A DNA stretch of 64,000 bases from the human T2T-CHM13v2.0 reference genome, Homo sapiens. Shown here piece by piece: positions 1 through 64,000 of this stretch (position 1 is its first letter; every line of letters begins with the position of its first letter). Location of the stretch: positions 28,256,001-28,320,000 of the forward strand of contig CP086569.2 of the NCBI GenBank assembly GCA_009914755.4, written 5' to 3'. The position numbers were made by a program, and so were the translations under genes. The notes under the pieces are model-generated. The model was not told the origin of the DNA, did not search any database, and saw only the letters and a program-made list of their open reading frames with translations.

Positions 1-3000
1 CTCGAATAGAATGGACACGAATGCTCAAATTGAATGGACTCGAATGGAATGGAAACGAAAGGAATGTCATCGAATGGAATTGAATCGATTGGAATGAAAT
101 CGCATAGAATGGAGTGGAATCAAATGGAATTGAATCGAAAGGAAAGGAAGCGAATGGACTGAAATGAAATGGAATGGAATTGAATGGAAAGTAAAGCAAT
201 GGAATAGAATGGAACGAAATTTCACGGAATGGAATCAAACTGAATGGAATCAAATCAATGGAATATAATCAAATGGAATGGAAAGGAATTGAATGGAGTA
301 GATGGGATTGGATGGGATTGGAATGAAATGTACTGGAAAGGACTCGAATTTCATGAAACGGAATGGAATGAATTGGAACGGAATGGACTCGAATGGAATG
401 GAATGTCATGGAATGGCATCAAATGGAATGGAATCGAATGCAATGGAATGCTATGGAACGGAATGGAATGCATTGGAATGGAATGTCCTCTAATGGAATG
501 GATTCGAGTGGAATGGAATCGAATATAATGGAGTCGAATGAAATGGAATTGAAAGGAATGGGATCGAATACAATGGAATATACTGGAATGTAATGTAATG
601 AACTCGAATGTAATTGACTGGAATGGAATGTACATGAATGGAATGTAATCGAATGGAAAGTAATCCAATGGAATAGAATCTAATGCAAGAAAATCGACTC
701 AGATAGAGTAGAATGTAATGGAATGGAGTGCAGTGCAATGGAATGGAATGGAATGGAATGCAATGGAATGGAATGGAATGGGATGGAATGGTATGGAATG
801 GATAGTAATGGACTGGAGTGAAATGGACTGGAAAGGAATGGACTCAAATTGAAAGGGCTTGAAAGGAATGGAGTCAAATGGAATGGTCTGGAATGGAATG
901 AACACGAATGTAATGCAATCCAATAGAATGGAATCGAATGGCATGGAATATAAAGAAATGGAATCGAAGAGAATGGAAACAAACGGAATGGAATTGAATG
1001 GAATGGAATTGAATGGAATGGGAACGAATGGAGTGAAATTGTATGCAGTAGAAGAGAATAGAATGGAATGCAAGCGAAAGGAAAGGAATGGATTGGAATG
1101 GAATGGAATTCATGGGAATGGAAGGGAATATAGTGTAATGGACAGGCCTGGAATAAAGTGGAATGCTACGGTCTCGAATGGAATAAAAATGTATGGAATG
1201 GAATGCAAAGAAACGGAATCGAATGTCATAGAATGTAATGGAATGCAAAAAAATGGACTCCAAAATCATTGACTGGAAAGGCTGGGTGTCGAAAGGAATT
1301 GACTCCAATGGAATGGAATCGAATGGAATGGAAGTGAATAGAATCGAACTAAATCGAATGGAATGGAATTGATAGGAACGGAATGGAAAGGAATGAAATG
1401 ATTTGGCATGGAATGGAATCGAATGGCATCGAATGGAATGGAATGGAATGCAATGCAATGGAATGTATTAGAATGTAATGAACTTTAATGGAATGTACTC
1501 TAATGGATTCGACTGGAATGGAATGTTCTGGAAGTGAATGGACTCCAACGGAATGGATTGAAAAGGAATGGAATCGTACGGAATGGAATCTAATGGAATG
1601 GAATTAAATGGAAATGAATCAAATTGAATAGCACGGAATTGAATTGAATGGAATCGAATGCAATGGAATCTAATGAAACGGAAAGGAAAGGAATGGAATG
1701 GAATGGAATGGGCTGGAATGGAAAGGAATCGAAACGAATGGAATGGAATCGAACTGAAGAGACTGGAATGGAATGCACTGGAATGGAAGGGAGTGTAATG
1801 GAAGGTTCTCGAAAAAAATGGAATCGAATGGAATGGAATTGAATGGAACGGAATAGAGTCGAATGGAATTGAATGGAATGGAATGGACTAGAGTGAAATG
1901 GAATCGAACCACAAGGAATGGACAGGAATAGAATGGTCTCGAATTGAATGGAATCGTATGGAATGGCATCAAACGGAATGGAATGGACAGCCACGGAATG
2001 GAATGCACTCGAATGCAATGGAGTCGAACCTAATGGACTGGAATAGAATGGACTCGACTGGTACGGACTCCAATGGAATGGAATCGAATGGAAGGGAATC
2101 GAACGGAATGGACTCGAAGGGAAAAGACTGCAATGGAAAGGTCTCGAATGGAATGGAAATTAATGGAATGGAATGGAATCGAATGAAATGGAGTCAAAAG
2201 GAATGGAATCGAATGGCAAGAAATCGAATGTAATGGAATCGCAAGGAATTGATGTGAACGGAACGGAATGGAATGGAATCCAAAGAAATGGAATAGAATG
2301 GAATGGAATCGAATGGAAAGAACTCGAATGGAAATCACTCGAATAGAATGCAATTTAATAAAATAGGATGAAATGTAATTGAATGGAATGGAAAGGAATC
2401 GAAACGAAAGGAATGGAGACAGATGGAATGGAATGGAACAGAGAGCAATGGTATAGAATGGAATGGAATCATCTGGAATGGAATTGAATGGAATGGAATA
2501 ATATGAAATGGAATGGAATGGAATGGAATGCCCTTGAATTAAATGGACTGGAATGGAATGGACTCGAACAGAGTGGAATGGAATGTGTTGAGATAGAATG
2601 GAATGGACTCCTTTGGAATGGTCTAGTATGCAATGCAATCGACTGGCAGGGAATCAAAAGGAATGTAATCGAATGGATTGGACTGGAATGCAATGGACTC
2701 GAATAGATAGGAAACGGAATGCAAAGGAATGGAATGGAATAGTATGGAATGGAATGGAAAGGAATGGAGTGGAATAGACTAGAGTGGAATGGAATGGACT
2801 CGAAAGCAATGGACTGGAATGGAACTTTCTTGAATGGACTGGAATCAAACGGAATGGAATGCAATGCAATCAAATGGCATGGAATAAAATAGAATGAAAG
2901 AGAATCAAATGGAATTGAATCGAATGGAATCGAATGGATTGGAAAGGAATAGAATGGAATGGAATGGAATTGACTCAAATGGAATGGAGTAGAATGGAAT

Positions 3001-3520
3001 GGATTCGAATGGAAGGCAAAGGAATGGAATCTATTGGAATGGACAGCAATGGAATGGAAAGGAAGGGATTGGAATGGACTCGAATGGAATGGACTGCAAT
3101 AGAAAGGATTCGAATGGAATGAAAAAGAATTGAATGGAATAGAACAGAATGGAATCAAATCGAATGAAATGGAATGGAATAGAAAGGAATGGAATGAAAT
3201 GGAATGGAAAGGATTCGAATGGAATGCAATCGAATGGAATGGAATCGAACGGAATGGAATAAAATGGAAGAAAACTGGCAAGAAATGGAATCGAAATGAA
3301 TGGAGTGTTATGGAACGGACTCCAAAGGAATTGAATGTAATAGAATGGATTGGAGTGGACTCGAATATAATGGACTGGAATGGAATGAAATCACATGGAA
3401 TGGGAACGAATGGAATGGAATGGAAAGGAATGGAATCGAATGGAAAGGAATCGAATGGAAGGGAATGAAATTGAATCAACAGGAATGGAAGGGAATAGAA
3501 TAGACGGTAATGGAATGGAC
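1..3520 (+). repeat. HOR unit 1 (3520 bp)
   Basis: Bounded by recurrences of the anchor 'ctcgaatagaatggacacgaatgctc' at 1 and 3521. Carries the private variants 'gggcttgaaagg' (~851) and 'ccaacggaatggattg' (~1545), both shared with unit 7. Confidence 0.9.
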
Positions 3521-6500
3521 TCGAATAGAATGGACACGAATGCTCAAATTGAATGGAATCGAATGGAATGGAAACGAAAGGAATGTCATCGAATGGAATG
3601 GAATCGATTGGAATGAAATCGCATAGAATGGAGTGGAATCAAATGGAATTGAATCGAAAGGAAAGGAAGCGAATGGACTGAAATGAAATGGAATGGAATT
3701 GAATGGAAAGTAAAGCAATGGAATAGAATGGAACGAAATTTCACGGAATGGAATCAAACTGAATGGAATCAAATCAATGGAATATAATCAAATGGAATGG
3801 AAAGGAATTGAATGGAGTAGATGGGATTGGATGGGATTGGAATGAAATGTACTGGAAAGGACTCGAATTTCATGAAACGGAATGGAATGAATTGGAACGG
3901 AATGGACTCGAATGGAATGGAATGTCATGGAATGGCATCAAATGGAATGGCATCAAATGGAATGGAATCGAATGCAATGGAATGCTATGGAACGGAATGG
4001 AATGCATTGGAATGGAATGTCCTCTAATGGAATGGATTCGAGTGGAATGGAATCGAATATAATGGAGTCGAATGAAATGTAATTGAAAGGAATGGGATCG
4101 AATACAATGGAATATACTGGAATGTAATGTAATGAACTCGAATGTAATTGACTGGAATGGAATGTACATGAATGGAATGTAATCGAATGGAAAGTAATCC
4201 AATGGAATAGAATCTAATGCAATTAAATCGACTCAGATAGACTAGAATGTAATGGAATGGAGTGCAGTGCAATGGAATGGAATGGAATGGAATGCAATGG
4301 AATGGAATGGAATGGAATGGAATGCAATGGAATGGAATGGAATGGGATGGAATGGTATGGAATGGAATGGAATGGAATGGAATGGGATGGAATGGTATGG
4401 AATGGATAGTAATGGACTGGAGTGAAATGGACTGGAAAGGAATGGACTCAAATTAAAAGGGCTCGAAAGGAATGGAGTCAAATGGAATGGTCTGGAATGC
4501 AATGAACACGAATGTAATGCAATCCAATAGAATGGAATCGAATGGCATGGAATATAAAGAAATGGAATCGAAGAGAATGGAAACAAACGGAATGGAATTG
4601 AATGGAATGGAATTGAATGGAATGGGAACGAATGGAGTGAAATTGTATGCAGTAGAAGAGAATAGAATGGAATGCAAGCGAAAGGAAAGGAATGGATTGG
4701 AATGGAATGGAATTCATTGGAATGGAAGGGAATGTAGTGTAATGGACAGGCCTGGAATAAAGTGGAATGCTACGGTCTCGAATGGAATAAAAATGTATGG
4801 AATGGAATGCAATGAAACGGAATCGAATGTCATAGAATGTAATGGAATGCAAAAAAATGGACTCCAAAATCATTGACTGGAAAGGCTGGGTGTCGAAAGG
4901 AATTGACTCCAATGGAATGGAATCGAATGGAATGGAAGTGAATAGAATCGAACTAAATCGAATGGAATGGAATTGATAGGAACGGAATGGAAAGGAATGA
5001 AATGATTTAGCATGGAATGGAATCGAATGGCATCGAATGGAATGGAATGGAATGCAATGCAATGGAATGTTTTAGAATGTAATGAACTTTAATGGAATGT
5101 ACTCAAATGGATTCGACTGGAATGGAATGTTCTGGAAATGAATGGACTCCAATGGAATGGATTGAAAAGGAATGGAATCGTACGGAATGGAATCTAATGG
5201 AATGGAATTAAATGGAAATGAATCAAATTGAATAGCACGGAATTGAATTGAATGGAATCGAATGCAATGGAATCTAATGAAACGGAAAGGAAAGGAATGG
5301 AATGGAATGGAATGGGCTGGAATGGAAAGGAATCGAAACGAATGGAATGGAAACGAACTGAAGAGACTGGAATGGAATGCACTGGAATGGAAGGGAGTGT
5401 AATGGAAGGTTCTCGAAAAAAATGGAATCGAATGGAATGGAATTGAATGGAACGGAATAGAGTCGAATGGAATTGAATGGAATGGAATGGACTAGAGTGA
5501 AATGGAATCGAACCACAAGGAATGGACAGGAATAGAATGGTCTCGAATTGAATGGAATCGTATGGAATGGCATCAAACGGAATGGAATGGACAGCCACGG
5601 AATGGAATGCACTCGAATGCAATGGAGTCGAAACTAATGGACTGGAATAGAATGGACTCGACTGGTACGGACTCCAATGGAATGGAATCGAATGGAAGGG
5701 AATCGAACGGAATGGACTCGAAGGGAAAAGACTGCAATGGAAAGGTCTCGAATGGAATGGAAATTAATGGAATGGAATGGAATCGAATGAAATGGAGTCA
5801 AAAGGAATGGAATCGAATGGCAAGAAATCGAATGTAATGGAATCGCAAGGAATTGATGTGAACGGAACGGAATGGAATGGAATCCAAAGAAATGGAATAG
5901 AATGGAATGGAATCGAATGGAAAGAACTCGAATGGAAATCACTCGAATAGAATGCAATTTAATAAAATAGGATGAAATGTAATGGAATGGAATGGAAAGG
6001 AATCGAAACGAAAGGAATGGAGACAGATGGAATGGAATGGAACAGAGAGCAATGGTATAGAATGGAATGGAATCATCTGGAATGGAATTGAATGGAATGG
6101 AATAATATGAAATGGAATGGAATGGAATGGAATGCCCTTGAATTAAATGGACTGGAATGGAATGGACTCGAACAGAGTGGAATGGAATGTGTTGAGATAG
6201 AATGGAATGGACTCCTTTGGAATGGTCTAGTATGCAATGCAATCGACTGGCAGGGAATCAAAAGGAATGTAATCGAATGGATTGGACTGGAATGCAATGG
6301 ACTCGAATAGATTGGAAACGGAATGCAAAGGAATGGAATGGAATAGTATGGAATGGAATGGAAAGGAATGGAGTGGAATAGACTAGAGTGGAATGGAATG
6401 GACTCGAAAGCAATGGACTGGAATGGAACTTTCTTGAATGGACTGGAATCAAACGGAATGGAATGCAATGCAATCAAATGGCATGGAATAAAATAGAATG

Positions 6501-7123
6501 AAAGAGAATCAAATGGAATTGAATCGAATGCAATCGAATGGATTGGAAAGGAATAGAATGGAATGGAATGGAATTGACTCAAATGGAATGGACTAGAATG
6601 GAATGGATTCGAATGGAAGGCAAAGGAATGGAATCTATTGGAATGGACAGCAATGGAATGGAAAGGAAGGGATTGGAATGGACTCGAATGGAATGGACTG
6701 CAATAGAAAGGATTCGAATGGAATGAAAAAGAATTGAATGGAATAGAACAGAATGGAATCAAATCGAATGAAATGGAATGGAATAGAAAGGAATGGAATG
6801 AAATGGAATGGAAAGGATTCGAATGGAATGCAATCGAATGGAATGGAATCGAACGGAATGGAATAAAATGGAAGAAAACTGGCAAGAAATGGAATCGAAA
6901 TGAATGGAGTGTTATGGAACGGACTCCAAAGGAATTGAATGTAATAGAATGGAGTGGAGTGGACTCGAATATAATGGACTGGAATGGAATGAAATCACAT
7001 GGAATGGGAACGAATGGAATGGAATGGAAAGGAATGGAATCGAATGGAAAGGAATCGAATGGAAGGGAATGAAATTGAATCAACAGGAATGGAAGGGAAT
7101 AGAATAGACGGTAATGGAATGGA
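3521..7123 (+). repeat. HOR unit 2 (3603 bp; long variant)
   Basis: Anchor at 3521 and 7124. About 84 bp longer than the base unit. It has a 15-bp duplication 'ggcatcaaatggaat' (~3941-3970) and an expanded near-pure (GGAAT)n tract at 4262-4410, against 724-800 in unit 1. It also has the 'gcaattaaatcg' variant at ~4219. Confidence 0.9.
4262..4410 (+). repeat. Expanded near-pure (GGAAT)n microsatellite-like tract inside unit 2 (about 30 pentamers, against about 15 in the base unit)
   Basis: The sequence reads 'aatggaatggaatggaatgcaatggaatgg...' with almost no interruption, roughly twice the length of the homologous tract at 724-800. This is a slippage or unequal-exchange expansion. Confidence 0.85.
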
Positions 7124-10100
7124 CTCGAATAGAATGGACACGAATGCTCAAATTGAATGGACTCGAATGGAATGGAAACGAAAGGAATGTCATCGAATGG
7201 AATTGAATCGATTGGAATGAAATCGCATAGAATGGAGTGGAATCAAATGGAATTGAATCGAAAGGAAAGGAAGCGAATGGACTGAAATGAAATGGAATGG
7301 AATTGAATGGAAAGTAAAGCAATGGAATAGAATGGAACGAAATTTCACGGAATGGAATCAAACTGAATGGAATCAAATCAATGGAATATAATCAAATGGA
7401 ATGGAAAGGAATTGAATGGAGTAGATGGGATTGGATGGGATTGGAATGAAATGTACTGGAAAGGACTCGAATTTCATGAAACGGAATGGAATGAATTGGA
7501 ACGGAATGGACTCGAATGGAATGGAATGTCATGGAATGGCATCAAATGGAATGGAATCGAATGCAATGGAATGCTATGGAATGGAATGGAATGCATTGGA
7601 ATGGAATGTCCTCTAATGGAATGGATTCGAGTGGAATGGAATCGAATATAATGGAGTCGAATGAAATGGAATTGAAAGGAATGGGATCGAATACAATGGA
7701 ATATACTGGAATGTAATGTAATGAACTCGAATGTAATTGACTGGAATGGAATGTACATGAATGGAATGTAATCGAATGGAAAGTAATCCAATGGAATAGA
7801 ATCTAATGCAAGAAAATCGACTCAGATAGAGTAGAATGTAATGGAATGGAGTGCAGTGCAATGGAATGGAATGGAATGGAATGCAATGGAATGGAATGGA
7901 ATGGGATGGAATGGTATGGAATGGATAGTAATGGACTGGAGTGAAATGGACTGGAAAGGAATGGACTCAAATTGAAAGGGCTCGAAAGGAATGGAGTCAA
8001 ATGGAATGGTCTGGAATGGAATGAACACGAATGTAATGCAATCCAATAGAATGGAATCTAATGGCATGGAATATAAAGAAATGGAATCGAAGAGAATGGA
8101 AACAAACGGAATGGAATTGAATGGAATGGAATTGAATGGAATGGGAACGAATGTAGTGAAATTGTATGCAGTAGAAGAGAATAGAATGGAATGCAAGCGA
8201 AAGGAAAGGAATGGATTGGAATGGAATGGAATTCATGGGAATGGAAGGGAATGTAGTGTAATGGACAGGCCTGGAATAAAGTGGAATGCTACGGTCTCGA
8301 ATGGAATAAAAATGTATGGAATGGAATGCAAAGAAACGGAATCGAATGTCATAGAATGTAATGGAATGCAAAAAAATGGACTCCAAAATCATTGACTGGA
8401 AAGGCTGGGTGTCGAAAGGAATTGACTCCAATGGAATGGAATCGAATGGAATGGAAGTGAATAGAATCGAACTAAATCGAATGGAATGGAATTGATAGGA
8501 ACGGAATGGAAAGGAATGAAATGATTTGGCATGGAATGGAATCGAATGGCATCGAATGGAATGGAATGGAATGCAATGCAATGGAATGTATTAGAATGTA
8601 ATGAACTTTAATGGAATGTACTCGAATGGATTCGACTGGAATGGAATGTTCTGGAAGTGAATGGACTCCAATGGAATGGATTGAAAAGGAATGGAATCGT
8701 ACGGAATGGAATCTAATGGAATGGAATTAAATGGAAATGAATCAAATTGAATAGCACGGAATTGAATTGAATGGAATCGAATGCAATGGAATCTAATGAA
8801 ACGGAAAGGAAAGGAATGGAATGGAATGGAATGGGCTGGAATGGAAAGGAATCGAAACGAATGGAATGGAATCGAACTGAAGAGACTGGAATGGAATGCA
8901 CTGGAATGGAAGGGAGTGTAATGGAAGGTTCTCGAAAAAAATGGAATCGAATGGAATGGAATTGAATGGAACGGAATAGAGTCGAATGGAATTGAATGGA
9001 ATGGAATGGACTAGAGTGAAATGGAATCGAACCACAAGGAATGGACAGGAATAGAATGGTCTCGAATTGAATGGAATCGTATGGAATGGCATCAAACGGA
9101 ATGGAATGGACAGCCACGGAATGGAATGCACTCGAATGCAATGGAGTCGAACCTAATGGACTGGAATAGAATGGACTCGACTGGTACGGACTCCAATGGA
9201 ATGGAATCGAATGGAAGGGAATCGAACGGAATGGACTCGAAGGGAAAAGACTGCAATGGAAAGGTCTCGAATGGAATGGAAATTAATGGAATGGAATGGA
9301 ATCGAATGAAATGGAGTCAAAAGGAATGGAATCGAATGGCAAGAAATCGAATGTAATGGAATCGCAAGGAATTGATGTGAACGGAACGGAATGGAATGGA
9401 ATCCAAAGAAATGGAATAGAATGGAATGGAATCGAATGGAAAGAACTCGAATGGAAATCACTCGAATAGAATGCAATTTAATAAAATAGGATGAAATGTA
9501 ATTGAATGGAATGGAAAGGAATCGAAACGAAAGGAATGGAGACAGATGGAATGGAATGGAACAGAGAGCAATGGTATAGAATGGAATGGAATCATCTGGA
9601 ATGGAATTGAATGGAATGGAATAATATGAAATTGAATGGAATGGAATGGAATGCCCTTGAATTAAATGGACTGGAATGGAATGGACTCGAACAGAGTGGA
9701 ATGGAATGTGTTGAGATAGAATGGAATGGACTCCTTTGGAATGGTCTAGTATGCAATGCAATCGACTGGCAGGGAATCAAAAGGAATGTAATCGAATGGA
9801 TTGGACTGGAATGCAATGGACTCGAATAGATAGGAAACGGAATGCAAAGGAATGGAATGGAATAGTATGGAATGGAATGGAAAGGAATGGAGTGGAATAG
9901 ACTAGAGTGGAATGGAATGGACTCGAAAGCAATGGACTGGAATGGAACTTTCTTGAATGGACTGGAATCAAACGGAATGGAATGCAATGCAATCAAATGG
10001 CATGGAATAAAATAGAATGAAAGAGAATCAAATGGAATTGAATCGAATGGAATCGAATGGATTGGAAAGGAACAGAATGGAATGGAATGGAATTGACTCA

Positions 10101-10642
10101 AATGGAATGGACTAGAATGGAATGGATTCGAATGGAAGGCAAAGGAATGGAATCTATTGGAATGGACAGCAATGGAATGGAAAGGAAGGGATTGGAATGG
10201 ACTCGAATGGAATGGACTGCAATAGAAAGGATTCGAATGGAATGAAAAAGAATTGAATGGAATAGAACAGAATGGAATCAAATCGAATGAAATGGAATGG
10301 AATAGAAAGGAATGGAATGAAATGGAATGGAAAGGATTCGAATGGAATGCAATCGAATGGAATGGAATTGAACGGAATGGAATAAAATGGAAGAAAACTG
10401 GCAAGAAATGGAATCGAAATGAATGGAGTGTTATGGAACGGACTCCAAAGGAATTGAATGTAATAGAATGGAGTGGAGTGGACTCGAATATAATGGACTG
10501 GAATGGAATGAAATCACATGGAATGGGAACGAATGGAATGGAATGGAAAGGAATGGAATCGAATGGAAAGGAATCGAATGGAAGGGAATGAAATTGAATC
10601 AACAGGAACGGAAGGGAATAGAATAGACGGTAATGGAATGGA
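7124..10642 (+). repeat. HOR unit 3 (3519 bp)
   Basis: Anchor recurrence. Variants 'gaacgaatgtagtgaaattg' (GTNVV) and NFTTFV are shared with units 6 and 9. Confidence 0.9.
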
Positions 10643-13600
10643 CTCGAATAGAATGGACACGAATGCTCAAATTGAATGGACTCGAATGGAATGGAAACGA
10701 AAGGAATGTCATCGAATGGAATTGAATCGATTGGAATGAAATCGCATAGAATGGAGTGGAATCAAATGGAATTGAATCGAAAGGAAAGGAAGCGAATGGA
10801 CTGAAATGAAATGGAATGGAATTGAATGGAAAGTAAAGCAATGGAATAGAATGGAACGAAATTTCACGGAATGGAATCAAACTGAATGGAATCAAATCAA
10901 TGGAATATAATCAAATGGAATGGAAAGGAATTGAATGGAGTAGATGGGATTGGATGGGATTGGAATGAAATGTACTGGAAAGGACTCGAATTTCATGAAA
11001 CGGAATGGAATGAATTGGAACGGAATGGACTCGAATGGAATGGAATGTCATGGAATGGCATCAAATGGAATGGAATCGAATGCAATGGAATGCTATGGAA
11101 TGGAATGGAATGCATTGGAATGGAATGTCCTCTAATGGAATGGATTCGAGTGGAATGGAATCGAATATAATGGAGTCGAATGAAATGGAATTGAAAGGAA
11201 TGGGATCGAATACAATGGAATATACTGGAATGTAATGTAATGAACTCGAATGTAATTGACTGGAATGGAATGTACATGAATGGAATGTAATCGAATGGAA
11301 AGTAATCCAATGGAATAGAATCTAATGCAAGAAAATCGACTCAGATAGAGTAGAATGTAATGGAATGGAGTGCAGTGCAATGGAATGGAATGGAATGGAA
11401 TGCAATGGAATGGAATGGAATGGGATGGAATGGTATGGAATGGATAGTAATGGACTGGAGTGAAATGGACTGGAAAGGAATGGACTCAAATTGAAAGGGC
11501 TCGAAAGGAATGGAGTCAAATGGAATGGTCTGGAATGGAATGAACACGAATGTAATGCAATCCAATAGAATGGAATCGAATGGCATGGAATATAAAGAAA
11601 TGGAATCGAAGAGAATGGAAACAAACGGAATGGAATTGAATGGAATGGAATTGAATGGAATGGGAACGAATGGAGTGAAATTGTATGCAGTAGAAGAGAA
11701 TAGAATGGAATGCAAGCGAAAGGAAAGGAATGGATTGGAATGGAATGGAATTCATTGGAATGGAAGGGAATGTAGTGTAATGGACAGGCCTGGAATAAAG
11801 TGGAATGCTACGGTCTCGAATGGAATAAAAATGTATGGAATGGAATGCAATGAAACGGAATCGAATGTCATAGAATGTAATGGAATGCAAAAAAATGGAC
11901 TCCAAAATCATTGACTGGAAAGGCTGGGTGTCGAAAGGAATTGACTCCAATGGAATGGAATCGAATGGAATGGAAGTGAATAGAATCGAACTAAATCGAA
12001 TGGAATGGAATTGATAGGAACGGAATGGAAAGGAATGAAATGATTTAGCATGGAATGGAATCGAATGGCATCGAATGGAATGGAATGGAATGCAATGCAA
12101 TGGAATGTATTAGAATGTAATGAACTTTAATGGAATGTACTCGAATGGATTCGACTGGAATGGAATGTTCTGGAAGTGAATGGACTCCAATGGAATGGAT
12201 TGAAAAGGAATGGAATCGTACGGAATGGAATCTAATGGAATGGAATTAAATGGAAATGAATGAAATTGAATAGCACGGAATTGAATTGAATGGAATCGAA
12301 TGCAATGGAATCTAATGAAACGGAAAGGAAAGGAATGGAATGGAATGGAATGGGCTGGAATGGAAAGGAATCGAAACGAATGGAATGGAATCGAACTGAA
12401 GAGACTGGAATGGAATGCACTGGAATGGAAGGGAGTGTAATGGAAGATTCTCGAAAAAAATGGAATTGAATGGAATGGAATTGAATGGAACGGAATAGAG
12501 TCGAATGGAATTGAATGGAATGGAATGGACTAGAGTGAAATGGAATCGAACCACAAGGAATGGACAGGAATAGAATGGTCTCGAATTGAATGGAATCGTA
12601 TGGAATGGCATCAAACGGAATGGAATGGACAGCCACGGAATGGAATGCACTCGAATGCAATGGAGTCGAAACTAATGGACTGGAATAGAATGGACTCGAC
12701 TGGTACGGACTCCAATGGAATGGAATCGAATGGAAGGGAATCGAACGGAATGGACTCGAAGGGAAAAGACTGCAATGGAAAGGTCTCGAATGGAATGGAA
12801 ATTAATGGAATGGAATGGAATCGAATGAAATGGAGTCAAAAGGAATGGAATCGAATGGCAAGAAATCGAATGTAATGGAATCGCAAGGAATTGATGTGAA
12901 CGGAACGGAATGGAATGGAATCCAAAGAAATGGAATAGAATGGAATGGAATCGAATGGAAAGAACTCGAATGGAAATCACTCGAATAGAATGCAATTTAA
13001 TAAAATAGGATGAAATGTAATGGAATGGAATGGAAAGGAATCGAAACGAAAGGAATGGAGACAGATGGAATGGAATGGAACAGAGAGAAATGGTATAGAA
13101 TGGAATGGAATCATCTGGAATGGAATTGAATGGAATGGAATAATATGAAATGGAATGGAATGGAATGGAATGCCCTTGAATTAAATGGACTGGAATGGAA
13201 TGGACTCGAACAGAGTGTAATGGAATGTGTTGAGATAGAATGGAATGGACTCCTTTGGAATGGTCTAGTATGCAATGCAATGGACTGGCAGGGAATCAAA
13301 AGGAATGTAATCGAATGGATTGGACTGGAATGCAATGGACTCGAATAGATTGGAAACGGAATGCAAAGGAATGGAATGGAATAGTATGGAATGGAATGGA
13401 AAGGAATGGAGTGGAATAGACTAGAGTGGAATGGAATGGACTCGAAAGCAATGGACTGGAATGGAACTTTCTTGAATGGACTGGAATCAAACGGAATGGA
13501 ATGCAATGCAATCAAATGGCATGGAATAAAATAGAATGAAAGAGAATCAAATGGAATTGAATCGAATGCAATCGAATGGATTGGAAAGGAATAGAATGGA

Positions 13601-14162
13601 ATGGAATGGAATTGACTCAAATGGAATGGACTAGAATGGAATGGATTCGAATGGAAGGCAAAGGAATGGAATCTATTGGAATGGACAGCAATGGAATGGA
13701 AAGGAAGGGATTGGAATGGACTCGAATGGAATGGACTGCAATAGAAAGGATTCGAATGGAATGAAAAAGAATTGAATGGAATAGAACAGAATGGAATCAA
13801 ATCGAATGAAATGGAATGGAATAGAAAGGAATGGAATGAAATGGAATGGAAAGGATTCGAATGGAATGCAATCGAATGGAATGGAATCGAACGGAATGGA
13901 ATAAAATGGAAGAAAACTGGCAAGAAATGGAATCGAAATGAATGGAGTGTTATGGAACGGACTCCAAAGGAATTGAATGTAATAGAATGGAGTGGAGTGG
14001 ACTCGAATATAATGGACTGGAATGGAATGAAATCACAATGGAATGGGAACGAATGGAATGGAATGGAAAGGAATGGAATCGAATGGAAAGGAATCGAATG
14101 GAAGGGAATGAAATTGAATCAACAGGAATGGAAGGGAATAGAATAGACGGTAATGGAATGGA
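10643..14162 (+). repeat. HOR unit 4 (3520 bp)
   Basis: Anchor recurrence. Near-identical to unit 5: both have 'ggaagattctcgaaaaaaatggaattg' and 'tgaatgaaattg'. It has a 1-bp insertion at ~14037 ('aatcacaatgg'), which merges two ORFs. Confidence 0.9.
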
Positions 14163-17100
14163 CTCGAATAGAATGGACACGAATGCTCAAATTGAATGGA
14201 CTCGAATGGAATGGAAACGAAAGGAATGTCATCGAATGGAATTGAATCGATTGGAATGAAATCGCATAGAATGGAGTGGAATCAAATGGAATTGAATCGA
14301 AAGGAAAGGAAGCGAATGGACTGAAATGAAATGGAATGGAATTGAATGGAAAGTAAAGCAATGGAATAGAATGGAACGAAATTTCACGGAATGGAATCAA
14401 ACTGAATGGAATCAAATCAATGGAATATAATCAAATGGAATGGAAAGGAATTGAATGGAGTAGATGGGATTGGATGGGATTGGAATGAAATGTACTGGAA
14501 AGGACTCGAATTTCATGAAACGGAATGGAATGAATTGGAACGGAATGGACTCGAATGGAATGGAATGTCATGGAATGGCATCAAATGGAATGGAATCGAA
14601 TGCAATGGAATGCTATGGAATGGAATGGAATGCATTGGAATGGAATGTCCTCTAATGGAATGGATTCGAGTGGAATGGAATCGAATATAATGGAGTCGAA
14701 TGAAATGGAATTGAAAGGAATGGGATCGAATACAATGGAATATACTGGAATGTAATGTAATGAACTCGAATGTAATTGACTGGAATGGAATGTACATGAA
14801 TGGAATGTAATCGAATGGAAAGTAATCCAATGGAATAGAATCTAATGCAAGAAAATCGACTCAGATAGAGTAGAATGTAATGGAATGGAGTGCAGTGCAA
14901 TGGAATGGAATGGAATGGAATGCAATGGAATGGAATGGAATGGGATGGAATGGTATGGAATGGATAGTAATGGACTGGAGTGAAATGGACTGGAAAGGAA
15001 TGGACTCAAATTGAAAGGGCTCGAAAGGAATGGAGTCAAATGGAATGGTCTGGAATGGAATGAACACGAATGTAATGCAATCCAATAGAATGGAATCGAA
15101 TGGCATGGAATATAAAGAAATGGAATCGAAGAGAATGGAAACAAACGGAATGGAATTGAATGGAATGGAATTGAATGGAATGGGAACGAATGGAGTGAAA
15201 TTGTATGCAGTAGAAGAGAATAGAATGGAATGCAAGCGAAAGGAAAGGAATGGATTGGAATGGAATGGAATTCATTGGAATGGAAGGGAATGTAGTGTAA
15301 TGGACAGGCCTGGAATAAAGTGGAATGCTACGGTCTCGAATGGAATAAAAATGTATGGAATGGAATGCAATGAAACGGAATCGAATGTCATAGAATGTAA
15401 TGGAATGCAAAAAAATGGACTCCAAAATCATTGACTGGAAAGGCTGGGTGTCGAAAGGAATTGACTCCAATGGAATGGAATCGAATGGAATGGAAGTGAA
15501 TAGAATCGAACTAAATCGAATGGAATGGAATTGATAGGAACGGAATGGAAAGGAATGAAATGATTTAGCATGGAATGGAATCGAATGGCATCGAATGGAA
15601 TGGAATGGAATGCAATGCAATGGAATGTATTAGAATGTAATGAACTTTAATGGAATGTACTCGAATGGATTCGACTGGAATGGAATGTTCTGGAAGTGAA
15701 TGGACTCCAATGGAATGGATTGAAAAGGAATGGAATCGTACGGAATGGAATCTAATGGAATGGAATTAAATGGAAATGAATGAAATTGAATAGCACGGAA
15801 TTGAATTGAATGGAATCGAATGCAATGGAATCTAATGAAACGGAAAGGAAAGGAATGGAATGGAATGGAATGGGCTGGAATGGAAAGGAATCGAAACGAA
15901 TGGAATGGAATCGAACTGAAGAGACTGGAATGGAATGCACTGGAATGGAAGGGAGTGTAATGGAAGATTCTCGAAAAAAATGGAATTGAATGGAATGGAA
16001 TTGAATGGAACGGAATAGAGTCGAATGGAATTGAATGGAATGGAATGGACTAGAGTGAAATGGAATCGAACCACAAGGAATGGACAGGAATAGAATGGTC
16101 TCGAATTGAATGGAATCGTATGGAATGGCATCAAACGGAATGGAATGGACAGCCACGGAATGGAATGCACTCGAATGCAATGGAGTCGAAACTAATGGAC
16201 TGGAATAGAATGGACTCGACTGGTACGGACTCCAATGGAATGGAATCGAATGGAAGGGAATCGAACGGAATGGACTCGAAGGGAAAAGACTGCAATGGAA
16301 AGGTCTCGAATGGAATGGAAATTAATGGAATGGAATGGAATCGAATGAAATGGAGTCAAAAGGAATGGAATCGAATGGCAAGAAATCGAATGTAATGGAA
16401 TCGCAAGGAATTGATGTGAACGGAACGGAATGGAATGGAATCCAAAGAAATGGAATAGAATGGAATGGAATCGAATGGAAAGAACTCGAATGGAAATCAC
16501 TCGAATAGAATGCAATTTAATAAAATAGGATGAAATGTAATGGAATGGAATGGAAAGGAATCGAAACGAAAGGAATGGAGACAGATGGAATGGAATGGAA
16601 CAGAGAGAAATGGTATAGAATGGAATGGAATCATCTGGAATGGAATTGAATGGAATGGAATAATATGAAATGGAATGGAATGGAATGGAATGCCCTTGAA
16701 TTAAATGGACTGGAATGGAATGGACTCGAACAGAGTGGAATGGAATGTGTTGAGATAGAATGGAATGGACTCCTTTGGAATGGTCTAGTATGCAATGCAA
16801 TGGACTGGCAGGGAATCAAAAGGAATGTAATCGAATGGATTGGACTGGAATGCAATGGACTCGAATAGATTGGAAACGGAATGCAAAGGAATGGAATGGA
16901 ATAGTATGGAATGGAATGGAAAGGAATGGAGTGGAATAGACTAGAGTGGAATGGAATGGACTCGAAAGCAATGGACTGGAATGGAACTTTCTTGAATGGA
17001 CTGGAATCAAACGGAATGGAATGCAATGCAATCAAATGGCATGGAATAAAATAGAATGAAAGAGAATCAAATGGAATTGAATCGAATGCAATCGAATGGA

Positions 17101-17681
17101 TTGGAAAGGAATAGAATGGAATGGAATGGAATTGACTCAAATGGAATGGACTAGAATGGAATGGATTCGAATGGAAGGCAAAGGAATGGAATCTATTGGA
17201 ATGGACAGCAATGGAATGGAAAGGAAGGGATTGGAATGGACTCGAATGGAATGGACTGCAATAGAAAGGATTCGAATGGAATGAAAAAGAATTGAATGGA
17301 ATAGAACAGAATGGAATCAAATCGAATGAAATGGAATGGAATAGAAAGGAATGGAATGAAATGGAATGGAAAGGATTCGAATGGAATGCAATCGAATGGA
17401 ATGGAATCGAACGGAATGGAATAAAATGGAAGAAAACTGGCAAGAAATGGAATCGAAATGAATGGAGTGTTATGGAACGGACTCCAAAGGAATTGAATGT
17501 AATAGAATGGAGTGGAGTGGACTCGAATATAATGGACTGGAATGGAATGAAATCACATGGAATGGGAACGAATGGAATGGAATGGAAAGGAATGGAATCG
17601 AATGGAAAGGAATCGAATGGAAGGGAATGAAATTGAATCAACAGGAATGGAAGGGAATAGAATAGACGGTAATGGAATGGA
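14163..17681 (+). repeat. HOR unit 5 (3519 bp)
   Basis: Anchor recurrence; shares its variant set with unit 4. Confidence 0.9.
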
Positions 17682-20600
17682 CTCGAATAGAATGGACACG
17701 AATGCTCAAATTGAATGGACTCGAATGGAATGGAAACGAAAGGAATGTCATCGAATGGAATTGAATCGATTGGAATGAAATCGCATAGAATGGAGTGGAA
17801 TCAAATGGAATTGAATCGAAAGGAAAGGAAGCGAATGGACTGAAATGAAATGGAATGGAATTGAATGGAAAGTAAAGCAATGGAATAGAATGGAACGAAA
17901 TTTCACGGAATGGAATCAAACTGAATGGAATCAAATCAATGGAATATAATCAAATGGAATGGAAAGGAATTGAATGGAGTAGATGGGATTGGATGGGATT
18001 GGAATGAAATGTACTGGAAAGGACTCGAATTTCATGAAACGGAATGGAATGAATTGGAACGGAATGGACTCGAATGGAATGGAATGTCATGGAATGGCAT
18101 CAAATGGAATGGAATCGAATGCAATGGAATGCTATGGAATGGAATGGAATGCATTGGAATGGAATGTCCTCTAATGGAATGGATTCGAGTGGAATGGAAT
18201 CGAATATAATGGAGTCGAATGAAATGGAATTGAAAGGAATGGGATCGAATACAATGGAATATACTGGAATGTAATGTAATGAACTCGAATGTAATTGACT
18301 GGAATGGAATGTACATGAATGGAATGTAATCGAATGGAAAGTAATCCAATGGAATAGAATCTAATGCAAGAAAATCGACTCAGATAGAGTAGAATGTAAT
18401 GGAATGGAGTGCAGTGCAATGGAATGGAATGGAATGGAATGCAATGGAATGGAATGGAATGGGATGGAATGGTATGGAATGGATAGTAATGGACTGGAGT
18501 GAAATGGACTGGAAAGGAATGGACTCAAATTGAAAGGGCTCGAAAGGAATGGAGTCAAATGGAATGGTCTGGAATGGAATGAACACGAATGTAATGCAAT
18601 CCAATAGAATGGAATCGAATGGCATGGAATATAAAGAAATGGAATCGAAGAGAATGGAAACAAACGGAATGGAATTGAATGGAATGGAATTGAATGGAAT
18701 GGGAACGAATGTAGTGAAATTGTATGCAGTAGAAGAGAAAAGAGTGGAATGCAAGCGAAAGGAAAGGAATGGATTGGAATGGAATGGAATTCATGGGAAT
18801 GGAAGGGAATGTAGTGTAATGGACAGGCCTGGAATAAAGTGGAATGCTACGGTCTCGAATGGAATAAAAATGTATGGAATGGAATGCAAAGAAACAGAAT
18901 CGAATGTCATAGAATGTAATGGAATGCAAAAAAATGGACTCCAAAATCATTGACTGGAAAGGCTGGGTGTCGAAAGGAATTGACTCCAATGGAATGGAAT
19001 CGAATGGAATGGAAGTGAATAGAATCGAACTAAATCGAATGGAATGGAATTGATAGGAACGGAATGGAAAGGAATGAAATGATTTGGCATGGAATGGAAT
19101 CAAATGGCATCGAATGGAATGGAATGGAATGCAATGCAATGGAATGTATTAGAATGTAATGAACTTTAATGGAATGTACTCGAATGGATTCGACTGGAAT
19201 GGAATGTTCTGGAAGTGAATGGACTCCAATGGAATGGATTGAAAAGGAATGGAATCGTACGGAATGGAATCTAATGGAATGGAATTAAATGGAAATGAAT
19301 GAAATTGAATAGCACGGAATTGAATTGAATGGAATCGAATGCAATGGAATCTAATGAAACGGAAAGGAAAGGAATGGAATGGAATGGAATGGGCTGGAAT
19401 GGAAAGGAATCGAAACGAATGGAATGGAATCGAACTGAAGAGACTGGAATGGAATGCACTGGAATGGAAGGGAGTGTAATGGAAGGTTCTCGAAAAAAAT
19501 GGAATCGAATGGAATGGAATTGAATGGAACGGAATAGAGTCGAATGGAATTGAATGGAATGGAATGGACTAGAGTGAAATGGAATCGAACCACAAGGAAT
19601 GGACAGGAATAGAATGGTCTCGAATTGAATGGAATCGTATGGAATGGCATCAAACGGAATGGAATGGACAGCCACGGAATGGAATGCACTCGAATGCAAT
19701 GGAGTCGAACCTAATGGACTGGAATAGAATGGACTCGACTGGTACGGACTCCAATGGAATGGAATCGAATGGAAGGGAATCGAACGGAATGGACTCGAAG
19801 GGAAAAGACTGCAATGGAAAGGTCTCGAATGGAATGGAAATTAATGGAATGGAATGGAATCGAATGAAATGGAGTCAAAAGGAATGGAATCGAATGGCAA
19901 GAAATCGAATGTAATGGAATCGCAAGGAATTGATGTGAACGGAACGGAATGGAATGGAATCCAAAGAAATGGAATAGAATGGAATGGAATCGAATGGAAA
20001 GAACTCGAATGGAAATCACTCGAATAGAATGCAATTTAATAAAATAGGATGAAATGTAATGGAATGGAATGGAAAGGAATCGAAACGAAAGGAATGGAGA
20101 CAGATGGAATGGAATGGAACAGAGAGCAATGGTATAGAATGGAATGGAATCATCTGGAATGGAATTGAATGGAATGGAATAATATGAAATGGAATGGAAT
20201 GGAATGGAATGCCCTTGAATTAAATGGACTGGAATGGAATGGACTCGAACAGAGTGGAATGGAATGTGTTGAGATAGAATGGAATGGACTCCTTTGGAAT
20301 GGTGTAGTATGCAATGCAATCGACTGGCAGGGAATCAAAAGGAATGTAATCGAATGGATTGGACTGGAATGTAATGGACTCGAATAGATTGGAAACGGAA
20401 TGCAAAGGAATGGAATGGAATAGTATGGAATGGAATGGAAAGGAATGGAGTGGAATAGACTAGAGTGGAATGGAATGGACTCGAAAGCAATGGACTGGAA
20501 TGGAACTTTCTTGAATGGACTGGAATCAAACGGAATGGAATGCAATGCAATCAAATGGCATGGAATAAAATAGAATGAAAGAGAATCAAATGGAATTGAA

Positions 20601-21200
20601 TCGAATGGAATCGAATGGATTGGAAAGGAATAGAATGGAATGGAATGGAATTGACTCAAATGGAATGGACTAGAATGGAATGGATTCGAATGGAAGGCAA
20701 AGGAATGGAATCTATTGGAATGGACAGCAATGGAATGGAAAGGAAGGGATTGGAATGGACTCGAATGGAATGGACTGCAATAGAAAGGATTCGAATGGAA
20801 TGAAAAAGAATTGAATGGAATAGAACAGAATGGAATCAAATCGAATGAAATGGAATGGAATAGAAAGGAATGGAATGAAATGGAATGGAAAGGATTCGAA
20901 TGGAATGCAATCGAATGGAATGGAATCGAACGGAATGGAATAAAATGGAAGAAAACTGGCAAGAAATGGAATCGAAATGAATGGAGTGTTATGGAACGGA
21001 CTCCAAAGGAATTGAATGTAATAGAATGGAGTGGAGTGGACTCGAATATAATGGACTGGAATGGAATGAAATCACATGGAATGGGAACGAATGGAATGGA
21101 ATGGAAAGGAATGGAATCGAATGGAAAGGAATCGAATGGAAGGGAATGAAATTGAATCAACAGGAATGGAAGGGAATAGAATAGACGGTAATGGAATGGA
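17682..21200 (+). repeat. HOR unit 6 (3519 bp)
   Basis: Anchor recurrence. Variants 'ggaatggtgtagtatgc', 'ctggaatgtaatggactcg', LHH and TTPFQ are shared with units 10 and 12. Confidence 0.9.
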
Positions 21201-24200
21201 CTCGAATAGAATGGACACGAATGCTCAAATTGAATGTACTCGAATGGAATGGAAACGAAAGGAATGTCATCGAATGGAATTGAATCGATTGGAATGAAAT
21301 CGCATAGAATGGAGTGGAATCAAATGGAATTGAATGGAAAGGAAAGGAAGCGAATGGACTGAAATGAAATGGAATGGAATTGAATGGAAAGTAAAGCAAT
21401 GGAATAGAATGGAACGAAATTTCACGGAATGGAATCAAACTGAATGGAATCAAATCAATGGAATATAATCAAATGGAATGGAAAGGAATTGAATGGAGTA
21501 GATGGGATTGGATGGGATTGGAATGAAATGTACTGGAAAGGACTGGAATTTCATGAAACGGAATGGAATGAATTGGAACGGAATGGACTCGAATGGAATG
21601 GAATGTCATGGAATGGCATCAAATGGAATGGAATCGAATGCAATGGAATGCTATGGAATGGAATGGAATGCATTGGAATGGAATGTCCTCTAATAGAATG
21701 GATTCGAGTGGAATGGAATCGAATATAATGGAGTCGAATGAAATGGAATTGAAAGGAATGGGATCGAATACAATGGAATATACTGGAATGTAATGTAATG
21801 AACTCGAATGTAATTGACTGGAATGGAATGTACATGAATGGAATGTAATCGAATGGAAAGTAATACAATGGAATAGAATCTAATGCAAGAAAATCGACTC
21901 AGATAGAGTAGAATGTAATGGAATGGAATGCAGTGCAATGGAATGGAATGGAATGGAATGCAATGGAATGGAATGGAATGGGATGGAATGGTATGGAATG
22001 GATAGTAATGGACTGGAGTGAAATGGACTGGAAAGGAATGGACTCAAATTGAAAGGGCTTGAAAGGAATGGAGTCAAATGGAATGGTCTGGAATGGAATG
22101 AACACGAATGTAATGCAATCCAATAGAATGGAATCGAATGGCATGGAATATAAAGAAATGGAATCGAAGAGAATGGAAACAAACGGAATGGAATTGAATG
22201 GAATGGAATTGAATGGAATGGGAACGAATGGAGTGAAATTTTATGCAGTAGAAGAGAATAGAATGGAATGCAAGCGAAAGGAAAGGAATGGATTGGAATG
22301 GAATGGAATTCATGGGAATGGAAGGAATGTAGTGTAATGGACAGGCCTGGAATAAAGTGGAATGCTACGGTCTCGAATGGAATAAAAATGTATGGAATGG
22401 AATGCAAAGAAACGGAATCGAATGTCATAGAATGTAATGGAATGCAAAAAAATGGACTCCAAAATCATTGACTGGAAAGGCTGGGTGTCGAAAGGAATTG
22501 ACTCCAATGGAATGGAATCGAATGGAATGGAAGTGAATAGAATCGAACTAAATCGAATGGAATGGAATTGATAGGAACGGAATGGAAAGGAATGAAATGA
22601 TTTGGCATGGAATGGAATCGAATGGCACCGAATGGAATGGAATGGAATGCAATGCAATGGAATGTATTAGAATGTAATGAACTTTAATGGAATGTACTCG
22701 AATGGATTCGACTGGAATGGAATGTTCTGGAAGTGAATGGACTCCAACGGAATGGATTGAAAAGGAATGGAATCGTACGGAATGGAATCTAATGGAATGG
22801 AATTAAATGGAAATGAATGAAATTGAATAGCACGGAATTGAATTGAATGGAATCGAATGCAATGGAATCTAATGAAACGGAAAGGAAAGGAATGGAATGG
22901 AATGGAATGGGCTGGAATGGAAAGGAATCGAAACGAATGGAATGGAATCGAACTGAAGAGACTGGAATGGAATGCACTGGAATGGAAGGGAGTGTAATGG
23001 AAGGTTCTCGAAATAAATGGAATCGAATGGAATGGAATTGAATGGAACGGAATAGAGTCGAATGGAATTGAATGGAATGGAATGGACTAGAGTGAAATGG
23101 AATCGAACCACAAGGAATGGACAGGAATAGAATGGTCTCGAATTGAATGGAATCGTATGGAATGGCATCAAACGGAATGGAATGGACAGCCACGGAATGG
23201 AATGCACTCGAATGCAATGGAGTCGAACCTAATGGACTGGAATAGAATGGACTCGACTGGTACGGACTCCAATGGAATGGAATCGAATGGAAGGGAATCG
23301 AACGGAATGGACTCGAAGGGAAAAGACTGCAATGGAAAGGTCTCGAATGGAATGGAAATTAATGGAATGGAATGGAATCGAATGAAATGGAGTCAAAAGG
23401 AATGGAATCGAATGGCAAGAAATCGAATGTAATGGAATCGCAAGGAATTGATGTGAACGGAACGGAATGGAATGGAATCCAAAGAAATGGAATAGAATGG
23501 AATGGAATCGAATGGAAAGAACTCGAATGGAAATCACTCGAATAGAATGCAATTTAATAAAATAGGATGAAATGTAATGGAATGGAATGGAAAGGAATCG
23601 AAACGAAAGGAATGGAGACAGATGGAATGGAATGGAACAGAGAGCAATGGTATAGAATGGAATGGAATCATCTGGAATGGAATTGAATGGAATGGAATAA
23701 TATGAAATGGAATGGAATGGAATGGAATGCCCTTGAATTAAATGGACTGGAATGGAATGGACTCGAACAGAGTGGAATGGAATGTGTTGAGATAGAATGG
23801 AATGGACTCTTTTGGAATGGTCTAGTATGCAATGCAATGGACTGGCAGGGAATCAAAAGGAATGTAATCGAATGGATTGGACTGGAATGCAATGGACTCG
23901 AATAGATAGGAAACGGAATGCAAAGGAATGGAATGGAATAGTATGGAATGGAATGGAAAGGAATGGAGTGGAATAGACTAGAGTGGAATGGAATGGACTC
24001 GAAAGCAATGGACTGGAATGGAACTTTCTTGAATGGACTGGAATCAAACGGAATGGAATGCAATGCAATCAAATGGCATGGAATAAAATAGAATGAAAGA
24101 GAATCAAATGGAATTGAATCGAATGCAATCGAATGGATTGGAAAGGAATAGAATGGAATGGAATGGAATTGACTCAAATGGAATGGACTAGAATGGAATG

Positions 24201-24718
24201 GATTCGAATGGAAGGCAAAGGAATGGAATCTATTGGAATGGACAGCAATGGAATGGAAAGGAAGGGATTGGAATGGACTCGAATGGAATGGACTGCAATA
24301 GAAAGGATTCGAATGGAATGAAAAAGAATTGAATGGAATAGAACAGAATGGAATCAAATCGAATGAAATGGAATGGAATAGAAAGGAATGGAATGAAATG
24401 GAATGGAAAGGATTCGAATGGAATGCAATCGAATGGAATGGAATCGAACGGAATGGAATAAAATGGAAGAAAACTGGCAAGAAATGGAATCGAAATGAAT
24501 GGAGTGTTATGGAACGGACTCCAAAGGAATTGAATGTAATAGAATGGAGTGGAGTGGACTCGAATATAATGGACTGGAATGGAATGAAATCACATGGAAT
24601 GGGAACGAATGGAATGGAATGGAAAGGAATGGAATCGAATGGAAAGGAATCGAATGGAAGGGAATGAAATTGAATCAACAGGAATGGAAGGGAATAGAAT
24701 AGACGGTAATGGAATGGA
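21201..24718 (+). repeat. HOR unit 7 (3518 bp)
   Basis: Anchor recurrence. A 1-bp deletion at ~22321 ('ggaatggaaggaatgtagtg') shifts frame, producing the aberrant ORFs 21880-22428(-) and 22059-22337(+). Shares 'gggcttgaaagg' and 'ccaacgg' with unit 1. Confidence 0.9.
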
Positions 24719-27700
24719 CTCGAATAGAATGGACACGAATGCTCAAATTGAATGGACTCGAATGGAATGGAAACGAAAGGAATGTCATCGAATGGAATTG
24801 AATCGATTGGAATGAAATCGCATAGAATGGAGTGGAATCAAATGGAATTGAATCGAAAGGAAAGGAAGCGAATGGACTGAAATGAAATGGAATGGAATTG
24901 AATGGAAAGTAAAGCAATGGAATAGAATGGAACGAAATTTCACGGAATGGAATCAAACTGAATGGAATCAAATCAATGGAATATAATCAAATGGAATGGA
25001 AAGGAATTGAATGGAGTAGATGGGATTGGATGGGATTGGAATGAAATGTACTGGAAAGGACTCGAATTTCATGAAACGGAATGGAATGAATTGGAACGGA
25101 ATGGACTCGAATGGAATGGAATGTCATGGAATGGCATCAAATGGAATGGAATCGAATGCAATGGAATGCTATGGAACGGAATGGAATGCATTGGAATGGA
25201 ATGTCCTCTAATGGAATGGATTCGAGTGGAATGGAATCGAATATAATGGAGTCGAATGAAATGGAATTGAAAGGAATGGGATCGAATACATTGGAATATA
25301 CTGGAATGTAATGTAATGAACTCGAATGTAATTGACTGGAATGGAATGTACATGAATGGAATGTAATCGAATGGAAAGTAATCCAATGGAATAGAATCTA
25401 ATGCAATTAAATCGACTCAGATAGAGTAGAATGTAATGGAATGGAGTGCAGTGCAATGGAATGGAATGGAATGGAATGCAATGGAATGGAATGGAATGGA
25501 ATGGAATGCAATGGAATAGAATGGAATGGGATGGAATGGTATGGAATGGAATGGAATGGAATGGAATGGGATGGAATGGTATGGAATGGATAGTAATGGA
25601 CTGGAGGGAAATGGACTGGAAAGGAATGGACTCAAATTGAAAGGGCTCGAAAGGAATGGAGTCAAATGGAATGGTCTGGAATGGAATGAACACGAATGTA
25701 ATACAATCCAATAGAATGGAATCGAATGGCATGGAATATAAAGAAATGGAATCGAAGAGAATGGAAACAAACGGAATGGAATTGAATGGAATGGAATTGA
25801 ATGGAATGGGAACGAATGGAGTGAAATTGTATGCAGTAGAAGAGAATAGAATGGAATGCAAGCGAAAGGAAAGGAATGGATTGGAATGGAATGGAATTCA
25901 TTGGAATGGAAGGGAATGTAGTGTAATGGACAGGCCTGGAATAAAGTGGAATGCTACGGTCTCGAATGGAATAAAAATGTATGGAATGGAATGCAATGAA
26001 ACGGAATCGAATGTCATAGAATGTAATGGAATGCAAAAAAATGGACTCCAAAATCATTGACTGGAAAGGCTGGGTGTCGAAAGGAATTGACTCCAATGGA
26101 ATGGAATCGAATGGAATGGAAGTGAATAGAATCGAACTAAATCGAATGGAATGGAATTGATAGGAACGGAATGGAAAGGAATGAAATGATTTAGCATGGA
26201 ATGGAATCGAATGGCATCGAATGGAATGGAATGGAATGCAATGCAATGGAATGTATTAGAATGTAATGAACTTTAATGGAATGTACTCGAATGGATTCGA
26301 CTGGAATGGAATGTTCTGGAAGTGAATGGACTCCAATGGAATGGATTGAAAAGGAATGGAATCGTACGGAATGGAATCTAATGGAATGGAATTAAATGGA
26401 AATGAATGAAATTGAATAGCACGGAATTGAATTGAATGGAATCGAATGCAATGGAATCTAATGAAACGGAAAGGAAAGGAATGGAATGGAATGGAATGGG
26501 CTGGAATGGAAAGGAATCGAAACGAATGGAATGGAATCGAACTGAAGAGACTGGAATGGAATGCACTGGAATGGAAGGGAGTGTATTGGAAGATTCTCGA
26601 AAAAAATGGAATTGAATGGAATGGAATTGAATGGAACGGAATAGAGTCGAATGGAATTGAATGGAATGGAATGGACTAGAGTGAAATGGAATCGAACCAC
26701 AAGGAATGGACAGGAAAAAAATGGTCTCGAATTGAATGGAATCGTATGGAATGGCATCAAACGGAATGGAATGGACAGCCACGGAATGGAATGCACTCGA
26801 ATGCAATGGAGTCGAAACTAATGGACTGGAATAGAATGGACTCGACTGGTACGGACTCCAATGGAATGGAATCGAATGGAAGGGAATCGAACGGAATGGA
26901 CTCGAAGGGAAAAGACTGCAATGGAAAGGTCTCGAATGGAATGGAAATTAATGGAATGGAATGGAATCGAATGAAATGGAGTCAAAAGGAATGGAATCGA
27001 ATGGCAAGAAATCGAATGTAATGGAATCGCAAGGAATTGATGTGAACGGAACGGAATGGAATGGAATCCAAAGAAATGGAATAGAATGGAATGGAATCGA
27101 ATGGAAAGAACTCGAATGGAAATCACTCGAATAGAATGCAATTTAATAAAATAGGATGAAATGTAATGGAATGGAATGGAAAGGAATCGAAACGAAAGGA
27201 ATGGAGACAGATGGAATGGAATGGAACAGAGAGCAATGGTATAGAATGGAATGGAATCATCTGGAATGGAATTGAATGGAATGGAATAATATGAAATGGA
27301 ATGGAATGGAATGGAATGCCCTTGAATTAAATGGACTGGAATGGAATGGACTCGAACAGAGTGGAATGGAAAGTGTTGAGATAGAATGGAATGGACTCCT
27401 TTGGAATGGTCTAGTATGCAATGCAATCGACTGGCAGGGAATCAAAAGGAATGTAATCGAATGGATTGGACTGGAATGCAATGGACTCGAATAGATTGGA
27501 AACGGAATGCAAAGGAATGGAATGGAATAGTATGGAATGGAATGGAAAGGAATGGAGTGGAATAGACTAGAGTGGAATGGAATGGACTCGAAAGCAATGG
27601 ACTGGAATGGAACTTTCTTGAATGGACTGGAATCAAACGGAATGGAATGCAATGCAATCAAATGGCATGGAATAAAATAGAATGAAAGAGAATCAAATGG

Positions 27701-28307
27701 AATTGAATCGAATGCAATCGAATGGATTGGAAAGGAATAGAATGGAATGGAATGGAATTGACTCAAATGGAATGGACTAGAATGGAATGGATTCGAATGG
27801 AAGGCAAAGGAATGGAATCTATTGGAATGGACAGCAATGGAATGGAAAGGAAGGGATTGGAATGGACTCGAATGGAATGGACTGCAATAGAAAGGATTCG
27901 AATGGAATGAAAAAGAATTGAATGGAATAGAACAGAATGGAATCAAATCGAATGAAATGGAATGGAATAGAAAGGAATGGAATGAAATGGAATGGAAAGG
28001 ATTCGAATGGAATGCAATCGAATGGAATGGAATCGAACGGAATGGAATAAAATGGAAGAAAACTGGCAAGAAATGGAATCGAAATGAATGGAGTGTTATG
28101 GAACGGACTCCAAAGGAATTGAATGTAATAGAATGGAGTGGAGTGGACTCGAATATAATGGACTGGAATGGAATGAAATCACATGGAATGGGAACGAATG
28201 GAATGGAATGGAAAGGAATGGAATCGAATGGAAAGGAATCGAATGGAAGGGAATGAAATTGAATCAACAGGAATGGAAGGGAATAGAATAGACGGTAATG
28301 GAATGGA
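24719..28307 (+). repeat. HOR unit 8 (3589 bp; long variant)
   Basis: Anchor recurrence. The expanded (GGAAT)n tract at 25446-25600 is the same expansion as in unit 2, and 'gcaattaaatcg' (~25401) is also shared with unit 2. It has no 15-bp duplication. Confidence 0.9.
25446..25600 (+). repeat. Expanded near-pure (GGAAT)n tract inside unit 8 (same expansion allele as unit 2)
   Basis: Same layout of GCAAT, GGGAT and GGTAT interruptions as 4262-4410. The ORF translations 'MQCNGMEWNGMQWNGMEWNGMQWN...' at 4262 and 25446 are nearly identical. Confidence 0.85.
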
Positions 28308-31300
28308 CTCGAATAGAATGGACACGAATGCTCAAATTGAATGGACTCGAATGGAATGGAAACGAAAGGAATGTCATCGAATGGAATTGAATCGATTGGA
28401 ATGAAATCGCATAGAATGGAGTGGAATCAAATGGAATTGAATGGAAAGGAAAGGAAGCGAATGGACTGAAATGAAATGGAATGGAATTGAATGGAAAGTA
28501 AAGCAATGGAATAGAATGGAACGAAATTTCACGGAATGGAATCAAACTGAATGGAATCAAATCAATGGAATATAATCAAATGGAATGGAAAGGAATTGAA
28601 TGGAGTAGATGGGATTGGATGGGATTGGAATGAAATGTACTGGAAAGGACTCGAATTTCATGAAACGGAATGGAATGATTTGGAACGGAATGGACTCGAA
28701 TGGAATGGAATGTCATGGAATGGCATCAAATGGAATGGAATCGAATGCAATGGAATGCTATGGAATGGAATGGAATGCATTGGAATGGAATGTCCTCTAA
28801 TGGAATGGATTCGAGTGGAATGGAATCGAATATAATGGAGTCGAATGAAATGGAATTGAAAGGAATGGGATCGAATACAATGGAATATACTGGAATGTAA
28901 TGTAATGAACTCGAATGTAATTGACTGGAATGGAATGTACATGAATGGAATGTAATCGAATGGAAAGTAATCCAATGGAATAGAATCTAATGCAAGAAAA
29001 TCGACTCAGATAGAGTAGAATGTAATGGAATGGAGTGCAGTGCAATGGAATGGAATGGAATGGAATGCAATGGAATGGAATGGAATGGGATGGAATGGTA
29101 TGGAATGGATAGTAATGGACTGGAGGGAAATGGACTGGAAAGGAATGGACTCAAATTGAAAGGGCTCGAAAGGAATGGAGTCAAATGGAATGGTCTGGAA
29201 TGGAATGAACACGAATGTAATGCAATCCAATAGAATGGAATCGAATGGCATGGAATATAAAGAAATGGAATCGAAGAGAATGGAAACAAACGGAATGGAA
29301 TTGAATGGAATGGAATTGAATGGAATGGGAACGAATGTAGTGAAATTGTATGCAGTAGAAGAGAAAAGAGTGGAATGCAAGCGAAAGGAAAGGAATGGAT
29401 TGGAATGGAATGGAATTCATGGGAATGGAAGGGAATGTAGTGTAATGGACACGCCTGGAATAAAGTGGAATGCTACGGTCTCGAATGGAATAAAAATGTA
29501 TGGAATGGAATGCAATGAAACGGAATCGAATGTCATAGAATGTAATGGAATGCAAAAAAATGGACTCCAAAATCATTGACTGGAAAGGCTGGGTGTCGAA
29601 AGGAATTGACTCCAATGGAATGGAATCGAATGGAATGGAAGTGAATAGAATCGAACTAAATCGAATGGAATGGAATTGATAGGAACGGAATGGAAAGGAA
29701 TGAAATGATTTGGCATGGAATGGAATCGAATGGCATCGAATGGAATGGAATGGAATGCAATGCAATGGAATGTATTAGAATGTAATGAACTTTAATGGAA
29801 TGTACTCGAATGGATTCGACTGGAATGGAATGTTCTGGAAGTGAATGGACTCCAATGGAATGGATTGAAAAGGAATGGAATCGTACGGAATGGAATCTAA
29901 TGGAATGGAATTAAATGGAAATGAATGAAATTGAATAGCACGGAATTGAATTGAATGGAATCGAATGCAATGGAATCTAATGAAACGGAAAGGAAAGGAA
30001 TGGAATGGAATGGAATGGGCTGGAATGGAAAGGAATCGAAACGAATGGAATGGAATCGAACTGAAGAGACTGGAATGGAATGCACTGGAATGGAAGGGAG
30101 TGTAATGGAAGGTTCTCGAAAAAAATGGAATCGAATGGAATGGAATTGAATGGAACGGAATAGAGTCGAATGGAATTGAATGGAATGGAATGGACTAGAG
30201 TGAAATGGAATCGAACCACAAGGAATGGACAGGAATAGAATGGTCTCGAATTGAATGGAATCGTATGGAATGGCATCAAACGTAATGGAATGGACAGCCA
30301 CGGAATGGAATGCACCCGAATGCAATGGAGTCGAACCTAATGGACTGGAATAGAATGGACTCGACTGGTACGGACTCCAATGGAATGGAATCGAATGGAA
30401 GGGAATCGAACGGAATGGACTCGAAGGGAAAAGACTGCAATGGAAAGGTCTCGAATGGAATGGAAATTAATGGAATGGAATGGAATCGAATGAAATGGAG
30501 TCAAAAGGAATGGAATCGAATGGCAAGAAATCGAATGTAATGGAATCGCAAGGAATTGATGTGAACGGAACGGAATGGAATGGAATCCAAAGAAATGGAA
30601 TAGAATGGAATGGAATCGAATGGAAAGAACTCGAATGGAAATCACTCGAATAGAATGCAATTTAATAAAATAGGATGAAATGTAATTGAATGGAATGGAA
30701 AGGAATCGAAACGAAAGGAATGGAGACAGATGGAATGGAATGGATCAGAGAGCAATGGTATAGAATGGAATGGAATCATCTGGAATGGAATTGAATGGAA
30801 TGGAATAATATGAAATGGAATGGAATGGAATGGAATGCCCTTGAATTAAATGGACTGGAATGGAATGGACTCGAACAGAGTGGAATGGAATGTGTTGAGA
30901 TAGAATGGAATGGACTCCTTTGGAATGGTCTAGTATGCAATGCAATCGACTGGCAGGGAATCAAAAGGAATGTAATCGAATGGATTGGACTGGAATGTAA
31001 TGGACTCGAATAGATTGGAAACGGAATGCAAAGGAATGGAATGGAATAGTATGGAATGGAATGGAAAGGAATGGAGTGGAATAGACTAGAGTGGAATGGA
31101 ATGGACTCGAAAGCAATGGACTGGAATGGGACTTTCTTGAATGGACTGGAATCAAACGGAATGGAATGCAATGCAATCAAATGGCATGGAATAAAATAGA
31201 ATGAAAGAGAATCAAATGGAATTGAATCGAATGCAATCGAATGGATTGGAAAGGAATAGAATGGAATGGAATGGAATTGACTCAAATGGAATGGACTAGA

Positions 31301-31826
31301 ATGGAATGGATTCGAATGGAAGGCAAAGGAATGGAATCTATTGGAATGGACAGCAATGGAATGGAAAGGAAGGGATTGGAATGGACTCGAATGGAATGGA
31401 CTGCAATAGAAAGGATTCGAATGGAATGAAAAAGAATTGAATGGAATAGAACAGAATGGAATCAAATCGAATGAAATGGAATGGAATAGAAAGGAATGGA
31501 ATGAAATGGAATGGAAAGGATTCGAATGGAATGCAATCGAATGGAATGGAATCGAACGGAATGGAATAAAATGGAAGAAAACTGGCAAGAAATGGAATCG
31601 AAATGAATGGAGTGTTATGGAACGGACTCCAAAGGAATTGAATGTAATAGAATGGAGTGGAGTGGACTCGAATATAATGGACTGGAATGGAATGAAATCA
31701 CATGGAATGGGAACGAATGGAATGGAATGGAAAGGAATGGAATCGAATGGAAAGGAATCGAATGGAAGGGAATGAAATTGAATCAACAGGAATGGAAGGG
31801 AATAGAATAGACGGTAATGGAATGGA
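28308..31826 (+). repeat. HOR unit 9 (3519 bp)
   Basis: Anchor recurrence. The HaeIII site is lost here ('ggacacgcctgg' at ~29451, against 'gacaggcctgg' elsewhere). It has a ~90-bp rearrangement around 30300-30760, where ORFs break differently from other units. Confidence 0.88.
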
Positions 31827-34800
31827 CTCGAATAGAATGGACACGAATGCTCAAATTGAATGGACTCGAATGGAATGGAAACGAAAGGAATGTCATCGAA
31901 TGGAATTGAATCGATTGGTATGAAATCGCATAGAATGGAGTGGAATCAAATGGAATTGAATGGAAAGGAAAGGAAGCGAATGGACTGAAATGAAATGGAA
32001 TGGAATTGAATGGAAAGTAAAGCAATGGAATAGAATGGAACGAAATTTCACGGAATGGAATCAAACTGAATGGAATCAAATCAATGGAATATAATCAAAT
32101 GGAATGGAAAGGAATTGAATGGAGTAGATGGGATTGGATGGGATTGGAATGAAATGTACTGGAAAGGACTCGAATTTCATGAAACGGAATGGAATGAATT
32201 GGAACGGAATGGACTCGAATGGAATGGAATGTCATGGAATGGCATCAAATGGAATGGAATCGAATGCAATGGAATGCTATGGAATGGAATGGAATGCATT
32301 GGAATGGAATGTCCTCTAATGGAATGGATTCGAGTGGAATGGAATCGAATATAATGGAGTCGAATGAAATATAATTGAAAGGAATGGGATCGAATACAAT
32401 GGAATATACTGGAATGTAATGTAATGAACTCGAATGTAATTGACTGGAATGGAATGTACATGAATGGAATGTAATCGAATGGAAAGTAATCCAATGGAAT
32501 AGAATCTAATGCAAGAAAATCGACTCAGATAGAGTAGAATGTAATGGAATGGAGTGCAGTGCAATGGAATGGAATGGAATGGAATGCAATGGAATGGAAT
32601 GGAATGGGATGGAATGGTATGGAATGGATAGTAATGGACTGGAGTGAAATGGACTGGAAAGGAATGGACTCAAATTGAAAGGGCTCGAAAGGAATGGAGT
32701 CAAATGGAATGGTCTGGAATGGAATGAACACGAATGTAATGCAATCCAATAGAATGGAATCGAATGGCATGGAATATAAAGAAATGGAATCGAAGAGAAT
32801 GGAAACAAACGGAATGGAATTGAATGGAATGGAATTGAATGGAATGGGAACGAATGGAGTGAAATTGTATGCAGTAGAAGAGAAAAGAGTGGAATGCAAG
32901 CGAAAGGAAAGGAATGGATTGGAATGGAATGGAATTCATGGGAATGGAAGGGAATGTAGTGTAATGGACAGGCCTGGAATAAAGTGGAATGCTACGGTCT
33001 CGAATGGAATAAAAATGTATGGAATGGAATGCAAAGAAACGGAATCGAATGTCATAGAATGTAATGGAATGCAAAAAAATGGACTCCAAAATCATTGACT
33101 GGAAAGGCTGGGTGTCGAAAGGAATTGACTCCAATGGAATGGAATCGAATGGAATGGAAGTGAATAGAATCGAACTAAATCGAATGGAATGGAATTGATA
33201 GGAACGGAATGGAAAGGAATGAAATGATTTGGCATGGAATGGAATCGAATGGCATCGAATGGAATGGAACGGAATGCAATGCAATGGAATGTATTAGAAT
33301 GTAATGAACTTTAATGGAATGTACTCGAATGGATTTGACTGGAATGGAATGTTCTGGAAGTGAATGGACTCCAATGGAATGGATTCAAAAGGAATGGAAT
33401 CGTACGGAATGGAATCTAATGGAATGGAATTAAATGGAAATGAATCAAATTGAATAGCACGGAATTGAATTGAATGGAATCGAATGCAATGGAATCTAAT
33501 GAAACGGAAAGGAAAGGAATGGAATGGAATGGAATGGGCTGGAATGGAAAGGAATCGAAACGAATGGAATGGAATCGAACTGAAGAGACTGGAATGGAAT
33601 GCACTGGAATGGAAGGGAGTGTAATGGAAGGTTCTCGAAATAAATGGAATCGAATGGAATGGAATTGAATGGAACGGAATAGTGTCGAATGGAATTGAAT
33701 GGAATGGAATGGACTAGAGTGAAATGGAATCGAACCACAAGGAATGGACAGGAATAGAATGGTCTCGAATTGAATGGAATCTTATGGAATGGCATCAAAC
33801 GGAATGGAATGGACAGCCACGGAATGGAATGCACTCGAATGCAATGGAGTCGAACCTAATGGACTGGAATAGAATGGACTCGACTGGTACGGACTCCAAT
33901 GGAATGGAATCGAATGGAAGGGAATCGAACGGAATGGACTCGAAGGGAAAAGACTGCAATGGAAAGGTCTCGAATGGAATGGAAATTAATGGAATGGAAT
34001 GGAATCGAATGAAATGGAGTCAAAAGGAATGGAATCGAATGGCAAGAAATCGAATGTAATGGAATCGCAAGGAATTGATGTGAACGGAACGGAATGGAAT
34101 GGAATCCAAAGAAATGGAATAGAATGGAATGGAATCGAATGGAAAGAACTCGAATGGAAATCACTCGAATAGAATGCAATTTAATAAAATAGGATGAAAT
34201 GTAATTGAATGGAATGGAAAGGAATCGAAACGAAAGGAATGGAGACAGATGGAATGGAATGGAACAGAGAGCAATGGTATAGAATGGAATGGAATCATCT
34301 GGAATGGAATTGAATGGAATGGAATAATATGAAATGGAATGGAATGGAATGGAATGCCCTTGAATTAAATGGACTGGAATGGAATGGACTCGAACAGAGT
34401 GGAATGGAATGTGTTGAGATAGAATGGAATGGACTCCTTTGGAATGGTGTAGTATGCAATGCAATCGACTGGCAGGGAATCAAAAGGAATGTAATCGAAT
34501 GGATTGGACTGGAATGTAATGGACTCGAATAGATTGGAAACGGAATGCAAAGGAATGGAATGGAATAGTATGGAATGGAATGGAAAGGAATGGAGTGGAA
34601 TAGACTAGAGTGGAATGGAATGGACTCGAAAGCAATGGACTGGAATGGAACTTTCTTGAATGGACTGGAATCAAACGGAATGGAATGCAATGCAATCAAA
34701 TGGCATGGAATAAAATAGAATGAAAGAGAATCAAATGGAATTGAATCGAATGCAATCGAATGGATTGGAAAGGAATAGAATGGAATGGAATGGAATTGAC

Positions 34801-35345
34801 TCAAATGGAATGGACTAGAATGGAATGGATTCGAATGGAAGGCAAAGGAATGGAATCTATTGGAATGGACAGCAATGGAATGGAAAGGAAGGGATTGGAA
34901 TGGACTCGAATGGAATGGACTGCAATAGAAAGGATTCGAATGGAATGAAAAAGAATTGAATGGAATAGAACAGAATGGAATCAAATCGAATGAAATGGAA
35001 TGGAATAGAAAGGAATGGAATGAAATGGAATGGAAAGGATTCGAATGGAATGCAATCGAATGGAATGGAATCGAACGGAATGGAATAAAATGGAAGAAAA
35101 CTGGCAAGAAATGGAATCGAAATGAATGGAGTGTTATGGAACGGACTCCAAAGGAATTGAATGTAATAGAATGGAGTGGAGTGGACTCGAATATAATGGA
35201 CTGGAATGGAATGAAATCACATGGAATGGGAACGAATGGAATGGAATGGAAAGGAATGGAATCGAATGGAAAGGAATCGAATGGAAGGGAATGAAATTGA
35301 ATCAACAGGAATGGAAGGGAATAGAATAGACGGTAATGGAATGGA
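31827..35345 (+). repeat. HOR unit 10 (3519 bp)
   Basis: Anchor recurrence. 'cgaaataaatgg' (SRNKW) and the variants shared with units 6 and 12 (LHH, TTPFQ, 'ggtgtag', RHYSV). Confidence 0.9.
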
Positions 35346-38300
35346 CTCGAATAGAATGGACACGAATGCTCAAATTGAATGGACTCGAATGGAATGGAAA
35401 CGAAAGGAATGTCATCGAATGGAATTGAATCGATTGGAATGAAATCGCATAGAATGGAGTGGAATCAAATGGAATTGAATCGAAAGGAAAGGAAGCGAAT
35501 GGACTGAAATGAAATGGAATGGAATTGAATGGAAAGTAAAGCAATGGAATAGAATGGAACGAAATTTCACGGAATGGAATCAAACTGAATGGAATCAAAT
35601 CAATGGAATATAATCAAATGGAATGGAAAGGAATTGAATGGAGTAGATGGGATTGGATGGGATTGGAATGAAATGTACTGGAAAGGACTCGAATTTCATG
35701 AAACGGAATGGAATGAATTGGAACGGAATGGACTCGAATGGAATGGAATGTCATGGAATGGCATCAAATGGAAGGGCATCAAATGGAATGGAATCGAATG
35801 CAATGGAATGCTATGGAATGGAATGGAATGCATTGGAATGGAATGTCCTCTAATGGAATGGATTCGAGTGGAATGGAATCGAATATAATGGAGTCGAATG
35901 AAATGGAATTGAAAGGAATGGGATCGAATACAATGGAATATACTGGAATGTAATGTAATGAACTCGAATGTAATTGACTGGAATGGAATGTACATGAATG
36001 GAATGTAATCGAATGGAAAGTAATCCAATGGAATAGAATCTAATGCAATAAAATCGACTCAGATAGAGTAGAATGTAATGGAATGGAGTGCAGTGCAATG
36101 GAATGGAATGGAATGCAATGGAATGGAATGGAATGGGATGGAATGGTATGGAATGGATAGTAATGGACTGGAGTGAAATGGACTGGAAAGGAATGGACTC
36201 AAATTAAAAGGGCTCGAAAGGAATGGAGTCAAATGGAATGGTCTGGAATGGAATGAACACGAATGTAATGCAATCCAATAGAATGGAATCGAATGGCATG
36301 GAATATAAAGAAATGCAATCGAAGAGAATGGAAACAAACGGAATGGAATTGAATGGAATGGAATTGAATGGAATGGGAACGAATGGAGTGAAATTGTATG
36401 CAGTAGAAGAGAATAGAATGGAATGCAAGCGAAAGGAAAGGAATGGATTGGAATGGAATGGAATTCATTGGAATGGAAGGGAATGTAGTGTAATGGACAG
36501 GCCTGGAATAAAGTGGAATGCTACGGTCTCGAATGGAATAAAAATGTATGGAATGGAATGCAAAGAAACGGAATCGAATGTCATAGAATGTAATGGAATG
36601 CAAAAAAATGGACTCCAAAATCATTGACTGGAAAGGCTGGGTGTCGAAAGGAATTGACTCCAATGGAATGGAATCGAATGGAATGGAAGTGAATAGAATC
36701 GAACTAAATCGAATGGAATGGAATTGATAGGAACGGAATGGAAAGGAATGAAATGATTTAGCATGGAATGGAATCGAATGGCATCGAATGGAATGGAATG
36801 GAATGCAATGCAATGGAATGTATTAGAATGTAATGAACTTTAATGGAATGTACTCGAATGAATTCGACTGGAATGGAATGTTCTGGAAGTGAATGGACTC
36901 CAACGGAATGGATTGAAAAGGAATGGAATCGTACGGAATGGAATCTAATGGAATGGAATTAAATGGAAATGAATCAAATTGAATAGCACGGAATTGAATT
37001 GAATGGAATCGAATGCAATGGAATCTAATGAAACGGAAAGGAAAGGAATGGAATGGAATGGAATGGGCTGGAATGGAAAGGAATCGAAACGAATGGAATG
37101 GAATCGAACTGAAGAGACTGGAATGGAATGCACTGGAATGGAAGGGAGTGTAATGGAAGGTTCTCGAAAAAAATGGAATCGAATGGAATGGAATTGAATG
37201 GAACGGAATAGAGTCGAATGGAATTGAATGGAATGGAATGGACTAGAGTGAAATGGAATCGAACCACAAGGAATGGACAGGAATAGAATGGTCTCGAATT
37301 GAATGGAATCGTATGGAATGGCATCAAACGGAATGGAATGGACAGCCACGGAATGGAATGCACTCGAATGCAATGGAGTCGAAACTAATGGACTGGAATA
37401 GAATGGACTCGACTGGTACGGACTCCAATGGAATGGAATCGAATGGAAGGGAATCGAACGGAATGGACTCGAAGGGAAAAGACTGCAATGGAAAGGTCTC
37501 GAATGGAATGGAAATTAATGGAATGGAATGGAATCGAATGAAATGGAGTCAAAAGGAATGGAATCGAATGGCAAGAAATCGAATGTAATGGAATCGCAAG
37601 GAATTCATGTGAACGGAACGGAATGGAATGGAATCCAAAGAAATGGAATAGAATGGAATGGAATCGAATGGAAAGAACTCGAATGGAAATCACTCGAATA
37701 GAATGCAATTTAATAAAATAGGATGAAATGTAATTGAATGGAATGGAAAGGAATCGAAACGAAAGGAATGGAGACAGATGGAATGGAATGGAACAGAGAG
37801 CAATGGTATAGAATGGAATGGAATCATCTGGAATGGAATTGAATGGAATGGAATAATATGAAATGGAATGGAATGGAATGGAATGCCCTTGAATTAAATG
37901 GACTGGAATGGAATGGACTCGAACAGAGTGGAATGGAATGTGTTGAGATAGAATGGAATGGACTCCTTTGGAATGGTCTAGTATGCAATGCAATCGACTG
38001 GCAGGGAATCAAAAGGAATGTAATCGAATGGATTGGACTGGAATGCAATGGACTCGAATAGATTGGAAACGGAATGCAAGGGAATGGAATGGAATAGTAT
38101 GGAATGGAATGGAAAGGAATGGAGTGGAATAGACTAGAGTGGAATGGAATGGACTCGAAAGCAATGGACTGGAATGGAACTTTCTTGAATGGACTGGAAT
38201 CAAACGGAATGGAATGCAATGCAATCAAATGGCATGGAATAAAATAGAATGAAAGAGAATCAAATGGAATTGAATCGAATGCAATCGAATGGATTGGAAA

Positions 38301-38874
38301 GGAATAGAATGGAATGGAATGGAATTGACTCAAATGGAATGGACTAGAATGGAATGGATTCGAATGGAAGGCAAAGGAATGGAATCTATTGGAATGGACA
38401 GCAATGGAATGGAAAGGAAGGGATTGGAATGGACTCGAATGGAATGGACTGCAATAGAAAGGATTCGAATGGAATGAAAAAGAATTGAATGGAATAGAAC
38501 AGAATGGAATCAAATCGAATGAAATGGAATGGAATAGAAAGGAATGGAATGAAATGGAATGGAAAGGATTCGAATGGAATGCAATCGAATGGAATGGAAT
38601 CGAACGGAATGGAATAAAATGGAAGAAAACTGGCAAGAAATGGAATCGAAATGAATGGAGTGTTATGGAACGGACTCCAAAGGAATTGAATGTAATAGAA
38701 TGGAGTGGAGTGGACTCGAATATAATGGACTGGAATGGAATGAAATCACATGGAATGGGAACGAATGGAATGGAATGGAAAGGAATGGAATCGAATGGAA
38801 AGGAATCGAATGGAAGGGAATGAAATTGAATCAACAGGAATGGAAGGGAATAGAATAGACGGTAATGGAATGGA
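35346..38874 (+). repeat. HOR unit 11 (3529 bp)
   Basis: Anchor recurrence. The 15-bp duplication is present with a T-to-G change ('ggcatcaaatggaagggcatcaaatgg', ~35760), shared with unit 13. First unit carrying 'gcaataaaatcg' (~36043). Confidence 0.9.
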
Positions 38875-41800
38875 CTCGAATAGAATGGACACGAATGCTC
38901 AAATTGAATGGACTCGAATGGAATGGAAACGAAAGGAATGTCATCGAATGGAATTGAATCGATTGGAATGAAATCGCATAGAATGGAGTGGAATCAAATG
39001 GAATTGAATCGAAAGGAAAGGAAGCGAATGGACTGAAATGAAATGGAATGGAATTGAATGGAAAGTAAAGCAATGGAATAGAATGGAACGAAATTTCACG
39101 GAATGGAATCAAACTGAATGGAATCAAATCAATGGAATATAATCAAATGGAATGGAAAGGAATTGAATGGAGTAGATGGGATTGGATGGGATTGGAATGA
39201 AATGTACTGGAAAGGACTCGAATTTCATGAAACGGAATGGAATGAATTGGAACGGAATGGACTCGAATGGAATGGAATGTCATGGAATGGCATCAAATGG
39301 AATGGAATCGAATGCAATGGAATGCTATGGAATGGAATGGAATGCATTGGAATGGAATGTCCTCTAATGGAATGGATTCGAGTGGAATGGAATCGAATAT
39401 AATGGAGTCGAATGAAATGGAATTGAAAGGAATGGGATCGAATACAATGGAATATACTGGAATGTAATGTAATGAACTCGAATGTAATTGACTGGAATGG
39501 AATGTACATGAATGGAATGTAATCGAATGGAAAGTAATCCAATGGAATAGAATCTAATGCAATAAAATCGACTCAGATAGAGTAGAATGTAATGGAATGG
39601 AGTGCAGTGCAATGGAATGGAATGGAATGGAATGCAATGGAATGGAATGGAATGGGATGGAATGGTATGGAATGGATAGTAATGGACTGGAGTGAAATGG
39701 ACTGGAAAGGAATGGACTCAAATTGAAAGGGCTCGAAAGGAATGGAGTCAAATGGAATGGTCTGGAATGGAATGAACACGAATGTAATGCAATCCAATAG
39801 AATGGAATCGAATGGCATGGAATATAAAGAAATGGAATCGAAGAGAATGGAAACAAACGGAATGGAATTGAATGGAATGGAATTGAATGGAATGGGAACG
39901 AATGGAGTGAAATTGTATGCAGTAGAAGAGAAAAGAGTGGAATGCAAGCGAAAGGAAAGGAATGGATTGGAATGGAATGGAATTCATGGGAATGGAAGGG
40001 AATGTAGTGTAATGGACAGGCCTGGAATAAAGTGGAATGCTACGGTCTCGAATGGAATAAAAATGTATGGAATGGAATGCAAAGAAACGGAATCGAATGT
40101 CATAGAATGTAATGGAATGCAAAAAAATGGACTCCAAAATCATTGACTGGAAAGGCTGGGTGTCGAAAGGAATTGACTCCAATGGAATGGAATCGAATGG
40201 AATGGAAGTGAATAGAATCGAACTAAATCGAATGGAATGGAATTGATAGGAACGGAATGGAAAGGAATGAAATGATTTGGCTTGGAATGGAATCGAATGG
40301 CATCGAATGGAATGGAACGGAATGCAATGCAATGGAATGTATTAGAATGTAATGAACTTTAATGGAATGTACTCGAATGGATTCGACTGGAATGGAATGT
40401 TCTGGAAGTGAATGGACTCCAATGGAATGGATTCAAAAGGAATGGAATCGTACGGAATGGAATCTAATGGAATGGAATTAAATGGAAATGAATCAAATTG
40501 AATAGCACGGAATTGAATTGAATGGAATCGAATGCAATGGAATCTAATGAAACGGAAAGGAAAGGAATGGAATGGAATGGAATGGGCTGGAATGGAAAGG
40601 AATCGAAACGAATGGAATGGAATCGAACTGAAGAGACTGGAATGGAATGCACTGGAATGGAAGGGAGTGTAATGGAAGGTTCTCGAAATAAATGGAATCG
40701 AATGGAATGGAATTGAATGGAACGGAATAGTGTCGAATGGAATTGAATGGAATGGAATGGACTAGAGTGAAATGGAATCGAACCACAAGGAATGGACAGG
40801 AATAGAATGGTCTCGAATTGAATGGAATCGTATGGAATGGCATCAAACGGAATGGAATGGACAGCCACGGAATGGAATGCACTCGAATGCAATGGAGTCG
40901 AACCTAATGGACTGGAATAGAATGGACTCGACTGGTACGGACTCCAATGGAATGGAATCGAATGGAAGGGAATCGAACGGAATGGACTCGAAGGGAAAAG
41001 ACTGCAATGGAAAGGTCTCGAATGGAATGGAAATTAATGGAATGGAATGGAATCGAATGAAATGGAGTCAAAAGGAATGGAATCGAATGGCAAGAAATCG
41101 AATGTAATGGAATCGCAAGGAATTGATGTGAACGGAACGGAATGGAATGGAATCCAAAGAAATGGAATAGAATGGAATGGAATCGAATGGAAAGAACTCG
41201 AATGGAAATCACTCGAATAGAATGCAATTTAATAAAATAGGATGAAATGTAATTGAATGGAATGGAAAGGAATCGAAACGAAAGGAATGGAGACAGATGG
41301 AATGGAATGGAACAGAGAGCAATGGTATAGAATGGAATGGAATCATCTGGAATGGAATTGAATGGAATGGAATAATATGAAATGGAATGGAATGGAATGG
41401 AATGCCCTTGAATTAAATGGACTGGAATGGAATGGACTCGAACAGAGTGGAATGGAATGTGTTGAGATAGAATGGAATGGACTCCTTTGGAATGGTGTAG
41501 TATGCAATGCAATCGACTGGCAGGGAATCAAAAGGAATGTAATCGAATGGATTGGACTGGAATGTAATGGACTCGAATAGATTGGAAACGGAATGCAAAG
41601 GAATGGAATGGAATAGTATGGAATGGAATGGAAAGGAATGGAGTGGAATAGACTAGAGTGGAATGGAATGGACTCGAAAGCAATGGACTGGAATGGAACT
41701 TTCTTGAATGGACTGGAATCAAACGGAATGGAATGCAATGCAATCAAATGGCATGGAATAAAATAGAATGAAAGAGAATCAAATGGAATTGAATCGAATG

Positions 41801-42393
41801 CAATCGAATGGATTGGAAAGGAATAGAATGGAATGGAATGGAATTGACTCAAATGGAATGGACTAGAATGGAATGGATTCGAATGGAAGGCAAAGGAATG
41901 GAATCTATTGGAATGGACAGCAATGGAATGGAAAGGAAGGGATTGGAATGGACTCGAATGGAATGGACTGCAATAGAAAGGATTCGAATGGAATGAAAAA
42001 GAATTGAATGGAATAGAACAGAATGGAATCAAATCGAATGAAATGGAATGGAATAGAAAGGAATGGAATGAAATGGAATGGAAAGGATTCGAATGGAATG
42101 CAATCGAATGGAATGGAATCGAACGGAATGGAATAAAATGGAAGAAAACTGGCAAGAAATGGAATCGAAATGAATGGAGTGTTATGGAACGGACTCCAAA
42201 GGAATTGAATGTAATAGAATGGAGTGGAGTGGACTCGAATATAATGGACTGGAATGGAATGAAATCACATGGAATGGGAACGAATGGAATGGAATGGAAA
42301 GGAATGGAATCGAATGGAAAGGAATCGAATGGAAGGGAATGAAATTGAATCAACAGGAATGGAAGGGAATAGAATAGACGGTAATGGAATGGA
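38875..42393 (+). repeat. HOR unit 12 (3519 bp)
   Basis: Anchor recurrence. Variant set matches unit 10 (and unit 6). No 15-bp duplication. Confidence 0.9.
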
Positions 42394-45300
42394 CTCGAAT
42401 AGAATGGACACGAATGCTCAAATTGAATGGACTCGAATGGAATGGAAACGAAAGGAATGTCATCGAATGGAATTGAATCGATTGGAATGAAATCGCATAG
42501 AATGGAGTGGAATCAAATGGAATTGAATCGAAAGGAAAGGAAGCGAATGGACTGAAATGAAATGGAATGGAATTGAATGGAAAGTAAAGCAATGGAATAG
42601 AATGGAACGAAATTTCACGGAATGGAATCAAACTGAATGGAATCAAATCAATGGAATATAATCAAATGGAATGGAAAGGAATTGAATGGAGTAGATGGGA
42701 TTGGATGGGATTGGAATGAAATGTACTGGAAAGGACTCGAATTTCATGAAACGGAATGGAATGAATTGGAACGGAATGGACTCGAATGGAATGGAATGTC
42801 ATGGAATGGCATCAAATGGAAGGGCATCAAATGGAATGGAATCGAATGCAATGGAATGCTATGGAATGGAATGGAATGCATTGGAATGGAATGTCCTCTA
42901 ATGGAATGGATTCGAGTGGAATGGAATCGAATATAATGGAGTCGAATGAAATGGAATTGAAAGGAATGGGATCGAATACAATGGAATATACTGGAATGTA
43001 ATGTAATGAACTCGAATGTAATTGACTGGAATGGAATGTACATGAATGGAATGTAATCGAATGGAAAGTAATCCAATGGAATAGAATCTATGCAATAAAA
43101 TCGACTCAGATAGAGTAGAATGTAATGGAATGGAGTGCAGTGCAATGGAATGGAATGGAATGCAATGGAATGGAATGGAATGGGATGGAATGGTATGGAA
43201 TGGATAGTAATGGACTGGAGTGAAATGGACTGGAAAGGAATGGACTCAAATTAAAAGGGCTCGAAAGGAATGGAGTCAAATGGAATGGTCTGGAATGGAA
43301 TGAACACGAATGTAATGCAATCCAATAGAATGGAATCGAATGGCATGGAATATAAAGAAATGGAATCGAAGAGAATGGAAACAAACGGAATGGAATTGAA
43401 TGGAATGGAATTGAATGGAATGGGAACGAATGGAGTGAAATTGTATGCAGTAGAAGAGAATAGAATGGAATGCAAGCGAAAGGAAAGGAATGGATTGGAA
43501 TGGAATGGAATTCATTGGAATGGAAGGGAATGTAGTGTAATGGACAGGCCTGGAATAAAGTGGAATGCTACGGTCTCGAATGGAATAAAAATGTATGGAA
43601 TGGAATGCAAAGAAACGGAATCGAATGTCATAGAATGTAATGGAATGCAAAAAAATGGACTCCAAAATCATTGACTGGAAAGGCTGGGTGTCGAAAGGAA
43701 TTGACTCCAATGGAATGGAATCGAATGGAATGGAAGTGAATAGAATCGAACTAAATCGAATGGAATGGAATTGATAGGAACGGAATGGAAAGGAATGAAA
43801 TGATTTAGCATGGAATGGAATCGAATGGCATCGAATGGAATGGAATGGAATGCAATGCAATGGAATGTATTAGAATGTAATGAACTTTAATGGAATGTAC
43901 TCGAATGAATTCGACTGGAATGGAATGTTCTGGAAGTGAATGGACTCCAACGGAATGGATTGAAAAGGAATGGAATCGTACGGAATGGAATCTAATGGAA
44001 TGGAATTAAATGGAAATGAATCAAATTGAATAGCACGGAATTGAATTGAATGGAATCGAATGCAATGGAATCTAATGAAACGGAAAGGAAAGGAATGGAA
44101 TGGAATGGAATGGGCTGGAATGGAAAGGAATCGAAACGAATGGAATGGAATCGAACTGAAGAGACTGGAATGGAATGCACTGGAATGGAAGGGAGTGTAA
44201 TGGAAGGTTCTCGAAAAAAATGGAATCGAATGGAATGGAATTGAATGGAACGGAATAGAGTCGAATGGAATTGAATGGAATGGAATGGACTAGAGTGAAA
44301 TGGAATCGAACCACAAGGAATGGACAGGAATAGAATGGTCTCGAATTGAATGGAATCGTATGGAATGGCATCAAACGGAATGGAATGGACAGCCACGGAA
44401 TGGAATGCACTCGAATGCAATGGAGTCGAAACTAATGGACTGGAATAGAATGGACTCGACTGGTACGGACTCCAATGGAATGGAATCGAATGGAAGGGAA
44501 TCGAACGGAATGGACTCGAAGGGAAAAGACTGCAATGGAAAGGTCTCGAATGGAATGGAAATTAATGGAATGGAATGGAATCGAATGAAATGGAGTCAAA
44601 AGGAATGGAATCGAATGGCAAGAAATCGAATGTAATGGAATCGCAAGGAATTGATGTGAACGGAACGGAATGGAATGGAATCCAAAGAAATGGAATAGAA
44701 TGGAATGGAATCGAATGGAAAGAACTCGAATGGAAATCACTCGAATAGAATGCAATTTAATAAAATAGGATGAAATGTAATTGAATGGAATGGAAAGGAA
44801 TCGAAACGAAAGGAATGGAGACAGATGGAATGGAATGGAACAGAGAGCAATGGTATAGAATGGAATGGAATCATCTGGAATGGAATTGAATGGAATGGAA
44901 TAATATGAAATGGAATGGAATGGAATGGAATGCCCTTGAATTAAATGGACTGGAATGGAATGGACTCGAACAGAGTGGAATGGAATGTGTTGAGATAGAA
45001 TGGAATGGACTCCTTTGGAATGGTCTAGTATGCAATGCAATCGACTGGCAGGGAATCAAAAGGAATGTAATCGAATGGATTGGACTGGAATGCAATGGAC
45101 TCGAATAGATTGGAAACGGAATGCAAAGGAATGGAATGGAATAGTATGGAATGGAATGGAAAGGAATGGAGTGGAATAGACTAGAGTGGAATGGAATGGA
45201 CTCGAAAGCAATGGACTGGAATGGAACTTTCTTGAATGGACTGGAATCAAACGGAATGGAATGCAATGCAATCAAATGGCATGGAATAAAATAGAATGAA

Positions 45301-45921
45301 AGAGAATCAAATGGAATTGAATCGAATGCAATCGAATGGATTGGAAAGGAATAGAATGGAATGGAATGGAATTGACTCAAATGGAATGGACTAGAATGGA
45401 ATGGATTCGAATGGAAGGCAAAGGAATGGAATCTATTGGAATGCACAGCAATGGAATGGAAAGGAAGGGATTGGAATGGACTCGAATGGAATGGACTGCA
45501 ATAGAAAGGATTCGAATGGAATGAAAAAGAATTGAATGGAATAGAACAGAATGGAATCAAATCGAATGAAATGGAATGGAATAGAAAGGAATGGAATGAA
45601 ACGGAATGGAAAGGATTCGAATGGAATGCAATCGAATGGAATGGAATCGAACGGAATGGAATAAAATGGAAGAAAACTGGCAAGAAATGGAATCGAAATG
45701 AATGGAGTGTTATGGAACGGACTCCAAAGGAATTGAATGTAATAGAATGGAGTGGAGTGGACTCGAATATAATGGACTGGAATGGAATGAAATCACATGG
45801 AATGGGAACGAATGGAATGGAATGGAAAGGAATGGAATCGAATGGAAAGGAATCGAATGGAAGGGAATGAAATTGAATCAACAGGAATGGAAGGGAATAG
45901 AATAGACGGTAATGGAATGGA
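42394..45921 (+). repeat. HOR unit 13 (3528 bp)
   Basis: Anchor recurrence. Variant set matches unit 11 (the MEGHQ duplication). Private 2-bp deletion 'aatctatgcaataaaatcg' at ~43088. Confidence 0.9.
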
Positions 45922-48900
45922 CTCGAATAGAATGGACACGAATGCTCAAATTGAATGGACTCGAATGGAATGGAAACGAAAGGAATGTCATCGAATGGAA
46001 TTGAATCGATTGGAATGAAATCGCATAGAATGGAGTGGAATCAAATGGAATTGAATCGAAAGGAAAGGAAGCGAATGGACTGAAATGAAATGGAATGGAA
46101 TTGAATGGAAAGTAAAGCAATGGAATAGAATGGAACGAAATTTCACGGAATGGAATCAAACTGAATGGAATCAAATCAATGGAATATAATCAAATGGAAT
46201 GGAAAGGAATTGAATGGAGTAGATGTGATTGGATGGGATTGGAATGAAATGTACTGGAAAGGACTCGAATTTCATGAAACGGAATGGAATGAATTGGAAC
46301 GGAATGGACTCGAATGGAATGGAATGTCATGGAATGGCATCAAATGGAATGGCATCAAATGGAATGGAATCGAATGCAATGGAATGCTATGGAATGGAAT
46401 GGAATGCATTGGAATGGAATGTCCTCTAATGGAATGGATTCGAGTGGAATGGAATCGAATATAATGGAGTCGAATGAAATGAAATTGAAAGGAATGGGAT
46501 CGAATACAATGGAATATACTGGAATGTAATGTAATGAACTCGAATGTAATTGACTGGAATGGAATGTACATGAATGGAATGTAATCGAATGGAAAGTAAT
46601 CCAATGGAATAGAATCTAATGCAATAAAATCGACTCAGATAGAGTAGAATGTAATGGAATGGAGTGCAGTGCAATGGAATGGAATGGAATGGAATGGAAT
46701 GCAATGGAATGGAATGGAATGGAATGGAATGGAATGGGATGGAATGGTATGGAATGGATAGTAATGGACTGGAGTGAAATGGACTGGAAAGGAATGGACT
46801 CAAATTGAAAGGGCTCGAAAGGAATGGAGTCAAATGGAATGGTCTGGAATGGAATGAACACGAATGTAATGCAATCCAATAGAATGGAATCGAATGGCAT
46901 GGAATATAAAGAAATGGAATCGAAGAGAATGGAAACAAACGGAATGGAATTGAATGGAATGGAATTGAATGGAATGGGAACGAATGGAGTGAAATTGTAT
47001 GCAGTAGAAGAGAATAGAATGGAATGCAAGCGAAAGGAAAGGAATGGATTGGAATGGAATGGAATTCATTGGAATGGAAGGGAATGTAGTGTAATGGACA
47101 GGCCTGGAATAAAGTGGAATGCTACGGTCTCGAATGGAATAAAAATGTATGGAATGGAATGCAAAGAAACGGAATTGAATGTCATAGAATGTAATGGAAT
47201 GCAAAAAAATGGACTCCAAAATCATTGACTGGAAAGGCTGGGTGTCGAAAGGAATTGACTCCAATGGAATGGAATCGAATGGAATGGAAGTGAATAGAAT
47301 CGAACTAAATCGAATGGAATGGAATTGATAGGAACGGAATGGAAAGGAATGAAATGATTTGGCATGGAATGGAATCGAATGGCATCGAATGGAATGGAAT
47401 GGAATGCAATGCAATGGAATGTATTAGAATGTAATGAACTTTAATGGAATGTACTCGAATGGATTCGACTGGAATGGAATGTTCTGGAAGTGAATGGACT
47501 CCAATGGAATGGATTGAAAAGGAATGGAATCGTACGGAATGGAATCTAATGGAATGGAATTAAATGGAAATGAATGAAATTGAATAGCACGGAATTGAAT
47601 TGAATGGAATCGAATGCAATGGAATCTAATGAAACGGAAAGGAAAGGAATGGAATGGAATGGGCTGGAATGGAAAGGAATCGAAACGAATGGAATGGAAT
47701 CGAACTGAAGAGACTGGAATGGAATGCACTGGAATGGAAGGGAGTGTAATGGAAGGTTCTCGAAATAAATGGAATCGAATGGAATGGAATTGAATGGAAC
47801 GGAATAGAGTCGAATGGAATTGAATGGAATGGAATGGACTAGAGTGAAATGGAATCGAACCACAAGGAATGGACAGGAATAGAATGGTCTCGAATTGAAT
47901 GGAATCGTATGGAATGGCATCAAACGGAATGGAATGGACAGCCACGGAATGGAATGCACTCGAATGCAATGGAGTCGAACCTAATGGACTGGAATAGAAT
48001 GGACTCGACTGGTACGGACTCCAATGGAATGGAATCGAATGGAAGGGAATCGAACGGAATGGACTCGAAGGGAAAATACTGCAATGGAAAGGCCTCGAAT
48101 GGAATGGAAATTAATGGAATGGAATGGAATCGAATGAAATGGAGTCAAAAGGAATGGAATCGAATGGCAAGAAATCGAATGTAATGGAATCGCAAGGAAT
48201 TGATGTGAACGGAACGGAATGGAATGGAATCCAAAGAAATGGAATAGAATGGAATGGAATCGAATGGAAAGAACTCGAATGGAAATCACTCGAATAGAAT
48301 GCAATTTAATAAAATAGGATGAAATGTAATTGAATGGAATGGAAAGGAATCGAAACGAAAGGAATGGAGACAGATGGAATGGAATGGAACAGAGAGCAAT
48401 GGTATAGAATGGAATGGAATCATCTGGAATGGAATTGAATGGAATGGAATAATATGAAATGGAATGGAATGGAATGGAATGCCCTTGAATTAAATGGACT
48501 GGAATGGAATGGACTCGAACAGAGTGGAATGGAAAGTGTTGAGATAGAATGGAATGGACTGCTTTGGAATGGTCTAGTATGCAATGCAATGGACTGGCAG
48601 GGAATCAAAAGGAATGTAATCGAATGGATTGGACTGGAATGCAATGGACTCGAATAGATTGGAAACCGAATGCAAAGGAATGGAATGGAATAGTATGGAA
48701 TGGAATGGAAAGGAATGGAGTGGAATAGACTAGAGTGGAATGGAATGGACTCGAAAGCAATGGACTGGAATGGAACTTTCTTGAATGGACTGGAATCAAA
48801 CGGAATGGAATGCAATGCAATCAAATGGCATGGAATAAAATAGAATGAAAGAGAATCAAATGGAATTGAATTGAATGCAATCGAATGGATTGGAAAGGAA

Positions 48901-49470
48901 TAGAATGGAATGGAATGGAATTGACTCAAATGGAATGGACTAGAATGGAATGGATTCGAATGGAAGGCAAAGGAATGGAATCTATTGGAATGGACAGCAA
49001 TGGAATGGAAAGGAAGGGATTGGAATGGACTCGAATGGAATGGACTGCAATAGAAAGGATTCGAATGGAATGAAAAAGAATTGAATGGAATAGAACAGAA
49101 TGGAATCAAATCGAATGAAATGGAATGGAATAGAAAGGAATGGAATGAAATGGAATGGAAAGGATTCGAATGGAATGCAATCGAATGGAATGGAATCGAA
49201 CGGAATGGAATAAAATGGAAGAAAACTGGCAAGAAATGGAATCGAAATGAATGGAGTGTTATGGAACGGACTCCAAAGGAATTGAATGTAATAGAATGGA
49301 GTGGAGTGGACTCGAATATAATGGACTGGAATGGAATGAAATCACATGGAATGGGAACGAATGGAATGGAATGGAAAGGAATGGAATCCAATGGAAAGGA
49401 ATCGAATGGAAGGGAATGAAATTGAATCAACAGGAATGGAAGGGAATAGAATAGACGGTAATGGAATGGA
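45922..49470 (+). repeat. HOR unit 14 (3549 bp)
   Basis: Anchor recurrence. 15-bp duplication plus 3 extra pentamers in the pure tract (46670-46760). New GGCC site 'aaaggcctcgaatgg' at ~48089. 'ggactgctttgg' is shared with units 16 and 18; 'ggaaaccgaatg' with unit 16. Confidence 0.9.
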
Positions 49471-52400
49471 CTCGAATAGAATGGACACGAATGCTCAAAT
49501 TGAATGGACTCGAATGGAATGGAAACGAAAGGAATGTCATCGAATGGAATTGAATTGATTGGAATGAAATCGCATAGAATGGAGTGGAATCAAATGGAAT
49601 TGAATCGAAAGGAAAGGAAGCGAATGGACTGAAATGAAATGGAATGGAATTGAATGGAAAGTAAAGCAATGGAATAGAATGGAACGAAATTTCACGGAAT
49701 GGAATCAAACTGAATGGAATCAAATCAATGGAATATAATCAAATGGAATGGAAAGGAATTGAATGGAGTAGATGGGATTGGATGGGATTGGAATGAAATG
49801 TACTGGAAAGGACTCGAATTTCATGAAACGGAATGGAATGAATTGGAACGGAATGGACTCGAATGGAATGGAATGTCATGGAATGGCATCAAATGGAATG
49901 GCATCAAATGGAATGGAATCGAATGCAATGGAATGCTATGGAATGGAATGGAATGCATTGGAATGGAATGTCCTCTAATGGAATGGATTCGAGTGGAATG
50001 GAATCGAATATAATGGAGTCGAATGAAATGAAATTGAAAGGAATGGGATCGAATACAATGGAATATACTGGAATGTAATGTAATGAACTCGAATGTAATT
50101 GACTGGAATGGAATGTACATGAATGGAATGTAATCGAATGGAAAGTAATCCAATGGAATAGAATCTAATGCAATAAAATCGACTCAGATAGAGTAGAATG
50201 TAATGGAATGGAGTGCAGTGCAATGGAATGGAATGGAATGGAATGCAATGGAATGGAATGGAATGGGATGGAATGGTATGGAATGGATAGTAATGGACTG
50301 GAGGGAAATGGACTGGAAAGGAATGGACTCAAATTGAAAGGGCTCGAAAGGAATGGAGTCAAATGGAATGGTCTGGAATGGAATGAACACGAATGTAATG
50401 CAATCCAATAGAATGGAATCGAATGGCATGGAATATAAAGAAATAGAATCGAAGAGAATGGAAACAAACGGAATGGAATTGAATGGAATGGGAACGAATG
50501 GAGTGAAATTGTATGCAGTAGAAGAGAATAGAATGGAATGCAAGCGAAAGGAAAGGAATGGATTGGAATGGAATGGAATTCATTGGAATGGAAGGGAATG
50601 TAGTGTAATGGACAGGCCTGGAATAAAGTGGAATGCTACGGTCTCGAATGGAATAAAAATGTATGGAATGGAATGCAAAGAAACGGAATCGAATGTCATA
50701 TAATGTAATGGAATGCAAAAAAATGGACTCCAAAATCATTGACTGGAAAGGCTGGGTGTCGAAAGAATTGACTCCAATGGAATGGAATCGAATGGAATGG
50801 AAGTGAATAGAATCGAACTAAATCGAATGGAATGGAATTGATAGGAACGGAATGGAAAGGAATGAAATGATTTGGCATGGAATGGAATCGAATGGCATCG
50901 AATGGAATGGAATGGAATGCAATGCAATGGAATGTATTAGAATGTAATGAACTTTAATGGAATGTACTCGAATGGATTCGACTGGAATGGAATGTTCTGG
51001 AAGTGAATGGACTCCAATGGAATGGATTGAAAAGGAATGGAATCGTACGGAATGGAATCTAATGGAATGGAATTAAATGGAAATGAATGAAATTGAATAG
51101 CACGGAATTGAATTGAATGGAATCGAATGCAATGGAATCTAATGAAACGGAAAGGAAAGGAATGGAATGGAATGGAATGGGCTGGAATGGAAAGGAATCG
51201 AAACGAATGGAATGGAATCGAACTGAAGAGACTGGAATGGAATGCACTGGAATGGAAGGGAGTGTAATGGAAGGTTCTCGAAAAAAATGGAATCGAATGG
51301 AATGGAATTGAATGGAACGGAATAGAGTCGAATGGAATTGAATGGAATGGAATGGGCTAGAGTGAAATGGAATCGAACCACAAGGAATGGACAGGAATAG
51401 AATGGTCTCGAATTGAATGGAATCGTATGGAATGGCATCAAACGGAATGGAATGGACAGCCACGGAATGGAATGCACTCGAATGCAATGGAGTCGAACCT
51501 AATGGACTGGAATAGAATGGACTCGACTGGTACGGACTCCAATGGAATGGAATCGAATGGAAGGGAATCGAACGGAATGGACTCGAAGGGAAAAGACTGC
51601 AATGGAAAGGTCTCGAATGGAATGGAAATCAATGGAATGGAATGGAATCGAATGAAATGGAGTCAAAAGGAATGGAATCGAATGGCAAGAAATCGAATGT
51701 AATGGAATCGCAAGGAATTGATGTGAACGGAACGGAATGGAATGGAATCCAAAGAAATGGAATAGAATGGAATGGAATCGAATGGAAAGAACTCGAATGG
51801 AAATCACTCGAATAGAATGCAATTTAATAAAATAGGATGAAATGTAATTGAATGGAATGGAAAGGAATCGAAACGAAAGGAATGGAGACAGATGGAATGG
51901 AATGGAACAGAGAGCAATGGTATAGAATGGAATGGAATCATCTGGAATGGAATTGAATGGAATGGAATAATATGAAATGGAATGGAATGGAATGGAATGC
52001 CCTTGAATTAAATGGACTGGAATGGAATGGACTCGAACAGAGTGGAATGGAAAGTGTTGAGATAGAATGGAATGGACTCCTTTGGAATGGTCTAGTATGC
52101 AATGCAATGGACTGGCAGGGAATCAAAAGGAATGTAATCGAATGGATTGGACTGGAATGCAATGGACTCGAATAGATTGGAAACGGAATGCAAAGGAATG
52201 GAATGGAATAGTATGGAATGGAATGGAAAGGAATGGAGTGGAATAGACTAGAGTGGAATGGAATGGACTCGAAAGCAATGGACTGGAATGGAACTTTCTT
52301 GAATGGACTGGAATCAAACGGAATGGAATGCAATGCAATCAAATGGCATGGAATAAAATAGAATGAAAGAGAATCAAATGGAATTGAATCGAATGCAATC

Positions 52401-52988
52401 GAATGGATTGGAAAGGAATAGAATGGAATGGAATGGAATTGACTCAAATGGAATGGACTAGAATGGAATGGATTCGAATGGAAGGCAAAGGAATGGAATC
52501 TATTGGAATGGACAGCAATGGAATGGAAAGGAAGGGATTGGAATGGACTCGAATGGAATGGACTGCAATAGAAAGGATTCGAATGGAATGAAAAAGAATT
52601 GAATGGAATAGAACAGAATGGAATCAAATCGAATGAAATGGAATGGAATAGAAAGGAATGGAATGAAATGGAATGGAAAGGATTCGAATGGAATGCAATC
52701 GAATGGAATGGAATCGAACGGAATGGAATAAAATGGAAGAAAACTGGCAAGAAATGGAATCGAAATGAATGGAGTGTTATGGAACGGACTCAAAAGGAAT
52801 TGAATGTAATAGAATGGAGTGGAGTGGACTCGAATATAATGGACTGGAATGGAATGAAATCACATGGAATGGGAACGAATGGAATGGAATGGAAAGGAAT
52901 GGAATCCAATGGAAAGGAATCGAATGGAAGGGAATGAAATTGAATCAACAGGAATGGAAGGGAATAGAATAGACGGTAATGGAATGGA
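49471..52988 (+). repeat. HOR unit 15 (3518 bp)
   Basis: Anchor recurrence. Has the 15-bp duplication, a 15-bp deletion ('ggaattgaatggaat' lost, ~50470), a 1-bp deletion 'gtcgaaagaattgactcc' (~50761) and 'catataatgtaatgg' (~50699). All of these are shared with unit 17. Confidence 0.9.
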
Positions 52989-55900
52989 CTCGAATAGAAT
53001 GGACACGAATGCTCAAATTGAATGGACTCGAATGGAATGGAAACGAAAGGAATGTCATCGAATGGAATTGAATCGATTGGAATGAAATCGCATAGAATGG
53101 AGTGGAATCAAATGGAATTGAATCGAAAGGAAAGGAAGCGAATGGACTGAAATGAAATGGAATGGAATTGAATGGAAAGTAAAGCAATGGAATAGAATGG
53201 AACGAAATTTCACGGAATGGAATCAAACTGAATGGAATCAAATCAATGGAATATAATCAAACGGAATGGAAAGGAATTGAATGGAGTAGATGGGATTGGA
53301 TGGGATTGGAATGAAATGTACTGGAAAGGACTCGAATTTCATGAAACGGAATGGAATGAATTGGAACGGAATGGACTCGAATGGAATGGAATGTCATGGA
53401 ATGGCATCAAATGGAATGGCATCAAATGGAATGGAATCGAATGCAATGGAATGCTATGGAATGGAATGGAATGCATTGGAATGGAATGTCCTCTAATGGA
53501 ATGGATTCGAGTGGAATGGAATCGAATATAATGGAGTCGAATGAAATGGAATTGAAAGGAATGGGATCGAATACAATGGAATATACTGGAATGTAATGTA
53601 ATGAACTCCAATGTAATTGACTGGAATGGAATGTACATGAATGGAATGTAATCGAATGGAAAGTAATCCAATGGAATAGAATCTAATGCAATAAAATCGA
53701 CTCAGATAGAGTAGAATGTAATGGAATGGAGTGCAGTGCAATGGAATGGAATGGAATGGAATGCAATGGAATGGAATGGAATGGGATGGAATGGTATGGA
53801 ATGGATAGTAATGGACTGGAGTGAAATGGACTGGAAAGGAATGGACTCAAATTGAAAGGGCTCGAAAGGAATGGAGTCAAATGGAATGGTCTGGAATGGA
53901 ATGAACAAGAATGTAATGCAATCCAATAGAATGGAATCGAATGGCATGGAATATAAAGAAATGGAATCGAAGAGAATGGAAACAAACGGAATGGAATTGA
54001 ATGGAATGGAATTGAATGGAATGGGAACGAATGGAGTGAAATTGTATGCAGTAGAAGAGAATAGAATGGAATGCAAGCGAAAGGAAAGGAATGGATTGGA
54101 ATGGAATGGAATTCATTGGAATGGAAGGGAATGTAGTGTAATGGACAGGCCTGGAATAAAGTGGAATGCTACGGTCTCGAATGGAATAAAAATGTATGGA
54201 ATGGAATGCAAAGAAACGGAATCGAATGTCATAGAATGTAATGGAATGCAAAAAAATGGACTCCAAAATCATTGACTGGAAAGGCTGGGTGTCGAAAGGA
54301 ATTGACTCCAATGGAATGGAATCGAATGGAATGGAAGTGAATAGAATCGAACTAAATCGAATGGAATGGAATTGATAGGAACGGAATGGAAAGGAATGAA
54401 ATGATTTAGCATGGAATGGAATCGAATGGCATCGAATGGAATGGAATGGAATGCAACGCAATGGAATGTATTAGAATGTAATGAACTTTAATGGAATGTA
54501 CTCGAATGGATTCGACTGGAATGGAATGTTCTGGAAGTGAATGGACTCCAATGGAATGGATTGAAAAGGAATGGAATCGTACGGAATGGAATCTAATGGA
54601 ATGGAATTAAATGGAAATGAATGAAATTGAATAGCACGGAATTGAATTGAATGGAATCGAATGCAATGGAATCTAATGAAACGGAAAGGAAAGGAATGGA
54701 ATGGAATGGAATGGGCTGGAATGGAAAGGAATCGAAACGAATGGAATGGAATCGAACTGAAGAGACTGGAATGGAATGCACTGGAATGGAAGGGAGTGTA
54801 ATGGAAGGTTCTCGAAATAAATGGAATCGAATGGAATGGAATTGAATGGAACGGAATAGAGTCGAATGGAATTGAATGGAATGGAATGGACTAGAGTGAA
54901 ATGGAATCGAACCACAAGGAATGGACAGGAATAGAATGGTCTCGAATTGAATGGAATCGTATGGAATGGCATCAAACGGAATGGAATGGACAGCCACGGA
55001 ATGGAATGCACTCGAATGCAATGGAGTCGAACCTAATGGACTGGAATAGAATGGACTCGACTGGTACGGACTCCAATGGAATGGAATCGAATGGAAGGGA
55101 ATCGAACGGAATGGACTCGAAGGGAAAAGACTGCAATGGAAAGGTCTCGAATGGAATGGAAATTAATGGAATGGAATGGAATCGAATGAAATGGAGTCAA
55201 AAGGAATGGAATCGAATGGCAAGAAATCGAATGTAATGGAATCGCAAGGAATTGATGTGAACGGAACGGAATGGAATGGAATCCAAAGAAATGGAATAGA
55301 ATGGAATGGAATCGAATGGAAAGAACTCGAATGGAAATCACTCGAATAGAATGCAATTTAATAAAATAGGATGAAATGTAATTGAATGGAATGGAAAGGA
55401 ATCGAAACGAAAGGAATGGAGACAGATGGAATGGAATGGAACAGAGAGCAATGGTATAGAATGGAATGGAATCATCTGGAATGGAATTGAATGGAATGGA
55501 ATAATATGAAATGGAATGGAATGGAATGGAATGCCCTTGAATTAAATGGACTGGAATGGAATGGACTCGAACAGAGTGGAATGGAAAGTGTTGAGATAGA
55601 ATGGAATGGACTGCTTTGGAATGGTCTAGTATGCAATGCAATGGACTGGCAGGGAATCAAAAGGAATGTAATCGAATGGATTGGACTGGAATGCAATGGA
55701 CTGGAATAGATTGGAAACCGAATGCAAAGGAATGGAATGGAATAGTATGGAATGGAATGGAAAGGAATGGAGTGGAATAGACTAGAGTGGAATGGAATGG
55801 ACTCGAAAGGAATGGACTGGAATGGAACTTTCTTGAATGGACTGGAATCAAACGGAATGGAATGCAATGCAATCAAATGGCATGGAATAAAATAGAATGA

Positions 55901-56522
55901 AAGAGAATCAAATGGAATTGAATTGAATGCAATCGAATGGATTGGAAAGGAATAGAATGGAATGGAATGGAATTGACTCAAATGGAATGGACTAGAATGG
56001 AATGGATTCGAATGGAAGGCAAAGGAATGGAATCTATTGGAATGGACAGCAATGGAATGGAAAGGAAGGGATTGGAATGGACTCGAATGGAATGGACTGC
56101 AATAGAAAGGATTCGAATGGAATGAAAAAGAATTGAATGGAATAGAACAGAATGGAATCAAATCGAATGAAATGGAATGGAATAGAAAGGAATGGAATGA
56201 AATGGAATGGAAAGGATTCGAATGGAATGCAATCGAATGGAATGGAATCGAACGGAATGGAATAAAATGGAAGAAAACTGGCAAGAAATGGAATCGAAAT
56301 GAATGGAGTGTTATGGAACGGACTCCAAAGGAATTGAATGTAATAGAATGGAGTGGAGTGGACTCGAATATAATGGACTGGAATGGAATGAAATCACATG
56401 GAATGGGAACGAATGGAATGGAATGGAAAGGAATGGAATCGAATGGAAAGGAATCGAATGGAAGGGAATGAAATTGAATCAACAGGAATGGAAGGGAATA
56501 GAATAGACGGTAATGGAATGGA
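52989..56522 (+). repeat. HOR unit 16 (3534 bp)
   Basis: Anchor recurrence. 15-bp duplication; variant set matches units 14 and 18. Confidence 0.9.
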
Positions 56523-59500
56523 CTCGAATAGAATGGACACGAATGCTCAAATTGAATGGACTCGAATGGAATGGAAACGAAAGGAATGTCATCGAATGGA
56601 ATTGAATCGATTGGAATGAAATCGCATAGAATGGAGTGGAATCAAATGGAATTGAATCGAAAGGAAAGGAAGCGAATGGACTGAAATGAAATGGAATGGA
56701 ATTGAATGGAAAGTAAAGCAATGGAATAGAATGGAACGAAATTTCACGGAATGGAATCAAACTGAATGGAATCAAATCAATGGAATATAATCAAATGGAA
56801 TGGAAAGGAATTGAATGGAGTAGATGGGATTGGATGGGATTGGAATGAAATGTACTGGAAAGGACTCGAATTTCATGAAACGGAATGGAATGAATTGGAA
56901 CGGAATGGACTCGAATGGAATGGAATGTCATGGAATGGCATCAAATGGAATGGCATCAAATGGAATGGAATCGAATGCAATGGAATACTATGGAATGGAA
57001 TGGAATGCATTGGAATGGAATGTCCTCTAATGGAATGGATTCGAGTGGAATGGAATCGAATATAATGGAGTCGAATGAAATGAAATTGAAAGGAATGGGA
57101 TCGAATACAATGGAATATACTGGAATGTAATGTAATGAACTCGAATGTAATTGACTGGAATGGAATGTACATGAATGGAATGTAATCGAATGGAAAGTAA
57201 TCCAATGGAATAGAATCTAATGCAATAAAATCGACTCAGATAGAGTAGAATGTAATGGAATGGAGTGCAGTGCAATGGAATGGAATGGAATGGAATGCAA
57301 TGGAATGGAATGGAATGGGATGGAATGGTATGGAATGGATAGTAATGGACTGGAGGGAAATGGACTGGAAAGGAATGGACTCAAATTGAAAGGGCTCGAA
57401 AGGAATGGAGTCAAATGGAATGGTCTGGAATGGAATGAACACGAATGTAATGCAATCCAATAGAATGGAATCGAATGGCATGGAATATAAAGAAATGGAA
57501 TCGAAGAGAATGGAAACAAACGGAATGGAATTGAATGGAATGGGAACGAATGGAGTGAAATTGTATGCAGTAGAAGAGAATAGAATGGAATGCAAGCGAA
57601 AGGAAAGGAATGGATTGGAATGGAATGGAATTCATTGGAATGGAAGGGAATGTAGTGTAATGGACAGGCCTGGAATAAAGTGGAATGCTACGGTCTCGAA
57701 TGGAATAAAAATGTATGGAATGGAATGCAAAGAAACGGAATCGAATGTCATATAATGTAATGGAATGCAAAATAATGGACTCCAAAATCATTGACTGGAA
57801 AGGCTGGGTGTCGAAAGAATTGACTCCAATGGAATGGAATCGAATGGAATGGAAGTGAATAGAATCGAACTAAATCGAATGGAATGGAATTGATAGGAAC
57901 GGAATGGAAAGGAATGAAATGATTTGGCATGGAATGGAATCGAATGGCATCGAATGGAATGGAATGGAATGCAATGCAATGGAATGTATTAGAATGTAAT
58001 GAACTTTAATGGAATGTACTCGAATGGATTCGACTGGAATGGAATGTTCTGGAAGTGAATGGACTCCAATGGAATGGATTGAAAAGGAATGGAATCGTAC
58101 GGAATGGAATCTAATGGAATGGAATTAAATGGAAATGAATGAAATTGAATAGCACGGAATTGAATTGAATGGAATCGAATGCAATGGAATCTAATGAAAC
58201 GGAAAGGAAAGGAATGGAATGGAATGGAATGGGCTGGAATGGAAAGGAATCGAAACGAATGGAATGGAATCGAACTGAAGAGACTGGAATGGAATGCACT
58301 GGAATGGAAGGGAGTGTAATGGAAGGTTCTCGAAAAAAATGGAATCGAATGGAATGCAATTGAATGGAACGGAATAGAGTCGAATGGAATTGAATGGAAT
58401 GGAATGGACTAGAGTGAAATGGAATCGAACCACAAGGAATGGACAGGAATAGAATGGTCTCGAATTGAATGGAATCGTATGGAATGGCATCAAACGGAAT
58501 GGAATGGACAGCCACGGAATGGAATGCACTCGAATGCAATGGAGTCGAAACTAATGGGCTGGAATAGAATGGACTCGACTGGTACGGACTCCAATGGAAT
58601 GGAATCGAATGGAAGGGAATCGAACGGAATGGACTCGAAGGGAAAAGACTGCAATGGAAAGGTCTCGAATGGAATGGAAATTAATGGAATGGAATGGAAT
58701 CGAATGAAATGGAGTCAAAAGGAATGGAATCGAATGGCAAGAAATCGAATGTAATGGAATCGCAAGGAATTGATGTGAACGGAACGGAATGGAATGGAAT
58801 CCAAAGAAATGGAATAGAATGGAATGGAATCGAATGGAAAGAACTCGAATGGAAATCACTCGAATAGAATGCAATTTAATAAAATAGGATGAAATGTAAT
58901 GGAATGGAATGGAAAGGAATCGAAACGAAAGGAATGGAGACAGATGGAATGGAATGGAACAGAGAGCAATGGTATAGAATGGAATGGAATCATCTGGAAT
59001 GGAATTGAATGGAATGGAATAATATGAAATGGAATGGAATGGAATGGAATGCCCTTGAATTAAATGGACTGGAATGGAATGGACTCGAACAGAGTGGAAT
59101 GGAATGTGTTGAGATAGAATGGAATGGACTCCTTTGGAATGGTCTAGTATGCAATGCAATCGACTGGCAGGGAATCAAAAGGAATGTAATCGAATGGATT
59201 GGACTGGAATGCAATGGACTCGAATAGATTGGAAACGGAATGCAAAGGAATGGAATGGAATAGTATGGAATGGAATGGAAAGGAATGGAGTGGAATAGAC
59301 TAGAGTGGAATGGAATGGACTCGAAAGCAATGGACTGGAATGGAACTTTCTTGAATGGACTGGAATCAAACGGAATGGAATGCAATGCAATCAAATGGCA
59401 TGGAATAAAATAGAATGAAAGAGAATCAAATGGAATTGAATCGAATGCAATCGAATGGATTGGAAAGGAATAGAATGGAATGGAATGGAATTGACTCAAA

Positions 59501-60040
59501 TGGAATGGACTAGAATGGAATGGATTCGAATGGAAGGCAAAGGAATGGAATCTATTGGAATGGACAGCAATGGAATGGAAAGGAAGGGATTGGAATGGAC
59601 TCGAATGGAATGGACTGCAATAGAAAGGATTCGAATGGAATGAAAAAGAATTGAATGGAATAGAACAGAATGGAATCAAATCGAATGAAATGGAATGGAA
59701 TAGAAAGGAATGGAATGAAATGGAATGGAAAGGATTCGAATGGAATGCAATCGAATGGAATGGAATCGAACGGAATGGAATAAAATGGAAGCAAACTGGC
59801 AAGAAATGGAATCGAAATGAATGGAGTGTTATGGAACGGACTCCAAAGGAATTGAATGTAATAGAATGGAGTGGAGTGGACTCGAATATAATGGACTGGA
59901 ATGGAATGAAATCACATGGAATGGGAACGAATGGAATGGAATGGAAAGGAATGGAATCGAATGGAAAGGAATCGAATGGAAGGGAATGAAATTGAATCAA
60001 CAGGAATGGAAGGGAATAGAATAGACGGTAATGGAATGGA
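56523..60040 (+). repeat. HOR unit 17 (3518 bp)
   Basis: Anchor recurrence. Indel and SNV set identical to unit 15. Confidence 0.9.
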
Positions 60041-63000
60041 CTCGAATAGAATGGACACGAATGCTCAAATTGAATGGACTCGAATGGAATGGAAACGAAA
60101 GGAATGTCATCGAATGGAATTGAATCGATTGGAATGAAATGGCATAGAATGGAGTGGAATCAAATGGAATTGAATCGAAAGGAAAGGAAGCGAATGGACT
60201 GAAATGAAATGGAATGGAATTGAATGGAAAGTAAAGCAATGGAATAGAATGGAACGAAATTTCACGGAATGGAATCAAACTGAATGGAATCAAATCAATG
60301 GAATATAATCAAATGGAATGGAAAGGAATTGAATGGAGTAGATGGGATTGGATGGGATTGGAATGAAATGTACTGGAAAGGACTCGAATTTCATGAAACG
60401 GAATGGAATGAATTGGAACGGAATGGACTCGAATGGAATGGAATGTCATGGAATGGCATCAAATGGAATGGCATCAAATGGAATGGAATCGAATGCAATG
60501 GAATGCTATGGAATGGAATGGAATGCATTAGAATGGAATGTCCTCTAATGGAATGGATTCGAGTGGAATGGAATCGAATATAATGGAGTCGAATGAAATG
60601 GAATTGAAAGGAATGGGATCGAATACAATGGAATATACTGGAATGTAATGTAATGAACTCGAATGTAATTGACTGGAATGGAATGTACATGAATGGAATG
60701 TAATCGAATGGAAAGTAATCCAATGGAATAGAATCTAATGCAATAAAATCGACTCAGATAGAGTAGAATGTAATGGAATGGAGTGCAGTACAATGGAATG
60801 GAATGGAATGGAATGCAATGGAATGGAATGGAATGGGATGGAATGGTATGGAATGGATAGTAATGGACTGGAGTGAAATGGACTGGAAAGGAATGGACTC
60901 AAATTGAAAGGGCTCGAAAGGAATGGAGTCAAATGGAATGGTCTGGAATGGAATGAACACGAATGTAATGCAATCCAATAGAATGGAATCGAATGGCATG
61001 GAATATAAAGAAATGGAATCGAAGAGAATGGAAACAAACGGAATGGAATTGAATGGAATGGGAACGAATGGAGTGAAATTGTATGCAGTAGAAGAGAATA
61101 GAATGGAATGCAAGCGAAAGGAAAGGAATGGATTGGAATGGAATGGAATTCATTGGAATGGAAGGGAATGTAGTGTAATGGACAGGCCTGGAATAAAGTG
61201 GAATGCTACGGTCTCGAATGGAATAAAAATGTATGGAATGGAATGCAAAGAAACGGAATCGAATGTCATAGAATGTAATGGAATGCAAAAAAATGGACTC
61301 CAAAATCATTGACTGGAAAGGCTGGGTGTCGAAAGGAATTGACTCCAATGGAATGGAATCGAATGGAATGGAAGTGAATAGAATCGAACTAAATCGAATG
61401 GAATGGAATTGATAGGAACGGAATGGAAAGGAATGAAATGATTTAGCATGGAATGGAATCGAATGGCATCGAATGGAATGGAATGGAATGCAACGCAATG
61501 GAATGTATTAGAATGTAATGAACTTTAATGGAATGTACTCGAATGGATTCGACTGGAATGGAATGTTCTGGAAGTGAATGGACTCCAATGGAATGGATTG
61601 AAAAGGAATGGAATCGTACGGAATGGAATCTAATGGAATGGAATTAAATGGAAATGAATGAAATTGAATAGCACAGAATTGAATTGAATGGAATCGAATG
61701 CAATGGAATCTAATGAAACGGAAAGGAAAGGAATGGAATGGAATGGAATGGGCTGGAATGGAAAGGAATCGAAACGAATGGAATGGAATCGAACTGAAGA
61801 GACTGGAATGGAATGCACTGGAATGGAAGGGAGTGTAATGGAAGGTTCTCGAAATAAATGGAATCGAATGGAATGGAATTGAATGGAACGGAATAGAGTC
61901 GAATGGAATTGAATGGAATGGAATGGACTAGAGTGAAATGGAATCGAACCACAAGGAATGGACAGGAATAGAATGGTCTCGAATTGAATGGAATCGTATG
62001 GAATGGCATCAAACGGAATGGAATGGACAGCCACGGAATGGAATGCACTCGAATGCAATGGAGTCGAACCTAATGGACTGGAATAGAATGGACTCGACTG
62101 GTACGGACTCCAATGGAATGGAATCGAATGGAAGGGAATCGAACGGAATGGACTCGAAGGGAAAAGACTGCAATGGAAAGGTCTCGAATGGAATGGAAAT
62201 TAATGGAATGGAATGGAATCGAATGAAATGGAGTCAAAAGGAATGGAATCGAATGGCAAGAAATCGAATGTAATGGAATCGCAAGGAATTGATGTGAACG
62301 GAACGGAATGGAATGGAATCCAAAGAAATGGAATAGAATGGAATGGAATCGAATGGAAAGAACTCGAATGGAAATCACTCGAATAGAATGCAATTTAATA
62401 AAATAGGATGAAATGTAATTGAATGGAATGGAAAGGAATCGAAACGAAAGGAATGGAGACAGATGGAATGGAATGGAACAGAGAGCAATGGTATAGAATG
62501 GAATGGAATCATCTGGAATGGAATTGAATGGAATGGAATAATATGAAATGGAATGGAATGGAATGGAATGCCCTTGAATTAAATGGACTGGAATGGAATG
62601 GACTCGAACAGAGTGGAATGGAAAGTGTTGAGATAGAATGGAATGGACTGCTTTGGAATGGTCTAGTATGCAATGCAATCGACTGGCAGGGAATCAAAAG
62701 GAATGTAATCGAATGGATTGGACTGGAATGCAATGGACTCGAATAGATTGGAAACGGAATGCAAAGGAATGGAATGGAATAGTATGGAATGGAATGGAAA
62801 GGAATGGAGTGGAATAGACTAGAGTGGAATGGAATGGACTCGAAAGGAATGGACTGGAATGGAACTTTCTTGAATGGACTGGAATCAAACGGAATGGAAT
62901 GCAATGCAATCAAATGGCATGGAATAAAATAGAATGAAAGAGAATCAAATGGAATTGAATTGAATGCAATCGAATGGATTGGAAAGGAATAGAATGGAAT

Positions 63001-63559
63001 GGAATGGAATTGACTCAAATGGAATGGACTAGAATGGAATGGATTCGAATGGAAGGCAAAGGAATGGAATCTATTGGAATGGACAGCAATGGAATGGAAA
63101 GGAAGGGATTGGAATGGACTCGAATGGAATGGACTGCAATAGAAAGGATTCGAATGGAATGAAAAAGAATTGAATGGAATAGAACAGAATGGAATCAAAT
63201 CGAATGAAATGGAATGGAATAGAAAGGAATGGAATGAAATGGAATGGAAAGGATTCGAATGGAATGCAATCGAATGGAATGGAATCGAACGGAATGGAAT
63301 AAAATGGAAGAAAACTGGCAAGAAATGGAATCGAAATGAATGGAGTGTTATGGAACGGACTCCAAAGGAATTGAATGTAATAGAATGGAGTGGAGTGGAC
63401 TCGAATATAATGGACTGGAATGGAATGAAATCACATGGAATGGGAACGAATGGAATGGAATGGAAAGGAATGGAATCGAATGGAAAGGAATCGAATGGAA
63501 GGGAATGAAATTGAATCAACAGGAATGGAAGGGAATAGAATAGACGGTAATGGAATGGA
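60041..63559 (+). repeat. HOR unit 18 (3519 bp)
   Basis: Anchor recurrence. Has the 15-bp duplication and the 15-bp deletion (MELNGMGTNG), but without the 1-bp deletion of units 15 and 17. Shares 'cgaaataaatgg' and 'ggactgctttgg' with units 14 and 16. Confidence 0.9.
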
Positions 63560-64000
63560 CTCGAATAGAATGGACACGAATGCTCAAATTGAATGGACTC
63601 GAATGGAATGGAAACGAAAGGAATGTCATCGAATGGAATTGAATCGATTGGAATGAAATCGCATAGAATGGAGTGGAATCAAATGGAATTGAATCGAAAG
63701 GAAAGGAAGCGAATGGACTGAAATGAAATGGAATGGAATTGAATGGAAAGTAAAGCAATGGAATAGAATGGAACGAAATTTCACGGAATGGAATCAAACT
63801 GAATGGAATCAAATCAATGGAATATAATCAAATGGAATGGAAAGGAATTGAATGGAGTAGATGGGATTGGATGGGATTGGAATGAAATGTACTGGAAAGG
63901 ACTCGAATTTCATGAAACGGAATGGAATGAATTGGAACGGAATGGACTCGAATGGAATGGAATGTCATGGAATGGCATCAAATGGAATGGCATCAAATGG
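63560..64000 (+). repeat. HOR unit 19 (partial, truncated by window end)
   Basis: The anchor 'ctcgaatagaatggacacgaatgctc' restarts at 63560. The 15-bp duplication is present at the window end ('ggcatcaaatggaatggcatcaaatgg'). Confidence 0.85.

What the first reader, a model, noticed from the sequence alone, without database searches (positions are those of the whole stretch)
31827..63559. A ~7.05 kb two-unit super-repeat is superimposed on the 3.5 kb HOR (units 10-18)
Diagnostic variants alternate strictly between units. 'cgaaataaatgg' (SRNKW) appears in units 10, 12, 14, 16 and 18, while 'cgaaaaaaatgg' (SRKKW) appears in 11, 13, 15 and 17. Units 10 and 12 share at least four private variants (LHH, TTPFQ, 'ggtgtagtatgc', RHYSV). 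Units 11 and 13 share the MEGHQ-type 15-bp duplication. Units 14, 16 and 18 share 'ggactgctttgg', MESVEI, RPFQSSPFH and ISTLSI. Units 15 and 17 share three indels. Same-class unit starts are 7048-7067 bp apart. This implies the array grew by duplication of two-unit blocks, or is being homogenised with a two-unit register.
Basis: seen in the sequence. Interest (0 to 1): 0.55.

Follow-up and report, generated by a model that had tools for sequence, protein, structure and literature searches.

The report
Local two-unit duplications in Y-chromosome satellite DYZ1
The window is the human Y-chromosome satellite DYZ1, and the "7 kb super-repeat" is really two separate neighbouring places where a pair of 3.5 kb units was recently copied in tandem, which is the ordinary way such arrays grow.

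Summary
The window is 18 full units (about 3,519 bp each) of the human Yq12 satellite DYZ1 (HSat3A6). The core observation holds. In units 10-18, units two apart differ by 15.0 events on average, against 22.5 for neighbours (exhaustive permutation p = 7e-4). The signal is not one 4.5-copy super-repeat. It comes from two unrelated blocks.

- **Block 1:** [U10 U11][U12 U13], 99.80 % identical. All 16 informative sites agree.
- **Block 2:** [U14 U15][U16 U17][U18...], about 99.6-99.7 % identical. Later gene-conversion-like patches blur it.

Across the U13/U14 boundary the two-unit similarity disappears: U12-U14 differ by 25 events and U13-U15 by 24. Cross-block same-parity distance (24.7) equals opposite-parity distance (24.4). 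The all-even and all-odd clades each get 0.4 % bootstrap support. Only 1 of 29 informative sites, the A/T site behind SRNKW/SRKKW, alternates over the whole range.

Units 1-9 show no two-unit register, and the youngest event there is a one-unit duplication (U4/U5).

The mechanism is unequal sister-chromatid exchange or replication slippage plus gene conversion. This is already documented for Yq12, including de novo one- and two-unit changes in pedigrees. The finding is ordinary and of low interest.

The parts
1..64000 (.). DYZ1 / HSat3A6 satellite array: 18 full units of about 3,519 bp plus 441 bp of a 19th. The + strand is GGAAT-rich.
   Evidence: TRF finds pentamer-derived periods and a 23-bp anchor once per unit. 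The autocorrelation peak is at 3,519 bp. The HSat3A6-specific 24-mer of Altemose 2014 hits 36 times, against 0 for 13 other subfamily 24-mers. DYZ1 primers recalled from memory hit once per unit, 154 bp apart.
31827..38874 (.). Block 1, copy 1 of a two-unit (7,048 bp) tandem duplication: U10 + U11.
   Evidence: U10-U12 differ by 8 events and U11-U13 by 6, against 20-26 for neighbours. All 16 informative sites of the quartet group {10,12} against {11,13}.
38875..45921 (.). Block 1, copy 2: U12 + U13 (99.80 % identical to copy 1).
   Evidence: There are 14 events in 7,048 bp, including an identical stretch of 2,261 alignment columns spanning the U10/U11 junction. Lag-2 distance rises back to 25-26 events immediately outside the block.
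45922..52988 (.). Block 2, copy 1 of a different two-unit block: U14 + U15.
   Evidence: U14-U16 differ by 16 events and U15-U17 by 15. The clade {14-18} is separate from the clades of U10/12 and U11/13.
52989..60040 (.). Block 2, copy 2: U16 + U17.
   Evidence: U16-U18 differ by 11 events. {16,18} has 73 % bootstrap and {15,17} has 74 %.
60041..64000 (.). Block 2, copy 3, cut by the end of the window: U18 + the first 441 bp of U19.
   Evidence: U18 is closest to U16. The U19 fragment is identical to U17 and one substitution away from U11 and U13-16 and U18.
33641..33641 (+). The single A>T site (alignment column 1969) that alternates over U10-18. The T is also at 40689, 47766, 54818, 61855 and, in U7, at 23014.
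   Evidence: The T is derived and locally restricted: 0 of 38 external DYZ1 matches and 0 of 14 aligned external fragments carry it.
58550..59161 (.). Gene-conversion-like tract in U17. Four markers carry the alleles of U2-type units instead of those of its sister unit U15.
   Evidence: Columns 2183, 2534, 2738 and 2794 read A, G, T, C in U17 and U2 but C, T, A, G in U15.
61040..61040 (.). Position of a 15-bp deletion in even unit U18. The same deletion is in odd units U15 (50470) and U17 (57522) but not in U16.
   Evidence: The deleted segment lies between 11-bp direct repeats GGAATGGAATT. Flanking markers in U18 stay of the even type, so this is a short conversion or recurrent slippage.
10643..17681 (.). 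U4 + U5: a one-unit tandem duplication and the youngest event in the window (99.94 % identical).
   Evidence: They differ by 2 events, with 100 % bootstrap.

Best explanation
The window is a stretch of the human Yq12 satellite DYZ1 (HSat3A6). Its 3.5 kb units are about 99.3 % identical to one another. Against that background, a pair of adjacent units was copied in tandem in two separate episodes.

- **Episode 1:** one duplication gave [U10 U11][U12 U13].
- **Episode 2:** two successive duplications of a different pair gave [U14 U15][U16 U17][U18 U19...].

The likely mechanism is unequal sister-chromatid exchange, or replication slippage / break-induced replication, with the chromatids misaligned by two units. 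This step is inferred. Point mutation and short gene-conversion tracts then partly blurred the copies, especially in the older block 2.

The two blocks abut in the same phase, so one shared derived SNV appears to alternate through all nine units. No 7 kb periodicity spans the two blocks or extends into units 1-9. The structure has no function of its own. It is a footprint of array turnover.

**Shown:** identity of the satellite, the distance matrix, the clades, the block boundaries and the mosaic tracts.

**Inferred:** the exchange mechanism, the order of events and the rough ages. Using the published Yq12 rate, the ages are about 75 ky for block 1 and about 115-165 ky for block 2.
For: **Identity of the satellite**
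- The HSat3A6 24-mer from PMC4022460 hits 36 times; 13 other subfamily 24-mers hit 0 times. GC is 38.75 % and there is 1 CpG per 34 bp. Hallast et al. report 38 % and 1 per 35 bp for DYZ1.
- There is one HaeIII site per unit. DYZ1 primers recalled from memory give a 154-bp amplicon once per unit.

**Two-unit blocks**
- The MSA-based and pairwise distance matrices agree (r = 0.99). Lag-2 distances are 8, 6 | 25, 24 | 16, 15, 11.
- The exhaustive permutation test gives p = 7e-4.
- Quartet informative sites split 16:0:0. In the quintet, 6 of 14 sites fall on the parity split (binomial p = 0.0015) and 4 more support {16,18}.
- Bootstrap support is given.
- Lag-2 identity has a sharp onset and offset at the ends of block 1.

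**Independence of the blocks**
- Cross-block same-parity distance is 24.7 against 24.4 for opposite parity. Only 1 of 29 informative sites splits even from odd.
- The even and odd clades each get 0.4 % bootstrap.

**Conversion overlay**
- The U17 tract and the shared 15-bp deletion in U18.

**Literature**
- T2T-Y attributes Yq12 structure to unequal exchange and detects sister-chromatid exchanges in about 15 % of Strand-seq libraries.
- A pedigree study finds about one de novo SV per Y transmission, spanning 2,416-4,839 bp. That is one or two whole DYZ2 units. The same study reports 29 % of Yq12 de novo SNVs as gene-conversion-like and a rate of 3.86e-7 per bp per generation (PMC12240836).
Against: - Only one haplotype and 64 kb were available. 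Copy-number change therefore cannot be separated directly from homogenisation by long conversion tracts.
- Block 2 clades have only moderate bootstrap support (73-75 %), and 4 of its 14 informative sites conflict with the tree.
- The derived T at column 1969 is absent from external DYZ1 sequences yet present in both blocks and in U7. This hints at some shared local ancestry or conversion between the blocks that the two-independent-events model does not itself explain.
- Assembly correctness in this region cannot be checked without reads.
Confidence: 0.8

Rival explanations
1. This is a single genuine ~7.05 kb super-HOR. One ancestral dimer of an 'even' and an 'odd' unit type was amplified to about 4.5 copies over units 10-18. 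The two types persist through the whole stretch.
For: The A/T site at column 1969 alternates perfectly through U10-18. Its T allele is derived and absent from 38 external DYZ1 matches, so it is probably identical by descent in both blocks. The two blocks are in phase.
Against: - U12-U14 (25) and U13-U15 (24) are at background level, and lag 4 (23.4) shows no signal.
- Cross-block same-parity distance (24.7) is no smaller than opposite-parity distance (24.4).
- The even and odd clades each get 0.4 % bootstrap.
- Only 1 of 29 informative sites supports the split, and column 1559 links odd units of block 1 with even units of block 2.
Confidence: 0.07
2. Homogenisation without duplication. Gene conversion or repeated equal-length exchanges in a two-unit register made alternate units alike, with no change in copy number.
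For: Conversion-like patches are demonstrably present: the U17 tract and the U18 deletion. In Yq12, 29 % of de novo SNVs look like interlocus conversion.
Against: Block 1 is uniformly similar over a full 7,048 bp with sharp edges, and its remaining differences are mostly private singletons. This fits one duplication better than many conversion tracts. The conversion tracts seen here are short (roughly 0.6 kb or less). Whole-unit gains and losses are directly observed in pedigrees.
Confidence: 0.08
3. Chance homoplasy or an artefact. The alternating markers are coincidental recurrent mutations in a low-complexity satellite, or the stretch is an assembly error that falsely repeats reads.
For: Pentamer satellites are prone to recurrent slippage indels; for example, the 15-bp deletion is flanked by 11-bp direct repeats. 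Yq12 is hard to assemble.
Against: - The all-site distances, permutation p = 7e-4, the 16:0:0 partition and 96-100 % bootstrap exclude chance for block 1.
- The copies differ by private substitutions (11 singletons in block 1), so they are not a trivially re-used read.
Confidence: 0.05

Closest known systems
DYZ1 / HSat3A6 arrays of human Yq12, as described in the T2T-Y and 43-Y-assembly papers
   Same: It shares the pentamer-derived ~3.5 kb unit, the subfamily-specific 24-mer, the GC and CpG content, one HaeIII site per unit and >98 % inter-unit identity. Evolution by unequal exchange and gene conversion also matches.
   Different: Units here are 3,519 bp. The commonest published HaeIII fragment is 3,569 bp, and an external contig has 3,559-bp units. 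Most units in the window lack a 15-bp and a 20-bp segment. The papers I read do not describe local two-unit duplicates.
De novo one- and two-unit structural changes in Yq12 satellites seen in the CEPH 1463 pedigree (PMC12240836)
   Same: These are gains or losses of whole satellite units, including two-unit events (up to 4,839 bp, about 2 x 2.4 kb). They occur at about one per Y transmission and are accompanied by conversion-like SNVs.
   Different: The observed events were in DYZ2, not DYZ1. The events inferred here are old, at tens to hundreds of thousands of years on a rough clock, and are fixed in this haplotype.
Nested or 'super' higher-order repeats and HOR-haplotype blocks in alpha-satellite arrays
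   Same: A multi-unit period is superimposed on a basic repeat through local amplification, which gives blocks of closely related copies.
   Different: Alpha-satellite super-HORs usually persist over many copies and define array domains. Here there are only 2 and about 2.5 copies, the two blocks are unrelated, and unit divergence is about 0.2-0.7 % rather than several per cent. This comparison rests on general knowledge and was not tested here.

Membership tests
DYZ1 / HSat3A6 (human Y-specific HSat3 subfamily) | Contains HSat3A6-specific 24-mers and lacks those of other HSat2/3 subfamilies (Altemose 2014, Table 1) | tested here: met
   TCGTTTCGATTCCTTTCCATTCCA occurs 36 times on the - strand (2 per unit). 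The 13 other subfamily 24-mers occur 0 times.
DYZ1 / HSat3A6 (human Y-specific HSat3 subfamily) | Tandem unit of ~3.5-3.6 kb derived from the pentamer GGAAT/CATTC, with one HaeIII site per unit | tested here: met
   The period is 3,519 bp. TRF consensus units are built of AATGG. GGCC occurs once per unit, except that it is lost in U9 and U14 has an extra one.
DYZ1 / HSat3A6 (human Y-specific HSat3 subfamily) | Base composition of ~38 % GC and ~1 CpG per 35 bp (Hallast et al.) | tested here: met
   GC is 38.75 % and there is 1 CpG per 34.3 bp.
DYZ1 / HSat3A6 (human Y-specific HSat3 subfamily) | Physical location in Yq12, alternating with DYZ2 arrays | not testable with these tools
   The window contains no DYZ2 or flanking sequence, and no human genome reference was available to map against.
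True super-HOR (a stable period of two units across an array domain) | Units k and k+2 are more similar than k and k+1 throughout the domain, and units k and k+4 are likewise similar | tested here: not met
   Lag-2 distances are 8, 6, 25, 24, 16, 15, 11. The lag-4 mean (23.4) is no lower than the lag-1 mean (22.5).
True super-HOR (a stable period of two units across an array domain) | Two unit types, each monophyletic across all copies | tested here: not met
   {10,12,14,16,18} and {11,13,15,17} each get 0.4 % bootstrap. U14-18 form their own clade. Only 1 of 29 informative sites fits the split.
Local multi-unit tandem duplication by unequal exchange | A contiguous block of n units is uniformly more similar to the adjacent block of n units, with sharp boundaries and mostly private differences | tested here: met
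   In block 1, the event count drops from 26-33 outside to 8 and 6 inside, then returns to 25-26. Eleven of the 14 differences are singletons. Block 2 meets the criterion less cleanly.
Local multi-unit tandem duplication by unequal exchange | Copy-number polymorphism at the site among related haplotypes | not testable with these tools
   This needs orthologous Yq12 assemblies, and none was accessible.

The most novel reading that the evidence does not exclude
DYZ1 turnover may have a preferred two-unit (~7 kb) exchange register. Dimer duplications would then be systematically over-represented across Yq12, for instance because of an underlying ancient A/B unit alternation or a chromatin-imposed pairing register. 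In that case the two adjacent in-phase dimer blocks, the shared derived T allele, and the mostly alternating A/B clades in units 1-13 (10 runs, p = 0.12) would be local glimpses of an array-wide rule.
Probability: 0.08. Interest if true: 0.4.

Novelty: already known. Interest (0 to 1): 0.12.

Why it matters
It matters little on its own. It is a clean small-scale illustration of how a Y-chromosome satellite array grows: stepwise tandem copying of one or two 3.5 kb units, followed by gene-conversion patching. This matches what T2T assemblies and pedigree sequencing have already reported for Yq12.

The practical lesson is methodological. A single alternating marker, or one variant read on both strands, can make two independent local duplications look like a long-range super-repeat. 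An all-site unit distance matrix settles the question. If whole-array analyses ever showed a systematic two-unit bias, that would say something about the pairing register of sister-chromatid exchange in heterochromatin.

Tried and rejected
- **Ungapped sliding-window comparison.** I compared 250-bp windows at lags of about 3.5, 7, 10.5 and 14 kb. Small indels inflate the mismatches (lag 1: 488; lag 2: 475 in the distal half), so the result is uninformative. I replaced it with MSA-based and pairwise gapped alignments.
- **Literature check of the DYZ1 primers.** Two searches found no paper containing them. The primer match therefore rests on my memory only. Membership rests instead on the published HSat3A6 24-mer.
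- **External long DYZ1 sequence to test for a general 7 kb period.** The metagenome scan found 37 human-contaminant contigs. Most are about one unit long. The pieces held from the two ~55 kb contigs are only 89-97.6 % identical to the window, too noisy or diverged for 0.2-0.7 % differences. I used them only as an outgroup to polarise variants.
- **A/B clade alternation over units 1-13 as evidence of an older dimer.** The exact runs test gives p = 0.12, which is not significant.
- **Coding or RNA function.** Rfam gave no hits. The long - strand ORFs, once per unit with TTG starts, arise because the ATTCC pentamer has no stop codons.
- **Literature search for a described 7 kb or dimeric DYZ1 organisation.** Nothing was found.
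Full report
**What the sequence is**

The window is strongly strand-asymmetric (A 25,981; G 19,374; T 13,218; C 5,427). Its best long-range autocorrelation is at 3,519 bp. Tandem Repeats Finder reports pentamer-derived periods (15, 20, 25, 45, 80 bp) built of AATGG over the whole window. It also reports a 23-bp anchor that recurs 19 times. This defines 18 full units and 441 bp of a 19th. Unit lengths are 3,518-3,604 bp, most often 3,519 bp.

Four lines of evidence identify the array as human Yq12 DYZ1 / HSat3A6.

- The HSat3A6-specific 24-mer in Table 1 of Altemose et al. 2014 (PMC4022460) occurs 36 times, twice per unit. The diagnostic 24-mers of the 13 other HSat2/3 subfamilies occur 0 times.
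- GC content (38.75 %) and CpG density (1 per 34 bp) match the values Hallast et al. give for DYZ1, which are 38 % and 1 per 35 bp.
- There is one HaeIII site per unit.
- Two primers that I recall as the classic DYZ1 pair match once per unit and span 154 bp. I could not confirm these primers in the searchable literature, so this item rests on memory.

Chromosomal location could not be tested. No Rfam family matches. The long minus-strand ORFs that recur once per unit arise because the ATTCC pentamer has no stop codons.

**Checking the observation**

I aligned the 18 units with MAFFT and also compared every pair by gapped global alignment. Each substitution and each indel counted as one event. 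The two distance matrices agree (r = 0.99, maximum difference 3).

| Lag within units 10-18 | Distances | Mean |
|---|---|---|
| 1 (adjacent) | 26, 20, 20, 25, 20, 22, 25, 22 | 22.5 |
| 2 | 8, 6, 25, 24, 16, 15, 11 | 15.0 |
| 3 | 26, 25, 25, 22, 25, 21 | 24.0 |
| 4 | 30, 24, 23, 21, 19 | 23.4 |

I enumerated all 9! orders of these nine units. Only 264 of 362,880 give a lag-2 mean as low as the observed one (p = 7e-4). Only 2,164 (p = 0.006) give as large a lag-1 minus lag-2 difference. That criterion is not met, so the signal is real.

**What the signal consists of**

The lag-2 values fall into three groups. U10-12 and U11-13 are very low. The two pairs that straddle the U13/U14 boundary, U12-14 and U13-15, are at background. 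U14-16, U15-17 and U16-18 are moderately low.

A quarter-unit resolution map shows lag-2 differences dropping abruptly at the start of U10 and returning abruptly after U13. One difference-free stretch of 2,261 alignment columns runs across the U10/U11 junction.

Neighbour-joining with 500 bootstrap replicates gives the following support.

| Clade | Bootstrap |
|---|---|
| {11,13} | 100 % |
| {10,12} | 96 % |
| {14,16,18} | 75 % |
| {15,17} | 74 % |
| {16,18} | 73 % |
| {14-18} | 61 % |
| {10,12,14,16,18} (all even) | 0.4 % |
| {11,13,15,17} (all odd) | 0.4 % |

Informative-site counts agree with the tree.

- In the quartet U10-13, all 16 informative sites group {10,12} against {11,13}.
- In the quintet U14-18, 6 of 14 sites fall on the parity split (binomial p = 0.0015 against ten possible 2|3 splits). 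Four more support {16,18}, and four conflict.
- Between the blocks, same-parity units are no closer than opposite-parity units (24.7 against 24.4).
- Of the 29 informative sites among U10-18, exactly one splits even from odd. This is column 1969, the A/T site behind SRNKW/SRKKW. Column 1559 links the odd units of block 1 with even units of block 2.

The 441-bp start of U19 is identical to U17. This is compatible with block 2 continuing past the window, but it is weak evidence, because the units with the 15-bp segment differ from U19 by only 0-2 substitutions.

The conclusion is that there are two adjacent but unrelated dimer amplifications, [U10 U11]x2 and [U14 U15]x~2.5. There is not one 4.5-copy super-repeat.

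- SRNKW/SRKKW is correct for U10-18. The T allele is also in U7.
- LHH, TTPFQ and 'ggtgtagtatgc' are the same SNV read on two strands. It is also present in U6.
- RHYSV is private to U10/12.
- MESVEI and ISTLSI are one SNV. It is also present in U8 and in odd unit U15.
- 'ggactgctttgg' and RPFQSSPFH are one SNV, private to U14/16/18.
- The 15-bp 'duplication' is present in U2, U11 and U13-18. Only its internal T>G change (the 'MEGHQ type') is private to U11/13.
- Of the three indels of U15/17, the 15-bp segment is shared with six other units. The 15-bp deletion at column 1139 is also in even unit U18. The 1-bp deletion is private.
- Same-class spacings are 7,047-7,077 bp.

**Polarising the variants**

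A scan of metagenome contigs for a 32-mer around column 1969 (A or T allowed) found 37 human-contaminant contigs with 38 matches. All 38 carry A. I aligned 19 external fragments that are at least 97.5 % identical to the window and used them as an outgroup.

- The T at column 1969 is derived and locally restricted.
- The 15-bp segment at column 414 is the state in 6 of 8 external fragments.
- The complete 3,559-bp unit of L031 carries both the 15-bp segment and the 20-bp segment at 761/812. In the fragment alignment, however, only 2-3 of 9 fragments show the 20-bp segment.
- Most units in this window are therefore deletion derivatives for the 15-bp segment. They may also be for the 20-bp segment, but the evidence there is mixed. 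This would account for 3,519 bp against the 3,559-bp external units and the 3,569-bp modal fragment of Hallast et al..
- Several 'class B' markers (columns 2183, 2534) are retained ancestral states.
- U17 carries U2-type alleles at four consecutive markers (window 58550-59161) where its sister unit U15 differs. This is the signature of a conversion tract.
- The 15-bp deletion shared by U15, U17 and U18 lies between 11-bp direct repeats, and the flanking markers in U18 remain of the even type. This indicates either a short conversion or recurrent slippage.

**The rest of the window**

Units 1-9 show no two-unit register: lag-1 mean 22.3, lag-2 mean 20.9, lag-3 mean 17.8. The youngest event in the whole window is a one-unit duplication, U4/U5, with 2 differences.

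Units 1-13 fall into two clades, A = {1,3,6,7,9,10,12} and B = {2,4,5,8,11,13}. Clade A has 87 % bootstrap support and clade B 41 %. They mostly alternate (10 runs), but an exact runs test gives p = 0.12. An older array-wide dimer is therefore not supported.

**Mechanism**

What is shown is the pattern: contiguous two-unit blocks of uniformly raised identity with mostly private differences, overlain by short patches of foreign alleles.

What is inferred is the process: unequal sister-chromatid exchange, or replication slippage / break-induced replication, with a two-unit misalignment, followed by mutation and interlocus gene conversion. The published literature supports this.

- The T2T-Y paper attributes Yq12 structure to unequal exchange. 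It finds sister-chromatid exchanges in Yq12 in about 15 % of Strand-seq libraries.
- Hallast et al. describe expansion and contraction within arrays.
- The CEPH 1463 pedigree study reports about one de novo SV per Y transmission, 2,416-4,839 bp long, each removing or adding one or two whole DYZ2 units. It also reports 29 % of Yq12 de novo SNVs with identical matches elsewhere in Yq12 and a rate of 3.86e-7 per bp per generation (PMC12240836).

Applying that rate as a crude clock at 29 years per generation gives the following ages.

| Comparison | Approximate age |
|---|---|
| U4/U5 | 21 ky |
| Block 1 | 75 ky |
| U16/U18 | 117 ky |
| U14-15 / U16-17 | 165 ky |
| Background adjacent-unit divergence | 240 ky |

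These ages ignore conversion and are order-of-magnitude only.

**Rivals**

- A single true super-HOR is contradicted by the cross-block distances and the clade tests. Its only support is the in-phase T site.
- Pure homogenisation by conversion without copy-number change cannot be excluded from one haplotype. It fits the sharp-edged, uniformly similar 7,048-bp block 1 less well than one duplication does.
- Chance homoplasy is excluded statistically for block 1 and is unlikely for block 2.
- Mis-assembly cannot be tested here, but the copies carry private substitutions.

**Comparison with what is known, and verdict**

The array meets every testable defining feature of DYZ1/HSat3A6. It fails the two defining features of a stable super-HOR: persistence over lag 4 and monophyletic unit types. 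It meets the criteria of local multi-unit tandem duplication.

I found no paper that describes 7 kb dimers in DYZ1 specifically. The phenomenon is nevertheless the expected footprint of a process already documented in this very region. The finding is real but ordinary.

Noticed in passing
window 10643-17681 (U4, U5): Two adjacent units differ by only 2 events (99.94 % identity). This one-unit tandem duplication is younger than either two-unit block.
   Followed up: yes
window 29447-29469 (U9) and 48091 (U14): The single HaeIII (GGCC) site of the unit is lost in U9 by a C>G change, which gives a 7,038-bp HaeIII fragment. U14 has an extra GGCC. In a restriction digest the U9 loss would mimic a 'dimer' band without any dimeric organisation.
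   Followed up: partly
alignment columns 414 and 761/812; e.g. window 35760-35774 (U11), 46683-46702 (U14), 4281-4350 (U2): Units here are mostly 3,519 bp. External DYZ1 copies are 3,559 bp, and the published modal fragment is 3,569 bp. Most window units lack a 15-bp and a 20-bp segment that the external L031 unit, U2 and U14 carry. They therefore look like deletion derivatives, although the external fragments are mixed for the 20-bp segment. This may mark a particular DYZ1 array or sub-lineage.
   Followed up: partly
window 4281-4350 (U2) and 25498-25567 (U8): Two different units each carry a private ~50-70 bp expansion of GGAAT-type pentamers at neighbouring but distinct positions. These appear to be slippage events within the unit.
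   Followed up: no
window 58550-59161 (U17): Four consecutive markers carry U2-type alleles instead of those of the sister unit U15. This is a gene-conversion-like tract of about 0.6 kb or more.
   Followed up: partly
window 50470, 57522, 61040: An identical 15-bp deletion between 11-bp direct repeats (GGAATGGAATT) is present in U15, U17 and U18, which crosses the parity classes. It reflects either a short conversion or recurrent slippage.
   Followed up: partly
window 23014, 33641, 40689, 47766, 54818, 61855: The T allele of the alternating A/T site is absent from all 38 external DYZ1 matches. It is therefore a derived, locally restricted variant shared by U7 and both dimer blocks on different flanking haplotypes. 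How it came to be in both blocks is unexplained.
   Followed up: partly
loci L001-L037, e.g. L007/L008/L020 (contig BNJT01001888.1, 55 kb) and L012/L017 (BNJU01004413.1, 54.6 kb): Human DYZ1 sequence is present in 37 stretches from contigs deposited as metagenome assemblies, including two ~55 kb contigs. This is host-DNA contamination of the kind the T2T-Y paper warned about.
   Followed up: no
window, - strand, e.g. 2469-3479, 6073-7083 and once per unit thereafter: ORFs of up to 336 aa with TTG starts recur once per unit on the minus strand. They arise because the ATTCC pentamer has no stop codons and are not evidence of genes.
   Followed up: partly
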